From: Psammoneis japonica | Taxonomy: Eukaryota | Direction: 5' to 3' | Length of the DNA stretch: 64,000 nt | Assembly (NCBI GenBank): GCA_008632985.1 | Contig: QPGO01000157.1 | Coordinates: 62,001-126,000 of the forward strand | Shown: positions 1 through 64,000 of the stretch, piece after piece | Layout of the letters: the number at the start of each line of letters is the position of its first letter | Position numbering within the stretch: the first letter of the stretch is position 1 | Position numbers and translations under genes: made by a program | Notes under the pieces: model-generated | Told to the model about the DNA's origin: nothing | The model's input: the letters and a program-made list of their open reading frames with translations, nothing else | Databases searched by the model: none

Positions 1-120
1 ATGTTAAGTCCCAAAGGAAATTAGAAAAGGATTTTGAGAGGGAAATGGCAAGTGGGAACCAAGATGAAGAAACAATATACATAGACTCCGAGAAGAATTG
101 CAGCATGCCATCATGCTACC

Positions 121-977
121 GTGATGACGAACTTGGGACAGGAGCATAGGTTGCAGGAGGGACTTACTCGATTTGTCTCATCTATGCAATCATATTGCTC
201 CAAGAATAGCATGAAGCCAAAAGGGAGAGGTGAGTTTGTATACAACAAGAGCTTTGAGGTTTTGGTGCAGGTAAGGTTTCGCGCTGAGCACAGCGGTTAC
301 GAGTTGAGCCACGCAGACGGAATGACAGCTCAGAAAAGTGAGACACCATTTGTGAGAATGTGGCGCAGTGCTATGCATGGTATGACCAGCATCAAAACTT
401 ACATGATGCTTTAATAGAGCTAGGTAATGGAAAGCTCTGAAAAAGTTGCGCGGCCTTTGCTTAAAGTATCAAAAAGATTCTGAAATCCCAAAAGAAACCA
501 ACAGACCGAGATCTTGGGTAAGTGTGTTCCTGAAGTTTCATCATCTTGAAGCTCACGTGTACAGCTTTTTAGAACGGTGGCGGATGTACCGGTATGGTAG
601 ATTGTCGGAGGAGGGCTTTGAGAATGCTCATCCAGTCGTTAATGAAATCCGACACATACTAAGTCTATGTCATCCACAATACAACGAATCAACACAATAT
701 GTCAGAGACTAGACTACACAATGGATTGAAAGAAGAAGTGTCGGAGGCAAAAGCAGTTGATGAAAAGAGGGTTACAAAGAAGAAGCGCGTTACTTACAAC
801 GTTTCAAGCCAAACAAGAGCGAATGATGAGGTGGTGGTGGCGAATCGATTGACTACGCTGGTGGAGGAGGGGAAACACTTCCAGACCCCCGATGGCACCC
901 TCATGTGTGTAGACTGGAAGGAAGTATACCACATGGCCGAACGGGAAAGGTGCCGGATCGTGGTGGGCTCCGTTTGA
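121..977 (+). mobile_element. Degenerate C-terminal remnant of a DDE transposase (Transib/RAG-like signature), broken by stops and frameshifts
   Basis: Consecutive short ORFs; motif KFHHLEAHV..FLERW....G.LSEEGFENAH resembles the HxxxxH...GxxSEExxE segment around the last catalytic Glu of Transib-like transposases. TpA content is normal here. Confidence 0.45.
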
Positions 978-1837
978 TGCTCGCACCGACCTAAGCACAG
1001 CATCAAAAGAAAAGGCAAGATTTAGTCAATAGTAAAATCTCCAAACCATACATTCGCATTTTTACAAATCCAAAGAACTACACAAGAGCTTTGCACCACA
1101 ATGAAACAAAAACTAGAGAATCGACCGGTGAAACAACTGGTATAAAACGGAGGAAGCAACAAACCAGCGGATCAACAATGCAGCACTTGATCCACCATAG
1201 TCGCATTCTTTCATCTTCAGACGACAGTATTAGACCTTGCTAGTGCAACAGAAGCGAAAAGCAATCGAGTACTCTTGCTTCTTCTTCCGAGTGCAGAAGA
1301 GAAACGAAACTGTAAGTGAGAAATTGGAAAAGCACATATCAACATTTTGGCATTGTTTGGAATTGCAGTAGCCGCATTTAACTCACCTCGTGTATTCGAT
1401 AGAAGCAATGTTCTAGCTCTCGGTTCAATAAGATGAACCGACACGAAACGCCGCCGTATTACTTGATCAGCGCCCTAAAAAAAATGCTCAACATTTCTTC
1501 CCCATTTTTGGCAGCTGAATTTCTTTACTTTTCAAGCAATTTCAAGAAAACAAGCAAGGTGAGGCATTCCTTCGAATGTTAATAATACAATGACCTGATA
1601 GTACATGTTACGCTACTTACAACGGCCGTCGGAACACTTCCCGCGTCATGGTGAAGGCTTGCAGCTTGCAGACAGAAAATAAAATGTACAGTACGTAATG
1701 TGCGCGCGTACGTGCGACGTTCACCTGCGGTCTTGCCGTCACAAGTCTACACAAAATCTTTGTACTATTTCTACCTACTGTACCGCACCGTATGTAGAGA
1801 AAGCAGTCACAAAAGAAAAACAGTGACTGCTTTCACC

Positions 1838-3919
1838 ATGGCGGCGATTTCAGGTCAGCAACCCCGCCGTCAGCGCAGGCGGAGACCTGAACCCTCACCC
1901 GAAGCATCGACGGGACTTATAGCAGCCATACTGACTCTTGTGTTGGTGGTGGTTTTGTTTCTCCTGTCTCCAACAAAAAGTGCTGGGTCTCCCAATGCCG
2001 ACGGCAACAACTCACCTAGTACGCAGCAGCACATGTCTATTGCAGACACGGTACTACAGCGACGAAAGCAATTCCGAGATGCGCTCTCGTCATTAACTCA
2101 TAATCAGATGCCATTCAGACTACAGAACTTGAGAAGGGAACGTAAAATTGTCGGTGAACGTCTCGTCGAAATCAAGCAGGGACGCGAGACTGTTATGGAA
2201 GTTCTGCACGGAGCCTCGCCCCTGAACCAACACGTCAACAAGACTCTTCCTCAATCTAATCAGCATCACAGTAGCAGCAACAAGCCACCTATGGAGTTGC
2301 AAGAAATACAGGAGTACTTGACCAACTGGATTCACACTCTTCACAACACGCTCGGGAAGGTGAAGACGGAGACCTATCACGGCATTTGGAAAGCCTACCA
2401 TGACTTGACCGTAAAGACCTTGTATCCTTGGGATCGAGAGTATCTCGAACGTATGCCTCCTCGTCGTAGTGATGGATCCATATACCTGAGTCTAGCGTCC
2501 TATCGTGATGAGAATTGCATCAACACAATCACTTGGGCGTACGAAAAAGCGAAACACCCAGAGAACCTGTACGTGGGATTGGTGCAGCAGAACTGTCACA
2601 AGAATTGCCGATCCGGCGTCTTGGAGGGAGGCAAGATGGAAGACGTTGAGCCAGACGTGGATTGTTACAAAACCTTTTGTGATTCCGAAATTGGGAAACC
2701 GCATTGCGCGGCCAACCGAGTCAGACTCATGGACATTGATGAACCCGAATCGCTTGGACCTTATGCTGCTCGATATTTTGCCTCCAAGCTATGGTATGGA
2801 GAGCAGTGGTTTATGCAGGTACGAACGGAAAACTTGTTTGTGAAACTGTGAGATTTATTTACCTACTTACACTTTTTACTTTGTCCGACTCGTATCGTTC
2901 TTCTTCTTGTAGACGGACGCGCACATGACCTTTGCTCAGGATTGGGATGCCATCTCGGTATCCATGCTCCAAAAAGCACCAGCCAAGAAGCCGGTTCTTA
3001 GCCATTATCCACCGAGCCACACAGCTAATCTTGAAGCTGCGGCCAACCAACCAGCGTCCAGGCTTTGTGGCCCAATGTTTGCTACTAGTGACTTGGAGGC
3101 GCAAATTGTCCGTCTGGAGGGAGGAGGAGTAAGTTTCGTGCACTGGATTCCGTGATTGTCCGGCTGTCATAGGCGCTCACACACTTATCGGATTGTGATT
3201 ACTCGACAGCGATACGACAAGAAACATTTGGACATTCCTCGATTCGCACCCTTCACGGCTGCAGGCTACTTTGTTGCTCACTCTGACTTTCTTCGCGAGG
3301 TGCCCTTTGATCCATTTCTACCTTGGATTTTCATGGGAGAAGAAATCATCATGTCGACGAGGCTATGGACGTCGGGATACACCATCTTTTCGCCATCGCA
3401 GTCCGTGGTGGGCCACATGTACGTTCGACGACACAAGCCGAAATTTTGGGAATCCGGTGAGTTAGTATGAAAACAACGGTGAAGCTGTGCAATGTCAGGA
3501 TAGAAAGCTAACAGGATTGTCTCTATTACTTGCAATGCAGTTCACCGTGCCTTCAGCATGGGTGTTCATAATCCTTTGCAGGTACGTGCGACCTTATGTC
3601 GCTTGTTATAGTGTTGTATGTGTCCAGAGATTGTCTCGTTTCCTCGTCAACTCATTGGATTGTTTCGTGGTTGTAGGCTTTGGTGTTGCAGCGCATCAAG
3701 TATCAGTTAGGTTATCCGGAATCAGCGCTCGACATGCTCAAGCCAAAAAGTCTCTTGACAGCCGTAGAACAGTATTCCATGGGAACGGAAAGAAAACTGG
3801 AGGACTATCTGCGGGCGGTGGGACTCAACATGACGACCAAGTTGGTAACTTATACTGGATGGTGCGAAGACGGAAAACCACCTCCGGGCTTTGAAGAGTA
3901 TGCACACTACTATGAATAG
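1838..3919 (+). CDS. GlcNAc-transferase family protein (Skp1-hydroxyproline GlcNAc-transferase-like, GT60), type II membrane protein, 5 exons
   Basis: N-terminal TM helix; motifs IYLSLASYRD, GPYAARY, QTDAHM, LSHYP, VPFDPFLPWIFMGEE. GT-AG introns at 2819-2912, 3129-3209, 3457-3540 and 3582-3676 join the ORF pieces in frame. Confidence 0.85.
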
Positions 3920-4611
3920 AACGTGGGAGTACCGATAGTCTAATTTACTTGTCAAGGGCGAAGGTATTTAAACATAATCTCGGTAACAGGACAATCGTTG
4001 AAAACAAGAAATGCTTGTCATAGAAACACCCAAGCCGATCGATGAGAACCGGTACCATACCTTATTCTCCCTGCACTGGCTGACGGAGCATTTACTTTAG
4101 GGCACAATAACTATTTACGAACTCCGTGGCACGGTTACTTGAACTTTCAGCACTTAAAACGCCAAATGGGCGGTCACAAGCAAGGTCGAAGAAGAGGAGA
4201 CAAGAACTGTTGCACAACAAAAAACATACATCTTCTCCGAAACTCCGAACGACTTGCTTTGTTGCAAGAGACCACACCAATTTCGTTGTCGGAAATGCCA
4301 GTGAATGTTATTTTCGTTTCTCAACTTGCCATGTCGCGACGATGCGAGAGAGCTGTCGCAATGGCAGAAACAACTGGACATACGGTAGTACTCCCGACCC
4401 GTAGGCAGACGCCGTGCACGGACTGCAAACTGTTGCTACGATGCTCGTCTACTCGGCGCACGTACAGGTGAAAAGAGAAAAGGATCTTTGTAGGCAGTAA
4501 GCATATGAAGGATTACAGATACGACTACACCTAGAGAGTTGAGGCAACCCACACACGGGTTATGGCACGGTAGAATGACTATGTTGCCCATATACTCTCT
4601 TTTAGCCTTCT

Positions 4612-6414
<1,803 letters not shown>

Positions 6415-7068
6415 TCAAATGCAGAATGCACTCCAATGAATACTGGTGGCAATATGCTACGGTAGATGAGGGAGCAGAATAGTCTCGCAAACCTGCAACG
6501 TCCTGATACTTTTCCGGGTACGACGTTCAATGCAAACCAACAGACAATGCCGCGGCGTCGTCGCGATGTGTTTCTTCACCGCGGCCCGCGGCCGCCCAAC
6601 AAACAGTTTTGTGAGGTTGGCAGGTCATTCAACATCGTTTGAGCTCGTCTATCTGCAACTTTGTCTCAAAATGTGATACTGGAGTTTTTCGATATCTCCA
6701 GACGGGAAGCTTGTTAAAAAAAGCAATTTGAAAACGACAAAATTTTTGCATACTGTACTCATTCATTTTGAAAAACAACCGTTGATGTTAACACTGGGGG
6801 TTCTCACACATTATTATTAAGGTATTACGACGTTAATACAATCATTTACTAAGCAGCTCGTTTGGTCGCGTTTTCTGACTCGTGCATGAATCACACAAAC
6901 ATCATCATCAAGACTACGTCGGTATCTGATAAGAACGAGTAGGTCTACCGGTAGGAACCTAAATGGCTTCGTTGTGTTCAAGGTTTACATCTGATAGACG
7001 AGATGGTACTTCCAGATGGTGCTGTGCTCATGCGAAGTAGTTATTATTGCGCGAGGCTCCATTAATTA

Positions 7069-9877
7069 TTAGGGCACAGGTGGTAGAGAATAGCGTGCAT
7101 TCGTCTCATCATGTTGTCTTTCACGTAATGAAACGCAACACTACGGGCCGCGCAGTGATCTAAACCAAACTTGATATCAATCGAATACATCGCATACCAG
7201 TCTTTCTCTGGATTAGGCGGTAACTGGTATTGGTAATGATGACCGGGCTACAATCCGAGTGTTCCAAATCGAAAGAACCCGTTAGAGCTGAAATTCAAGA
7301 ATACAATTGCGTAACACTCGAGCAATGAAAATAGAAACTTACAAGAAAAGGCATGTAGCGTTCACCACCAGCTTCATCCTTGGTGTCGTAAGGGAAAACG
7401 CCCATCTTCTTAAAGATCCGTGCAACCATGGTGTCCTCGGAGAATGTTTCCAAGTGTGGAAAGTAATTTGGAAAACCGTTTACGACCAAAGATTTTAGAG
7501 CAGCTTTGTTCATCGTGTATCCCGACCCGCCAGAATTGAAAATCTCATCCATGTGTCCCTGGTATGCAAATCTCCTTCCAAGAAAGAGTGGCGTCTGCAT
7601 CGTTTCGTCACCCGTCGGGAGCTCATGTCCGCCATTGGAAGCTAGTTTGATTTCTTCACTTTCTAGGTACAGGCGAAGATTCTCAACAATTAGATACAAG
7701 TCATCTCCTCCTATATGGAACCAGTCATAATCTTCGTAGTAATTGTCGTAGATGTAGCTCCAAATCGCTCGGACTTTCTGCCAAATGTTGTTGTACTTCT
7801 CTTCGCCTTCGTGAGGAAGTTCAACAGTTCCGAGTGATCGGTCCGTCTTGGTAGAAGCAACCATGAATCCGTCGCATTTCGGGCTGAGGAGCAAAAAGAG
7901 TACAGTTAGTTCTCTCAAATGCACAGTCGGAAGGAAGAACATACAGTTTGCACTTACGCCCATGTTTCACGAATACCAGGGATATTCGGGTGTCCTTTTT
8001 CGATGGTGTATACCACACAGAAAATCTTATCTCGTTTCCGCCCGCTTTGTTCGGCTGATTCGTGCGCTTCCAAATCTACAAAAACCTTTTCGGTAAGCAT
8101 CTTGTAGTGCGAGTCGTGATTTGAGCAGCCCTGCTGAAGTTTTTTGTTAAAGTAGGGTGGCGGATCGCGTCGTAAAGCCGTTTCATCGTGACGATAGCCC
8201 CAGTTTCCGTTCTCATCTTTCGCCCCCATGTGCGGGTGCTGCTTGTGACCTCCAGATACATCTACATAGCCAATATCAATAGGAGTAGCCTTCTGAACAA
8301 TTTCCAAGTTCACAGCGCTGAGAGGCTTTGAAGGTTTTCTACCCTTTGCTGTTACGCTTTGAGCCTCGCCAATTGCGTCTGGTTTCATGGAGAACTGGTC
8401 TGCAAACCATGAAAAGGATCTGCATTTGTGTTGAAGGCCACTCGGGAAAGAGTGCGAATCTTTCGCAGTCGTAAGTAGCCTTCTCCATTCGGCAGCAGAC
8501 GATACATCAGAGCGAGCCTGAAAGACTTCATTAGCATGAGCCTCGTCCATCCACGCGGCAGCAAAGCGTGCCGCTTCAGCCGCTGATGAAATATGTTCGG
8601 CCTGTTCCGGCGTCGACCCTTGAGGCGGCACAACATGTACTTGAGTCAAGACATCGATTCCATCGGCACAAAGCCATAGATTCAGCGAAAGGTCCAAATC
8701 AGAAGCCCATGCAGTCTCGAGTGACATATCTTGAGAAGGGAGATCCATGTAGGTCTCCAGCCGAAGTGCGGTTGCCACGCCATCCACCACAGGAGAAGGA
8801 TAAGAGTTGCCATTGTCCAACGCCAAGTCTGCTCCAGTGGCCGCAGAGCTTCGCTTCTTCAAGGCAAAATCAAAAGACGTTTGCTCCATAGAATTTGACC
8901 CTTCAACGGAAAACGACACGGCATTCGAAAGTTTTTGCGCGACGGCGTGATCCACCTCTGCAATAATCGGCGGAGGAACAATTAACGCTGAAGTGATTGG
9001 TTTCAACCAAGTGTGGTCTTGTAATGTTGCCCCCTGTTGCAATAATACCAAAATAAGATCTTCTTCCTGTGACTTTAAGCCGGATACTTCGTGCTTTTTC
9101 GCCAATAGGTTCACAAAATCGACGGCATCCGAGCGTGAAGCAGCCATCCCCTGTTTTTCTTTGGAAAACAGAACTTGAACTTTGCCAGTGTGTCTATCCT
9201 TATCGTCTTCTTTCATCGGCTCCTCGTGCACATGTGGTCTCAATCCATGCCTAGTATGGTTTTGGTGATAAAACAAAAGTGTGTCAAATAAGCCATACCT
9301 GCGCGAAGTGGCATTAGCATTTAGAACGCAACATTTGGAAGCTTACCAATGCGGAACAGAACCTTCGTCTATGTAGTTTAGTCTTGACACAAGGGTCTCG
9401 TCACTTTCGATACCATCCATAACAGCACACACGAGAAACAGCCGATTTCGATCCGTATTTCTGTCGTCGTAAAAGCAAGAGATTCAGCGTCAGGAAACTT
9501 CAACTCAGAATTGACATGAAACATACCGATTTTTTTTCATGCTCACCGAAACACACTCTCAACCGACGTTGTTACTTTCTCTGCATCATCCCCAACAATG
9601 ACAAATGCTACACGAGGATGCGTAGGAGAGTACCCAAGTATATCACTCGATTGAGAATGTTATGGATCATAGTCTTGCCGGGCGCAACAACGGATGCTGA
9701 ATTCGATCTCACTCCGCCTCCGCCCGGAGACGAAGCGCTGAACAACGCCATAATAACCAACGGCCAGACGCACGCAAGAAGAAGAAAGAGCCGTGCTTTT
9801 GTCGCATCACTGAAGTCATCTTGCGGAAGACCCCGTGCCCTTGATGTGCGACGCTGTGGAGGACGACGGCTCGCCAT
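7069..9877 (-). CDS. Core-1 beta-1,3-galactosyltransferase-like (GT31) protein with a long N-terminal extension, multi-exon
   Basis: N-terminal TM helix; IFCVVYT, IRETW/KCDGF, YDWFHIGGDDLY, FNSGGSGY, SEDT, SVAFHYVK motifs across ORFs 9608-9886, 7954-9276, 7295-7963 and a last exon ending at 7069. Confidence 0.8.
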
Positions 9878-10378
9878 GGTCGACACTTCGTTTTTTTTTT
9901 TCTGTGTCGGCCAGAAAATGACCGCGGCAGGAATGAGAGGCGTGAGTACTTGCCTTTTCGTACCTGTCTACATACGAAAGATCGTACCGAATATTCAGTA
10001 CTGATGAGGCGTAGGCCCTACAGCCAGACTTCCAGCCCGCCCGCCCAGATCATATCAAATCAGATTGACAACGATCCTGAATTGCATGGATGGTTATGAA
10101 TGCACACACGGAAAGCAAAAGGCAGAAGCGAAGAAGAGGAAACATTTTAAGGTATGCTACAGCACTAAGTCATTCTCTACGTAGCTCTAGAGTAGGTACG
10201 AGAAGTAGAGATTCTTCTATAGTGTGATGCGTACAACTAAAGCAAGGCTGGTGCAACTTACGCTTCGTTCATTTTTTGTAGAGTACAAAAGCATTCAACT
10301 CAAAGCTCGTCAATAAGTCTGTAGTAGACTAGAGGATAGGATGGTTGAAGCCTCTGCATTGGTGAAATGGTTGCCAAT

Positions 10379-12526
10379 CTACCAGTTGAGCTGCATAATC
10401 CAATCACGGCATTCAAGGGACTGACGATCGAACAAATATCCTGTCCTCTTCATCTTGTCTCCTGGGTCACTGAGTAGTCTCAGAATAGAGACAGCATTTT
10501 CGTCACAAGCCTCGAGGAGAGAAAGAAGTTCGGGGTGGTCGACGGCATCCACGATCCAATAGTTGTACGTTGTAATGCCAGGCACTTCTTGAGTGTAACG
10601 TAGGTACTTGGTAACTCCATGTCGAAGCTGAAAGAGAGACTGTAGCACAGCAGGAACCAACTTTGAAAGAGGTGTACTACTCCAGCTGGAAGGATGGGTG
10701 CTGGACGACAACTCACAGACGACCAGCCGGGCAACACTTATCACCGCATATGAAGCACAAACCAAAGCTCCCGGTGGCAATGCCCATGTGGCGAATGATG
10801 AAGAGTGACTCTTGGGAACAGAATGCAGAGGATTGAAGGTATACGGCTGCGCACAAGAAACCAAAGTCCGGCCCAATCCAGAAATATGGGCACAAAGCGC
10901 CCGTACTAATACAACCGACATGCGTTCGCCTTCAAACACATCCTTGCAGTTTACCCAGTACCGCACATTGTAGACATGGCCTTCCAACTCAGGGTCAGAC
11001 AAAGGCAAAACGGTCCCGCCAATTGACTCGAGGAGGAGCACTCGTAGAATGTCTTGCTCCAGGCAAAACTCGTACGCCGCTCTCATGTTCATGCGCGGAG
11101 GTTTTCGTCCGTTGTACACCAGCGTGTTCTCCAGTAGCTCTGCGCACCTATGAACCAATTCCAATTCAACCTCTTCCTTGTTTCCTTGCACTTGAGAAGA
11201 ATCAACAATAGAACGAATGCACTCCTCGTTTCCGTGCAGAATAGAAGACACCAACACATCCATGCAGAGGTACGGCGTGACATGGTGATGAACGTCGTAG
11301 ACGAGATCTGGCAAACTCAAGCCACGGACGCAGAGACTCATGCGGTAGGCTTCATCTGTAATGGTCAAGTAGCAGGTTACAAGTGCCGAAAATACAAAGC
11401 AAGTGGATCCCAAACGTAGGACCTGGCCCCAAGAATGATACAATGATGAATCATCGCTTGCCGCAGTCGGTCCAAGCCAAAAGGCCACAATGGTCGCAAT
11501 CATAGTGAGAAAGACGATTTTGGCCAATTTGTACACGCCATGTTTCACCATGTACAAGAGCTTGAAATTGTTGTTGTAGTATGGCATGGGGTTGAGTTCA
11601 TGTGACACACCGTCGAGGGTCGTAAACAAAAGTTGAATGACGCAGGTCAAGATACTCGTGACAAACAATGCGGTCTTGAGCAAGTCGTCGTGAGTTGGTC
11701 CCGCCAAGAAAAATACAATCATTCCACAAAGAATGGCAAAGAAGAATTGTGTGGGTTGCTGGTATTTGAATGTAGGCTGCTGGTATCTTTTTTGCGGCAC
11801 CTGACTGGCAACTGGCGATCGAAGCAGAACGCCGGGAGGATCCGTCGGGCCCGCAATTAGGTCTAGAATGGCATCTAGTGTTTTCAATCTTGCCCAAAAA
11901 GAAGAGAGCCTTGATGTCGCGGGGTTTGATAATAGTGGAGAAGCGGAACACCGGACTAAGCAAACGGAGCGCGAGTTCAAAGAGAGTGAGAAAACGAATT
12001 TAGAGTTTATCATGGAAGAAGCAACACCCTCAAAGGGCAACGTACCAACCGAGGTCCATCCAACAAAGCGTAGCAAAACAGTAAGGCCCATAATCAACGC
12101 GGTCATCGAAAACCGAAAGACGGCTGCGTATGGAATGTATGGGACGGCACTGCATCCCATTTCTCCAAACACAAAGACAAGAACGGGTGAAGCGAGGTAC
12201 CGAGTCAGAAAGATACTGACAGCGACACAACCCAGAAGCCAAGCGAGTCTCCCTCGATTCCATACTCTATCTCTTTCTTGAGGAGAAGGCGCGCATCGTT
12301 GAATCGTCGACCGAACCGAAACGTACATTGCCACCGTAAGGACGATCGTGAATATTCCGTGGTTTCGCGTAAACAAGTTGAGGAGCGTGACAAACGCTTG
12401 TGCAAAAAGAGGCAGGGCACAAATCACCAATGGAGGGGCGAGCCAAACAATCCAAAGCCGCTTGTAGGTGACCACCATGGCCGCCACAAGAGCGTCAGTG
12501 AGCAGTTCCGGTGATGGCTTGTCCAT
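10379..12526 (-). CDS. Polytopic membrane protein, possibly nucleoporin NDC1-like
   Basis: Long ORF with several N-terminal hydrophobic helices and a soluble helical C-terminus (VARLVVCEL...LVPAVLQSL). The family call is from overall resemblance only. Confidence 0.45.
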   Translation of the reverse strand: MDKPSPELLTDALVAAMVVTYKRLWIVWLAPPLVICALPLFAQAFVTLLNLFTRNHGIFTIVLTVAMYVSVRSTIQRCAPSPQERDRVWNRGRLAWLLGCVAVSIFLTRYLASPVLVFVFGEMGCSAVPYIPYAAVFRFSMTALIMGLTVLLRFVGWTSVGTLPFEGVASSMINSKFVFSLSLNSRSVCLVRCSASPLLSNPATSRLSSFWARLKTLDAILDLIAGPTDPPGVLLRSPVASQVPQKRYQQPTFKYQQPTQFFFAILCGMIVFFLAGPTHDDLLKTALFVTSILTCVIQLLFTTLDGVSHELNPMPYYNNNFKLLYMVKHGVYKLAKIVFLTMIATIVAFWLGPTAASDDSSLYHSWGQVLRLGSTCFVFSALVTCYLTITDEAYRMSLCVRGLSLPDLVYDVHHHVTPYLCMDVLVSSILHGNEECIRSIVDSSQVQGNKEEVELELVHRCAELLENTLVYNGRKPPRMNMRAAYEFCLEQDILRVLLLESIGGTVLPLSDPELEGHVYNVRYWVNCKDVFEGERMSVVLVRALCAHISGLGRTLVSCAQPYTFNPLHSVPKSHSSSFATWALPPGALVCASYAVISVARLVVCELSSSTHPSSWSSTPLSKLVPAVLQSLFQLRHGVTKYLRYTQEVPGITTYNYWIVDAVDHPELLSLLEACDENAVSILRLLSDPGDKMKRTGYLFDRQSLECRDWIMQLNW

Positions 12527-12811
12527 GGTCGATATTATGTTACTGTATGTACGTTGCGTGTTGCGCTGTTGTCCGTCTGTGCTGTGTGTGTCTCCCCCCT
12601 GCCCTGACCCCAAACGGACCGGGGACGGACGGGTAAGACGAAGTCGGGTACGGTGGGCGGGTACCGGTAGTGGGTAGGTCGGGCGGTAATGATGACGATG
12701 GTGCGATGAGACATGAGACCGACGATGGCGAGCAGCGGCGGTAAGAGTTACAGCAACACCACACAACACCGCCTTCGAGTTGTCAGCCATCATTTCCGCT
12801 TTACGAACAAA

Positions 12812-14320
12812 ATGCCACCGCAAGAAGCATTGCTTAGTGCAGAGGCACAACGCGAGTCGTTGAGAGAACCTTTAGTAGTTACTTCAGCACAGAACGACGA
12901 ACCGGAAACAGATCGCAGCCCCAACATTCGCTGGATCCTCTCCTATACTCTGTTTGCGTTTACTGGAAGAGCAGTTTGGTATCAAAGTGTGCTGAGTACA
13001 TATTGCTATTTGCTTCGGAATGACAATCCTGAATCGGTCGGCTTCATCACGTCCGTCATGGGAATATGCCAACTCTTGGCATCGATACCAACTGGCATTG
13101 TCGCTGATCGGTTGAGTCCATCTCATGGAAGACGTCGGGATTTGTTGCTTAGAAGGGCTGCTGTGATTGGAATGACTTCGTTTTCAGTTTATAGAGAGAG
13201 CTACATGCTCCTTGCCTCCGCGTTGGCGTTGTGGGGTTTAGTGTACGGTGTGGTCATACAGCCTTGACTGCAACGTTTGCAGATTCGATTGAAAACGGAG
13301 AACGTTCAAAATACTTTACACAGCGCTCAATACTGATCAAGCTGGGTAATACCATGGGCCCTACTGTGTCTTTGGTTCTCTTTGCCTTCCTTGGAGACAA
13401 GTGGTCGATTCGGGACTGTTCGATCGTCATGGTGGTAGGACAGCTGATTTGTTTGCCCTGCATTGTCCTCTTGTGCTGCACCAGCGATAGGCACGTGGTT
13501 CTCCCCGTTGATTCCTTGGAAGAATCATGCGAGCCGAACGACACCATGGACGTCGCTTCACCGAGCAACAACTTTTGTACGACTCACGTCGACATGAATA
13601 CCTTGAATGATTCGCCTCCTTCGTTGTTGCTACCGTCACCAAACTCTGCAGAGTCGAACGAAACGGAGGATGACGATTTGACGGCATATTTTGAATCTGA
13701 TGGCGACAAAATCGACAGTTCCTTCCTGATTTCGAGCATACCGGACGAGTCACAGTTTGAAGGGTTGCATGAAGAGCGCGGCTGGTTTTGCGTTTGCCAA
13801 GGACGGATGATTCCGATATTGGTGGCTGTAGCAGGCATCATTTCAGGATTGAACTCCGGTGTATTGGCTCGCTATTTCCCTATTTTCTGTAATGAAAAGT
13901 TGAGACTCGGACCAGCAATTGTTCAAGTGCTGGGATTGCTTGTCAACTCGCCGGCGCGATGATTTCACACCTTGCTCATCATTGGTCTTTGAAAATCGGC
14001 CTTTTGTTGTGTGATTTGCATTTACAAATGGAAAGGGCGAGTACGCATGGTTTCCATGAGTGCATCCCACAAATGTCGCAGCTTACCTGGTGCACTTGTG
14101 TTTGGCACATTTGCGGACATCCTTTATGAACTCGACGTCTGCTCTCACCAAGAGTGTCATGATGTATGGTGCAACATATGATGAACGTGGCAAGTGGAGT
14201 GCGCTTGAGTCCGTAACATGTTTCCCTGGTCGGGCAGTGCAGCCTTGGATGGAATCATGGTGTTTCGTTGAGAACTTTCGTATTTGATCAGGCTCTGCTA
14301 TCTGGATGTGTTGTTCATCC
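12812..14320 (+). pseudogene. MFS transporter, frameshifted
   Basis: MFS-like segments (PTGIVADR, FADSIENGERSKYF, GNTMGP, ERGKWSALES) split over several frames, with breaks near 13260 and 13960. Confidence 0.6.
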
Positions 14321-14782
14321 ACAATTCTCTACGATCGTGTCAGCATAGAGAGCCGATAGTCGGCGAAAGCTGAAGGACTAAATCAACAACACCCCCTTCT
14401 GTATATTGTCTTTATGTAAATTGAAAGACAGGCGTGCCTCGACAACACGCCCCTACTGAGATTTGAAGAAACTTGTGCACAACGCAGAGTATAACTAAAT
14501 GCGTCTTATTCGCACACAATGGTGCCTTTTCTTCTGTTCTATATGATGCATCTCGGAAACAAAAGCGTATCCAGCTATCCCAACATCTAGGTTCTTCTTC
14601 ATCCGCTGGAAGCAAAGTTTATAGTCCGTATTGACATCATTGATAATGGCTCCCTTCGGCATATCTCACACTAACTAATGGGTGCATGCTTTAGATAGAA
14701 ACTGTAGGTAGACTAGAGCAGAGCTAGCTAGAGTGTGTCTTTTTATCTTTTCTCTGTATGCTGGTTATCTCTACCCATCTCA

Positions 14783-15181
14783 TTACTCCAGGAGCATGGA
14801 CCTGAGTTGGTCTACCTTCTGAAGTGCTTCGTCATACTTCATGCGGTTTTTGCTATCAGGTTTGAGGAGCCCAATAACAATGTTTACCAATAAATCGCCT
14901 GCTTCGTGGAGATCATTACCGGTGTCAAAAGCCGAGCCGAAAAAACCAAATTTACCGCGGATCTGCTGTTCCATCGCTGCTCGATCCAATCCGGTGTAGT
15001 CCGCTTTCGATTGTGCTACAATTTGGGACGTGTTCAATGGCGTGCCACGAAACTTGGGAGGCCGCTCTCCAGACATCAGCTCGCCAATAATGATTCCCAT
15101 GGAGAATTCATCAGGATACTTGTCCTTTTCATCGAGCGGCTTGTATCCAGGTGTTCCCACGTTTGCCGAGAACGATGTCGT
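14783..15181 (-). pseudogene. C-terminal fragment of a Ser/Thr protein kinase, truncated against a copia remnant
   Basis: GTPGY and DEFSMGIIIGELMSG (subdomains VIII-IX), P..R (XI). Upstream sequence switches abruptly to copia RT (SGAVSL). Confidence 0.6.
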
Positions 15182-17770
15182 TAGAGACACTGCACCAGAA
15201 TGCACACTGTCGACGGGTGTGTCAGTGAGGTGTGTCCATCAGCAACAAGGCGTGCTTTGTGTCTGCCGTCATGCTTGACATTGCAAACAAGGTGCACCCG
15301 GATCTTCTTGTGTCCTGCTGGTGCGCTGGAGTCCTTGTGGTGTCCGCAGTCATGGAAGACCTCGCACTCATTGAGTTGAGTCATCTCGAGATCTGTTGTG
15401 TCTCCCCACTTGTGGTTGCCATTTTGTTCGTTGAGGGCCAAGGCATGCCTGCAATCCCACGGTGCTTTGCATCTGCACTTGCATCATGGTGCAGTGCAAA
15501 ATGAGCAAAGCTTGGCTTGATTGGCCATGTGGAGTTGTTTCTTCTGATGCAGAGCTGTCTTGCAAAAGTGCTTCCATCCATCAGTTTTGAGGAGGCCATG
15601 CTCACGTGCACAGATGGCACAGGTGATGGGATCATCCTTGGCAATGATGGCAAGGGGCTCAGACGTGATCTCCCCATGTTCCCATTCAAGCATGACTTGG
15701 CAGCTTGACCCTTTCCAGGAGGGGTCGTGAGGTCTCAACAGCCCTTCATGCAACACAATGCAGCAAAATTTCCAGATGGCTGTGTCATCTTCTTCCTGCT
15801 CCATGTGATGCATGATGTTGTTGTGGGCAAGGATCTCTTTGTGTTTGTCATTGTTGACTGAACAAATGAATTTGACCAGGTCAGGGTTGTCACTGATCTC
15901 CCAGTCGTGGTCCTCAACAGCTTTGATGATGCAGGCTCTGTGACACTGTCTGTCCTCTTGTGGGTTCACGAGAAAGGTGCACCCGACAATGTTGTTGGGG
16001 TCAAAGACTGGCATCTCAGGCATCCTGATCTCCTCCCCATCTGATGAATTGGGCAAATCTTCAGAGTCATGGTGGGATTTGATGATGGGTGCAGCAGACT
16101 CCCCATCAGGAGGATCAAGACACAAGTTGCATGTCAACAATTCGCTGGCAGCGGGGTGGACATCAGACCAGTGCAGAATCTTCTGAGTGTCGTCAGAGAG
16201 AATCTTGAAGGTCATTTGATGGCCCACATGTTCAGCAATGCCAACAAAGTGACCACGCAGCTTGCAGGATTCAGACGGCCAGCCCCAGTTGTCCAGGTGG
16301 CAGTGCATGGGTTCCCACCATTGAAAGCAGAGGAGGGGGCTGATGTTGGGAGCAGAGCCAGACAACACTTCGGCAGGGGTGCACCAGCGGAGCTTGGCAG
16401 AAGCCGTGTGGTTGAGCAAGAAGCACACGCACATGAGAGCAAGCAGCCAGGTGCAGGCCAGGGAGCCAAAGCAATCCATGATGGCATTGGCCATGTTCTT
16501 CATGGTTTGGTGACAGTGCTCAGCAAAGTTCTGATGCTGTTGATGGGGCTCACTTTGCCAGCCAGAAATGAAGAGAGCATGCGGGATGCCAAGGACCTTG
16601 ATGCTGATCTCAACTTGAGCATGAACTCTGATGAGCTTGGACAGAGCACCGCAGTTGTGAATGTTGTCCTCAAGGGCATTGACAAATTCCTTGTCTGTCT
16701 TGGTGCCGCACACATTGGTGATGAGTGATTCCATGCCAATGAAGAGCTGTGCACTGGTGCAGCCAGAGTCAATGGCGGGGGTGTCGGAGTGCACTGTGTC
16801 AGTGGCGACGGGTTTGTTGCAGTGACAGATGTTGAGAGCCGGGTTGAATGACTTGTGCACCTTTTTCTGGTGGGTGTTGGCAGGCATGTGAGCGTGTTGG
16901 GTCGCACAATCAAAAGTGCAATGAACAGTGTCCTTTGGGAGGAAGCCAAAATGGGGGTGCAATTGGGTGCAATTTCATGCTCATGGCATTCGTGGAAGAA
17001 GTCACAGGTCGGCAGGATGTGATGATCGAGCACAGGGTCCACAAGCACGGCATTGTTGACAATGTGATGGTGATGACGGTTGCCAAACTCGTCAAAGAGA
17101 TTGGCAGTGGGATCATCCTGGAGGTCTGACACAGTGTCGCACCATTTCTTGTCATCGGCGAACTGGTGGTTGAGTGCGGATGGGTCCCAGGTGTTGTCGC
17201 CAGTGAGGATGACATGAGGCAGGTCGTCCCATTCAGCATCAGTGTGCAGGCAAATGGCAATGCAAGGCAGGCCACCTTTGATGTTGATGGGAATGACATG
17301 GCCATCAATGGTGGTGATGCACTGCAACCCATTGGTGGGGACCTTGATGGACCGATCATTGACACCGTGCTTGTGCCACTCGAGCTGGCCACAGGAATGG
17401 ATGGTCTTGCCCTTTCCAGCGCAAGTGCACTGGTGAAGAATGGCAATGACAGGACCACATTGCATGTGGATGACACCACCGGCAGTGACAATGGGGGTGT
17501 CAACAAGCTGATGGTTGTTGATGCCTTGTGCATCAACCTGTCGATCAGTGCGAGTGATGATGACACGAACATCATCACCAGCAATGCCGCCATTGGCGCC
17601 ACAATCCACCAAAGCTCCTTTGCGTGTGGAAGTGTGAGTCGACGCAGAGCAGATGATGCGGTGAGCAGAGCGACTGCAGAAAGAGATCAACGTTCGCGCG
17701 GGGGCACCTGCGCACAAGGCATGACACAATTCTGTGGCAGTTTGCAGCAGGAGTGTCTGGCATGTCGCAA
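15182..17770 (-). mobile_element. Ty1/copia (CoDi-like) internal remnant: protease, integrase, start of RT; heavily mutated
   Basis: ALVDCGANGG, VATDTVHSDTPAID, WQSEPHQQHQNFAE, VKHDGRHKARLVADG; colinear with the full-length element at 19918-26995. Both TpA and CpG depleted. Confidence 0.92.
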
Positions 17771-17771
17771 T

Positions 17772-17904
17772 CAACAGGAATCATTCGAAAATGTTGCAAG
17801 AGTCACAACTGGCATTTTGCATGAGGAAAAATGCCAAATTGTGTGGAAATGTGCACAATGTCATGTGAGAGGGTGATTGGAGCCAGCAACTTTTCGGGAA
17901 CTCA
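17772..17904 (+). mobile_element. MITE family A, left part (the rest continues at 29315-29502)
   Basis: Starts with TIR CAACAGGAATCATTC and aligns with 36361-36493; the remainder resumes after the inserted TIR element. Confidence 0.75.
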
Positions 17905-18849
17905 GGCACGTTCCCACCCCAACAATTTCGGCCGCAAAACAAACATGGTTTTGTTCTGCACAAAATTCCTGCAGAAACTGTTGTGCAAGAAAAATCGCAC
18001 ATCTGTTTCCATCCTTCAATTTGCAGCCGCAATCATCTTCAAATGGAGACCAGGACAATTAAAAAATGGGTGACAGCGTGCCACTGCACATGAAATTGAA
18101 AAAAGACACAACATCCGCAACATCAAGCAGTTGCAAGAAAGGCAGTTGACAAGGTTGTTGGAGACAACAAGATTGACATCGAAGGATTGTGCACAAAATT
18201 GGTCTGGAACCCAAAGGCAAGCAGTGTGTCACATGCTCGTTCCACGTCGGCACTCGAGTTGACCTTGATGCCACCCTTGCACTTGCTCAATGGTGCAGAT
18301 TCAAGAACTCAGTTGCATCTGGCAGGGACGATTTTCAGATGGAAGCAGTTGACACCAGAGTGCAAATGAAACGCACAAGACTTTTTAAGTTGGTGATGCA
18401 ACAGTGTGGTTTCGACTTTCGACTCGATTGTCTGTCAACCAACCACATTTGACGGTGCAATTCCATCTGCTGCTGCTCTGCACAGTCTTGAGAAATTTTT
18501 TTAGCAGTTTGAAATTGACAGCTTCTGTGGGTCTGTTGCACTCCAGCACTTCCAGCATTGCACTTGCCTTGTGCAAGACGCAATCGCAACAAGAGTGTGA
18601 TGCTGCTGTGCCAGCAGCCCACGCTCCCACAGGTGAAATCACACACTCAATTCCATGTGCACTCAACAACTCCAGGGGTGTTGCATTGTTGCATTTCCTT
18701 GCCAGCTCCAATGCATTTGCCTCGTGCAAGATGCAATTGAAACAAGAACACCGGAGTGACGCCACTCATCCAGCATCCCACACTCCCGCTGATGCAATGA
18801 TGGGCTCAATTCCATGTCCACACAACAGCTCCAGGGGGTGTTGCGTTGT

Positions 18850-19285
18850 GGCACTGCAATGTGTCCAACACCGTCTGCGCCATGCCCATTGCCACCATCT
18901 GCTGGTGCAACACGTCCAACGTCATCTAGCACGCTGCACCCAATGCCACCCATGCCACCATCCACCAGCGCAACACATCCGACGCCATCTGGTGTGCCAG
19001 GCCCATTGCTGCCTGCACCACCATCTGCCAATCCAACACGTCCAACACCATCCAGAGTGCGCCGCACCCGATGCCACCCCTGCCGCCATCCACCAGCGCA
19101 ACACATCCCCAATGCCGTCCAGCGCGCCATGCCTGTCGCTGTCCACACCGCCACCTGCCAGTCCAACACATCCAATGCCGTCCAGTGCGCCACACCCAAT
19201 GCCACCTGGCCCGCTCCGCCATGTGCTTCTGCAACACATCCAACGCCGCCTGCGCTGCACCCAATGCCACCTGCATGCCATGGAC
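18850..19285. repeat. Degenerate ~60-bp tandem minisatellite (about 7 units)
   Basis: Recurring core CAACAC(A/G)TCC followed by CACCC(A/G)ATGCCACC-like tails. Confidence 0.7.
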
Positions 19286-19917
19286 AGTTCCATCTGATGC
19301 GCCAAGCAACGTGCCACAAGAATGGCTCCAAGTGCAGTTCTCAGTCATGCGCCATTGGCAAATCCGTCATTTAAACCAAGTGATGTGCCACCCACAACAC
19401 TGTCAGCGGCTCCATCAAAATGCACCTTCTGCACCATCACACGTGCCATCCGTCACATGTGCCACCCATGACTCCATCATCTGCACCAAGCAGTGCGCTG
19501 TTGTCAACACCATCGGAGCTGCCAAGTGTGGTCCCAAGCAAAGTGCTGTTGTCTGCTCCATGCCATCACTTTGAACCAAGCAACAAGCAATGTGCCATCG
19601 GTTTCTCACAAAATCGCAAGTTTTCACACAGAGCATTCTTCAGATGCATGGTCTTCTGACCCACGGCAACATTCGAATTCTTGACAAAGCCTGATCCACA
19701 CTGGGGGAAGTCTCCAGCCAGCTGCCAGCTGAAAAAGTCTGCTCGTCAGTGCGTTTGGGGGTTTTGCCAGTGCTGCAATTTTTGCACACACAAAAGACGA
19801 CGAGTCTGTCCTGCGTTCCCAACACCCCCCAACGCACAGATTGACAGACTCTTTCAGTGCAAATTCTGCACAAGATTCTTCAGCCAGCAGCTGGCTGGAG
19901 TCTTCCCCCAACACATC

Positions 19918-20189
19918 TGACAGAAATTGAAGGCAAATGGCAAGAATTCAAACAATGACTCCTGCTGTCTAAATGGCAGATGAGTCTCCGCTCAGAGACC
20001 GTTGCAGGAGCCGAAAGACGTGCAAGTCGGCACAATCGGGCTGCTGTTGTCATTCTTGTGAGCCTTGTGGCTCGAAAGCAAACTGCATCGCGCGCGAACG
20101 CGTGGAACTAAAGCACACAAAACTGTGCGCGGCAAACTAAACAGCGCGCGATGTTTCGCGCGCACCCAAATCCTGTTCAAATCCTGTCA
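19918..20189 (-). repeat. 3' LTR
   Basis: Near-identical to 26720-26995; TG...CA termini. Confidence 0.95.
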
Positions 20190-23100
20190 CTCCCCAGTTT
20201 GCTTGAGGAGCTGCAGAAACAGATTCGACTTCGGATGGGATGAAGTTCCAGAACATGAGAGGGCGGAGAAGGTCCCAGATTTGGGAGTGACCCCAATGCT
20301 TGCTGAGAATGTCAGCAGGATTGCGGGAGCCCTCGATGAAGTGGAACTCAAGGCAACCAGAGGCAATTGCCTCACGCACACGGTGGAACGACAGTGCAGT
20401 GTGTCGCTTGTGTAACTTGGAGTGCGGGATGGTGGCACTGTCTACAACCGACTTGTTGTCACCGAACATGCAACTGACACTGCGGATCGGGACGCCAAGG
20501 CAGCGCAGAGTGATGCGCAGGTCGACAATCTGCTCGACACAATTCCTTGCGGCAACAAATTCAGATCCGCAGGTTGCAGTCTCCACGGTGGCTTGTTTCT
20601 TGGAGAACCAATCAGCCGGGAATTTGTTGAGGAAGTGGAGCATTCCCATGACAGAGCATCCGGTGAGCATGCAATGGCACAAGTTTGCATCGATGCAGTG
20701 GGTGGCAGTGACGAACTTGCCAAGGGGCGGTGGAGCGTCCTTCGGGATCATCTCTTCTGCTTCACCATGCACGGAATGCATCCATTCACAGGCCGGAGCA
20801 GGGAGATCCGAACAGTCGGGCTCTTCCGTGCGAACGCGGAGAGCACCGTGTCGCATCTTGGAGAGGTGCCCACAGACGCGTTTGGCACGATCCAAGTGGC
20901 CTTGACGGGGCGCAGCTCGGAAGCTGGAGAGTGACATGACAGCCGTGGTGGTGTCAATTCGACCAAGGGACACTGCCCATTGGAGTGAACCAACAAGAGG
21001 CTGGAGCTTGTGAATGCCATCGGGTCCCAGTGGTTCGGAAGTGTCCAGCTCGGGGTGGTCACCCTTCTCTGGAGGTGACAGGGCGTTGGTGGCAGGTTTC
21101 TCCCCAAACAATCGGGTGCAGCTGTCGACCATGCACTCGATGCACTTGCGCGGAGACAGGCACAAGGTTCCGTCGGGGTCCCGGGAAAAGTCGCAACCCA
21201 GATGGAACTCAATGGGTCCCGCACCCTTGAGCTTGAACTTGCACTTTTCCGTGAGAGTGTCGATGAAAGATTGAGGGTCCTTCATGGCAATGGCGAGGTC
21301 GTCCACATGAATGCCAATGTGTTCACAGTGGTCGCCGTTCCTGCGCATCCAAATGTCGGGTTCGGCGCGGCAGGGGAAGAAGCCTTCAGCTCGCAGGCAG
21401 TCGGCGAAGTGCTCGTGCCAGCGGAGACCGGAGCTGCGAAGTCCATGCAGTGCCTTGTGGATGACAAGGATGTGTCCTTCGAGTTTGCCAAATTCGGGTC
21501 CAGCTGCAATGTAAAGCTTCTCCTTGGTGGTGGCTTCAAGGCAGGCATTGCCAATGTCGGTGGCCCATGTCTCCAACTCGTTGAGTTCGGCCAGGAAAAT
21601 CATCAGCCGAAGGCCACGGAGGGAGACTGCTCCGGAGCAAACACTGTCGACAGGTGCATCCGTGAGGTGCCCGTCGGCTGCGAGTCGTGCCTTGTGGCGA
21701 CCGTCATGTTTCACGTCGAATGCCAGGTGCACTCGGATCTTCTTGTGTCCCGCAGGAGGAGTGGAAGACTTGAAGGGCCCGCAGTCATGGAAGACTTCGC
21801 ATTCGTCGAGTTGGTCCATCTCGAGATTAGTTGCGTCTCCCCACTTGCGGTTGCCGTTGCGTTCGTCCAGTGACATGGCATGTTTGCAGTTCCGGGGAAC
21901 TTCGCATCCGCACTTGCAGCGAGGTGCAGTGCGGAAGGAGCGAAGCTTGGCTTGGTCGGCCATGCGAAATGGCTTCTTTTGGCGCCTCGCGACAGTGCGG
22001 AACCGCTTCCAGCCATCCGTGTCGAGGAGTCCGTTCTCTGGTGCACAGATGGCACAGGTGACGGGGTCGTCCTTGGTGATGATGGCAAGGGGCTCGGACG
22101 TGATCTCCCCACTTTCCCATTCAAGCATGATGTTGTAGCTTGAGCCTTTCCAGGTTGGGTCGTGAGGCTTCAGAGGTCCTTCGTGTGATGCGATGCGTCG
22201 AAATTTCCAAATGGTGGTGTCTTCGTCTTCTTGCTCAATGTGATTCATGATGTCATTGCAAGCAAGGACTTCCTCGCATTCGTCATTGTTGACAGAGCAG
22301 ACGAACTCAGTGAGCTCGGGATTGCCGTTCACTTTCCATTCGTGGTCTTCGACGGCCTTGACGATGCGAGCTCTGTGGCGTTGTCCATCCTCTTGTGGCT
22401 GCATGAGGAAGGTGCGTCCAATGATGTCTTGCGGATCGAAAACTGGCACCTTGGGTGTCCTGATCTCCCCATCAGCAGAATCGACGGGGTTGTCGTCATG
22501 GCGAGATTTGATGATGGGTTCAGGTGGCTCCCCATCAGGAGGATCAAGACGCAGGTTTCGAACGGCAGGATCGGGGGCAGCGGAGCGAACGTTGGACCGG
22601 TGGAGGATCTTTTGAGTCTCGTCAGATGGGATCTTGAAGGTCATCTGGTGGCTGACGTGCTCAGCAATGCCAACAAAGCGTCCACGCAACTCACGGGATT
22701 CGGACGGCCAATCGGAGTCATCGAGGTGGAAGTGCGCTGGTTCCCACCAGTGAAAGCGAAGCAATGGGCTGATGTCCGGGGTGGATCCAGTGAGAGTCTC
22801 GAGGGGCGTGCGCCAGTGGAGACGTGGGGATGCTGTGTGGTTGAGCATGAAGCACACGCACATGAGCGCCAGGAGCCATGTGTGGGCGGGCGAACCAAAA
22901 CGGTCCATGACAGTGTTCGCCATGCGCTTCACGGTCTGGTGTCGACGTTCGGCAAAGTTTTGGTGTTGCTGGTGAGGCTCACTTTGCCAGCTGGAGATGA
23001 AGAGGGCGCGCAGGATCCCGAGCACTTTGTTGCTGATCTCAACTTGAGCACGGTCGCTGATGAGTTTGGATGGTGCACCACGTTCACGGATCTGATCCTC

Positions 23101-25782
23101 GAGTGTGTTGACAAACTCTTTGTCCGTCTCAGTGCCGCAGACGTCAGTGACGGCAGACTCGGTGCCAACAAACAGTTGGGCGCTGGTGCAACCAGAGTCG
23201 ACGGCCGGGGTGTCGGCACAAACGGTGTCAGTGGCGACAGGCTCGTTGCGGCGGTGCACATTGAGGGCGGGGTTGGGTGATTTGCAGGCCTTGCGAAGGT
23301 GTGCACCGGCGGGCATGCGGGCGTGCTGCGTGGTGCAGTCAAAAGCACGACGGACCGCATCGGCGGGTGGGAAGCCAAAGCAAGGCCGAAGAGACTCGAA
23401 GGGGGGGTCCTTGGGCTTCACAGTGCGCTCCGGAGGTGGAACGTCAACGCCCGTGGGGTCACTCGCATGCAGATGACACTCGTAGAACACGTCGTCGTTC
23501 GGAATGAGGTGATCATCGAGGGCGGACGCGTGATCGTCAGACAAGGAAGCGGACAAGATGGTCTCGTTGACAACGACACGGTGACGGCAGTTGCCGCATT
23601 CGTCAAACAGGTTGGCAGTGGGATCGTCCTGTGGGTCAGAGATCGCGTCGCACCACTGGTCGTCGTCAGTGACAGAGTGATCGAGGACGGAAGGGTCCCA
23701 TGTGTCATCACCGGTGAGGATGACATGGGGCAGGGTGTCCCATTCGGCGTCAGTGTGGGGGCGCATGGCAACACAAGGCAGGCCAGCCTTGACGTCAATG
23801 GGGATGACATGGCCATCAGGAGTGGCAGTGCATTGCAAGCCGTTGGGCACCTTGACAGAGCGATCGTTGACATCCTGTTTGTGCCGTTCGAGCTGGCCGC
23901 AGGAATGGATGGTCTTGCCCTTTCCCGTGTGTGCGCACTGATGGAGGATGGCGATGACGGGACCATGCTGGGTCTCAATGACGGCACCAGCAGCGACAAT
24001 GGGGATGTCCACCAGTTGATGATTGTCAATGCCCTGAACGTCGACTTGGCGAGAGGTGCGTGCGATGACGCGAACGTCGTCGCCAACGATCGACTAGAGC
24101 GCCAGTGCGTGTGGAGCGATGAGCAGAGGCAGAGTGAATGACGTTGTGGTTGTTGACGCGGCGGTGAGTGCGGCCGTTGAGCTCTGTGTTGTCTGCAGAA
24201 GCTGGCGGGGTAGAGGAAGCGGCGGATGGCCCTGGTCGACTGGCATTGGGGGCTTGGTTAGGAGACAACAGACGTTGCAGATCACCGGGTGGCAGTGGCT
24301 TGCGCTTGGTGAGGTGCGCCAGGATGGGATCATCCGAAGTGGCGTCCACATGTGCAGCGGAGTCATCATGGTCAGCAGGAGTCGTGTTGAACAAGTTGAC
24401 ATCACCGTCACTCCCAAGGTGTTGGTCGTGAAGGTTGGCCGCAACAGACTCGTGGCAGTTGCGGGCTCGCGGGTTGCGGGGAGGCGGGCGAGAGTGCTCA
24501 AGGATGATCGCCTTGGAGGAATCGGGCAACGAATCCCAGAGCCGTTGGTGGTCGGGAGGGAGACGTCTCCATTGGACACCGGCGAGGCTGGGACCACGGG
24601 TGCAGGCAGCATTGGCTTGAAGGACGTCAACGTCGCTGTCAATGTCGTAGAACACATCGTCGGACGGTTCCTCGGAGTGGATGTCGTGGGCGTGTGTGGT
24701 GCGTCGGGGAGTTCGAGGTGTCGTCTTGGGTTGAAACGTGCTGTCGTGCTGAGCTGCCGCGGAGAGGAGCAAGCCACAGCATTGATCGCATGTGAGGCTC
24801 TTGCCACTCTGCGCACGATGCTGATCAGCTTGGTTCTTGACAGCACGGAGTTCCTCGACAGGGTGCACGGCATTCTCGAGCATGACGCGCTTCTGTCCTT
24901 CAGAGAAGTGGCAGCTGGCGGGGATGAGTGCCTTGCACTTGCGCAACTGATCTTGCCAATGAAGGATGAACCCGTGGGTCGGACCTTTCCAAGTGCCATC
25001 ACCAAGACGTGCGGTGGTGAGGTGCGTGAGCAGGGTGGAGGACTCGATGGATGCACGGGTGGAGGCAAGCGCGCATTCAGACAAGGAGCGGCAGACGGTC
25101 TGTGCATCAGAGGACCCCACATTTTCGCGAATGAGAGCCTTGCCCTTGTCGGTGAGAAGGATGCGTTCGAAGACGGCGAACATGTGCTTTTGCTGTTCAG
25201 CAAAGAGCAGTTTGTCTTCGGGGCTGGTCGGTTTGTACGACGAGTCTAGAATGCACTCGACGTCTTGGGCACGGGCTTGTGCCACAAGTGAGGTGTGCCA
25301 AGTGTGCCACTGCTTGCCGGATTTGAGAGCCGTGAAAGCGGTGGGATCACGCTTGATGCCTCGCTTGAAGTCTCGCACCGGGTCGCGTGCCTTGGTCGGG
25401 TTGGTGACATGTGGAGGTGCAAGGGGTGAGCTGCCGATGGACACAGAGGACATGCAGTCCGGGCTGAGGCGGCAGGCAAGGAACTCGTCATGCGTGAACA
25501 AAGAGGAGTCGTTGGCAACGTCAAGACCTTTGTGTGCTTTGACAATGTGCAGACTGACTGGTGCTGCTGACATGTTCTTATAACCACGAGGCAAAGGGAT
25601 TGCATCAGTGCCGTTGTCGCACACAAGCCAGTCGATTTGGGACGGTGTGAACGTGAACAGTTCCTGATGCGAGTCCGTGCCGTCTTGGGCCAAAGCCAAA
25701 CGAAGAGGACTCCCAGCACCTTGGGCAAGCACGGTGGAACGTGCTCGAAACCATCGATTTGTTGCTGACGAGTGAGAACCAT
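20190..25782 (-). pseudogene. copia gag-pol, Tyr-depleted
   Basis: Starts MVLTRQQ; FKRGIKRD gag motif; small deletion in the protease motif (ALVDR..GDD) near 24090; integrase SDRAQVE and QNFAER; RT HVDD; RNaseH GSEFVAA, FGDNKSV, NPADILSK. I count 3 Tyr in the 1291-aa ORF. Confidence 0.93.
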
Positions 25783-26719
25783 GGTGGACAAAAGTGGTGT
25801 CAGGACAATCAATTCTGATTGGGAAGCGAGGGTGGACTTGAAACTCGGGTGAGAACAGACTTGACTTGAAACAGACTTGACTTGAAATCTTGAACTGTCT
25901 TAAAATCAGAAGTCGCCGGGCTTTGCTGTCCCGTTCGTTGTCAAGTGCTAAACTTCCCATCCGGTCCGCAGAGTTGTGCCGGCACGTCCGAACCCGCAGC
26001 CAGCGGCGCTTTGGGTTGCTTGCGAGCAGAGCAGCGGGTTGTAAACCCCTGCAGGCAAGCTGACTGGAGGTGGACAAGACCCCCGAACCGTTCTTGTTTT
26101 ATGTCGGTTGGATTTCCCGATCAGGCTGGCCAGTTGACGTGGGCGTCAGGCGCTGTGGACGAACGAACAAACGCGGGAAAGCACCCTCGCCCCAACGCAG
26201 GCTGCAATCACGGCTGCTTGCTCTCACAGTCGTCCTCGTGGACCTGGCAGAACTGCAGAGCACCAGCAGTCCGGGGCAGATCAGGTGCAATGGACTCGGT
26301 GTGCTTGCAGAGTGGTGGCAAAACCGCAGTCCGAAGAGTGGGCACAGGTTCTTGGCCGTGAAGATGTGTGTGTGCATGTGTCTTCAGCGACGAAGATCCT
26401 TGAACATGTGGGGTTCTTGACCGTTAACCGATGAACAGGCACATCAAGGGATGAGGATCAAGGATGGACTTGGATGTGACCGTTGAATGCATGTCTTCAG
26501 CGATCAAAGGCAGCACAATCAATCCAGATGTCCAGCGGCGAGGAGACTTGACAGTGACGTTAACTTCCTGCCGATGCCCTGGCATTGAATGCGCACAGAC
26601 TTGCCGATGTGTGTGGGGCACATGCGGAGGTCCACGCAGAATTGAAATGGCGTCGTTGGTAAATCAACGACGACGATGGCGGTTGCTCAATGGGTTGACA
26701 ATGAGCAAGACTGTCAATC

Positions 26720-26995
26720 TGACAGAAATTGAAGGCAAATGGCAAGAATTCAAACAATGACTCCTTGCTGCTGTCTAAATGGCAGATGAGTCTCCGCTCA
26801 GAGACCGTTGCAGGAGCCGAAAGACGTGTGAGTCGGCATGATCGGGCTGCTGTTGCCATTCTTGTGAGCCTTGTGGCTCGAAAGCAAACTGCATCGCGCG
26901 CGAACGCGCGGAACCAAAGCACACAAAACTGTGCGCGGCAAACTAAACAGCGCGCGATGTTTCGCGCGCACCTGAATCCTGTTCAAATCCTGTCA
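26720..26995 (-). repeat. 5' LTR
   Basis: Near-identical to 19918-20189; followed by TSD ACATC. Confidence 0.95.
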
Positions 26996-29502
26996 ACATC
27001 ATGCGCGTGACAATTGTGTTCCAAGCAAAATGCAAATCAAGTGTTGGTCGATCAAGTGCAGACACACAACTGCTGGCACACAACAAGGCACATGGTTGCC
27101 ACTTGCCGGTGCGCCACTGCCTCTTGCCGATGGTGTGGGTCCACTGACATGATTGCTGTGTTTCCAAGACAAGCCAGTTGGCATCAACATGCAACAAACG
27201 AGTCGTCCCTGCCATGCACCGTGCATCATCGATCGTTGCTCTGCACTGCAAAATGGTGCATGAGTCATCAAACAACTTTCCATCTTTGTGGAGAACATGA
27301 CACACCAGCGATTGGCAGCCTTTTGTGCCCGTGACAGATGAGGTGGGGTTCTGATGTGTCACACAGCAACAACACAGACCACCGGGATGGGATGGACACA
27401 ACAAACTGACGGTCATGGCATGGAGGTGACGGTTGGTTTCTTTTGAATTGGAGCTTTGTGAACTTTTCCATGCGTGCGTGCTGTCACCCATTTTTTCAAT
27501 GTCCTGGTCTCCACTGTGATGACAGGTGTTGGTCGTCATAAATTCTCTCCTGCAAATGTAACTTTCATGGTGAATTTGGTGTTTTGGGAGCTCGAAAGTG
27601 CCGCGTCACAAGATCTCCCATTTTTCTGTTTCTCGTTTCTCCACTCCAATCTGCGCAACACCATGAACCATGATGGCACCTGCCGCATGAACGGACCTGT
27701 TCACACACGAACAACCATCCTGTCTGCGAAGGTGAGAATGCAGAGAAAAGTCAATGAGACCACGCTTGATGCGATCAAGTTGTCAGAATTTTGATTTTTC
27801 ATTGTTGTTGTGGCTTGTGACAACCATGTTGACTGATGGCATTTTTGATGTCTTTGTTTTTCTTGTTCAGATTTCGCGATGGGATTCTTCACACACCACA
27901 TGTCGATCGACTTGATGCTGACTTGAAACAGCAACACATGGTTTGATGCAACGGGGTGATGTGGTTCTTCAATGCACACTCCTGGTGTCATCTGCCAAGC
28001 CTTCGATTTGATTGAGGGTCAAGAACACACAAGGTTTAAGAAAAAAAGGCTTGTGCTCCATTGCAGTCGAACATGATGATGGACAAGCCATGCGCACTTG
28101 TTTCATTGCTCTTGCTGCAAGTTGGCACAACAACGCTGGTGGGGGTCAACTTTTTGCACAGTGGCTTTGGCAATGTGCCACACAGCGCCTTAGTCTGTTG
28201 TTTGTTTGTCCTGTGTTTGTGATGCACTCAGATCACTTTGAAGCCATGGGGTTTGATGTTGTCTTTGTGTGAGTGTTTTTGCAGTTGTGTTGGAGTTTCA
28301 ATGCTCCAACTCGCCCTGTGTCCTGTGACCTGGGGCCTTTCTGCTCGGTTGCCCCACGCCGTGGTGCATTGTTTCTTTTTGCTCTGGCTCCAGGCTTTCC
28401 CATTGCCGCTGCATTGCCCTGACCTTCATTCAATGGAGTTGCAACAAAGGAGCACTGTTTGGATGATGTTGCCGTTGCCTTTTGGAAACTTGAATGAAGT
28501 GCAACTCATGCCATGACAGTGCTCCTGTCAACGTGACTGCACGCCAGAGTGCAAAAAGAAAACACATTCATCGTGCTTTTCTCTCTGCACTTTCTCTTGC
28601 CAGTGGATTGGATGCTTTTCTTCTGACCTTCACTTGCATTGTCATGAATCTCAAGTGCAGAGCAATCGCAAAATGGACAACGGACGCGTTCCAGCTCTGG
28701 GTGGGACCTCGCACCACTGCACTGTGACATCAACAGTTTTTTGGATCGCATCGCATGTCGCGCGCGCACATTTCTGCGTGTCACATTCTACGAAAATGTC
28801 TCATGCTCCCTGTTTTGCAAAGCCAAAGGCTTTCCATTTTCAACAGTTGTGAGAATGAAAATGTGCTGGGCACATTCTTCAATGTCTGCAGAACACACAC
28901 CCGGGCAAACTGCCATTGATGTGCTCCAAGTGTGAAGGAGGAGATGCGTTCGTAAAATTGCCTCTTTTTCTGTTGGTGATCATTCACATTTTCATTGCAG
29001 CACAAATTCACTGTGGAGCTTGCGCGCAGAATTCTGCGGGCCCAATGTCACACAGAGTCCCACCTGGGACTGGAGTCCGTCAATGATTGTTGCTGACAAG
29101 GTTTGTGCAGTCAACTGTCTTGACTGCTGCTTGTGCTCCAGACAGAGCAGCTGGCCAGCTAGAGCAGTCTATGGCAGCATTCTCACTGAGCTCAAAATGT
29201 GATTTTGATCTTTTTCACGGCTTGAATTGGTTCCCAGCCTGATGCCCGCAAATGCGCAAATTTGGCCCAATTGTGTTTGTTTTGCGGCCGAAATTGTCAG
29301 GGTGGGAACGTGCCTCAATTGAAATGTTGTCTGACCAAAGGCATTTTGATTTGCATGGTGAAGAGCACTGCCCTTGGTCAGATGACATTTCAATTGATTT
29401 CCCGAGAAGTTGACATTCGAGTGCGGATGGGTGGACAGACTGAAGACAATTGTTTCTGGTGCTCTTCTGCACAATTTCCACGCAATGACTCTGAGAGCCG
29501 AA

Positions 29503-31410
29503 GAGAAAATGGATGTCATGCAGTTGGTGCAGTCGCACGAGCAAGGGGCAGTTGACGCATGCATTTTTGCAGGCATTGCGTGCAAATTTTGAGCTGACTC
29601 TGGTGCGGTGCTCCTTTGTGATGGTGGGTTTTTGTTGTCTTCCAGGCATGGTGTCAGCATTCTCTGTGGACTGTCATTTGGCATGTGGTCTGGACAGGTG
29701 GTGGTCAATTGCATCCAGGTCATTTGGTGTTTGCAGAGGGACAGACCTGCTCCATCTTCCCACTGGGGTTGCCTGGAGCTGATCTGAGAGGCGGAAATGC
29801 GGGATCCCCTGAGGCAATGGTGGGTTGCCCTGACTGTGGCGACACTCATCCTCACATTGACGCAGCTGCACACTTCAGAATGTGGCTTTTGCCACTCATC
29901 TGAAAGTTTCGACACTGTCTTGTGGAGCATCACCTTGGCTTCTTTGCCGAAAAGCCCGTCGTGTGATGCAATGAATGGTGCGAAGTGACGGCATTGTTCC
30001 AGACATGGCTGGAGGTGCTTGCGCTTCTTCTCACGTTCGTGGCTTGCCAGGACTTCTTCTGGTGTTTTGGACAGGCATGACTTCGCGTCCGTGTCGGGGA
30101 TGCGAACATCATCCCAAAATCTCATGCCGAGAAGAGCTCCACGATCGCCATCCTTGGACTTGTTGGAGTTGGTGTTTCCTGAAGTGCCATTGGGGGTGCT
30201 TGAACTTCCCACACTGTGACCAGTGGGGTTGATCAGGGGTTCGTCGCACACACAGGAAGGTTTGTGAGCCTTGCCCATCAGGTCTCCGAGGTTGTCACGC
30301 ACTTCATCGTGTTGTGAGATGACTGGGCCACCCTTCTTGCACTGAAGAGCATGACTCATGGAGAGTTTGCATCCACATCCATCACAGCACTCCGGGAGGT
30401 TGGGTGGAGCACTGCCACACCTTAGAAAGAGTGCGTCGTGGAACTCTTGGCATGAGAGTTCTGTGCCGTTCAGCGTCGAAGGGCGCACTGACAGCCACAC
30501 TCCAGCCTTGGTGCTGTGCTTGACAGCTCTGGCCTGAAGGTTGGGTGGGGTCCCGAGGAACTTTTTGAGGGTCTCCCCATGTGCTTTGACTTTTCTGTCA
30601 GCTGCTTCCTGTTTCACTTCGCGCATGGTGTCCTTGTGGACTGCGGAGAAGAACTGGGAACGGCCGCGGAGTGAGTCTGTCACGTGGGAGCACGTGAGAG
30701 CACTTGCTTCACAGTTGTGAGCTGCGGACTCAGTTGGACGAGGGATGGACAGTCCCAAGAATTTGATCGGGAGGGCGGATCGTCGTCGGCCAAGGTCTGG
30801 CGGCCTGTTCCAGCTCCAGGTGCTCTGCTTTTCATCACGCGAGAGGCCGATTTTCTGCGCAGTTTGGCGCAATTGACTCCTTCAGTTTTGATCGTTTCGA
30901 AAATCGAAAGGTGAGTGTGCACCCAAAAATGCATGTAAAGTGTGCACTTGCCCTTCGATTTGGCAAAAAACGGATTTGGAAAAAGTCAATTGCGCCAAAT
31001 GCACAAATTTCCAAATGATGGGAATCGAACCCGCGCAGAGCACCTGGAGCTGGAACAGGCCTCAGCCTGTCAATGCTGGCAGGAATTTGCGCTGCATCGC
31101 GCGCTCCGCATCCGCAAATGATTCTCCACAGTCCTTTGCTTCCCATTGGACATGCTGCCACCGGTGTTGCAGGGACTTTTGCAGACCGGCACAGGCGGTC
31201 TGAGGGTGGTGAATCGCAATCTTGGCGAGTCCTTGGACGACCGAGGTTCACAACTCGGCTTTTTCCGCTGGCCAACGGTCATGTGTGTCCGTCTCACCGA
31301 TGAAGCCTCCAAGGCAGCAGCCACCAGACTTGACAGTAAAGCCCAGATCTCCAAAGTGTGCTCCAGCGTTTTCCAGGTTGCGTTCTGGGACAACTAGGAT
31401 GTTCTCATTG
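29503..31410 (-). mobile_element. 5'-truncated non-LTR retrotransposon with restriction-like endonuclease (CRE/NeSL/R2-type)
   Basis: End of RT (CLGGFIG for YLGGFIG; AGLQKSLQ..WQ), CCHC knuckle CDGCG...HALQC, HDEVRD, D.R.PDTD, EREKKRKH. Confidence 0.85.
30802..31061. mobile_element. MITE family B (~260 bp) inserted in the LINE
   Basis: 27-bp perfect TIR GGCCTGTTCCAGCTCCAGGTGCTCTGC; LINE coding sequence continues on both sides. TSD not resolved. Confidence 0.8.
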
Positions 31411-31766
31411 TTTCCAAAAAATTCTTTCTTTCGTTGTCGAGGTCGCGGATTTGGTCGCGGATGACGTTTGCCCCCCCGACGCGAAGGCTTGCGCGGCGGA
31501 AACACGAGTCCTCCTACGTACAATTCTACGAGTGTCTGCTTCAGTAGTATGTCGACATTCTTATGTTGTTTCTACGCGGACGGATAAAGGTAAGTTATGA
31601 CGATCTTTTTTCCCGCCATTTTCAATTTTTTGTATGATACCGCTCGCTCGTCATATCGTCGCGTTGTTGACGCACCGAACTCGTTTTGGTTTCTGTGGCA
31701 CAAGTGGTGACTGAAACAGGAAGCACCCTACGGTAAATACCACGGTTTTCAACGCGCCATCCCACA

Positions 31767-33972
31767 ATGGCGGACAACAGTAGCCCTGGGTCCCAAGTGG
31801 CGGTGAAAGAAGAACGAGAAGAAGTCGTTCATGAAACGAGCACCCGAACGAGTACGTCATCCGTCCCTGCTGCCAGCGGCATGCAGCAAGAACGTGGCGT
31901 TGCTGGCGGGGGGACGAGCCAAGATACATCGCGAGTCAACGGACAAGGAATGTGGAACGCGTGGAAGCGAAACTTTAAATCGCCTCTATTGGCCCTGTTG
32001 GATTTGTTTGACAACGCAATTGATGCATCGCTCGTGATTGATGAAGAAGCCTTTCACTTCAAAGGCCGAGGAAGAATCCATGTTATGGGTGATAAGGATG
32101 CCGAGGGAGTCTCCAAAGGGGTTTCAATCATCAATAACTGTCACAGCAGAATCCCTCCAATCGAAGAGGTCCTTGAGGTATTCAAAAGTAGCAAAGGCTC
32201 TCAGGCGATCGGCGAAAACGGCGTCGACACGAAACAAGCATGCGCTAGTTTGACCGATCTCAGCTTTGTAATGACTCGAAACAGAGACACTTGGGGCTTG
32301 GGTGTGATTGCTGCAGAAGTTCAGCGAGTTGATGGTATTGTTCTCCCATCTATTACCTTTCGTCCGAACCGTGAAGATCTTTCTCGTCAAGTCAAGACGA
32401 ACCCGGTACTGTAAGTGCGGCTTCTCAGGAACAATAACTGTTCTGAGACATGAATATACTGACTCTTGATCTTGTTTCGGATTTGTATGATTAATGTACC
32501 GCAGGGCCTTTGCTAAGTGTGTGTCCTGCTATGGCGATGGAGATTTCGAGACAGGTATTATGCGGCTCCTTACACATTGCAACGCCATGACAAGCCATCA
32601 GTGACGTAGGGCCCTAGTGATGACCACGTGTTTCTTATGGTACTCCATCAGCTACGCCACGGATCAGAATCCCTTGTCAGTAGCGAGAGCAGTGACAATG
32701 AAGGAAATATTGATTACGGCCTTCGAGTGCAGCACTTGATGCAACAGCTGACCGATGAGTTGCCACGCCAGTACCTTCACATTCCGTCTGAGTTTGGCAT
32801 TACTGTCAATCACCAACAGATCAGGTTCCAGCATTGGGAAAGAAGAATGGTCGAAATTACCAGCTTCCTGTGCAAAGTAAACCCTCATGATGAGTGGAGC
32901 ACGGCAGAGGAATGGGAAAGCCCTACAGAATCGATGAGCCTGCGTGTGTATTGTGGGTTCGATCCAGCAAGACTTGACGGAGAGTCTTCGTCCTCGTTGT
33001 CTCTTTATGTTCACAGCAGGCATTCTGGTCGTCTCATTACGGTGGCACCCGATGCTCGCAACACGTTGGGCCTAAACAACTCTGGGACGACCTTTGGCCA
33101 AGGGCTCACAGTTATTCTAGACGATTACATGTCAACATTGCCTCTAGACCCTACAAAGCAGGGACTTGCGTTTGCACAGCAGGCTGCAGGCGGGGTATAC
33201 AAAAAGAATCTATTCGCCTGGCTTGGTGTCTATGCTTCTCTTTACTACAATCGGCGCCTCGAGAAATTTGGCGGCACCAAGGGCGAACTCACGAAAGGCG
33301 TGCAGCAACAGCTACAGGCCGTTCAACGTCTTCGCGACAAGGACAATGTGAAGTCTTTCATGTGCGGAAAATTCACATGCTACGATTCTCTTAGATTCAA
33401 ACAATATTCCGACAAGAGCATTAGAAAATCGAGTAGTCCGTGCAAAGGTGTGTTTGCTTCGCGAGTTCTGAACTGTTTTACTTTCTTCGTCCGTCGCTCA
33501 CCACCGTCGTCGTATCTATTTTTTGTATAGTTACTCTAGGCGCAGATTCTCTGGTAAACCTGGATCCGCACCATGAAAACTTCGGACGCCCAGTAAGAAA
33601 CGGAAATCCACGAGTGACGACTCCACTCTGCCTCCAGCAAGGGCGACACCGCCTCCTGTATGGAGTCCGCGGCATTTACTAATGGCAAATTCACAGAGCG
33701 ATCGGTCGGACACCGGTGCCGTTTCCGTGTCCCCTGACAGCCGTGGTAGTAGTGCGCATGCAGAGCCGACGAATGTGTGTGCAGACAGTCGTCGTATTGC
33801 GTCGCTTAGCAAAACAGTAGAGAGGCATCGAGAGAGGAAGAAGCAATATAAAGAGGTGATCTCGCGTCAGCAAGAATTAAAGATTGCTTAAGGCCACAGA
33901 CAGAGTCTTGAGAACGAGATTAAAACCTTGAAGCAGAGGCAGCATCGTTTCATGAATTCTCCTGAGAAGTGA
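31767..33972 (+). pseudogene. MORC-like GHKL ATPase, duplicated pseudogene copy
   Basis: Copy of 57800-60066 with GENGVG->GENGVD, TGG->TGA stop near 32602, an 8-bp insertion at 32607-32616 and deletions in the last exon. Confidence 0.85.
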
Positions 33973-34363
33973 GATCACAATGAGAGTTCCGTCGTGCAGT
34001 GTGTCTAACAGCGACTGCATCATTAATGTGCTCGTAAACCCAGTTGGAGTTCAAAGTTGCTTGTGCATGCTGTGGCAGTTTGAATTGCTTTTTATTGCTT
34101 TGTTGTGAATGTCTTAGTTGTCTTTCGCTGCTCGTGCCATTGTTCGGCACCATCAGGCCAACACCGTGCTCTTTTGATCGAATCAATCGTTTTCAGATGA
34201 AATCAGAAATCAGAATCTTGATCGATCGCACCGCTGCAAGGAGACAAAAGACCAAAGGCGACAACGTCTTCGCTATCTTCCCATGCAGCACCACTTGTTA
34301 GTGTTGGTTGTCGCGTTAGCTGATCTGTAGAGACTCGATTGTGTAAGGTTCATGGCTGAAAAA

Positions 34364-34983
34364 ATGGCAGGAACTCCGAGCGCAGCGTCTCCTTCCACTA
34401 ACCCGTCTGGATCGAGCACCCACCCGCCGCACCTCCGTGTCGTCAAAGCCGTTGTCCCACCACCATCTCAGGCTCCCGTGGAAACTCCTCAGAAGCAAGA
34501 GCCCGGCGACTCTCCTGGACGAAAGACCCACAGCAAGGTCCCAGTGATTCGCCACTCGGCGCTCTTGCCTAAAGAAGAGCAAGAGCTCGAAGAACGCCGG
34601 AGGAAAGAGAGGTTGGATGAGAGACTTGAAGTGCAGAAGCAGCATCGTCAAGACAAGGTTGACTTTCATTGCAGGAACGAGTCTCCCATGATTAGCCGAC
34701 AGCTGTCACAGCACAGGATGCAGCTGCCAAACAGTCGCGGAACTTTCCTCACAGCATTGGGCCGGAGTTCCCAGAGCACAAGCGCAAGTCTGATGAAGCA
34801 TCTTTTCTCCCAATTCGTCCGTTGCAGGAACCCGCTGACAAACGCCACCGTATCGAACAAGATGACCAAAGCAATGCCGGTAATGAGAAAAAGCCATGGT
34901 GGAATAACCTTTACTCGAAGGCAGCGATTTGCGTTGTTGCTCTCATTGTCGCGGAGCGTCTCCTTTTGCGTTCCAAGAACTGA
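34364..34983 (+). pseudogene. Small putative tail-anchored protein, frameshifted duplicate
   Basis: Copy of 56745-57364; frame changes after RNESPM. Confidence 0.55.
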
Positions 34984-35547
34984 GCATGAGTGGGCCGGGA
35001 TAATACAGGAGGGAAATGACACTTGGGAAAGCCTTTGGCGCGAGCATTGATTCTTTGAATTCGCACCGACTATCTGTTCTTTGATGCATGGAAATGAATC
35101 TCTCCCACATCTGAAAGTTGATCTGCGGCAATGTGTAGATTTGCGTTTTTCCTTCTCGGTTGATAGAAGCGAGGCACAGCGGTAACTGTGCATGCTGCTG
35201 TCGTCCCACCTTTCGTGCACTGCACTTTTGCACAACCAATCTCGAAAGTACATGCTCATCAGCAATGATGGAAGGTGGTAGTAAAGAATGACAGGCATTT
35301 TTAAATTCTAAAAGAAAAGCAGGGAAAATGGCTGCTCCTGATTGAAAGGGTAAGAAATCATCATGCACTGTTTTCTGGGTTATCTAATGTACAGACAGCC
35401 CGTAGCGTAACAGCAATCCTATTAACGTCATTTAAGAATCAAAAAAGCAATCTAGGAAAAGCGGCTGCTCCTGGTTGAGAGGGTAAAAAATCATCATGCA
35501 AGTTTATCCCATCCGTCAAGTTTCTTTCGCACTGCCGAGATCCTGGG

Positions 35548-36100
35548 TCACACCACTCGTCTGTTGACCAGAAAAGATCCTAGACACAAATGAGCCGCAG
35601 CGGAAACGGCTCCTGGTGAGGATGCAAGGGGATGAGCTCCGACGGATCTTGCCAGCATCACCGCCAAGGCTGAATTCTGCATCCCAGTTTCGATGGAGAT
35701 GGTCCACGCCGTTTTCTTGGTAAACCCAAGTCCCAACCTGGGCACCACATAACCCACTCCAAAGCCGATAAGATGAAGCACCACCACCGAGAGCACAATT
35801 TGTGGCAGTGACCCAGCTGGCCCAACGGATGACGACAAGAGACTTGATGCATTGTCAGCCACCACTCCACCGCAAATTAGAGACACCAACAGAACACTTC
35901 CAAACGGTGTGAATCGAGCCAATTGATTGCTGAGCTTGGGTGCCTTGGTTTTCACAGCCATTCCCAAAATGACAGGAAGCAACACTGCCCTCGCCATCAC
36001 ACTGCACAGGGCAATGCTGCTGATGCTGATGGCACCACTTCCTGGCTGGGAAACCAATGGCTTGACTAGAAGTGGTGTCACCACAGAAGCCAGAATCGTG
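35548..36100 (-). pseudogene. 3' fragment of a bile acid:sodium symporter, TpA/CpG-hypermutated duplicate
   Basis: Aligns to 55298-55830; ETGMQNS motif. Confidence 0.9.
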
Positions 36101-36360
36101 CCTCTTGGTTGTTGGATCCTCCAACTTGCAAGAGCCGACAGAATTTAAAAAAGGAGGATTCTTGTGTTGAAGAGAGGTTTCGCAAGCCCCAACTCGAAAG
36201 AGCGGTGCCTGCGCAGCCACCACGGGTGTGATGACAAGTTGAAGATGATGTCATGAAGACATGTTTTAAAACATGTGTCATTTCACAATGACACGCACAA
36301 TGCATTCCTTCACGAAGCAAAAATGTCACACTCTCCGAGTTTTGACATCGCCGGTCATTG

Positions 36361-36692
36361 CAACAGGAATCATTCAAAAATGTTGCAAGAGTCACAATTG
36401 GCACCCCGCACAAGGAAAAACACCAAATCGTGTGGAAATGTGCACAGTGTCGTGCGAAAAGGTGATTGGAGCTGGCAACTTTTCGGGAACTCAATTGAAG
36501 TGTCATCTGACCAAAGGCATTTTGATTTGCATGGTGAAGAGCAACGCCTTTGGTCAGATGAGACATTTCAATTGATTTCCCGAGAAGTTGACATTTGAAC
36601 GCGGATGGGTGGACAGACTGAAAACAATCATTTCTGGCACTCTTCCACACAATTTCCACGTGATGACTCTGAGAGCCGAATGATTCCTGTTG
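36361..36692 (+). mobile_element. MITE family A, complete copy (~330 bp)
   Basis: 15-bp TIRs CAACAGGAATCATTC / GAATGATTCCTGTTG; internal hairpin at ~36491-36575. Confidence 0.8.
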
Positions 36693-36730
36693 TTTTTGAC
36701 AACCGGTCATGAGCTGTTTTCTGCACATTT

Positions 36731-36946
36731 CAACAGGAATCATTCGGCTCTCAGAGTCATCACGCAGAAATTGTGTGGAATGGCACCAGAAACAATTGTT
36801 GTCAGCCTGCCCACCCATCCGCACTCAAATGTCAACTTCTTGGGAAATCAATTAAAATGTCATCTGGCCAAAAAAGGCACTGCTCTTCACCATGTAAATC
36901 AAAATGCCTTTGGACAGATGACACTTCAGTTGAGTTCCCAAAAAGT
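36731..36946 (-). mobile_element. MITE family A, partial inverted copy
   Basis: Reverse complement of ~36478-36692, starting with the TIR. Confidence 0.8.
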
Positions 36947-37752
36947 CACTGTGGCTGGATTCGTGTCTCAGAAATTTGGAGCAGATTTCTGTGCAATTGG
37001 CGCAACACGTCATCAAGTTGAAGTTCATTTTGTTGATGTGTTCCAGCTGCATGTGAACCAAGTCATGCACAAAAATGACATTTGTGCAATTTTTGAAAGG
37101 CCCCCAGCTTGCGATCGATCTTTCACCACCAAAAGCATGGATTCAAGCAAACACAAATGTTTTGCAACACTGGCAAGACTCGTGTGAGTGTTGCCATGTC
37201 ATTGTTGTTGTGCCATCTGTGTTTTTCATTGTGTTGAAAGATTTGCAACACAGTGGATGATTTTCGGCGAAAATGTTGCCGTCATTTGGGTGTCACCCAA
37301 ACACATCATTCTGCAATGCTGCTTGGTGGGTTTTCTGCCTGCAAAGAAATCTCAGCACAAATCTGCTGATGTGCAATCAGCATTGAGTCCACTGAGGAAG
37401 TTTGTGATGCATGTCCCATGTGGACTTGAATGCCCCTCAAAAAACTGTTTAAATGTTCGTGCTCTAGAAGCCTGCAAAAGTCAATCCGTCCAAGCATTTT
37501 GCATGAAAATGCTGCATGCACTAAAAGACACATAAATTGCACTCAAAATCCATTGTCGTTTTGTGGGTCACCTGGGACTGGAACACGTCTGTTGGCGGGA
37601 AAACAAAAAGCACGAGATTTGTCACGCACCCGGTTGCTCGATGATGGTGCTTGCCATTCTCCCAAAACCCATGACTTTTCATGTTGCGGCACAGAGCGAC
37701 CTTCTACAAACATCAGCAAAGCCCCCTCTGCCCCGCAACATAAAAAATCACA

Positions 37753-40700
37753 ATGAGTGACCTCAGAAATTCATTCGTTGCCAAGCACATGCAACTCGTC
37801 TTCGGGGACAAGCATCTTCATGACCATTGGATGCCGGTGGACCTCTGGGCAGAACATTGCAATGCCAAATTTGGTTTTTCCAATGAGGGTCTCCGCGCAA
37901 TGGGCAGAGAGACAAAGAAGACATGCAAAAACCGAGCTGGAGTGTCAAACTTGACAACAACAAACAACATTGTTGGCGATGGTGTGAGTCTGCACAAGAC
38001 AGAATGCAGTTGTCAGATCAATGGCAAACAAGGCAACCACACATTCTTTCTTGTTGCTGTTGGGGTTCCAGCTGATTTCTTCATCCTCCAACAACTGGGA
38101 ATGACAGTGTTGAAGCTTGGCTGCAAAGTGGGGTGGTCTGGAAACAAGTTGGGAGAGACTCAGTGCAACGAGCAGAAATGCTCACAGAGCATTCGGAGAT
38201 GGATCCTGACATCCAGAACACGGAGAAGGCACAGTGAGCAAAGAAAAAGCAGTGCACTTCAAATGAAAATGAAAATGACGACATGTCCATTGAAGATTTG
38301 GAGTCCACCAGGCAAGACAATGTGCCACGATTCGACCATTGGGATTCTGCTCGAGCCCGTTGCATCTTTGCTCCGCCCTCTGTTTGCCCATCTGATGTCA
38401 ATGTAAAGGCGGCTGCACAAGATGGAATCAACATTCGATCAGCTGTTGTCAGCCATGCCCAAGGGTGCAAATCTGTGTTGCCTGGTCAGGACGACAACAA
38501 TGTGGCTGCCGACTGTGAAAAGGTTGCCATGAGGCATCGTGTGCTGCACATCATGGTGGCACTTCAGACAGTGCTTGACAATCTCAAAGGCAAAGGAAAT
38601 GAGATTGAAGGCAACATGAGTTGGGGTGAGTGTTGTCAACATGCTGTCACCAGACTGAAAGAAGATGGCATCACGGCTGTGTCCAACTGGCAGATGGTTT
38701 AGCGGCGGCATCGTCATTTGGCCGACGCCGGTGATTGCTTTCCTCAAAGCCACAACCAAGGCAAACAACAGCTTCCATCCTTCTTTGCCAAGAATCCTGA
38801 GGTTGAGAATGCATTTGCTTGACACGCAATCAAAAACTTGAAGGAACTGTCGGTCGAATTGATGCACGAGCACCTCCACCAAAAAATCACACCGGCTTTC
38901 ATGCCAAACGCAAAGAAAGACGTTGTGGTGGTGGATGATGAAGACTTTGAACAAGCCATTGATTCCATGGGTGAGTCTCCAGCACTCAGCACAGAAGAGG
39001 AAACTGCAGAGGAAGAAGCCAAGAGTTTGTTTCTCAAACAGCATGAACTCCGCTCACTTTCCATTTCTGCAGCAGCATGCTGGATGCATCTCCTGGGATT
39101 TAGATGCACAAACAGAATGAAAGGATTTCATGTGGATGGTCACGAGAAGCCCGCCACAAAGTTGCATTGAAAGAAGTTTACAAAGGAGTGTCTTGAGTTG
39201 GAGAAAAGGTGCTGCAGGTGGATTCAATTGCCCTTGGACCAGGCGACCGAGCTCATGAACCAATCATCAGTTCTGCATCAGGGTGAAAGCTCTGCACTCA
39301 CTTGGGATGGCAATGTGTTCATCAAGTTTCATGTGGATGACTGCAGCGGTTTCCATGATGTGATTGCGCAATCCGATGACTTGAATGCCAAGCGGCATGG
39401 CGGCCATCAGAGTTTCCACTTTCCCACTGGTGAAAAGCCCATCATCATGTGAGGACAAGATGAGGCTGTCTGTGAACAATTCCTGTTGACTGAGAAGGCG
39501 TGGGTGGGACCCAATGGCGAGATGGCTCTTGTCCCGAAAGACAAAGGTCTGGGTGTTGTGCTGTCTCCACTCACATCTCATGAGTTTGGTTTGTTGTGTG
39601 ATCTCAACAAGGAGCTGCTCAAGTGAGTCAATGAAAAGAGAAGTGAAACCAAGCACAATGACGAGAAAGCAGCAAAAGAAGCCAGGAAAACAAGCCAGGA
39701 AAACAAGCAACAAGAAGGACTTGGAGAAGAGCCCATTCCTGGTGAAATTGGAGCATGGCTCCAATGACGAGGGCTGTTGGAACTGCAATCACATGGCGAC
39801 ACAGTTGGAAGACTGTGTTGATGTGTTGGACGAAATGTGCCCAGAATTTGAGCACGTGTTCTTCTTTGATCACTCGGCAGGTCATGCAAAGCAGAGGGAG
39901 GACAGCTCATCAGTTGACAAGATGAACCTGGGCTGGGGCAGGAAATGCAAAATGAGAGCAAGCAAGCAGGCTCACAGACAAATGCACTGGACAGCATGAC
40001 AATGCTCACAGACTGCAAAGTGGTGAGACACAAGCAATGGCATTCCAGGAGGAAGACAAAGGGCCTCACCTTGTGGCTCTGGAAGAATGACAGTGACGAA
40101 AGCACGACATTGTGACGAGGGAAATCAAGGCCGTTGACAAGCTCAGAGAAGAGCCAGAAAATGATCTGAAGCAAAATGATGCAAGCCATGCAGCTCTCAA
40201 GGGTGCAACCAAAAGGGGTTTGCAAGAAGATTGCAAAAAAGCTGGCATTCCCACAAAGAAGACCATTCCAAAGATGGCACCTGGTTGGATGGGCAAGCCC
40301 AAAGGATTGCTGCAAGTCTTGGTTGAACGTGGGTTGATTGGCGCAAAAGCCTGAAACATGGAAAGGGAGGGACAAAGGACAAGTGTGGGAGCTGCAAGGA
40401 AAATGCCAAGCCCGCAGAGCTGCTTGCCTCCTGCAAAGATTTTGCAAATGAAACAACGCAACTTCAGCATCATGTGAAGCTGCTGGGGGTCCGAGCAATC
40501 TTGACTCCAAAATGCCACATGCCCTCAACCTGTCACAGAAATGAGGGAAAGACAATTTCAAAAAATCAGTTGATTGTTGCTTGTCAGAGGAGGTGTTGAC
40601 GCTTGAGCGCATCTGCAAGTTTGCCAAACGCACAAGACAGTGCACCCAAGCTTGCCATGTGATTGACAATGGACACATGGAGGACACAGAGAGGGTCCAT

Positions 40701-40800
40701 GAATTTGGACCTGTTGTGCTTGACAAGATGATCAAGATGTTGATTTTGAGTCCAAGTTCGTTTGCTGCGTTGCGGAGAACGAGGTTGCAGCGATCTTGGA
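37753..40800 (+). mobile_element. Degenerate IS630-Tc1-mariner-like transposase
   Basis: GQDE, WVGPNG..LVPKDKG, EHGSNDEGCW (from EYG...GYW), FFFDHSAGH, PKGLLQVLVERG, DFANE, TPKCH. Many stops and frameshifts; the segment after PKCH appears deleted. Confidence 0.8.
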
Positions 40801-40984
40801 GTGAGTTTCGGAGCAAATTTTCAAAATCGTGCAGCCACAGCATGATTGCACGGGGACATTTTTATGACGTCAACATGACAATCACTGTCATTGTTAGAGA
40901 GCATGACATTTCATTTTATGCCAGCTCACTGTGCGTGCATCTCTACACCAAGGAGTGTCACGACAAATCCAGTCACAGCTCTAA

Positions 40985-41636
40985 CCCCCGCTCCCCGAAT
41001 CGTGTGCATCGCGCACGATGCACACCGATTCAGACCTCTCGTGCTTTCCCCCCGCCGAGCTTGAACAGGACTGACGGCATAAATCTTGCTAGGGCCACAG
41101 TTAACACAGAGGTTGTTCCTCCCCGAAAGCGAAAAAGAGCCAAGTTCAACCGTTCTTGTCGAAGCTGACATGCAAACATTGGGTGTTTATGGCGGGAAAA
41201 CTTGCGTGGCTTCTACGCGTGTGCACTGTGGGCGATGCACTCAGTACATTTCTACGTCTTTTCTACGTGTGAAATCGCTGTAATTACCCGGATTTGCTTC
41301 CCTCACCCGGAAATGTTTCTAGACAGTACAACGCGGTCGGAAGTTTTCGCGCCTTGTCATCGTGTTGTTGTCGCGCACTTTCCGAGAGGCAGTCAATGAA
41401 ACAATTATTGGAGGACGAGATGAGCCAATCAAACCCTAGAAAAACAGCATAAAGCAAGTCAAGCGTAGTAGAAGACGAGGACGTGTTGATATTTATTAAC
41501 AGAGGCTCTTGAAGAGACAAGTTTTAGCGATAAAGTAGTGCCAAAAAAGACTTCACGTGCATCGCCCACGATGCACGTCAGCGATTTTGGGCGAAGTTCG
41601 CGTGTGCATCGTGCGCAATGCACACCGGGAGCGGGG
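40985..41636. mobile_element. MITE-like TIR element (~650 bp) with repeated palindromes
   Basis: Imperfect TIRs CCCCGCTCCC...GTGTGCAT(C/T)GCGCACGATGCACAC; palindrome GTGCATCG-N4-CGATGCAC (some copies degenerate) near 41004, 41221, 41557 and 41604. Confidence 0.65.
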
Positions 41637-42148
41637 CTACCTAATCACCCTCACGTACCGGTATGACACATTTCTGCACGATTTGGCATTTTTCCATCAA
41701 ATTTCTCATCAACGGTCATTATTTTTTGATAACCGGTGATCAACGGTTTTCTGCACGTTTGAACCCACTCTCCATCGTGAGTCTATGCGTCGACCGATCT
41801 TCGCGCGCGCTCGCACGCACACGAAGGTCTAAATCCATCAAATTCCCATCAACGGTCATTATTCTTTGAAAAACGGTCATCAACTGTTTCCGGCACGTCT
41901 GAATTACATACGTCAGAGTTCGCCGCTTGCGAATTGGGAGCTCTCATGACGCAATTTCTTCTTGATTTTGGGTATGGCCGGTATGGCGCAGTATAGCGCC
42001 ATGGTGCAGTTTTGGGTTCTTTTGGAAAAGTTTGAGGAGCATGCAGTGGGGTGTTTGTTGCCCGTCGCTGTGAAACTGAGAAGCATCCTCAGGGCAAGTT
42101 AAAACGCGTTACACTGGGATCTGAATACAAGTGCCAGTCTACACTCAC

Positions 42149-43892
42149 ATGAGAGGGCAGCACCAAGAACAACGTCGAAAGCAGAAGCGGAGGCGACCAA
42201 AGCATTCACAGGCTAAGAATGTGTCCGTTGCATCCCTTCTATTTCTTTTCGCGGTGGTTGCGCTAGCTGTAGCTCTGCCTTTGTTTCTGTTCTTGTCTAT
42301 ATCATCAAACATGGACTCTTCACAGACGCATCACGATCACGTGTCGGTAGCGGGTGTTGTTGATTCTTCAAGTCGCATGTCGAGTAAACAGAGGCAGCAG
42401 GGAGGCGGAGCAGGATCGATTCGCGGAGAAAAGACTGAAAGCCAGAAACTCGACAGTCCAACAAACGAAGTTACTGGTTTTCTTTCGAGCTACCTCACTC
42501 AGTTGCATGATAGGCTGATCAAAACGGGTAATACCGGCGCAGCTCTAGATATCTGGGAGTCATTCCATAACCTGACAGTCGAGACATTGTATCCGTGGGA
42601 TCAGAAATACCTTGCCAACATGCCGCAGCGACGAGAAGACGGCTCCATCTTTCTGAGCCTAGCATCATATCGCGATGAAAACTGTCTTGCGACTCTTCAA
42701 GGAGCCTACGGAAATGCAAAAAATCCTCATAAGCTGTTTGTTGGACTGGTACAACAGAACTGTGAAACGCATTGTCGATCAGGTGTACTCGAGGGTGGAA
42801 TTATCCAGGATGTTGGACCCGATGACGATTGTCATGCTCTCTTTTGTGATACGCCATTGGGACGCATTCACTGCGAAGCAGGTCGGGTGCGGGTGCTGCA
42901 CGTTCAAGAGAGTGAATCATTAGGTCCATACATGGCGCGCTACTTTGCTTCCAAACTCTGGTATGGCGAAACGTGGTACATGCAGATTGACTCGCACATG
43001 TCGTTTGCTAAAGATTGGGATGAACAAACAGTCGAAATGTTACACAAGGCGCCGTCACCGAAACCCGTCATTTCCCATTATCCACCAGACGCTGATACAG
43101 ACTTTGAACGTGCCAAGACCCGACCAGCGCCCCGTATCTGCGGCCCTATCTTTGCCACATCTGGAATTGAGGCAAATATTGTTCGATTAGAGGGATCGGG
43201 GGTGAGTACTATTACATCAGGCTTTATTGGAATTTAGTTCACTTCTGACAACCACCCCGTCTCTGCCCTATGCCAGGTTTATGACAAGGAACACCTAGAC
43301 ACACCACGGTTTGCGCCATTTGTGGCCGCTGGCTACTTTGCTGCTCATTCTGGTATTCTTAGCGAGGTACCTTTTGACCCTTTTCTCCCGTGGATCTTCA
43401 TGGGCGAGGAGATAATAATGTCGGCGAGAATGTGGACATCCGGATACGACATTTTCTCTCCGACGCATTCGGTGTTGGGCCACATTTACGTCCGTCGACA
43501 CAAACCTAAGTTTTGGGAATCTGGTGAGTTAGTATGAATGCAATGGTAACGCTGGAATGACAGACTATAAAACTCACAGGATTGCTGAAATAGTTGGACG
43601 AGTCTTTTCCAAGCCTGGAATTCACAACCCACTGCAACAGCTTGTCCTAGACCGAGTCAAGACGCAATTATTGTATTCTGAATCTGCTCCAGATAAACTC
43701 AAGACTGGAACCTTATTGACTGCGTTGGAGAAGTACACGATGGGGACGAGGAGAACGATCGAGGAATACCTCAAGATGGTCGGATTAGATCCTAAAACAA
43801 AGACTGTGACACACACTTCTTGGTGCGAACAGGGGCAACCGCCTCCGCAATTCCAACATTTGAAAAAGTTGTACCAGTCCAAGAACAAGTAA
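42149..43892 (+). CDS. GlcNAc-transferase family protein, paralog of 1838-3919, 3 exons
   Basis: Same motifs (IFLSLASYRD, QIDSHM, VPFDPFLPWIFMGEE); introns at ~43202-43276 and 43524-43593. Confidence 0.85.
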
Positions 43893-44162
43893 GCATAGGG
43901 GTTGAGAACCTGGCAACAAAAATAATTCGTTTACTGCTTTTCGTTACCTGCAGGATTAGGGGCAGAAGTAATAACGTTGTCTCAGGGATTGACTTGCCGT
44001 ACTAACGACGGGGCCTACAAGGTCTAGTGAACCTTTCACGCTCCCGAGAAAATAATGGAAGACGGCGTTTCACTCTCTAGTTTAAAGTTATCCACATCAC
44101 AACTTTCGCTTGTACGTTGCTAAGGATAGGCCCATAGCACACACGCTTTTAAGAGCAGAATA

Positions 44163-45304
44163 TTATTGATATGGCAAGTCCGGAGGTTTGGCGACCCTTA
44201 CTCTGGCTGACGGTAGCTTTCTTTTTAAAAAACCAGACGGCTTTTTCATGTTGGCTCTGAACTCTACCCAACAGTCGCCTGCACCAATCATCGAATCCAT
44301 GAGAGTTTCCGGTGGGTCAATGTTTTCCTCCGTACCATCCATCATTACGTCGGCACTTTGCAGTTCTTTCAACGACGATGCCAGTAAAGCATCTTGAGCT
44401 TCTGCGAAGCAACTGCTATACGGCAGGCTTTCATCGCAAATTCGTATATCTAGTCCCCTCCACAAAGCATCATTCTTTATTATCAACTGTCCGTTCTTCC
44501 CAGCTCCGTTGTATCCAATCTTGGCGCAATGAGCTCCATGCTGTACAAGCCTTTTACGCACCATTTCTGTATCGCTGCACCCGAATACCAGAGACGGCAA
44601 CGGAGAGATCGATCTTGCTGTGCTGCTGGGAGGGGACGAATGGCCAAGTTGTGATTCTTGTAAAGTCCCACGACGGGACGACCGAGCGTTGTATTACTCG
44701 ACAGCATGGACAAGAGGGTCGATCCATCGTCATAGTTTGAATCATCGTAGTAAGGCAACGTAATTTCCCGTATGCCACCAGCAGGTTTGCGGTTGTTGCT
44801 GACATCCTGTTTCAACTGAGAATCGTTATTACCGTCAAGCTGTAGGAAGGGCAACCCCCCTCTTGACATTTCTTTTCCAAGAATATGAGAACTTGTGAGA
44901 GCCCCTCCAAACGCCTTTATGAGCGATGACTTCCAGCGCTTGCTTCCATGATGCTCCCTATGGCGTTCCAGAATTGTCATTGCATGGCGGACGCTTTCGA
45001 TGGGCTTTGAAGATTCTTTGTGCTCTGTTATGCCCAACAGTGACAAGATACACGGCTCGCCAATTTCTTCAGTTTTATTCGTTGAAAAAGAAACAAGGTG
45101 AAAAACGGTGCCCGACGTTGGGCATGCCGATGCAACGGAATCAAACATTGATGATGAGCTGCCATTCGCCAACGGCTTCATGTTGAGCACATGCTCGAGA
45201 AATTTCTGCAGGCGCCTGGACGCGACTGAACTTGATGATACCAAGCTAATAACAGGTGAAGCTGACATGATGGAACGCTTCATTATTGCTGGTGTTCTGG
45301 ACAA
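44163..45304 (-). pseudogene. Hypothetical protein with a frameshift near 44600
   Basis: Two overlapping protein-like ORFs (44483-45304, 44163-44600); may be an assembly indel. Confidence 0.4.
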
Positions 45305-45537
45305 GGTATGATTCTGTCTGCAAGGTTCCTAGTAGATAGATTGGAAGGTGGAAGTGATGATGTATCAGAGCTTTTGCTGACTGCGAACTGGGGGTAGGGC
45401 TGTATTGTACAGTAATAACAACTGCGCGGCGGTCATCGCCTTCATTCTTCCAGCTGTGAGGTTGTCTGTTTGAAGTGATGTTGAGCCCCCGAGCTCAACG
45501 ACAGACTTCCTTGACTTTCTTTGGCGACCCACCAAGT

Positions 45538-45810
45538 CTCCTCTCCACTACCCTACTCTACCTAGGCCTACTCTCTATAGCTAGAGTAGAGAGATGATAC
45601 TAGAGAGTAGCATCAAGTAGCTCGCTAGTAGAAGACCCTCACCACTGCAGCGCCTCATCTCTCTTCTAGCTCTAGAGAGTAGCTAGTGGCTCTAGGCCTA
45701 GAGCTCTACGAGTACGGTAGCTAGTAGCGATAGCCCTCGCACTTCTAGCTAGAGACGAGCTTCAAGCTACAACCACCTCTCTGCTCGTACGAGTGTAGCT
45801 CGAGAGTTAA
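45538..45810. repeat. CTAG/TAG/AGCT-rich micro-palindromic tract
   Basis: Dense CTAG, TAGAGAG, CTCTAG, TAGGCCTA and TAGCTA words without a fixed period. Confidence 0.7.
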
Positions 45811-46175
45811 ACTTGAAACCCACAGAGTGAGGAACTAAGACAAATGCCGCTTAATGTTGAGATGCGTAAATACGCAGTGGGATCGCAACTCTTTCTCTCG
45901 CACTCTTCATTGAACACTCTCTTTACTCCCGAGAGAGAAGCTGCTAGGCGTCAAACTCTGACTGCTGCACAACAGATGAAGAGTACATTATATCAAGTTC
46001 AATTTGCGAGGCTATTTCAATCAGCTCATTTCAAGTGGATTTGCAATGAAGCGCACTAGAACTGTTCGAAGCTTCAGAACACACTTGTCAAGTCTTTTGG
46101 ACGAGGAATTGGTGTATATGATCCCCCGAGTATCATGATCACAGTTTGGACTGCAATGAGTAGAGTGTAATTTCT

Positions 46176-48176
46176 CTATAGAATACTCAAGGCTTTCAAT
46201 TTTGCCATGGTTGCCTGTGCTTGCTGGACTGCGTATTCGTTCCTGGGATCTTTTTCCACGGCCAAGTACATCCATTGACCTGTTTCTCGAATGTCATCCA
46301 TGGTCAAAGCCTTGGCGACCAAGAGATTGCTCTCTGTTCTAGAAAGCAAATCAGGTCGAAATCGCTTGTTACTTTCATCATCTCCCTGCGGTTCTCGTTG
46401 TTCTTCAATCACCTCAAGGGCTTCATCTACTATGTCCCTGGCTTCCCGCTTGCGATTCAAATTAAACAGGGCCATGGCATACACGAATGAATTCGAGGGT
46501 CCCGCAACACGGGCAGAACCGATTGGACGCATGACCCTCTCAGCCTCCAAGTATCGACCTTTTAGCGAAAGCTCGTAGCCACAGTTATACATGGTATGAT
46601 GGCTCTGTGGATTGACCTCATAAGCGGATATCCAAAGGTTTATGTTGGAGCTCCACGCCAAATTCCGTTCATGAAGGATCCTTGAAAACCACGTCAGTTG
46701 AATCATGATCAACATGCAGCCCAACCAATACCTACCGTTTTTCTTGCCTCCGCTGGCTCTTTCTGTACATGGCTCATTCGAGGCTTTAGCATTCTCGTTC
46801 TCTGAACAAATGAATACTTTGAACATCAGCGCTTCCAACATGCAGAAACCTAACAATGGAAGATATAAAACGCGGTCCGCTTTCATAAGTCCAACTACTA
46901 CAAGCAGATTGGACGATAACAAAAACGGACTGGCCAGAAATGAGAAAAAGGCCAAAAGCACAACTCTGCGACTTTCAGGTCGAATCATCGACTTGGACGG
47001 AAACACCAACAGATAGCAAACCAACGCTATGAAGAACCACAAGGCAAGGACACCCAGCACTCTTATGTCGTGAATGCTTTCAACAAGCGGAATGCTCGAT
47101 CCCGACCAATCGCAGCACAATTTAGTGGGAAAGATGGCGTCCCATACATACAAACAGTATACCCAGTTTACGGAGAAGACTCTTACAAAACGGTCCTTCG
47201 CAAACCCTGCAGGATTCTGATCTGTAATAAAGTCGGGAGACGATTCTCCATTCAGGTGCATTCTCAATACACACATGAGCAAGGTTTGAACAGCTAGAAC
47301 AGTTGCTCTTCGAAGCAAAGCGAGTAACTCTGGTCTTTGGTCTTTGCGAACGAATCGAACAAAGAACTGTTGGACAGAGCCAATGTTATGGATGCAGTCG
47401 TATGCCACAAGCGTGATCAATGTCGTAGCCCCCTGTTCCTTCGAAAATAGCGATAGTGTCATACAAATCCACGGTATAACATAGATTGAAAACACTGCTT
47501 TGATTTTGTTTTGCAATGTATGTGTTTGACAGGGTGTGTTTTGAGAACTCGCTCCTATGGGTTGCAGAGGATTCTTTTCGCGAGATGTTTCTCTTTCTTT
47601 TGCTTTCCGTTTGCTAGTATCTTGCAGTTGTCGAGAACAGCAGACTTGATTGGCGTATGTTACGAATGCCAGTAACATAAAAAGTGACATGAAGAGCTCC
47701 CCACGGCTCGTGATGTTACTGACAGCCTCGGCGTGGACTGGATGCAATCCAAAGAGCAACCCAGTAATCATTTGCGCAATTACGTCCCCTGTGCTACCGC
47801 CATCAAAGACAAACGCGGCAGCTTCTGTGGTTAATGCAACAACACAGCCATGTAATGCTAGATTCACCAGATGAAAACCAAGAGTCGAGTCAACGCCGTT
47901 CGGATTCGATTCATGAGAAGCTAGCAGCCAGTTGAGACGAAAGGACAAGGTGGTGATCGGACGAAAGGACTTATGACTTGCTGGCTCTTGCAACGAAGTC
48001 CCCCAGAAATCGCGTTGCCAGACTTGTGTCCATGGTACTTGACCGTTAACAACAACGTTGCGACTCACAGAACCGGCATCATCATAAGCGAACGATCCAT
48101 AGAGTGTCTCCACGTCGACGCCATAGGCAACCAGCGTGACAAACGTCGTCCAAAACGAAGGCCGTTTCCAGAACAT
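46176..48176 (-). CDS. TMTC-like protein O-mannosyltransferase (GT-C membrane domain, DUF1736, TPRs)
   Basis: YDD, DFWG...SHKSFRPITTLSFRLN, HPVHAEAV, SKEQG, LCCDWS, ADRVLYLP, RNLAW, then TPR-like helices. Confidence 0.88.
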   Translation of the reverse strand: MFWKRPSFWTTFVTLVAYGVDVETLYGSFAYDDAGSVSRNVVVNGQVPWTQVWQRDFWGTSLQEPASHKSFRPITTLSFRLNWLLASHESNPNGVDSTLGFHLVNLALHGCVVALTTEAAAFVFDGGSTGDVIAQMITGLLFGLHPVHAEAVSNITSRGELFMSLFMLLAFVTYANQVCCSRQLQDTSKRKAKERETSREKNPLQPIGASSQNTPCQTHTLQNKIKAVFSIYVIPWICMTLSLFSKEQGATTLITLVAYDCIHNIGSVQQFFVRFVRKDQRPELLALLRRATVLAVQTLLMCVLRMHLNGESSPDFITDQNPAGFAKDRFVRVFSVNWVYCLYVWDAIFPTKLCCDWSGSSIPLVESIHDIRVLGVLALWFFIALVCYLLVFPSKSMIRPESRRVVLLAFFSFLASPFLLSSNLLVVVGLMKADRVLYLPLLGFCMLEALMFKVFICSENENAKASNEPCTERASGGKKNGRYWLGCMLIMIQLTWFSRILHERNLAWSSNINLWISAYEVNPQSHHTMYNCGYELSLKGRYLEAERVMRPIGSARVAGPSNSFVYAMALFNLNRKREARDIVDEALEVIEEQREPQGDDESNKRFRPDLLSRTESNLLVAKALTMDDIRETGQWMYLAVEKDPRNEYAVQQAQATMAKLKALSIL

Positions 48177-48806
48177 TAGATGACACTTACAATCGCCTCG
48201 AAAATTGCCACCTGAAACCCATCCAGCAGACCTCCCAAGCAATGTAACGGTAAAATCGAAGCAGGGCGCTGTAGTGCGGCCGAAAAATGGTTCCCGCGCG
48301 AATATCGCACTGTTATCAAATCTTTTCGGAAATTTGAACGTCAGCATACCAAGCACGTATGTACAAAAATGAGCATGACGTCACAATGTGAAGGATGGAC
48401 GGATGCACGGCGATCGGCGGGCCTAGTATGTATGGGCCCGCCCTACAGTAGGTAGATCGATCCGTTCCGCGCCGCCAAGGAGGCTGGATACCTACAGTAT
48501 TACTACAAACCGGTAGAGTGCGGAAGCTCATAGGGCTACTTGAAGGTTTACAATGAATGGAGTGACTGCGAATGATCTCTCTAGTCACTCTACTACCGTA
48601 CTCTTGAGCTAAAATATGCTGCAAGAGTTAGATCACCAACTCAATGCCAGTGTGGAAGGCGTACTTGTAGTACGTAGGAAGTGACTACAATTGCATGAAG
48701 CTACTCGAGCCGTAAGAGACGAGGTTAGTTCGTCGATGGGACAGCTTGCTCACGCTGAAAGAACTTTTTCGCTTGACAATGATATGTAGTACTGAACAAA
48801 CTCATA

Positions 48807-49670
48807 CTATTGGTCCCTCGGTCCCTGAAAATTCTGCCTCGCAAAGTACTCCACAACGTCGATTAGGTCTTCAAACACGGGAGCACCCTTGCGCCTCCAC
48901 TCGTCAGCCTCTTCATCACCGAATCTGTCAAGAAGGACTGCATGAAATCCCGCCTCCGTTGCACCAACATAATCTTTTTCATAGTCGTTTCCAATGTGCA
49001 ACACTTCCGAACGAAGCAACGGCGCCGCTTCTGGACCAGCTCGCTGCAAGAGCCAAGGCTCAGCGGCCCGAATGGCTTCGGCAAATATTTCTCCGCGAGG
49101 CTTTTCATATCCTACCTTTTTACTAAAGCAGGTAAAGCTAAGCTCTTCTGCAAGACCAAGCATGGGAAGAATCGAGTCTCCGTATCTTTCGTCAGCGTTG
49201 CTAATGACACCCACCACCATACCGTGTCGATGAGCCCACTTGAGAAACGGTTTTGCATCTGGAAAGGCACTGTAAGTAGCGTGACTACCAAAGATGGAAT
49301 AGATTCGCTGAAACACCATCTCCTCCTGATCGCGAGACATTTCGGCACCACTCAGCTGTAAACAGCGAAGAACACACTCTCGCCACCAGTCCTTTGCGGT
49401 CATGGTTGCATTACCAAAACATGGATGCTTCATTGACGTCTCTTTATATGCCGTGTTGAAGGAAGCGGAGATCTTGCCCACCTCTGTGTGTGATAGCTTA
49501 ATGCCGCACCACGTTGCCGCGTTTCCGTAATGCTCTTCGATCCTTCCACTAAAAGCAACCATCGTTCCTGTAACGTCCATCGTTATGGCTCGAAGGCGCG
49601 GCCTACTGCTCTTTACCGTGCTGAAGGCTGTCCGCGCTGCGGGATGAATTATTCGGGACAGAGTGGCCAT
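48807..49670 (-). CDS. HAD-superfamily hydrolase (HDHD3-like)
   Basis: DVTGT, ISNAD, EKP, HIGND..KD..GA motifs; basic N-terminal targeting-like peptide. Confidence 0.88.
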   Translation of the reverse strand: MATLSRIIHPAARTAFSTVKSSRPRLRAITMDVTGTMVAFSGRIEEHYGNAATWCGIKLSHTEVGKISASFNTAYKETSMKHPCFGNATMTAKDWWRECVLRCLQLSGAEMSRDQEEMVFQRIYSIFGSHATYSAFPDAKPFLKWAHRHGMVVGVISNADERYGDSILPMLGLAEELSFTCFSKKVGYEKPRGEIFAEAIRAAEPWLLQRAGPEAAPLLRSEVLHIGNDYEKDYVGATEAGFHAVLLDRFGDEEADEWRRKGAPVFEDLIDVVEYFARQNFQGPRDQ

Positions 49671-49699
49671 TGTCAAAGGACGCTCAGGTGCAAAACAAC

Positions 49700-49952
49700 T
49701 CATGAGCATCCATGAGCAAATTCCATCTCCACAAATTTTTGGCATGAGCAAATTCCTTTTTTCGAATTTCTACGGAGTTTTCTACTTAGAATCAATACTG
49801 TAAAGGAATTTGCTCACAGATTTCGGGGGAAATGTGGAATTTGCTCATGGGTTTATGGAATCTGCTCATGGTTTTTTTGTCTTGCTCATGGGTTTATGGA
49901 ATCTGCTCATGGTTTTTTTGTCTTGCTCATGGTTTTATGGAATCTGCTCACG
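49700..49952. repeat. GCTCATG motif array, including a 41-bp tandem repeat (~2.7 copies) and inverted copies
   Basis: GCTCATGGGTTTATGGAATCTGCTCATGGTTTTTTTGTCTT repeated from ~49843; CATGAGCA copies at 49701-49750. Confidence 0.75.
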
Positions 49953-50425
49953 ACTTTCTTCGTTGGCTCATCATTGCAGGGCCAGACGACAATGAAGGTC
50001 GACGACTATTTCACTTTTCGCACCCTCCCCATTGACCTCAGTTGCTTCCGTGATATTTTGAAGGAAAAAGACATGGAGGCCGAGTTGGATCCATTCGTTG
50101 CAAAGGTCCGCCAGAAGTACAATGGCCACGCCTCCTTTCTTACATTTCTCTGTGGCATGCGCTACGGCACGAGTCTCCCGCTAGTCTGATTCTTGAACGG
50201 GACCAAGAGACAACAATGTTCCTCAAGAAAAAGATTGCAGACATGATTGGAATTCCGGTTGGACGAGAGCTCCAACTCATTCAGGAGGCTCATCGAAAGT
50301 TGCCATCCGAACCCACCCGTGTCATTCAGGAGCCTGCCTTAGAGCCTGACATGGACCAGCCGCTTTCTAATTCCGCGTGATCCCTTGCTGACAAGCCAGA
50401 CGCTGTGTGTGCTCTACCTACAATA

Positions 50426-50430
<5 letters not shown>

Positions 50431-50476
<46 letters not shown>

Positions 50477-50486
50477 CTCTCTCTCT
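50431..50486. repeat. (CT)n microsatellite
   Basis: Direct inspection. Confidence 0.95.
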
Positions 50487-51045
50487 AGGGCCCTAGCTAG
50501 CTATATTGTAAAGTGAGCCTAACGTACTCAATACACGAACCATGGTACTCTCTACCGGTAGCAAGGCCGTCTCTAGCTAGCTAGTGGGTAGAGATCACTA
50601 TCGCTATCGCATCGCATCGACCAGGTAACAACAGTCTGCTTACCGCCCGGTTGCACCTCCGTCGTCGGTCGTCGCACAGGTCGTCGGACATAACAAAACA
50701 TCGCTATTTTACTACTTCTATCTAGTAGAGAGAGTACGTACTTCTATTAGGGTAGTAGAGAGCTACTCTAGTGGAGTAGCTACTTTAGTCGCTAAGCTCT
50801 ACTCTAGCAGAGTAGAGGCCCTCTCTAGAGAGTTAGCTAGTAGAGAGCCACTCTAGAGAAGAGCCCTCTCTGTCATGGCTACTCGCTATGAGTACGAGCA
50901 GCTTTAAAATTAAAATAGACAGAGATTCACGTCTTGGACTCGGACGACTCTGCTAGGAGATCTCTACTCTAGAGCTAGTAGCGATTCGCGTCTACGTCCG
51001 GACAGAATTATAGGACTAGGGACGATCTCTAGAGAGTACTAGCTA
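50486..51045. repeat. CTAG/TAG/AGCT-rich micro-palindromic tract
   Basis: Same vocabulary as 45538-45810 (TAGGGCCCTA, TAGCTAGCTA, CTCTAGAG, TACCGGTA). Confidence 0.7.
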
Positions 51046-53010
51046 TTGCATTGCCCTTTCTCCATCCAACGAGGCCGGACACGTTGCGGGTGCTCTCCTC
51101 ACCCAATTCGGGGGACCCTGTGAAGCACTGCTGTGCCTATCATTTGTACTGGTGCGGTCGCTAAAAGGTGCGGAAGCAGCACCATGCGAGACATCATCGT
51201 CCAATTCACTGTCTTTTCCTCTCATCAAATGACTTAGAGAAAACGTCTTTCTTTCCGATTTCGCCTGTTGGGTGCTGGATTTGTACGGGGAATCCAGGCC
51301 GTTCTGGCTCGTCGCACGAGAGAGTGCCAGCGAAGCTGGTCCCGCTGGCTTGGGAACTCGCGTCGATGCGAGAACGACAGCATTGTGCCCCTTTGGTTCC
51401 GAATCGTTGTTTTCATTCTTTTCGCCGCCCAACTTTTCCGGCTTGTCCTCTGACCCGGGTCGCCGCACCTTTGTCTCGCCTTTGTTGCTTGCCGACGCCT
51501 TCTTGCTGTCGACGGCCTTTGATACTGACGATCTCTTTTTCTTCGTGGGAACAGAGCCTTCAGAATCTTCCCCTTTGCCAGCCTGATACAGTTCCTTCAT
51601 TGAGTTCCACACCGTCTTATATACTCCGTATTCTCTCTCCGTCTCAGGTTTTGATTCCTTCATTAGTTGGGGGAGTTGGTAAGTCTCGATGAAGGAAGCC
51701 GACAGTGAATCGACGAAATGTGAGAGTTCCGTGATCAACACAGCAAGATCTTTGCCGTCTCCAGTCTTGATGGATGATTTCCAGCGCTCTTCCAACGGAA
51801 GGAATTTCTCTTCGCACTCTTCGAACCTTCGTTGTTCTTCTTTCATAGTTTTCGTAGCCCCCCTTGCTCGCTTTCTTTGGATTTTTCTTCTTCGGCGATT
51901 TAGCGGGTGAGTCGCCTCGTTTCCGCTTCTTCGACTTGACGCTTGTGTCTGGTTCGTAGTTAAGATCAGCGTCATCGTCCTCGATCGAGACAACATCTTC
52001 TTCGTATTCCTCACCGAAGAGACTTCGTTTTCCGCAAAGTCCTCTTCTACTGCCTCTGCCACGCTTTCTTCTTGCTTTTGCTTTTTCTGTGCTTTTTTCG
52101 ATCCTTTCCCCGTCGCTTTCTTTGGCGGAGGCGGTTGTTCGTCACTGCTTATAACTCTTCATCCCAATCCACTTCCCCAAATTCGAAAATCTCGTATTCT
52201 TCAACAATGTCAGCAAAGGGTAGCTTTCTATCCATTGGATCCTTCGGAGCGTGAGCGTTGATCTCTTCTAACCCTCTCACCAAGTCCTGCTCGGTTTTCG
52301 ATAACTTCTTCCCTTGGTCGATTTTTCTTCTGGAGGGACGCTTTGATTTTGTGATTCCCCTTCTTAACCCCCTCCTCGTACGTCATACAGCTTTCTTGGC
52401 TACTAACGAGAATGCCTGTTTCATATTTTGGTCTCCATACCAATGGAAAAGTCTCGCCATTCTGTCTTTATGGCCCTTGGTCTACCATGAAAAACGAAAA
52501 AGAATTTTGGAATGGGTAAACGAATCCGGTGTTGTGACTAAAGAAGAAGTATTGAGGTTACCTTGTGTTCACTCACGTTTTCGTAAGATGTCATCCATTT
52601 TTCACGTACAGCCCAGGGAGCACGTGGTATGGCTCAGAAACAAACACATCAAACCGAAGTTCAGAAAGACCAGAAGCCGGAACCGACTCGGGTCCTGAGG
52701 TTCTCGTGCGGGTGTATGCGGTGCCTCCGGCAGAACGCGTTTGCCCCACTTCGCAAATCCGATTTGGCCAAACTCCGTACGCACATCATCCGGTATTTCT
52801 GAGAGAATTCTCTCCTTCTGTTTTTCAAACTCTCGTTTCATTGCGTCTTGTTATTGCAAGAGAGCTTGACTCTTTCTGACGCGTACTGGTTCCGCTTTTT
52901 AATTTCTTACGACCTTCTTCTGGCTGCTGAGGCTGACTTTCCCTTCTTACCAGCCTTTTTCGGTTTAGACCCCCCTTCTCGTCGACATTCTCTTCGGTCC
53001 CCACACTCAA
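51043..53010 (-). pseudogene. PWWP/Tudor-like chromatin protein, multiply frameshifted
   Basis: FGQIGFAKWGK and YWYG-like segments followed by Lys/Glu-rich regions, spread over several frames; ends abruptly at the CTAG tract. Confidence 0.5.
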
Positions 53011-53174
53011 AGACTTATCCTGCTGCTCAGGAAAATCTTCCGCTCCAGCTGCACTCGACGTTGCTTTACAGTTTATATTCAGATTGAACTCCGTACTCCT
53101 GCATATCCAGCGATTTGGCGTGAACTTGGTTGGATTTCGATTGTTTGATATGTAGCTGTAGGTCTACTTTGCAG

Positions 53175-54370
53175 TCAAGTTGGAAAGGTGGCTTGTAAAT
53201 CAGTCTGTGCGGTGCTTTGAATGCGTTTCAACGTCCTTCCACCTTTTCCCAACAACAAGCGCTTGTGCGATTTCGTTCGTATTACCAAGTCCTGATGAAG
53301 AATCATGGCCTGCAACGGTCCGCGTTTCTCCCTGTCGTTTTCCTTATAGATTTGGTGAAAGGATCGATTGACTTGTTGGACCGCATGAGAGACCTCTCGA
53401 TGAAGGCAGCGATACACCTCTTCGCGGATAACCTCTTGGATGCGTTCCAAGGGACTGGCGTCGGTTGCTTCATCCGAAGATACGGCCCACATTTCACTTG
53501 GCGTCGCCCGCCGCTCTAGATACGCCAACACATCGTCTACGCCATCGTGGTGCAAGGCCGAAATGTAAAAAATCGGGGGGCTGGCCTTTGCCAGAAGTTC
53601 CAGTTTCTCGTCACTACGATTCCGGTACTTGACTTGTCTAGGTCCTTTTCACCATGTACAAAACGCATTCGTCCGCAATCGCGCCCAACTCCGTTGCAAT
53701 GTCCAAATGTCTCTTTTTTGGGTTCACTAAATCCACCTTGTTCAGCAATATAGCAAATTTTTCCTCCACAACTCCTGTGCTAGCTTCTTCGTGTTGCTAC
53801 TCCACCACCAGTATCTCGTCTTCGTTGCCTTCTTCAATCGCAGATAAAGATTCCGCTGTTGGAAGCGATCCCTCTGTACGACCGATTGAACACTTTGCTT
53901 TGAACATGAGTGACACCAACGTTTCCTTGATACTACTCGTAGCTGTCAGCTTCTTGGCCGCATTCTAAATTGCTGTTGAATGGCACGCACTCCCTCCTGT
54001 TTCCCATCACCTCTCGTGAGATAACCTGGTGCTGGTGCGAAGAAGAGTCCTTACGCCCGAAATCCCGTTTCGTGTGGTGTGACGCTTTCTTGGCACAGCC
54101 GCAACGTTGGACCCCGTCAACTGGTTCAGGAACTTGGGACTTGGTCGAATTCCCTGGAGCCTGGAGCAGCTCCAAAGTGCCTTGTCTCATGCAAAGCAAA
54201 TAGCCTCAATCGAAGTAGATACCGAGGAACATCAATACCTCGTCAATCGTCAGTGTGCATTCGCCCAAAACACAATTTCCTACTCACAAAGATACCGTGA
54301 AAACTACTCCAAATTTCTTTGACACAACGCCGTCATACCGGTGGATATCATAGCACCTTGGTTTGCATGA
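53175..54370 (-). pseudogene. Era-like GTPase, fragmented
   Basis: RKRHTTR (G2), NKVDL (G4) and KH-type KRLLLGKGGRTLKRI in different frames; the P-loop GKS is missing. Confidence 0.65.
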
Positions 54371-54591
54371 GGCATGAGGTTGCTCGTGCTGTGAGAAGTT
54401 CAGCGCAGCGTGGGTGTGGCGGCGGCGTGCAGGGTGCGTGCGGTCGTCAATCAACAATCAATCGATCACAATGTCACAATCAAGGTTTTCGACTTCTTGC
54501 GACCCAGCAGACTGGAAGACCCAGCCATCACAAAACTTCAGACGTAAAAATACGTGTCTCACGAGAATCATACGTAGATGATTTGGAACAG

Positions 54592-55892
54592 ATGTGCAAG
54601 TGCTACTAAGTGCTCTAGAGAAAAGTGGCGTTTGTTCTGCTTTCATGGCTGTGTAGTCCTTCTATTTCCTGGAAGGACCGAGGCTTTCTCGTCACCGCCA
54701 AGAAGGATACGTGGATACATGCTTACACAAACGCCTGGCCTCGCCCCATGTTTTGATGCCGAAACTTCATGGATCGCCGCCAGTCAAAAATCGCTTGTCC
54801 AAGCTTGTCTACGAGTGCTCGATTGCGACTGCAAGAGAACGACAGCCTCAGTAGTGATGATTTGAACGATGAATCAAAATTGGATCGCATCTTGGACCAG
54901 CTCACATTGGGCTTCCCATTCTTTGTCGTGTTTGCGGCGGTGATTGGCTTTGTTGCTCCTCACATGTTGCAGTGGGTAAACCGTGGTAATCTTATCACTG
55001 TAATGCTTGCATCGGTCATGATGGGAACCGGGATGACTCTTGATAAGTCAGACTTCACAGGCATTGTGGATGAACAAGCCTCAAGCGTTCCTACCGGCGT
55101 TATGTGTCAATATTCAATCATGCCCTTGCAGCATGGTGGGTGGGACGTACGTTTCTCTTGAACTCGTGCGAAATGGGCCCATCTCTCTTTTTGGGTCTTG
55201 TTCTTGTTGGTTGCTCTCCGGGTGGCACCGCCTCCAACTTGGTATCGCTCATTGCCAAGGCAAATGTGGCTCTCTCGGTACTACTTACTGCATGTTCAAC
55301 GATTCTAGCTTCTGTGGTGACACCACTTCTAGTCAAGCTATTGGTTTCCCAGCCAGGAAGTGGTACCATAAGCGTCAGTGGCGTTGCCCTATGCAGTGCG
55401 ACGGCGAGGGTAGTGTTGCTTCCTGTCATTTTGGGAATGGCTGTGAAAACCAAGGCACCCAAGCTCAGCAAGCAATTGGCTCGATTCACACCGTTTGGAA
55501 GTGTTCTATTGGTGTCTCTAATTTGCGGTGGAGTCGTGGCTAATAATGCATCGAGTCTCTTGTCGTCATCCGTTGGGCCAACTGGGTTACTGCCACGAAT
55601 TGTGCTCTCGGTGCTGCTGCTTCATCTTGTCGGCTTTGGAGTGGGTTATATGGTGCCCAGGTTGGGACTTGGATTTACCAAGAAAACGGCGCGGACCATT
55701 TCCATCGAAACTGGGATGCAGAATTCGGCCTTGGCGGTGGTGCTAGCGAGATCCGTCGGTGCTCATCCCCTTGCATCGCTACCAGGAGCCCTTTCCGCTA
55801 CGGCTCATTCGTGTCTAGGATCGTTTCTGGCTGCCTACTGGCGAGTTATTGATTCGAAACAGGACAAACAAGAAGAAGACGGCAATGGCTAA
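54592..55892 (+). pseudogene. Bile acid:sodium symporter (BASS) family, probably plastid-targeted; frameshifts near 54770 and 55128
   Basis: MMGTGMTL, QYSIMP, GCSPGGTASN, ETGMQNS; signal peptide followed by EAF. The breaks could be assembly indels. Confidence 0.8.
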
Positions 55893-56370
55893 GTCGCTGC
55901 ATTATGGAATACCGAGAACTTGCCGCTGAATTACCGGGCTATCTACTCATGGACGAGTGAGGTGACCCAGGATCTGAAACTTGACGGATAGGATAAACTT
56001 GCATGATGATTTCTTACCCTCTCAACCAGGAGCAGCCGCTTTTCCTAGTTTGCTTTTTTCTGATTCTTAAATGATGTAGAATTCAAAAAAGGCTCATTCG
56101 TGTTATGGTACGGTAGGATCTTTTCTGGCTGTCTAATGGCGAGTTTATTCATTCAAAACAGGACGAACAAGAAGAAGTCGGCAATGCCATAGTCACTGCA
56201 TTCTGGAATACAGAGAACATGCCGCTGAATTACCAGGCTATCTACTCATAGACGAGTGGTGTGAAGTCGTGTGACCCCAGTATCTCGGCAATACGAAAGA
56301 ACCCAGAGGGATAGGTAAACTTGCATGATGATTTCTTAAGGAGCAGCCGTTTTCCCTACTTTTCTTTTTT
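55815..56370 (+). repeat. Diverged ~300-bp tandem duplication of the BASS 3' end and UTR
   Basis: 55816-56060 aligns with 56115-56370 (e.g. GCCGCTGAATTACC.GGCTATCTACTCAT.GACGAGTG). Confidence 0.8.
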
Positions 56371-56744
56371 CTGACATTCTTAAACATAGAGTTTAGAAAT
56401 GCCTACCATTCTTTACCACCACCTTCCATCAGTGCTGATGAGCATGTACTTACGAGATTGTTTGTGCAAAAGCCCCTTGCACGACCGAAAGGTGGGACGA
56501 AAGTAGTATGCATAGTTACCGCTGTGCCTCGCTTCTATCCATTCAATTTCCCTCGTTCCTTGCGACTATACAGGAACCGAGAAGGAAAAACGCAAATCTA
56601 CATATTGCTACAGATCAATTTTCAGATATCTTATAGGAGAGATTCATTTCTATGTATCAAAGAATAGATAGTCGGCGCGAATTCAAAGAATCGATACTCC
56701 CGCCAAAGGCTTTCCCAAGTGTCATTTCCCTCCTGTGTTATCGC

Positions 56745-57364
56745 TCAGTTCTTGGAACGCAAAAGGAGACGCTCCGCGACAATGAGAGCAACAACGCAAA
56801 TAGCGGCCTTCGAGTAGAGGTTATTCCACCATGGCTTCTTCTCATCACCGGCATTGCTTTGGTCGTCTTGATCGACACGGTGGCGTTTGTCAGCGGGTTC
56901 CTCCAACGGACGGATTGGGAGAAAAGATGCTTCATCAGACTTGCGCTTGTGCTCTGGAAACTCCGGCTCAATGCTGTAAGAGAAGTTCCGCGACTGTTTG
57001 GTAGCTGCATCCTGTTCCGTGACAGCTGTCGGCTTCGCCATGGGAGACTCGTTCCTGCGATGTAAGTCAACCTTGTCTTGACGATGCTGCTTCTGCACTT
57101 CAAGTCTTTCATCCAACCTCTCTTTCCTCCAGCGTTCTTCGAGCTCTTGATCTTGTTCATGCAAGAGCGCCGAGTTGCGAATCGCTGGGACCTTGCTGTG
57201 GGTCTTTCGTCCAGAGAGTCGTCGGGCTCTTGCTTCTGAGGAGTTTCCACGGGAGCCTGAGCTGGTGGTGGGACAACGGCTTTGACGACACGGCGGTGAG
57301 GCGGGTGGGGGCTCGATCCAGACGGGTTCGTGGAGGGAGACGCTGCGCTCGGAGTTCCTGCCAT
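56745..57364 (-). pseudogene. Small putative tail-anchored protein, frameshift near 57210
   Basis: Hydrophilic protein ending KAAICVVALIVAERLLLRSKN; the frame can be restored from the duplicate at 34364. Confidence 0.55.
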
Positions 57365-57799
57365 TTTTTCAACCTCAAACCTTACACAATCGAATCTCTA
57401 CAGATCAGCTAACGCAACAACCGATACGAGCAAGTAATACTACTGTATCGGCACTATATAGGAAAATAGCGAAGACGCCGTCGTCTTTGGTCTTTGATAT
57501 GGTGCGATCGATCAAGATTCTGATTTCTGATTTCACCTGCGGCCTTCATCGATTGCCTGCGATGCTGAAATCGATTGATTCGATCAAAAGAACCCGGTGT
57601 TGCCTGAGATGCATGGTGCCGAAAAATGGCGCGAAAACAAAAAATAAGAAGCGAAAAGACAACCTACACCAACACAAAAAAGTAATACAAACTACCATAG
57701 CAAACACAAAAAAACTTTTGAACTCGAACTAGATTTACGAGTACATGAATGATGCGGTCACTGTTCGACAAACTGCACGACGGAACTCTCATCGTGATC

Positions 57800-60066
57800 T
57801 CACTTCTCAGGCGAATTCATGAAACGATGCTGCCTCTGCTTCAAGATTTTAATCTCATTCTCAAGACTCTGTCTGTGGCCTTGAGCAATTCTTAAATCTT
57901 CTCGAGCTTCTAGCAACTCCTCCTGTTTCGAAGCCAATGCAATGTCCTTGACACGTAAGGCTTCTTTCTGACGCGAAATCACCTGTTTATATTGCTTCTT
58001 CCTCTCTCGATGCCTCTCTACTGTTTCGCTCAGCGACTCAATACGACTAAGCAATGCCGCACTGTCTGTACACACATTCGTCGGCTCTGCATGCGCACCA
58101 CTAGCACGGCTGTCGGGGGACACGGCAACGGCAACGGTGTCCGACCGATCGCTCTGTGATCTTGCCATCAGTAAATGCCGCGGTCTCGACGAGGTAGGCG
58201 GCGACACAATTCCTGGAGACGGAGTATAATCGTCACTCGTGGATTTGCGTTTTTTACTGGGCGTCCGAAGATTGCATGGTGGATCCAGATTCACCAGAGA
58301 ATCTGCGCCTAGAATAACTGTGCATGAAATAGATACGACGACGGTGGTGAGCGACAAAGAAAGTAAAACAGTTCAGAACTCGCGACGCAAACACACCTTT
58401 GCACGGTTTACTCGATTTTCTTATGCTCTTGTCGGAATATCGTTTGAATCTAAGAGAATCGTAGCATGTGAATTTTCCGCACATGAAAGACTTCACATTG
58501 TCCTTGTCGCGAAGACGTTGAACGTTCTGTAACTGCTGTTGCACGCCTTTCGTGAGTTCGCCCTTGGTGCCGCCAAATTTCTCGAGGTGCCGATTGTAGT
58601 AAAGAGAAGCATAGGCACCAAGCCAGGCGAATAGATTCTTTTTATACACCCCGCCTGCAGCCTGCTGTGCAAACGCAAGTCCCTGCTTTGTAGGGTCTAG
58701 CGGCAATGTTGACATGTAATCGTCTAGAATAACGGTGAGCCCTTGGCCAAAGGTCGTCCCAGAGTTGTTTAGGCCCAACGTGTTGCGAGCATCGGGTTCC
58801 ACCGTAATAAGACGACCAGACTGCCTGCTGTGAACATAAAGAGACAACGAGGACGAAGACTCTCCGTCAAGTCTTGCTGGATCGAACCCACAATACACGC
58901 GCAGGCTCCTCGATTCTGTAGGGTTTTCCCAGTCCTCTGCCGTGCTCCACTCATTATGAGGGTCTACTTTGCACAGAAAGCTGGTGATTTCGACCAATCT
59001 TCTTTCCCAATACTGGAACCTGATCTTTTGGTAATTGACAGTAATGTCAAACTCAGCTGGAATGTGAAGGTACTGGCGTGGCAACTCATCGGTCAGCTTG
59101 TGCATCAAGTGCTGCGCTCGAAGGCCGTAATCAATATCTCCTTCATTGTCACTGCTCTCGTTACTGACAAGGGATTCTGATCCGTGGCGTAGCTGATGGA
59201 GTACCACAAGAAACACGTGGTCATCACTACGCCACTGATGGCTTGTCATGGCGTTGCAATGTGTAAGGAGCCGCATAATACCTGTCTCGAAATCTCCATC
59301 GCCATAGCAGGACACACACTCAGCAATGGCCTGCGGTACATTAATCATACAAATCCGAAACAAGATCAAGAGTCAGTATATCCATGACTCAGAACACTTA
59401 TTGTTGTTCCTGAGACGCCGCACTTACCGGGTTCGTCTTGACTTGACGAGAAAGATCTTCACGGTTCGGACGAAAGGTAATAGATGGGAGAACAATACCA
59501 TCAACTCGCTGAACTTCCGCAGCAATCACACCCAAGCCCCAAGTGTCTCTGTTTCGAGTCATTACAAAGCTGAGATCGGTCAAACTAGCGCATGCTTGTT
59601 TCGTGCCGACGCCGTTTTCGCCGATCGCCTGAGAGCCTTTGCTACTTTTGAATACCTCAAGGACCTCTTCGATTGGAGGGATTCTGCTGTGACAGTTATT
59701 GATGATTGAAACCCCGGTGGAGACTCCCTCGGCATCCTTATCACCCATAACATGGATTCTTCCTCGGCCTTTGAAGTGAAAGGCCTCTTCATCAATCACG
59801 AGCGATGCATCAATTGCGTTGTCAAACAAATCCAACAGGGCCAAAAGAGGCGATTTAAAGTTTCGCTTCCACGCCTTCCACATTCCTTGTCCGTTCACCC
59901 GCGATATGTCTTGGCTGGTCCCCCGGCCACCAGCGGCACGTTCTTGCTCCATACCGCTGGCAGCAGGGACGGATGACGTACTCGTTCGGATACTCGTTTC
60001 ATGAACGACTTCTTCACGTTCTTCTTTCACCGCGACTTGGGGCCAAGGGCTGCTGTTGTCCGCCAT
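57800..60066 (-). CDS. MORC-like GHKL ATPase with S5-like domain and C-terminal coiled coil, 3 exons
   Basis: LLDLFDNAIDA, IGENGVGTKQA, LPLDPTKQ, coiled-coil tail; introns 59331-59427 and 58318-58396 give a continuous frame. Confidence 0.8.
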
Positions 60067-60545
60067 TGTGGGATGGCACGTTGAATACCGTCGCACTTGG
60101 GTAGTCTGCTTCCTGCTTCAGTCACCACTTGTGCCACAGAAAGGAGTGCGTCAACAACTAACGACGTTGACAACGAGCGAGCGACAGGCATGCGGTACAA
60201 AAAATGGCGGGAAAAAAGATCGCCATCGACTGCCGTTTATTCGTCCTCGAAGAAACGACATAAGAATTATCACGATTGATTTGATGTCGACATACCTACC
60301 AGACACTTGTAAATTGTACGTACTGTAGGGGGACGTCACTGCGTGTTTCCGCGCGCGCGCAACCCTTCGCATCGGGAGCAAACGTCATCCGCGACCAAAT
60401 CCGCGACCTCGACAACGAAAAGAAAGAAAACTTCTTTGAGTCTTTGAGCTTGCTTCAGGCGACACTTTCAACTTACTCTCGCAAAAGCCCAAGAGCCGAC
60501 GCAAGCTTTCTATCTTAGCGACTATTTGATACAGAATTGGGTGAT

Positions 60546-61409
60546 ATGAACACTGACGCTACGTGTAATGTTTGCGTAAAAGAGCAACACCCCAACATCC
60601 ATGAGCTCAATGGCGGGACACGCGGTGGAAAGTGGCAGAGGATGTGGGAACGTGAACGTCGTCTAATAACCGCTGCCGTTTTGCTGATTCTCTTGATGAA
60701 CATTACTCTGGGTCGTTACATCTTGTATCCTTTTGTACTCTTTTCGACGTGGATACACGAGATGTGTCACGGAATCTCAGCCATTCTTGTTGGAGGACGT
60801 GTGGCCTCACTCCGCATTTACGCAGATGGCAGCGGCCTAGCTTACACGTCACTGCCTTCAGGAAATTACTACAACATAAAACGGGCATTTGTTGCATCTG
60901 CTGGATACACAGGAACCGCCATTACCGGAGGGATCCTCTTGCTCTTTCGACGGACCATGCGCGGACCTCGGATCGGCACCATTGGAGTGGGAATTGCCAT
61001 GCTTCTGAGCTGTATCTTTTGGATTCGAAATGTTTTTGGAGGGCTTGTCATTGCCCTTATTGGCCTGGTGTTGGTAGCCTGTGGCTACTTGTTGGGGGCA
61101 GGTCGATATCTGGGAACCATATACACCTTTTTGGCGGTCACCGCATGTCTCAACGCAATTACATCCATTCGAGGTTTGTTGGAGGCAGACGAATTTTTCG
61201 TTGGCGGGGAAGAGCGAAGCTCGGACGCTGAGACTGTAGCCCAATACATAGGAATGACGTCTTGGTTCTGGGCGGCATGTTGGTTAATTCAGGCATTGGT
61301 TATGCTGGTGGTTGGAACAATCTTTGGCTTGTCGCCGTCTAAGCCCGCTGCTCCAGAGACGCAGGAAGAATACCCATCTGGTCCATACTACAACGTTACT
61401 GTCGTCTAA
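60546..61409 (+). CDS. Peptidase M50B-like membrane metalloprotease
   Basis: HEMCHG (HExxH), SAGY, SDA motifs; multiple TM helices. Confidence 0.85.
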   Translation: MNTDATCNVCVKEQHPNIHELNGGTRGGKWQRMWERERRLITAAVLLILLMNITLGRYILYPFVLFSTWIHEMCHGISAILVGGRVASLRIYADGSGLAYTSLPSGNYYNIKRAFVASAGYTGTAITGGILLLFRRTMRGPRIGTIGVGIAMLLSCIFWIRNVFGGLVIALIGLVLVACGYLLGAGRYLGTIYTFLAVTACLNAITSIRGLLEADEFFVGGEERSSDAETVAQYIGMTSWFWAACWLIQALVMLVVGTIFGLSPSKPAAPETQEEYPSGPYYNVTVV

Positions 61410-61797
61410 GGACTTATTGTATTGAAGTGCTCTTTGTTATTGATAATATGAAAGAATAATCTCTTGCAACTTGACCGGCGAGCCTTTGTTTCTGTCTTGC
61501 TCCCATCGCTACTAGCTGTGGAGAGTAAGTCGGATCAGTTCAGTCCTCCCCCAGCGAGATGGCTTAAGAAAAATTCTTATACCGTAGGTAGCTCAAGGCT
61601 TGTGTATCTACTTGCGCCTTCTACCCTACTAAGACAAATGCGCAAAATATGAAGGATTGAAACAGCGCAGGCTCAAACAGAATAGTTCACTGAAACACGG
61701 CTTCTACCATATACAAGCCCACCAGAACCGCATGGAGTAGGGCCCTAGGTACAGCACGGTGCCTCTCGTTCTCTACGGCAGCACTCTCTAGTAGCTA

Positions 61798-62808
61798 CTA
61801 GGCAAGCTCGTGCGCTGTCATGTAATCTTTCGTGAGTAGATAATCTTCGTAGGTTTGCGCCTCATGACCACAAATATTCTCAATGTCATGCGTAACAAAA
61901 GATACGTCCTCTTCCCGTCCATCTGCTTTGATTGTCTCGAGAGCCACAAGATCCTTCACCATCCACAATGGTTCACCACCCATCTTCTCCCCTTGCTCAA
62001 ACGTGTGCAAAGGTTGATCTACATACATGACAGGCTTGTTGAGATGCTTGGAGAGCAAGTCCGCGACGTCAGAATCCTTTATCGCAGCTGGTCCAGTCAA
62101 GGTGTACTCCTTATTCTTGTGAGCGTGGGGCTCTAGAAGAGTTCTTACTGCCACCTCCGCCACATCATTAGGACTGACGTAATTGGTTCCCTTGTCGGCT
62201 GACGCACCGTAAAAAGTTGCAGGAGTCTTAGTCCCCTGAAGCGTGTTTCTCTGGTACACGAGAGGGTTGGACATTAGATGTGTGGCTCCAAGAATAGTGT
62301 AGGACATACCGGAGCTCATGAGATACTCGTCGCACTTTCCGTGCCATCTTACCAGGGGCACCTTTTGAAATATGTCGTCCTTCTTTCGCGCGTGGTAAAA
62401 CGACAGCTTGACGACATGCTTCACGCCGGCATTTTTGCAGGCATGAACAAAGGCAGGAAATTTCCGTTCCCATCCCTTGGTATAAGGAGCGGAACAAAAC
62501 ACAGATTTGACTCCCACGAGTGACTTAGCGTAGGTGTCTTCTCGTTCCCAGTCAAAGTCGGCGACTTCTGCACCGAGCTTGTTGAGATCTTCAGCCTTTT
62601 TGGGATCATGGACTCCGAGACGTAGAGCAGGGTATCCGGCACGCAAGAGACGCAAAGCAATACGATTACCCACTACTCCAGTTCCTCCCGTAACGAAAAT
62701 AGTACCCGACGATGGATCCAAATCAAGCCCGAGTGCTTCTCCAACCTGCATCAATGTCCTGCCTGCAGTCGCAACAGCCTTTTCGGCCGTTTCCACAGGA
62801 TTTATCAT
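61798..62808 (-). CDS. NmrA-like NAD(P)-binding atypical SDR
   Basis: IFVTGGTGVVG, AGVKHVVKLS, DVAEVA, YTLTGP. Confidence 0.88.
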   Translation of the reverse strand: MINPVETAEKAVATAGRTLMQVGEALGLDLDPSSGTIFVTGGTGVVGNRIALRLLRAGYPALRLGVHDPKKAEDLNKLGAEVADFDWEREDTYAKSLVGVKSVFCSAPYTKGWERKFPAFVHACKNAGVKHVVKLSFYHARKKDDIFQKVPLVRWHGKCDEYLMSSGMSYTILGATHLMSNPLVYQRNTLQGTKTPATFYGASADKGTNYVSPNDVAEVAVRTLLEPHAHKNKEYTLTGPAAIKDSDVADLLSKHLNKPVMYVDQPLHTFEQGEKMGGEPLWMVKDLVALETIKADGREEDVSFVTHDIENICGHEAQTYEDYLLTKDYMTAHELA

Positions 62809-63241
62809 TCTTCAAGCGGTCTGTGGCTTCGATTTCCGGATATTTGGTGTTGTAGATGTCTCGATTTTTGTAGTGTTAAAAGCAAGTGTTGAGTTTTTGG
62901 CAGCAACTTTCCCCTTCGCAGCAATAATGCGATATGCGATGCCAGGAGCAAAAGAAGAGAGAGAGGATAGAAAGGTGAGCAATGAGCAAAAAAAACCACA
63001 AAGAATGAAAAAAAGTGACGCGAGGGTTCTCATTCGAGCTTTCGCTCTTCAAAATTCGATACACATGAAAATGTGTCCGTTGAATCACATAAACTTAACG
63101 GTCTTCTTCCAAGTATATTTATATTACTACAGGTATTGCTAGTAAATAATAATTTTGAAAGAAAGCCGTTGAAACATACCGTGGCGAGCGCAACGCAAAA
63201 AAAACAACACTGAAAACGCAGATGAACGAACCGTCTTGACC

Positions 63242-64000
63242 ATGGCGCTTCCTTCCGCGTCCTGGGGCAGACATGCTCCCTCTCTTTCTAACCAGATCCC
63301 TGAAGAGCACTCGGATAATTCGTATCCAGAAGAACTTGATAACAACGGCTGTCCTAGCGAGGCTCAGTTAGTGTTGCTATGCTTAGACTACTTACGGGGC
63401 TTGAGACGAGCTTACTCCTCAGAAGATTTGTTCGAGGCAGAAGGTATTGACGCTGAATATCTCAGTCTCGCTGTATATGCTCTTTCGCGATCATTTACGA
63501 GGATCCCTTTGTCTTTGAAGAATGATCCGCATTTTTCAATCGATCTTTCTCGGAAACAGAAACAAGAGCACCTCGAAGAAGAAGGACTCTCGCCTCCTCC
63601 ACCAGAAGAGCCTCGTCTAGACGGACTGGTCATCCCTCATCTCGAAGAAATTCAACAAGAAATCATGTACATGAAGAACCCGAACGAGCCGTTGCAAAAC
63701 GACGGGGTGAACGACGAATCCAAGCAACCCCAGGAGGAAGAGGATCAGTGGAGTTGGTACCCGTACGACGATGATCACGTTAGCAATAGCCACCGCTTTT
63801 ACCCACTCAATGGTCTTGCAGCGGGCCCTTCGATAGCGGGACCTTTGACTTTGGGAGAGCTAGTTGCTGCTGGTCTGTCTGAATTTGGTGCCCGATCACG
63901 CTGTGATGCTGAAGAGGAAATGGTGCAGTCCCCGCTGTTTGATCAATTTTTCCACGCTGTTGAAGCCAAAGGTTTCTTTCGTGACTTGGATAAGGAGGAG
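63242..64000 (+). CDS. Partial CDS running off the window, possibly SGTA/Sgt2-like TPR co-chaperone N-terminus
   Basis: Open frame from ATG 63242 (MALPSASW...AQLVLLCLDYLR...DAEYLSLAVYAL) resembling the SGTA dimerisation helix pair. Confidence 0.45.
   Translation, partial: MALPSASWGRHAPSLSNQIPEEHSDNSYPEELDNNGCPSEAQLVLLCLDYLRGLRRAYSSEDLFEAEGIDAEYLSLAVYALSRSFTRIPLSLKNDPHFSIDLSRKQKQEHLEEEGLSPPPPEEPRLDGLVIPHLEEIQQEIMYMKNPNEPLQNDGVNDESKQPQEEEDQWSWYPYDDDHVSNSHRFYPLNGLAAGPSIAGPLTLGELVAAGLSEFGARSRCDAEEEMVQSPLFDQFFHAVEAKGFFRDLDKEE

Follow-up and report, generated by a model that had tools for sequence, protein, structure and literature searches.

Near-complete loss of TA dinucleotides from transposons in the diatom Psammoneis japonica, and its probable origin in a targeted mutation process

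Why should the transposons in one part of a diatom contig be almost devoid of TA dinucleotides when the genes beside them are not? The question is raised by a 64,000-nt stretch of contig QPGO01000157.1 of the diatom Psammoneis japonica, here called the window; all positions are numbered within it. A preliminary description of the window placed the depletion throughout 15182..40860 and explained it by a chromatin- or repeat-guided mutator that turns TA into TG or CA, likened to the repeat-induced point mutation (RIP) of ascomycete fungi (PMC7296669, PMC2621366). The analysis described here upholds a localized TA to TG/CA process that destroyed the proteins of several transposon classes and spared the neighbouring genes. 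It does not support a RIP-like trigger.

Dinucleotide counts placed the loss in two blocks. Block 1 (15183-31336) contained 41 TA, for an observed/expected ratio (o/e) of 0.048, and block 2, a second TA-free transposon block (36267..40862), contained 13 (TA o/e 0.041, CpG o/e 0.46). The two flanks had ratios of 0.637 and 0.630, in keeping with the earlier statement that flanking genes are normal in TA. The near-absence of TA from the transposons was likewise borne out: in the pooled blocks 54 TA were observed, while 741 were expected at the flank ratio (Poisson P ~1e-238). In successive 1-kb segments TA o/e was 0.00-0.14 over 15001-31000 and 36001-41000, and 0.44-1.09 beyond the 15182-40860 interval. 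Not one TA was present from 15182 to 18060 (2878 bp) or from 39179 to 40863 (1684 bp); no TA-free gap in the flanks was longer than 320 bp. The interval first proposed is not uniform: TA is normal in 31.4-33.8 kb and only partially depleted in 33.8-35.6 kb. Borders were sharp at 15182, about 31400, and 40863, so that at three of the four block borders the process halts within a few bases. The first of these is the junction of a truncated copia element with a host open reading frame (ORF), at about 15181/15182, which coincides exactly with the last TA. On its right, block 1 adjoins unmutated duplicated DNA, with no leakage into it, an observation that tells against the reading preferred below.

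Between flanks and blocks, only TA (o/e 0.63 to 0.05) and CG (0.97 to 0.66) fell, and only CA and TG rose. The ratios of AA, AT and TT were unchanged (AA/TT 1.13/1.13 in flanks vs 1.19/1.16 in blocks), and TC showed no depletion (o/e 1.13 in flanks vs 1.09 in blocks). In block 1 the deficits of TA (814) and CG (348) amounted to 1162, compared with a TG+CA excess of 1246; the corresponding values in block 2 were 304, 138 and 400. GC content was raised to 0.54 in the blocks from 0.47-0.48 in the flanks. TA has been converted to TG or CA, each site independently and to near saturation, with ~95% of TA lost. As first reported, this polarity is the opposite of that of RIP, 5mC decay and APOBEC editing: TA gives way to CA and TG, and GC goes up. 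We regard the loss as very probably the product of real, targeted mutation. It creates no new stop codons but removes Tyr and other TA-containing codons, and the elements are thus inactivated by missense changes, with their reading frames still open. ORFs of at least 100 aa numbered 34.7 per 10 kb in TA-free DNA vs 21.1 outside it.

The effect on proteins was clearest in the two copia elements. A truncated copy retaining part of pol (15183..17580, minus strand) is wholly TA-free, has a CpG o/e of about 0.40, and shares 73-75% nucleotide identity with a full copia, also on the minus strand. Alignment of both long terminal repeats (LTRs) with their flanks placed those of the full element at 19918..20189 (left in the window, with TG...CA ends) and 26720..26995. 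Its gag-pol region (20140..26098) consists of two open frames, 24029-26098 and 20140-24093, with a match to RVT_2 (E 1.2e-20) and 120 homologues at 57-69% identity. The internal part contains 21 TA in total, close to the two dozen estimated by eye. Tyr made up 0.2-0.4% of residues in the window's copia frames vs 2.9-5.0% in 120/120 homologues; with Tyr normal in every relative, the family is not natively TA-free. In a comparison of 689 columns conserved across 25 homologues, the window deviated at 99. Conserved Tyr was changed at 30 of 32 positions (19 Cys, 8 His, 2 Phe, 1 Leu), while for residues other than Tyr at most 31% of conserved columns were changed. The reverse transcriptase motif reads HVDD instead of YVDD. 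All of the motif changes quoted in the preliminary description were recovered: consensus QYAYTGKGK to QCAHTGKGK, ATYGSEF to ATCGSEF, HWGY to HWGH and GYW to GCW, along with changes of V to A and L to P. Since 27 of the 30 changed Tyr became Cys or His, the changes are almost exclusively A:T to G:C transitions. Both strands were affected, as the 19 Cys and 8 His show, without strand runs (12 runs vs 12.3 expected).

The full copia also dates the process relative to integration. It is bounded by a perfect 5-bp target-site duplication (ACATC, at 19913-19917 and 26996-27000), and its LTRs differ by three CA/TG doublets, one TA/CA, one CG/TG, one T/C, and one 4-nt indel. Because the LTRs of one element with a perfect target duplication differ by CA/TG doublets, the mutation postdates integration; the process acted on integrated chromosomal DNA. 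Of the six substitution events separating the LTRs, four came from TA erasure and only two were non-TA. Between the two copia copies, too, CA/TG doublets outnumbered all others (49; next commonest 17) and made up 16/72 difference events in 8 short repeat pairs. This young element has a TA o/e of 0.08 yet a CpG o/e of 0.91.

Other DNA within the blocks was similarly affected. The insertion site of the full copia is a TA-free low-copy segment (18061..19917; 4 TA in 18061-19961, o/e 0.038), in which a tandem-repeat search found a CA-rich 63/128-nt minisatellite at 18885-19206. The site continues on the other side as TA-free repeat-derived DNA (26996..29168; 7 TA, o/e 0.049, CpG o/e 0.54). A LINE-like reverse-transcriptase fragment (29172..30881, minus strand) has 27 longer homologues (best E 6.5e-99), several with PF00078. 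It contains 0 Tyr in 570 aa vs 1.7-2.6% in 15 homologues; conserved Tyr was replaced by Cys or His in 3/3 cases, and changes of R to Q, H or C reflect CpG decay. A foldback/MITE-like inverted repeat (36478..36946), recognized by its structure and with a related arm at 29314-29502, has arms that differ by CA/TG doublets. At 39490..39996 (plus strand) lies a fragment of an unclassified, widespread repeat protein with the consensus GYWxYxHM...FLFDHSxGH and 760 relatives at E<=1e-3; here the window reads GCWNCNHM, with conserved Tyr changed to Cys in 2/2 cases. Overlapping it in TA-free DNA is a 427-aa nonsense open frame (39581-40861). A Pfam family was found in 0/10 of the relatives scanned from the 760, which did not bear out the earlier assignment of an ITm transposase; the two copia (RVT_2, homologues), the LINE-like reverse transcriptase (PF00078 homologues), and the foldback/MITE-like element (structure) are retained. 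The older elements have CpG o/e of 0.40-0.65. This CpG decay, of the 5mC type, is a second, slower signal that cannot remove TA and does not account for its loss.

An inverted segmental duplication served as an internal control. One part (31422..33800; partner 60428-about 58000, 89.9% identity over 2508 nt) is unmutated, with normal TA. Comparison with the paralogue showed the adjoining part (33800..36102) to be partly hypermutated; it ends in a truncated copy of an SBF-transporter gene (35565-36102; Pfam SBF), and the left limit of this mutated fragment coincides with the end of the best-conserved duplicated piece. The duplication partner (55296..60428), unmutated and with an intact SBF gene (55074-55889), was assumed to represent the ancestral state. 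Over 33.8-36.3 kb, TA was lost at 42/85 sites in the transposon-adjacent copy vs 9/51 in the partner (P=2e-4), and CpG loss was 26 vs 8 (P=0.003). Over 31.8-33.3 kb (~1.5 kb of the 2.5-kb duplicated segment), by contrast, the copies are 96% identical and TA loss is symmetric (8/54 vs 6/53). Within the SBF fragment TA had become TG or CA at 13/19 sites, with the reverse change seen once. A:T transitions affected 13/38 bases within TpA vs 5/216 elsewhere, so the A to G changes do carry the TpA bias first suggested, and transitions made up 13/14 of the changes at TpA bases (transversions 1/14). CpG was lost at 10/30 sites, the excess of C:G to T:A changes being concentrated there. Some 2.3 kb of dead duplicated host DNA beside the transposons has thus been mutated as well. 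The repeat-guided, RIP-like trigger does not fit these data: 96%-identical DNA is untouched in both copies, and elsewhere a single copy was mutated, the one adjacent to the transposons. Targeting therefore appears to follow silent chromatin, not duplication as such, and we consider chromatin guidance somewhat more probable than guidance by homology.

The bases around the mutated sites define the target further. A T at position -1 of the target A is absolute; the best contexts are TAC and TAT, the worst TAA. Among the TA surviving in the blocks, 46/54 were TAA or TAG (tetramer chi-square P=8e-14), and survival decreased from TAA (0.11-0.14) through TAG (0.07) and TAC (0.03) to TAT (0.01-0.02). 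In the partly mutated zone, hits per adenine were 15/42 for TAC, 10/37 for TAT, 9/44 for TAG and 4/31 for TAA (P=0.04). The copia Tyr codons (TAY) gave Cys 19 times vs His 8 times (P=0.05). By these three independent lines, on modest evidence, TA followed by a pyrimidine is the preferred target. The test of the preceding base gave P=0.10, and metagenome loci L071 and L074 did not reproduce the trinucleotide order, from only 14 trinucleotide counts at 7 TA sites.

Sequence records other than the assembly were also compared. Contigs from public run X1, which may be the source data of the window, match 16754-17295, 18891-19613, 27169-27792 and 27804-28579 with 0 other letters; as they reach 315 kb, they derive from accurate reads. 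At position 21071, the window has TG but 17/17 overlapping X1 contigs have TA. Summed X1 contig depth climbs from ~100-170 to thousands or more at 15002-15668 and is back down at 31677; 18337-19670 has flank-like summed depth yet is TA-free, although contig depth does not equal copy number. Among 78 metagenome copia loci, two were TA-free (o/e 0.02 and 0.06; Tyr 0.1% and 1.0%), one was partly depleted, and 75 had TA o/e of at least 0.4. The two TA-free copia are separate contig records of a family other than the window's; one, L071, reads VCVDD. Eleven of the 78 loci were CpG-poor with normal TA, which, together with the TA-poor but CpG-normal young copia, makes TA erasure and CpG decay separable.

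The preliminary description knew of no account of such a process, a statement now out of date: a 2026 preprint (Mettrop et al., bioRxiv 10.64898/2026.01.13.699255, 2026) describes viral inserts in Bigelowiella natans that are hypermutated from A:T to G:C at TpA only. According to the preprint, 230/231 changes in two viral inserts of mutation-accumulation lines were A:T to G:C, all at TpA; they appeared de novo in cultured lines, and only in some of them; reverse transcriptase and DDE Pfams were enriched among TpA-poor genes; and ADAT2 was proposed as the agent. The window bears the same kind of signature, newly found in a diatom. In both organisms as reported, only TpA is affected, becoming TpG or CpA by strand, and the genome contains clusters poor in TpA and rich in CpA+TpG. 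In both, foreign or selfish DNA alone is subject to the process, and the rest of the genome mutates normally; here the flanking genes have a TA o/e of 0.63, and the affected DNA includes the 2.3 kb of dead duplicated host DNA. The hosts differ, B. natans being a chlorarachniophyte (Rhizaria) and the diatom a stramenopile, as does the extent: the B. natans inserts are described as mildly depleted (Rho 0.45, one region TA-rich), whereas ~95% of TA is lost here. Beyond the preprint's abstract, Results and Discussion, the window contributes proof of post-integration action (LTRs and target duplication), borders sharp to the base pair, extension into a dead copy of a host gene, accompanying CpG decay, and the 3' pyrimidine preference, although the preprint's supplementary tables may hold context data.

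We estimate a probability of about 0.6 that DNA in silent chromatin of this diatom undergoes targeted TA to TG/CA mutation. The targets are transposons of every class and the ~2.3-kb dead duplicated gene segment, in silent, probably cytosine-methylated chromatin, a state read here from CpG decay only. Mutation is very fast, dinucleotide-specific, and directed at integrated chromosomal DNA. Adenine in T-A-(pyrimidine), on either strand, would be enzymatically deaminated to hypoxanthine, which would be read as G at the next replication. A TadA/ADAT-type deaminase, with its native tRNA target of U-A-C-G, would be the likely agent, and the marks that silence this DNA and guide its cytosine methylation would also bring in the enzyme. 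That the agent is an adenine deaminase we propose tentatively, at somewhat less than even odds. The observed context (A after T, TAC and TAT best) agrees with that of TadA/ADAT and speaks only to enzyme-like behaviour. The protein responsible would be expected to have the deaminase fold (HxE...PCxxC); a scan of 39 flank ORFs in the window found no deaminase domain. To our knowledge ADAT2 is universal, so its presence alone would explain nothing. Wild-type TadA is reported to depend on UACG, and evolved TadA-8e still to prefer UA (PMC12296453). The process here resembles TadA and ADAT2-ADAT3 in acting on A after U/T, with TAC and TAT best here and UACG for native TadA. The natural enzymes differ in acting on a tRNA loop, DNA activity coming from laboratory evolution or from the few ADAT2 proteins for which it is reported (BjADAT2 and TbADAT2, as cited in 10.64898/2026.01.13.699255). 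Action on chromatin-embedded double-stranded DNA would be new.

As TA is its own reverse complement, the sequence fits attack on T (T to C) as well as on A, and all of our counts would agree equally well with a TET/JBP-type dioxygenase working in silent chromatin. Oxidation of the T of TpA would yield 5-hydroxymethyl- or 5-formyl-uracil, and mispairing of this product with G would change T to C, seen on the other strand as TA to TG. 5-Formyluracil mispairs with G. In dinoflagellates, also of the SAR lineage, a TET/JBP enzyme makes 5hmU, which is tied to transposon silencing and preferentially replaces T in TA and TC (PMC11572971). There, however, 5hmU is an epigenetic mark not reported as a mutator, and in the window TC is unaffected (o/e 1.13 in flanks, 1.09 in blocks). 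In addition, 5hmU itself pairs with A, the literature searched yielded no report of 5hmU or 5fU in diatoms, and the TA-pyrimidine preference resembles, though it is resemblance only, the native target of TadA. We therefore think attack on T unlikely. To the same degree we doubt that duplication itself is the trigger, by homology recognition as in RIP and with chromatin uninvolved. In RIP, C:G becomes T:A, chiefly at CpA, which turns into TpA; the outcome is AT-rich DNA with new TA and new stop codons. RIP depends on an RID-type cytosine methyltransferase, acts before meiosis, needs duplication and mutates both copies. The window shares with it permanent, dinucleotide-specific transitions that disable transposons within the genome, occur far above the background rate, and leave a compositional island, but here TA is destroyed in favour of CA and TG, GC content increases, and stop codons do not arise. 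Duplication as trigger would suit the coincidence of TA-free DNA with DNA common to many X1 contigs (depth rising at 15002-15668 and falling at 31677) and the left limit of the SBF fragment (35565), where the best-conserved duplicated piece ends. It is hard to reconcile with the sparing of both 96%-identical copies at 31.8-33.3 kb and with the loss of TA from one copy only (42/85 vs 9/51); the TA-free segment 18337-19670 at flank-like depth weighs slightly against it too, contig depth being a different quantity from copy number.

Less probable still is an origin without a dedicated enzyme, in which an error-prone polymerase such as Pol eta (WA motifs) changes A to G at TA while repairing or replicating silent chromatin. 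The errors typical of Pol eta include A:T to G:C transitions at TA, and the CpG decay that accompanies TA loss could recruit patch repair; however, WA targeting should also hit AA, and AA/TT is untouched, near saturation would be hard to reach in an element whose LTRs show two non-TA substitutions, and only 1/14 changes at TpA bases of the SBF fragment was a transversion. A sequencing artefact, in which a modified base at intact TA is read as TG or CA, would produce identical Tyr loss, doublets and paralogue asymmetry, and no sequencing platform is recorded for either the assembly or X1. We consider it quite improbable, as four TA-free stretches recur without a single difference in X1 contigs of up to 315 kb, two separate metagenome records contain TA-free copia of another family, and 17/17 X1 contigs read TA at 21071 where the window has TG. 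A base that paired as G for a sequencing polymerase would moreover do likewise in the cell, and the B. natans changes arose de novo in Illumina-sequenced lines (10.64898/2026.01.13.699255). RNA adenosine deaminases prefer a 5' U, which agrees with TpA (10.64898/2026.01.13.699255; PMC12296453), as expected had ADAR- or ADAT-like enzymes edited transposon transcripts that were then reverse-transcribed and integrated. RNA editing of that kind would leave A to G changes on one strand, in retroelements only. It is contradicted by the LTR and paralogue data and has scarcely any credence: CA/TG doublets distinguish the two LTRs of a single integrated element, both strands are affected (19 Cys vs 8 His, no strand runs), and the mutations extend to a foldback element, to a low-copy spacer and to part of a host gene. 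Least credible of all is a native shortage of TA in these families, owing to selection or codon habit; nothing beyond composition itself favours it, and it is contradicted by normal Tyr in 120/120 relatives, by HVDD in place of the catalytic YVDD, by TA o/e of at least 0.4 in 75/78 related loci, and by the direction of change in the paralogues. AID/APOBEC enzymes make C to T or G to A changes in TC, CC or WRC contexts, strand-coordinated, on single-stranded replication intermediates before integration. The window shares with that system, in which the agent is a host deaminase, the short-context hypermutation of selfish DNA, but here the changes are A:T to G:C, on both strands, without runs, and post-integration, with TC o/e unchanged.

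TA-specific adenine deamination in silent chromatin, our preferred reading, may belong to something wider. It is possible, though on balance doubtful, that diatoms and chlorarachniophytes share an old chromatin-guided defence built on a natural adenine deaminase that acts on double-stranded chromosomal DNA in the T-A-pyrimidine context. Drawn to DNA that is silenced or methylated, such an enzyme would quickly clear transposons and integrated viruses of TA, yet active genes would be protected from it to within a few bp. The signature has consequences for genome analysis. TA-free DNA has TGA as its only stop and so yields long false ORFs. With four of six LTR substitutions due to TA erasure, LTR divergence no longer dates insertions, and because each TA resolves independently to TG or CA, copies become about 4-5% different at once, inflating apparent family diversity. 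Diatoms are key primary producers in the ocean, and transformation and crossing are possible in some species. The occurrence of the signature in two unrelated hosts should make the enzyme findable by comparing TA-erasing with non-erasing lineages, 75/78 related copia loci being non-erasing. Should a natural DNA adenine deaminase prove to be the agent, it would be the missing natural counterpart of laboratory adenine base editors. If the overall reading is true, a major branch of eukaryotes would possess a second "RIP" of opposite polarity, with one previous report, the 2026 preprint, from a distant alga.

Two stretches of the window, block 1 (15183-31336) and block 2 (36267-40862), were almost devoid of the dinucleotide TA. 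In 1-kb windows, the observed/expected (o/e) ratio of TA was 0.00-0.14 over 15001-31000 and 36001-41000, against 0.44-1.09 outside 15182-40860, the interval singled out in the preliminary description. Block 1 retained 41 TA (o/e 0.048) and block 2 retained 13 (o/e 0.041); at the ratio of the flanking gene DNA (0.637 and 0.630), 741 would be expected rather than 54 (Poisson ~1e-238). TA was wholly absent between 15182 and 18060 (2878 bp) and between 39179 and 40863; in the flanks, the longest gap without TA was 320 bp. When all 16 dinucleotides were compared between blocks and flanks, only TA and CG decreased and only CA and TG increased; AA, AT, and TT occurred at the same frequencies in both. 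The extreme TA depletion first described was borne out. The deficits in block 1 (814 TA and 348 CG, together 1162) roughly matched an excess of 1246 TG+CA, as did those in block 2 (304 TA and 138 CG) an excess of 400. Two processes are therefore superimposed: a near-total loss of TA and a partial, ordinary-looking loss of CpG. At the 15182 border, the last TA falls on the junction between copia and host DNA, and TA density is normal directly outside; the transitions at about 31400 and 40863 are just as sharp. Asymmetry between TG and CA stayed within about ±0.25 per kb and was patternless. Elsewhere, a single 1-kb window, 50001-51000, combined a TA o/e over 1 (1.09) with TG+CA under 0.8; its (TC)n microsatellite occupies 50430-50486, and tandem repeats of 21/41 nt lie just upstream at 49835-49950.

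The blocks consist largely of mobile elements. A truncated copia element on the minus strand (15183-17580) shares 73-75% nucleotide identity with a complete copia (19918-26995), which is bounded by LTRs (19918-20189 and 26720-26995) with TG...CA ends and by a perfect 5-bp target-site duplication, ACATC. Its Pfam match to RVT_2 was weak; it had more than 1800 relatives at E ≤ 0.001, and the 120 listed were polyproteins of up to ~1900 aa. The C-terminal half of a LINE-like protein follows at 29172-30881 (PF00078 in longer homologues), and a foldback/MITE-like inverted repeat at 36478-36946 has a related arm at 29314-29502. The frame at 39490-39996 (plus strand), given as an ITm transposase in the preliminary description but here only putatively so, is part of a widespread repeat protein and had 760 relatives in an exhaustive search, the long members measuring ~860-1140 aa with the consensus GYWxYxHM...FLFDHSxGH; because none of the 10 relatives scanned carried a Pfam family, they seem to form an unclassified transposase-like group. 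Between the two blocks sits one copy (31422-36099) of an inverted segmental duplication of ~5 kb, ending in a truncated copy of an SBF transporter gene; its partner (55299-60428) aligns in three pieces of 89.9, 81.8, and 92.5% identity, and the intact SBF gene lies at 55074-55889. Among 165 ORFs of 75 aa or longer overlapping 15000-41200, only RVT_2 and the SBF fragment scored above the Pfam family cut-off, profile sensitivity in the blocks being lowered by hypermutation and false frames. The window gave no match in Rfam, and no relative turned up in the viral_contigs collection. Flanking genes were ordinary (MAP kinase, GlcNAc transferases, TMTC, HAD, M50B, and NmrA); the best named relatives of the MAP kinase were from the diatoms Fistulifera, Pseudo-nitzschia, Fragilaria, and Amphora (73-79% identity), and this one gene would place the host among diatoms. 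Two GlcNAc-transferase genes (PF11397) flank the transposon region, one on each side (1655-2848 and 3213-3519; 42125-43234 and 43280-43584); they share a 307-nt stretch at 76.5% identity, TA is normal in both, and the pair is an older duplication.

The direction of change was read from proteins. Tyr made up 2.9-5.0% and Cys ~1% of residues in all 120 listed copia relatives; the two frames of the window copia contained 0.2-0.4% Tyr, 2.5-3.8% Cys, and 5.2-5.5% His. Of 689 columns in which 80% or more of 25 copia relatives agree, 99 differed in the window. Conserved Tyr was changed at 30 of 32 positions, to Cys (TGY, 19), His (CAY, 8), Phe (2), or Leu (1), and every other residue was changed in at most 31% of its own columns. 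The catalytic YVDD became HVDD, and the motif changes quoted in the preliminary description (QYAY to QCAH, ATYGSE to ATCGSE, WGY to WGH) were all found. Changes expected from a TA within the codon accounted for 6 of the 69 at non-Tyr positions: Leu to Pro (3) and Val to Ala (2), both of which had been claimed beforehand, and Ile to Met (1). The LINE-like frame held no Tyr in 570 residues, as compared with 1.7-2.6% in 15 relatives, and its conserved Tyr had become Cys or His in 3 of 3 cases; both conserved Tyr of the family at 39490-39996 were changed. On this protein evidence, TA was turned into TG or CA in these families. The young copia has more CG per kb than unrelated copia loci, which we take as family composition and not as evidence of double hits.

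The segmental duplication provided an internal control. The SBF fragment (35565-36102, 538 nt) is 91.4% identical to its intact paralogue, from which the ancestral state was taken. Nineteen TA of the intact copy appear in the fragment as TG (8), CA (5), TC (1), or unchanged (5); the reverse, TA only in the fragment with TG or CA in the paralogue, was observed once. Transitions at A:T affected 13 of 38 bases in TpA but 5 of 216 elsewhere, so that the TpA bias of A:T to G:C change, a check set beforehand, was present; at G:C, transitions affected 10 of 60 CpG bases as against 6 of 224 outside CpG. Along the duplication, TA losses at 31.8-33.3 kb (4% divergence) were similar in the transposon-side copy (8/54) and the partner (6/53), with 3 vs 2 CpG lost. 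At 33.8-36.3 kb they were 42/85 vs 9/51 (Fisher P=2e-4), with 26 vs 8 CpG lost (P=0.003). The process is therefore not triggered by duplication alone; within the duplication, mutation is limited to the copy embedded among transposons, faster CpG decay coincides with the hit zone, and the process can reach ~2.3 kb into non-transposon, probably dead DNA at reduced intensity. Of the initial comparison with RIP, opposite-polarity mutation of transposons stands; homology as the trigger does not, and homology-triggered RIP fares worse as an explanation, contradicted by this one-sided, zone-limited loss.

The two LTRs of an element are identical at insertion. Those of the full copia now differ by one 4-nt indel and six substitution events: three CA/TG doublets and one each of TA/CA, CG/TG, and T/C. 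A CA/TG doublet is one ancestral TA resolved oppositely in the two LTRs; three doublets imply ~7 lost TA if about half of the sites are discordant. Because these, together with the 3 surviving TA, restore approximately the normal density for a 272-nt LTR, essentially all TA loss in the full copia would have come after insertion, a period in which just two unrelated substitutions accumulated. CA/TG was also the top doublet type between the two copia copies (49; the second, 17), and made up 16 of 72 difference events in 8 short repeat pairs that are not all independent, as some have arms in common.

Most surviving TA (46 of 54) were TAA or TAG; TTAA was enriched 5.7-fold and CTAA 3.3-fold, and ATAT and ATAC were absent (chi-square P=8e-14). 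Survival by 3' base was 0.11-0.14 for TAA, 0.07 for TAG, 0.03 for TAC, and 0.01-0.02 for TAT, in the same order whether the baseline was the flanks or a set of 75 copia loci that are unmutated. Judged against the paralogue, adenines of the partly mutated zone were hit in 15/42 cases at TAC, 10/37 at TAT, 9/44 at TAG, and 4/31 at TAA (3' pyrimidine vs purine, P=0.04). Tyr codons (TAY) favored the sense-strand outcome, 19 vs 8 (P=0.05); where a 3' pyrimidine was also present on the other strand, the outcomes were 5 vs 5, and otherwise 14 vs 3 (P=0.10). Each of these lines is modest, yet they agree on a preference for T-A-pyrimidine. Processive single-strand editing was considered and rejected: no strand-coordinated runs were seen in the copia Tyr changes (12 runs vs 12.3 expected).

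Public data bear on sequencing artefact and on how widespread TA loss is. Contigs assembled independently from the public sequencing run X1, which may be the window's own source, match four TA-free stretches (542, 723, 624, and 776 nt) with zero differences; the longest X1 record is 315 kb. At position 21071, all 17 X1 contigs covering the site have TA where the window has TG. In the gene flank at 13001-15000, contigs of X1 and of another run, X2, depart from the window at many individual sites while several transposon stretches match exactly, which points to a further haplotype or strain among the reads. A CA-rich minisatellite (18885-19206, periods of 63 and 128 nt) lies in a TA-free spacer whose summed depth in X1 was flank-like; summed contig depth is not copy number, and the "low copy" of 18337-19670 is a hint only. 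Of 78 copia loci on public metagenome contigs, 75 had a TA o/e of 0.4 or higher, one was partly depleted (L015, 2759 nt: 0.31, Tyr 2.6%), and two were TA-free (0.02 and 0.06; L071, 2766 nt, and L074, 1168 nt, with Tyr 0.1% and 1.0%). L071, which reads VCVDD, and L074 belong to another family, only 66% identical to the window copia; because they are 95.8% identical to each other, with most differences at CpG, they descend from one ancestor that was already mutated. Eleven of the 78 loci (L001, L008, L014, L019, L023, L028, L055, L062, L070, L072, and L073) were CpG-poor (o/e 0.05-0.50) with normal TA, presumably methylation decay without TA erasure in other hosts. TA loss is thus no side effect of methylation decay and seems to be lineage-specific.

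Within this one window, mutation and its polarity, timing, and targeting pattern can be regarded as demonstrated at the level of sequence. For the chemistry, we favor deamination of the adenine of TA by a candidate enzyme of the TadA/ADAT type, because the reported requirements of that family, U/T before the target A in general and UACG for native TadA (PMC12296453), fit the T-A-pyrimidine preference. The thymine might be attacked instead, possibly by oxidation of the TET/JBP kind: TA is palindromic, so sequence fits either base, and in dinoflagellates 5hmU, tied to transposon silencing, is reported to favor TA and TC (PMC11572971). The window differs in that TC frequency is unchanged in the blocks, which is mild counter-evidence.

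Other explanations fare worse than adenine deamination. Error-prone repair at WA motifs should erode AA too, yet AA is intact in the blocks. Editing of transposon transcripts as RNA is contradicted by the lack of strand runs, the doublets in foldback arms, the LTR differences, and the SBF fragment. As to native avoidance of TA, the relatives have normal Tyr and conserved Tyr was lost in the window, and these families are therefore not natively TA-free; the SBF comparison contradicts it as well.

Because TGA is the only possible stop in TA-free DNA, such DNA is rich in long spurious frames: the blocks contain 34.7 ORFs of 100 aa or more per 10 kb vs 21.1 in the flanks, and a nonsense frame of 427 aa spans 39581-40861 on the minus strand. 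Gene finders will predict false genes in both 15183-31336 and 36267-40862.

The preliminary description knew of no precedent, a statement now outdated. TpA-directed A:T to G:C hypermutation has been reported in Bigelowiella natans (Mettrop et al. 2026, bioRxiv 10.64898/2026.01.13.699255), the sole match in our literature search, which found no report of a TA-erasing signature in diatoms within a coverage that left out most subscription journals. According to that preprint, 231 of 302 nuclear single-nucleotide mutations in mutation-accumulation lines fell within two viral inserts, and 230 of the 231 were A:T to G:C changes, each located at TpA, which only some lines acquired; the genome contains 124 TpA-poor clusters, RT and DDE domains are enriched among TpA-poor genes, and ADAT2 is proposed as the agent (Mettrop et al. 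2026). The TpA signature is common to both systems, but the instance described here is much more saturated and its host is an unrelated alga. The window is thus a new, more saturated, and mechanistically more informative case of a phenomenon first reported in 2026.

Follow-up and report, generated by a model that had tools for sequence, protein, structure and literature searches.

Known systems of targeted dinucleotide mutation

The closest described system is that of Bigelowiella natans, in which integrated viral DNA undergoes hypermutation at TpA (Mettrop et al., bioRxiv 10.64898/2026.01.13.699255). According to that preprint, the signature was measured directly in mutation-accumulation lines, a high de novo rate occurs in only some lineages, and the candidate enzyme is an ADAT2-like DNA adenine deaminase. 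Editing enzymes favour U before the edited A, as its Discussion also states. A search of the open-access literature returned this preprint and no report of TpA hypermutation in diatoms.

The locus described here belongs to the diatom Psammoneis japonica (GenBank assembly GCA_008632985.1), and its host genes resemble those of diatoms. It lies in a stretch of 64,000 nt (contig QPGO01000157.1, positions 62,001 to 126,000 of the forward strand), called the window below, and coordinates refer to this window. Transposable element (TE) DNA in this genome is likely subject to a local hypermutation that turns TpA into TpG or CpA. Several traits are shared with B. natans. Changes are only A to G or T to C, they occur at TpA and give TpG or CpA according to strand, and they are restricted to DNA that is foreign or integrated; low-TpA coding sequences of B. 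natans are rich in reverse-transcriptase and DDE domains. There are also differences. The host of the known system is a chlorarachniophyte (rhizarian), that of the present one a diatom (stramenopile). The B. natans targets are giant-virus and virophage inserts, whereas an LTR retrotransposon, an element with terminal inverted repeats (TIRs) and tandem repeats are affected here. The TA observed/expected ratio is 0.45 in the B. natans NCLDV region, as against a near-complete purge (0–0.14) in the diatom. Finally, TA loss here depends on the neighbouring bases (TAY is lost, YTAR is kept) and leaks into flanks, two features with no counterpart in the consulted sections of the preprint.

Fungal RIP resembles the process in that mutation is aimed at transposon or repeat DNA, affects both strands and is tied to a dinucleotide; sister copies diverge, coding capacity is wrecked and flanks are hit by leakage. 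Its polarity is opposite. RIP converts CpA to TpA and enriches TA, whereas TpA is here not enriched but erased to CpA or TpG, outgroup codons giving the direction TA to CA/TG. Moreover, a 5-kb inverted duplication in the window is unpurged except beside a TE block. Decay of methylated CpG likewise turns a single dinucleotide into TG or CA depending on the strand, and is active in the older TEs of this locus, but it is much slower: the young element keeps its CpGs while ∼95% of its conserved Tyr codons are lost. ADAR and APOBEC hyper-editing share deaminase-type, context-dependent and clustered changes in mobile elements, ADAR favouring U before the edited A. These enzymes act on RNA or single-stranded cDNA, leave a one-strand signature and touch retroelements only, whereas both strands and non-retro elements are hit here.

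TA-poor blocks coincide with transposable elements

Two TA-poor blocks were delimited in the window, with the following features.

15183–31400, TA-poor block 1: cluster of nested TEs, namely an old copia relic, a TIR element and a young copia element (41 TA in 16.2 kb)
15183–17780, old copia relic within block 1, by homology
17905–17945, plus strand, left TIR of the 11.4-kb element into which the young copia is inserted; TCA 3-bp duplication at 17902–17904
29274–29314, minus strand, right TIR of the 11.4-kb element; TCA duplication at 29315–29317
33872–36099, flank of block 2 in which TA and CG are partly lost relative to the duplicate at 55299–57900, by comparison of duplicates
36150–40862, TA-poor block 2: paralogues of sequence flanking the TIR element, and a palindrome (15 TA in 4.7 kb)

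TA density is 0–7 per kb in the blocks and 17–70 per kb elsewhere in the window. Per-kb observed/expected ratios for TA are 0–0.14 between 15001 and 31000 and 0.03–0.08 between 36001 and 41000, compared with 0.29–1.09 elsewhere, and CA+TG reaches 1.4–1.9 in the blocks. Within this one 64-kb window, low-TpA clusters rich in CpA and TpG thus have edges at TE boundaries, as in a system of the B. natans type. The left edge of block 1 is an exact TE boundary, the last TA at normal density being at 15182 and homology to the old copia starting at 15183. In the flank of block 2 the loss fades with distance: TA lost in the flank versus in its duplicate counts 13:1 in the nearest segment, 23:6 in the next and 10:14 in the distal one. 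In this 64-kb window the TA-erasing process is restricted to sharply bounded TE blocks, apart from some leakage over about 2 kb of flanking sequence. The 5-kb inverted duplication (82–92% identity) shows no TA purge except beside the TE block, so that duplication alone is not the trigger. The observed/expected ratio of CG is 0.85–0.98 in the young copia and 0.3–0.6 in older TE parts.

A paralogous empty site of the TIR element lies at about 36490. The 3-bp TCA duplication gives only a hint toward the superfamily of this element. Another 20 frames, taken from the relics, the TIR element and block 2, matched no Pfam family, and an 830-aa frame (10379–12871) had neither a homologue nor a useful Atlas match.

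A young copia insertion

The TIR element is interrupted by a Ty1/copia retrotransposon on the minus strand (19918–26995), with a 5-bp target duplication on each side.

19913–19917, no strand, left copy of the target-site duplication ACATC, by LTR alignment and sequence
19918–20189, minus strand, LTR A, the 3′ LTR in element orientation (272 nt)
20137–24093, minus strand, open frame of 1318 aa with the RVT_2 reverse transcriptase domain, by Pfam and homologue alignment
24026–26098, minus strand, 690-aa open frame corresponding to the N-terminal portion of the polyprotein, by homologue alignment
26720–26995, minus strand, LTR B, the 5′ LTR in element orientation (276 nt, with an extra CTTG)
26996–27000, no strand, right copy of the target-site duplication ACATC, by LTR alignment

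Assignment to Ty1/copia relies on direct LTRs with TG...CA ends (TGACAG/CTGTCA in both), the 5-bp duplication and the RVT_2 reverse transcriptase. The latter was confirmed in the 1318-aa frame (PF07727, E = 1.2e-20, residues 780–975); it is the sole domain reported by Pfam in the copia frames, and precomputed Pfam annotations of the homologues likewise contain only PF07727. A single frame break separates the 690-aa and 1318-aa frames, relatives being single frames of ∼1850–1930 aa.

Tyrosine codons give the ancestral state

The direction of change was read from protein columns with at least 80% agreement among at least 12 homologues. Tyrosine is conserved at 39 positions of the whole element. 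Only 2 are kept (2/31 in the 1318-aa frame and 0/8 in the 690-aa frame), 22 have become Cys (TGY), 12 His (CAY) and 3 another residue. Of the 742 positions at which any other residue is conserved, 667 are unchanged (Fisher p = 1e-31 against Tyr), and in the 1318-aa frame Arg remains at 47 of its 48 conserved positions. Every changed Cys or His codon lies one transition from TAY; 34 of the 39 conserved TAY codons now read TGY or CAY, i.e. A:T to G:C at TpA as in B. natans. Even the reverse transcriptase motif YVDD reads HVDD. Tyrosine makes up 3.0–4.5% (median 3.87) of 120 homologues, and 0.23% and 0.43% of the two element frames. In 78 related metagenome loci the TA observed/expected ratio is 0.49–1.02, none being TA-free.

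Comparison of the old and young copia copies points the same way, as CA/TG-discordant sites at codon positions 1–2 correspond in homologues to Tyr seven times, Arg never and another residue twice. The polarity of change is TA to TG/CA, and both strands are affected, as the Cys and His codons show; the 22:12 split is not significant (p = 0.12). No strand-coordinated runs of Cys versus His were evident along the frame when the codon list was inspected by eye. The proposal in the earlier note that TA rather than CG was the source of the discordant sites holds for the element as a whole.

Differences between the terminal repeats

LTR A and LTR B are 95% identical. Three dinucleotides are CA in one and TG in the other, three sites are T/C and a single indel spans 4 bp, and alignment reproduced exactly the set listed in the earlier note. 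CA of LTR A at 20023–20024, 20033–20034 and 20167–20168 faces TG of LTR B at 26829–26830, 26839–26840 and 26973–26974. T in LTR A faces C in LTR B at 20050, 20103 (CGTG/CGCG) and 20109 (CTAAAG/CCAAAG), and LTR B has an additional CTTG after 19961 in LTR A coordinates. LTR A retains TA at 19970, 20109 and 20138. Seven of the nine mismatched bases sit at TA-derived sites and only two have another origin, which bears out the view that LTR-divergence dating is inflated in such genomes. The two TIR arms, 41 nt each, also conform to the pattern first described for them, since their sole difference is CCCCAAC versus CCCTGAC.

Chance alone would give at least three adjacent pairs from nine random mismatches in 272 columns in 0.15% of 200,000 trials, a simulation that counts any adjacent pair without demanding CA/TG. 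Terminal-repeat pairs of related metagenome elements contain 2 CA/TG events among 139, and the CA/TG share in the LTRs differs from theirs (Fisher p = 4e-4, entered as 2/135). For this comparison 78 loci were fetched, 18 of which gave 24 long direct-repeat pairs; many of these are exact k-mer overlaps of 91–127 nt at contig ends and uninformative, and 11 pairs were used. Coming from other organisms, they show only that CA/TG pairs are no general property of such elements. When the initial 38 nt of the LTR were looked for in the metagenome contigs by exact match, 0 matches were obtained. Within the 64-kb window, repeat pairs inside the TA-poor blocks show 62 CA/TG events among 580 and pairs outside them 3 among 410. 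The young block pairs follow the same pattern, with 3/6 in the LTRs and 5/11, 4/18, 3/12 and 1/4 in the others.

Family copies and the timing of the LTR changes

Alleles of the copia family were taken from contigs built from reads of one sample, possibly the sample used for the assembly, and therefore provide no independent check of it; 40 of the 86 variable places are listed. At 20033 the family carries T at 12–39% of depth with no comparable row at 20034 among the places listed, so that the family allele there is TA. Whether the discordant LTR sites had been TA or CG, the check proposed in the earlier note, is thereby answered in favour of TA at one of the three sites, among the 40 places listed. 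In these same places, TA alleles occur where the window copy has CA or TG at 20033 (12%), 20043 (24%), 20049 (14%) and 20051 (36%), and likewise at 20085 (63%), 20133 (63%), 20471 (64%) and 20482 (46%). The one at 20471 restores a conserved Tyr codon. Codon 1198 is TGC in the window copy, CAC in 41% of the family and Tyr in homologues. One contig (record 10 of X2) has TA, or a letter that makes TA, at five sites where the window copy has CA or TG. A reading of the family TA alleles as RIP-like derived states (CA to TA) was rejected, as outgroup proteins carry Tyr there.

The three LTR sites were probably mutated in place after insertion. An alternative, possible though in our view less likely, is that gene conversion or another exchange overwrote one LTR with a paralogous LTR, in which case the CA/TG sites would be older differences between copies, still derived from TA. 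The CTTG of LTR B, which base substitution cannot produce, is found in 7 contigs at 6.8% of depth in X1 and at 11–22% of depth in X2–X4, and more copies with these letters are present among loose ends at 19962/19963. Gene conversion is therefore possible, and part of the LTR difference may be imported. With the exception of 20103, LTR A shows the commonest family state at the discordant sites (CA at all three CA/TG sites), and all differences apart from 20103 fall within 19961–20168, so that one conversion tract could suffice. The family is also highly repeated: summed contig depth over the LTR is 2.5–6.8e5, against ∼60 for listed single contigs, although summed depth is not copy number. Against this, the matching 5-bp target duplication marks a single intact insertion, which would allow conversion only, without crossover between elements. 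In addition, young non-LTR paralogue pairs in the blocks have an equally high CA/TG share, and resolution in place must be common in any case. The assertion that mutation came after insertion and on both strands consequently stands for the strands (Cys 22, His 12), but not as firmly for the timing, given a CTTG common to 7–22% of family depth.

Other explanations of TA loss

Decay of methylated CpG on both strands supposes that the discordant sites were CG and became TG in one LTR and CA in the other. CpG loss does operate here: older TE parts are CpG-poor (CG observed/expected 0.3–0.6), the old and young copia copies differ at 53 CA/CG and 38 CG/TG sites, and at codon positions 3–1 a G-starting codon fits 11 of 28 CA/TG sites. 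It does not explain the LTR differences, because the LTRs have 21 intact CpGs in common and are separated by a single CG/TG site, a situation in which double hits at three sites are expected ∼0.005 times by our own arithmetic. Arg codons are kept, the young element has a CG observed/expected ratio of 0.85–0.98, homologues have Tyr and never Arg at codon positions 1–2, and among the places listed only one discordant LTR site, 20033, has a third allele, which is TA and not CG. Among these places no ancestral CG is found at the LTR CA/TG sites, and the copy shows no general CpG loss. Double CpG decay was rejected on retained CpGs, Tyr/Arg codon counts and composition, and is now considered very improbable.

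A-to-I editing of retrotransposon RNA, of ADAR-like or fungal type (U before the edited A) and fixed by reverse transcription, appears just as unlikely. The preference of such enzymes for U before the edited A would suit TpA, and Cys codons, which result from A to G on the sense strand, exceed His codons by 22 to 12. His codons, however, reflect T to C on the sense strand and still represent 12 of 34 changes (p = 0.12 for 22:12), and the LTRs differ from each other. The TIR element, in which no reverse transcriptase is recognisable, is also hit, and so are tandem repeats and a duplicated flank over 2 kb. That both strands are affected, and targets other than retroelements too, argues against RNA editing, as the earlier note had concluded. 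The note's premise that edited cDNA must enter both LTRs does not strictly hold, in our reading, when reverse transcription is in its late steps.

A selective advantage of avoiding TA, gained by an active element through, say, escape from a TA-reading nuclease or mark, also has very little to recommend it. Many TA-to-TG/CA changes appear fixed in the family (e.g. no variation is listed at codon 1175) and would then be present in transposing lineages, and the frames are still open. Yet nearly invariant tyrosines are replaced, including that of YVDD (now HVDD), and TA is absent to the same degree from a dead relic, from tandem repeats and from the non-coding LTRs and TIRs. Since TA loss makes no stop codons, open frames would in our view be no evidence of function.

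An artefact, whether a miscalled TA base modification in heterochromatin or short-read polishing that mixed alleles of an abundant family polymorphic at exactly the discordant sites, could touch the comparison of LTR A and LTR B but not the overall TA purge, and is scarcely credible, as contigs hold TA and CA/TG alleles in different copies (hence no uniform miscall), block edges match TE edges and the changes seen in the proteins form a clean signature of nothing but single transitions.

Possible mechanism and significance

In the hypermutation favoured here, an A-to-G change on one strand or the other would convert TpA to TpG or CpA. Once copies have separated, each ancestral TA would be resolved independently, so that some sites become CA in the first copy but TG in the second. 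The differences between the LTRs, between the TIRs and within the remaining young repeat pairs of the blocks would be accounted for in this way. The chemistry is most likely an enzymatic deamination of DNA adenine to hypoxanthine, read as G, as proposed for B. natans; a thymine modification that mispairs with G would be an alternative. The process may serve in genome defence.

It is tempting to go further and propose, quite tentatively, that diatoms possess a chromatin-targeted defence based on DNA adenine deamination, which would strip TpA from transposons in a RIP-like manner with opposite polarity. It would be shared with chlorarachniophytes, and hence old within SAR, or have arisen twice; it would act much faster than CpG decay, prefer 5′-TAY-3′ and spread over 1–2 kb of adjacent sequence. 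Its products would be long, open, tyrosine-free ‘ghost’ frames without new stops, which annotation would call intact.

If confirmed genome-wide, this would add a second case of TpA-directed hypermutation aimed at invading DNA, in a lineage phylogenetically far from the first. What is so far a curiosity of one species would become a candidate for a genome defence widespread among eukaryotes. The enzyme could then be searched for by comparing the diatom and B. natans lineages. ‘Intact’ open reading frames of TEs would be unusable as evidence of activity, and loss of Tyr with gain of Cys and His would offer a simple protein-level marker of the process.

Sequence context of TA loss

Loss depends on the flanking bases. 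Among TA surviving in the blocks, 30 of 56 are in YTAR and 1 of 56 in RTAY; outside the blocks the counts are 317 and 513 of 1792. TA followed by a pyrimidine is thus most readily lost, and YTAR survives. Context may also influence the outcome: Tyr codons after a purine became Cys in 8 cases and His in 9, and those after a pyrimidine Cys in 14 and His in 3, with 2 kept as Tyr (p = 0.07). By our reading, the context rule is wrong at 2 of 11 checkable family sites (20051 and 20212–20213). LTR B carries the context-disfavoured outcome at two sites where context predicts CA (G-TA-A and A-TA-A). The preference of TAY over YTAR constrains what the enzyme may recognize.

TA loss in transposable-element DNA

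TA has been massively turned into TG or CA in the window, specifically in the DNA of transposable elements (TEs). Among the elements concerned are a young copia element and its host element.

Features of the nested elements
19918-26995, minus strand: Ty1/copia LTR retrotransposon, with LTRs, TSD and RVT_2
19918-20189, minus strand: LTR A, the 3′ LTR in the element's sense, from the repeat pair alignment
26720-26995, minus strand: LTR B, from the repeat pair alignment
17905-29314: TIR element hosting the copia insertion, 11.4 kb, with 41-bp TIRs and a 3-bp duplication (TCA)

The ancestral state emerges from an outgroup test with protein homologues, restricted to alignment columns with 12 or more homologues and at least 80% agreement among them. 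In the copia element, conserved tyrosine is kept at 2 of 39 positions, with Cys (TGY) at 22 and His (CAY) at 12, and each replacement is a single transition from TAY; conserved residues of the other types, taken as one group, are retained at 667 of 742 positions. The reverse transcriptase motif YVDD reads HVDD. Tyrosine content is 0.2–0.4%, versus 3.0–4.5% in 120 homologues, and no TA-free element was found among 78 related loci. At the DNA level, only 41 TA are counted in one TA-poor block (block 1, 15183-31400) and 15 in a second (block 2, 36150-40862), the rest of the window having 17–70 TA per kb. CA+TG in both blocks is 1.4–1.9 times the expectation, and the left edge of block 1 coincides exactly with the start of homology to an old copia relic. 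Collectively, Tyr codons and TA-poor blocks indicate that the ancestral dinucleotide was TA.

The two LTRs differ by CA/TG dinucleotides at 20023-4, 20033-4 and 20167-8 (n = 3), by T/C at 20050, 20103 and 20109 (n = 3) and by one 4-bp indel, and the sole difference between the TIR arms is one CA/TG. LTR alignment and TIR comparison thus reproduce exactly the CA/TG pattern described in the earlier note. Chance is rejected for these pairs: nine random mismatches yield three or more adjacent pairs in 0.15% of simulated trials, terminal-repeat pairs of related elements in metagenomes show 2/139 CA/TG events, and within the window such events number 62/580 in repeat pairs inside TE blocks versus 3/410 outside. 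In younger repeat pairs of the blocks, the CA/TG shares are 3/6, 5/11, 4/18, 3/12 and 1/4. The nine LTR mismatches amount to 3.3%; setting aside those at TA-derived sites leaves just two, 20050 and 20103. LTR dating is therefore inflated, whichever the origin of the differences.

Double CpG decay was the first reading of the LTR CA/TG sites and was dropped on three counts. The LTRs have 21 intact CpGs in common and a single CG/TG site, so that three sites hit twice would be unexpected; the young copia element is not CpG-depleted; and conserved Arg persists at 47 of 48 positions. CpG decay is also present in the window, but it is slower than TA loss.

Family copies in reads

Contigs from four runs of one sample, possibly the source of the assembly, were aligned to 19700-20700. 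The copia family is strongly repetitive, and its copies vary at precisely TA/CA/TG-type sites. Among the variable places listed (40 of 86), 25 lie in the element: four are CA/TG, eight TA versus CA/TG, five CpG and eight other. The CA/TG dimorphisms are:

20003-4, 20152-3, 20212-3 and 20501-2, among the variable places listed

At all four, the depth of the TA-making letter is at least that of the CG-making letter, and no CG consensus occurs among the 40 of 86 variable places listed. Codon 1208 is TAC (Tyr) in 64% of the family and TGC in the window copy; at codon 1198, where homologues have Tyr, the family is divided between TGC and CAC. One same-sample contig (X2 record 10) carries TA or a TA-making letter at five sites that read TG or CA in the window copy, one of them being the LTR-discordant site 20033. 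At 20023-4 and 20167-8, the family has no majority alternative.

Mode of action

Replacement of Tyr by both Cys (22) and His (12) means that both strands are affected, and the split is not significantly unequal (p = 0.12). TA is as scarce in the DNA transposon, the tandem repeats and the dead relic as it is in the retrotransposon.

An inverted duplication (31422-36099 and 55299-60428; 5 kb, 82–92% identity, ∼19 kb apart), in whose frames no Pfam family was found, has normal TA content save for the 2 kb adjoining block 2. In the copy adjoining block 2, TA loss versus the partner is 13:1 over the 0.5 kb closest to the block, 23:6 over the 1.5 kb that follow and 10:14, hence no loss, over the distal 2.5 kb; CpG loss shows the same gradient. 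The distal part rules out duplication alone as the trigger.

Taken together, the effect on both strands, the TA-free non-retro sequences and the flank gradient point to a process that has chromosomal DNA as its substrate, within a domain of TEs or heterochromatin. Editing of retrotransposon RNA does not fit such targets.

Surviving TA is of the YTAR type in 30 of 56 cases in the blocks versus 317 of 1792 outside, and of the RTAY type in 1 of 56 versus 513 of 1792. Purine-preceded Tyr codons gave Cys 8 and His 9, pyrimidine-preceded ones Cys 14, His 3 and Tyr 2 (p = 0.07). The favoured target is A in 5′-TAY-3′, equivalently T in 5′-RTA-3′. The most economical route would be deamination of adenine in DNA to hypoxanthine, which would be read as G; oxidised thymine mispairing with G would be an alternative chemistry with an identical pattern. 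We infer a defence function for TA erasure.

Departures from conserved residues other than Tyr in 20137-24093 are also mostly A to G or T to C. In the 1318-aa frame, they include K to R (5), T to A (4), V to A (4), I to V (3), I to T (2), L to P (2) and K to E (2). GC reaches 56–60% in the copia element versus ∼48% in its surroundings. Given this excess and the raised GC, non-TpA adenines may be hit too, at a lower rate.

Many overlapping frames >150 aa occur on either strand and in several phases at 20190-26719 and 15183-17780. No stop codon can arise through the removal of TA, so heavily mutated elements retain long open frames, which gene callers could take for genes.

Comparison with known processes

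The closest match is TpA hypermutation in the chlorarachniophyte Bigelowiella natans, where the signature was measured directly in mutation-accumulation lines (bioRxiv 10.64898/2026.01.13.699255). There, two integrated viral regions acquired 231 mutations, of which 230 were A to G or T to C, all of these on TpA, at a rate ∼1000 times the background, and low-TpA, high-CpA+TpG windows are clustered. Adenine deamination in DNA is the hypothesis of that study, with an ADAT2-like protein as proposed candidate enzyme. In the open-access literature searched, this kind of process was known from that preprint, and no report of TpA hypermutation in diatoms was found. The process in the window is of the same kind, in a different supergroup lineage; its targets are transposons and it has nearly run to completion. 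The window adds a flanking-base rule, leakage into flanks and a protein marker, in which Cys and His take the place of Tyr. RIP is ruled out by its opposite polarity, and ADAR- or APOBEC-type editing by the both-strand and non-retro targets.

Timing of the LTR differences

Mutation in place after insertion is the somewhat favoured origin of the LTR differences. A TA-bearing LTR pair would then become CA/TG at some sites and CA/CA or TG/TG at others, with TA/CA at sites half-way through; 20109 is such a TA/CA case. Among six candidate LTR TA sites, three are lost in both LTRs, one in one LTR and two are kept, an outcome that simple arithmetic makes unremarkable at a loss probability of ∼0.6 per LTR. 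Import by gene conversion is less probable, though a serious contender: a single tract across 19961-20168 would account for all LTR differences but one. LTR A has the family majority at every discordant site save 20103, a private CpG-to-TpG change, and the CTTG indel of LTR B recurs in 7–22% of the family depth. Mixing during assembly or polishing is very improbable. The majority match of LTR A and the indel that LTR B shares with part of the family speak against a firm choice of in-place mutation. Ancestral TA, action on both strands and on DNA, and inflated dating, all claimed in the earlier note, hold; mutation after insertion, also claimed there, is no more than the favoured option. Under in-place mutation, conversion and mixing alike, the CA/TG alleles descend from TA.

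Other features of the window

The copia LTRs end in TGACAG...CTGTCA, flanked by a 5-bp target duplication (ACATC), and Pfam detects the RVT_2 reverse transcriptase domain. The repeat finder carries the match between the LTRs 3 nt too far (ATC, 19915-19917 and 26717-26719), as the end of the target duplication beside one LTR happens to match the internal sequence beside the other; the true LTRs begin at TG. The coding part is divided between one open frame of 690 aa and another of 1318 aa, which overlap by 68 nt (24026-24093). As relatives have a single frame of ∼1900 aa, this overlap represents one frame break, which may stem from a mutation, from an indel in the assembly or from programmed frameshifting.

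The Pfam scan of frames recognised no transposase in the TIR element, for which a paralogous empty insertion site exists near 36490. Tandem repeats inside it (18556-19574; periods ∼63–65 and 159 nt) diverge mainly by CA/TG and CG/CA/TG states, with three TA left. A near-palindrome of ∼470 nt (36473-36946, 84% identity) consists of two inverted copies of the right-TIR flank (29314-29502).

The closest named relatives of the host genes are in pennate diatoms (47–51% identity), and the top Atlas cluster of a second gene is Bacillariophyta, which makes a diatom the probable source. The host-like DNA also contains an open frame of 830 aa (10379-12871) with no Pfam family and no homologue among 5.8 billion proteins searched. 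Paralogous GlcNAc-transferase (PF11397) frames lie ∼40 kb apart at 1655-2851 and 42125-43237, each adjoined by a 300-nt stretch, the two being 77% identical (3213-3519 and 43280-43584).

Follow-up and report, generated by a model that had tools for sequence, protein, structure and literature searches.

Evidence for a targeted TpA to TpG/CpA mutation process in a repeat island and an adjoining host duplicate of a diatom genome

Introduction

Targeted A:T>G:C hypermutation at TpA has, in the literature searched, been described previously in a single 2026 preprint, and there only for a chlorarachniophyte, Bigelowiella natans, in which integrated viral DNA undergoes TpA-specific hypermutation (Mettrop et al., bioRxiv 10.64898/2026.01.13.699255). 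According to the available text of that preprint, two integrated viral regions received 231 of the 302 mutations found in mutation-accumulation lines; 230 of these 231 were A>G or T>C, all of these GC-biased mutations were located at TpA, and the rate was about 1000 times background. The same text describes TpA-poor clusters rich in CpA and TpG throughout the genome, reports that TpA-poor coding sequences are enriched for reverse transcriptase and transposase domains, and proposes, without proof, that an ADAT2-type deaminase is involved (Mettrop et al., 2026). Diatoms are not mentioned in the available part of the preprint, and the literature searched in full text yielded no description of the TpA signature in diatoms, the B. 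natans preprint being the only match.

We analysed one window of one diatom genome, a stretch of 64 000 nucleotides from Psammoneis japonica (contig QPGO01000157.1), in which a repeat island nearly devoid of TpA adjoins a duplicated piece of a host BASS transporter gene. We conclude, with a probability of roughly 0.8, that a targeted process converting TpA to TpG or CpA at the level of DNA has acted on the island and spilled into the duplicate.

Compared with B. natans, as portrayed in the available text, the locus shows the same near-restriction of A:T>G:C change to TpA, with TpG or CpA as the product (13 of 17 such transitions in the BASS copy, and 30 of 34 conserved tyrosines of a Copia element replaced by Cys or His), the same confinement to particular regions (TpA O/E 0.05 versus 0.63, with edges placed within 500 bp) and the same loss of TpA accompanied by gain of CpA and TpG (TG+CA O/E 1.64 in the island versus 1.13 in host DNA). 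It differs in that the organism is a diatom, hence a stramenopile and not a rhizarian, and in that the targets, in place of giant-virus or virophage inserts, comprise an LTR retrotransposon and other repeats together with the host-derived DNA beside them. Erasure is also near saturation here, at an O/E of 0.05 as opposed to 0.45 in the NCLDV region of B. natans, and the process is deduced from fixed differences instead of mutation-accumulation lines. To what the available text of the preprint contains, the present locus adds an LTR timing test, a tract of spill-over, CpG decay in the same place and a 3'-neighbour rule, so that the novelty with respect to that text is internal evidence on timing, extent and context.

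RIP of ascomycete fungi, in the descriptions available to us, resembles the process considered here in that it disables repeats, depends on dinucleotide context, may extend into unique DNA alongside and leaves a strong dinucleotide skew. Its direction is opposite, however, because C>T change at CpA creates TpA, whereas TpA is here destroyed. Furthermore, RIP strikes both copies over their duplicated length and lowers GC, whereas here the donor and the distal half of the copy are spared, and GC rises, to 0.52–0.58 in the island.

Results

A pseudogenised BASS fragment differs from its source mainly at TpA and CpG

Part of a BASS/SBF transporter gene is present twice in the window. The donor segment, 55299..55830 (+), lies within a gene whose coding region occupies about 54769–55892, and the second copy, at 35568..36099 (−), is a pseudogenised 3' half of the gene that is still open over 177 codons. 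The donor open frame, 55104–55892, was assigned to PF01758 (sodium/bile-acid symporter; 92.1 bits against a cut-off of 24.3, E = 4.7e-26) and has 1940 homologues, the best of which come from diatoms and share 71% protein identity, with named matches in Nitzschia, Cylindrotheca, Pseudo-nitzschia and Bacillariaceae. When the window was compared with itself by BLASTN, 55299–55830 (+) aligned with 36099–35568 (−) over 532 bp, ungapped, with 40 mismatches and 92.5% identity. Contigs of run X1, which may be the window's own sample, match 35560–35920 and 36061–36390 with 0 differences, and with that proviso we consider that neither the copy nor its junction is an assembly artefact.

The 55-kb copy contains 19 TpA. 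In the 35-kb copy eight of these read TG, five read CA and one reads TC, while five are unchanged, in the contexts CTAG, CTAA, TTAT, TTAC and CTAG. Ten CpG of the 55-kb copy have become TG or CA and three further CpG are altered in other ways. The differences outside TpA and CpG number 13 of 40, one of them running in the opposite direction (TG>TA). Transitions at A or T bases are concentrated within TpA (13 of 38, versus 4 of 213 elsewhere; Fisher test, odds ratio 27, p = 4.6e-9), and those at G or C bases within CpG (10 of 60 versus 4 of 221; p = 5e-5). The exchange is also asymmetric, with TA>TG/CA at 13 of 19 sites and TG/CA>TA at 1 of 80 (p = 6e-11); that is, 1 reverse change in the donor segment as opposed to 13 forward changes in the copy.

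These results agree closely with the original prediction, whose count of 19 TpA with 13 TG/CA, one TC and five retained is reproduced exactly by our site list, whose four example changes are all present in the alignment, and whose claim of co-occurring CpG to TpG/CpA change is matched by the ten CpG sites above; the Fisher test of TpA against other contexts that it proposed is the one just reported. It had also identified the correct source segment, although the coordinates that it gave for source and copy (55298–55830 and 35570..36100) were 1–2 bases off.

The fragment is the end of a larger host duplicate, of which only the repeat-proximal tract is affected

The BASS fragment forms one end of an inverted duplication of ~4.7 kb, in which 31420..36099 (−), hereafter copy C, corresponds to the donor segment 55299..60430 (+), copy S, with ~93% identity in reliably aligned columns. 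The earlier claim that non-transposon DNA beside a transposable element had been affected is borne out, with the correction that this DNA is not a lone gene piece. A Pfam search with the ORFs of the duplicate found no family. The donor ORF 58254–59372 (−), which likewise belongs to no Pfam family, has only three homologues, of low copy number, and for this reason looks like host DNA rather than a transposon.

Copy S has a TpA O/E of about 0.6, like other host DNA. When the 131 donor TpA in reliably aligned columns were arranged by position on copy C, the best change point fell between 34030 and 33922 (p = 1e-6, for a point picked post hoc). In the tract proximal to the repeat, 34030..36099, 31 of the 57 donor TpA have become TG (15) or CA (16), and the TpA O/E is 0.34. 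In the distal part, 31421..33921, the TpA O/E is 0.62 and 10 of 74 donor TpA have changed in this way, as compared with 12 reverse differences. The affected part of copy C is therefore only the ~2.1 kb nearest the repeat at 36.1 kb, and both the donor and the distal half are spared. Copy C still has about 44 TpA in 34030–36099 and about 99 in 31421–33921.

CpG loss in copy C follows the same division, with 21 of 104 sites changed to TpG or CpA in the proximal part and 7 of 145 in the distal part (p = 2e-4). The decay of silenced DNA through methyl-CpG deamination thus shares the tract; it accounts for the CpG changes only, however, and is far slower than the TpA loss seen here (CpG O/E is still 0.91 in the Copia element described below).

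Purifying selection was considered as a cause of the distal sparing and rejected. The copied ORFs carry stops and indels. Three ORFs were compared, two of them from the spared part; each has stops in copy C and differs from the donor more often nonsynonymously than synonymously. In the spared part itself we find stops, indels and nonsynonymous to synonymous ratios of 33:17 and 21:14. Selection on copy C is therefore not the explanation for the TpA kept in its distal part.

Copy C is enclosed by an island of nearly TpA-free repeats

Copy C lies within a 26-kb island (15.2–41.0 kb), the repeat parts of which are a left block, 15183..31420, and a right block, 36100..40950, that adjoins the BASS copy. 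Together these parts contain 61 TpA where about 1197 are expected (O/E 0.05), as compared with an O/E of 0.63 in the host DNA that makes up the rest of the window, and the interval 15501–18000 has zero TpA. The edges of the island at 15.18, 31.4 and 41.0 kb are sharp, being resolved to within 500 bp, and the left edge coincides exactly with the position at which a Copia fragment ends (15182).

The left block includes a full-length Ty1/Copia element, 19915..26995 (−), with LTRs at 19915–20189 and 26717–26995 and a TpA O/E of 0.08, and an older internal Copia fragment, 15182..17681 (−), with strong CpG loss. The assignment of the full-length element is based on an RVT_2 match (E = 1.2e-20), on a tblastn alignment collinear with residues 27–1850 of P0124, and on 279-bp LTRs of 95% identity. 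The blocks at 27–31.4 kb and 36.1–41 kb are classed as repeat DNA from internal repeats and contig pile-up alone. Because X1 contigs pile up at 36.2–38.2 kb to 25–90 times the single-copy figure, we take the block adjoining the BASS copy to be an abundant repeat family. Among 31 further island ORFs, a Pfam search at E ≤ 0.05 returned no family and only one sub-threshold kinase match. Contigs of run X2 provide no cover over 36227–41562, which we do not take as evidence on expression.

Both strands of 15000–26100 carry many overlapping open frames of 200–1300 codons, in several frames, because TAA and TAG stops have been lost through TpA erasure.

If the trigger were homology, as in RIP but with A:T>G:C chemistry, high-copy repeats would be paired and the reaction would leak 1–2 kb into the flanking BASS piece. 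Such a scheme accommodates the high copy number of the neighbouring repeat (the 25- to 90-fold pile-up in X1), an affected tract that starts at the repeat junction and fades after about 2.1 kb, and the fact that every heavily affected stretch in the window is repeat-related. The BASS tract, which has no contig pile-up of its own in X1 (37 against about 56) and a spared homologous donor but adjoins a high-copy repeat, fits a need for a repeated target as well as its opposite. We nevertheless think the scheme unlikely. With ~93% identity, the duplicate and its donor also form a repeat pair, and still neither the donor nor the distal half of the duplicate has been affected. At the three other repeat/host junctions (15.18, 31.4 and 41.0 kb), TpA counts per 500 bp reveal no leakage into host DNA, and the main target in B. 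natans is single copy according to the available text (Mettrop et al., 2026). The existence of two homologous copies, of which only the repeat-adjacent part of one is affected, argues for position rather than copy pairing. We therefore prefer a trigger that would reside in location within a silenced or repeat domain, marked perhaps by silenced chromatin or by small RNAs, and not in the homology of two copies.

Residual TpA reveal a context rule that is common to host-derived DNA and repeats

The 61–62 TpA that remain in the island are enriched 5.5-fold for TTAA and 3.3-fold for CTAA/TTAG, and ATAT or ATAC/GTAT account for 0 of 62 of them, versus 21% of host TpA. Within the tract of copy C, adenines had changed at 21 of 57 positions when followed by T or C, and at 10 of 57 when followed by G or A (p = 0.03). 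These observations are compatible with an influence, exerted strand by strand, of the base 3' to the A, in which T or C would be permissive, G less so and A protective. Since the rule is common to host-derived DNA and repeats, it supports the action of one process on tract and island.

No usable strand bias was detected, either in the tract (15 TG versus 16 CA) or in the Copia element (20 Tyr>Cys versus 10 Tyr>His; p = 0.10). TpA is its own complement, so that strikes on either strand yield TG or CA, and A>G after T is indistinguishable from T>C before A in these counts.

In some protists 5-hydroxymethyluracil is found at TpA. This brings into view a chemistry in which the modified base would be the thymine of TpA, converted for instance to 5-hydroxymethyluracil by a TET/JBP-type enzyme as a silencing mark; mispairing with G would then give T>C with no need for an adenine deaminase. 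Because of the self-complementarity of TpA, all counts fit T>C before A equally well; the strand symmetry is in keeping with such a route, and the co-location with CpG decay suggests a mark-like system acting on symmetric sites. On the other side, the sole experimental precedent proposes adenine deamination, itself without proof in the text available (Mettrop et al., 2026), and we give the thymine route a low probability. The chemistry that we favour would be deamination of the adenine after T by an ADAT2/TadA-type polynucleotide adenosine deaminase, with inosine copied as G. On our analysis, trigger and enzyme are both much less certain than the process itself.

Divergence of the Copia LTRs places the change after integration

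LTR retrotransposition yields elements whose two LTRs are identical at the moment of integration. Over about 250 columns, the LTRs of the Copia element now differ at 9 positions, made up of three adjacent CA/TG double mismatches, one TA/CA, one CG/TG and one other difference; seven mismatched positions are thus TpA-related, as compared with one CpG change and one other. A CA/TG pair is accounted for by independent hits on both strands of one ancestral TA. Such pairs are the commonest adjacent double mismatch in every island repeat pair (33 of 110, 5 of 7, 4 of 6 and 3 of 6), whereas they make up 1 of 11 between the host paralogues and, between copies S and C, 2 of 34. Because LTRs that were initially identical now differ mainly by CA/TG pairs, the change took place on chromosomal DNA after integration. 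This upholds the earlier statement that a reverse-transcription error was not responsible, as differences of this kind are possible only post-integration.

The same element bears on rate. It is young, with a CpG O/E of 0.91 beside a TpA O/E of 0.08, and only one LTR difference lies outside TpA and CpG, which shows TpA change to have been, on this measure, apparently many times faster than background. When the older Copia fragment is compared with the younger element (15183–17580 and 21620–24085, respectively), the older has TG or CA where the younger has CG at 93 sites, and the reverse is true at 12. CpG decay is therefore much slower than TpA loss, yet far advanced in old copies.

ADAR hyper-editing is a modification of RNA that is known only from animals, and its 3'-neighbour preference is for G, unlike the T/C preference found here. 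In the descriptions available to us it resembles the present changes in being A>G with U/T preferred before the edited A. If double-stranded transcripts underwent ADAR-like A-to-I editing and were then reverse-transcribed and re-integrated, the result would be A>G with a 5' U, the classical ADAR-type preference according to the available text of the B. natans preprint (Mettrop et al., 2026), and the inverted repeat formed by copies S and C could supply double-stranded RNA if co-transcribed. LTRs derived from one template should agree, however, and among their 9 mismatched positions there are three CA/TG double mismatches. In addition, the duplicate includes intergenic DNA and genes on both strands, its changes are strand-symmetric (15:16) and it is affected in part only, and the 3' preference is T/C, not G. 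The discordant LTR pair excludes reverse-transcription error and RNA editing before integration, and we regard the RNA route as highly improbable. What is observed, unlike ADAR editing, is strand-symmetric change on integrated DNA with its own 3' preference.

Homologues place the change in the 35-kb copy

Pairwise differences alone are directionless, and in the distal part of copy C the 12 reverse differences match the 10 forward ones in number. One could suppose on this basis that the 35-kb copy retains the old state and that the 55-kb copy gained TA through RIP-like C>T change at CpA/TpG. Polarisation at the DNA level is ruled out because the best BASS homologues are only 71–75% identical in protein and synonymous sites are saturated, so the outgroup comparison called for by the original prediction was made at the protein level, taking the majority state among 32 diatom BASS homologues at each amino-acid difference.

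Both BASS frames are open over 177 codons, of which 38 differ, 23 of them nonsynonymously. At 21 of the 23 amino-acid differences, the residue prevailing among the homologues is that of the 55-kb copy; the 35-kb copy is favoured at one (V111I) and one is a tie. At ten differences all 32 homologues share the 55-kb residue, the invariant columns including G28, T35, V38, R132, V148, L161, T168 and S171. Homologues side with the 55-kb copy at all eight nonsynonymous TpA changes, the votes for donor and copy being 21:0 at L14P, 22:8 at T23A, 32:0 at V38A, 7:2 at N82D, 31:0 at L97S, 2:1 at M118V, 32:0 at L161S and 32:0 at T168A; five of these (L14P, V38A, L97S, L161S and T168A) are near-unanimous. 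A protein comparison does not reach the five TpA changes of the BASS copy that are synonymous (CTA>CTG four times and an AAT>AAC step once); these and the noncoding changes are polarised by the asymmetry alone.

Judged by this homologue majority, the 35-kb copy is the changed one at nonsynonymous sites, with TA ancestral and TG/CA derived. The reverse case, TG/CA ancestral with TA gained by the 55-kb copy, did not hold at any nonsynonymous TpA change, and it is refuted for nonsynonymous sites. Since the donor also has the TpA density of other host DNA, and since conserved tyrosines are gone from Copia, we attach a negligible probability to reversed polarity. That the frame of the BASS copy is still open is explained by the genetic code, in which the destruction of TA cannot turn a sense codon into a stop.

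Loss of conserved tyrosines damages the Copia element

In the Copia frame of 1318 residues Tyr occurs 3 times, His 69 times and Cys 50 times, and the RT motif is HVDD in place of YVDD. We scored 34 columns in which Tyr is present in at least 80% of 30 full-length Copia homologues (homologues with 3.3–4.3% Tyr). In the window element Tyr persists at two of these and is replaced by Cys at 20, by His at 10, by Phe at one and by Leu at one, while 72–100% of other conserved residues are kept. No Tyr codon is possible without TA, so this loss represents damage and not codon preference. Among related metagenomic Copia loci, the best-scoring 80 of 571 confirmed have TpA O/E values of 0.44–1.07 and include no TpA-free relative, in a set that is biased to intact copies because it consists of best scorers and because Tyr is part of one of the two search patterns.

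TpA is under-represented in most genomes, and host DNA in the window is itself TpA-poor (O/E 0.63), but selection or codon bias against TA in transposons, acting without a special mutator, is refuted by an affected dead host gene fragment, by Tyr to Cys/His changes that destroy the RT motif and by TA-normal Copia relatives, and has practically no chance of being correct, just as the original prediction had said of transposon codon bias.

Discussion

The reading that we favour, targeted TpA to TpG/CpA change on DNA, is as follows. The BASS fragment is the decaying end of an inverted segmental host duplicate that lies inside a retrotransposon/repeat island. Locally targeted mutation of integrated chromosomal DNA converts TpA to TpG or CpA through A:T to G:C transitions and has led to near-complete TpA erasure in the repeats. 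From the 36.1-kb junction, alone among the four island edges, the process has spilled ~2.1 kb into the duplicate, where it has converted roughly every second TpA (13 of 19 within the BASS piece), and raised CpG decay accompanies this conversion in the tract.

This widens the phenomenon described for B. natans to a second major lineage, the diatoms, and to transposons. A dead host gene fragment provides a clean, outgroup-polarised control for the mutator, and the locus offers a defined tract with remaining TpA targets, a context rule, a link to CpG decay and a change dated to the time after integration.

We further suggest, at slightly less than even odds, that diatoms defend themselves by domain-guided base editing of DNA, through which TpA is erased from silenced regions as a mirror image of CpG methylation decay. 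The spill-over tract, the CpG decay and the 3'-neighbour rule would then be the footprint of an enzyme that follows heterochromatin. If a defence of this kind is indeed present in both Stramenopila and Rhizaria, it would be an old and widespread eukaryotic counterpart of RIP.

There are consequences for annotation and dating. TpA-free DNA lacks TAA, TAG and Tyr codons, and dead elements therefore carry very long open frames that gene callers mistake for genes. Unless TpA sites are masked, LTR divergence will yield dates that are far too old.

Additional features of the window

A unit of ~190 bp occurs at 36490–36680 and, in inverted orientation 60 bp away, at 36743–36934, with a third copy 7 kb off at 29314–29502. 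The copies are 86–89% identical and their differences are mostly CA/TG double mismatches; the unit may represent the terminus of an element that is as yet unclassified. Over 20000–27000, where Copia is coded on the − strand, the + strand has a strongly positive GC skew (0.10–0.23), which could be either an effect of the mutator or the element's own composition.

Paralogous GlcNAc-transferase genes (PF11397) of about 76% DNA identity are located on either side of the island, at 1655–2851 and 42125–43237, and served as a host control with ordinary TpA content. In the GlcNAc-transferase gene, X2 contigs skip 75 and 70 bases with GT..AG ends (43200–43276 and 43522–43593), whereas X1 contigs do not. 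Because of these skips X2 behaves like cDNA, though it is recorded as DNA. X2 also includes a BASS contig, at 54487–55553.

The BASS frame is broken at 55124..55125 (+), within 55119–55131, where a C run that separates the conserved stretches IMPL and AAWW is one base short. In an X1 contig an additional A after 55124 brings the frame back, and the printed X2 contig rows are without that insertion; the break may be either an assembly indel or an allele. Just 3' of the BASS stop codon there is a ~260-bp tandem duplication, 55816–56071 and 56114–56384 (77% identity), and only part of it is present in the copy at 35.4–35.56 kb.
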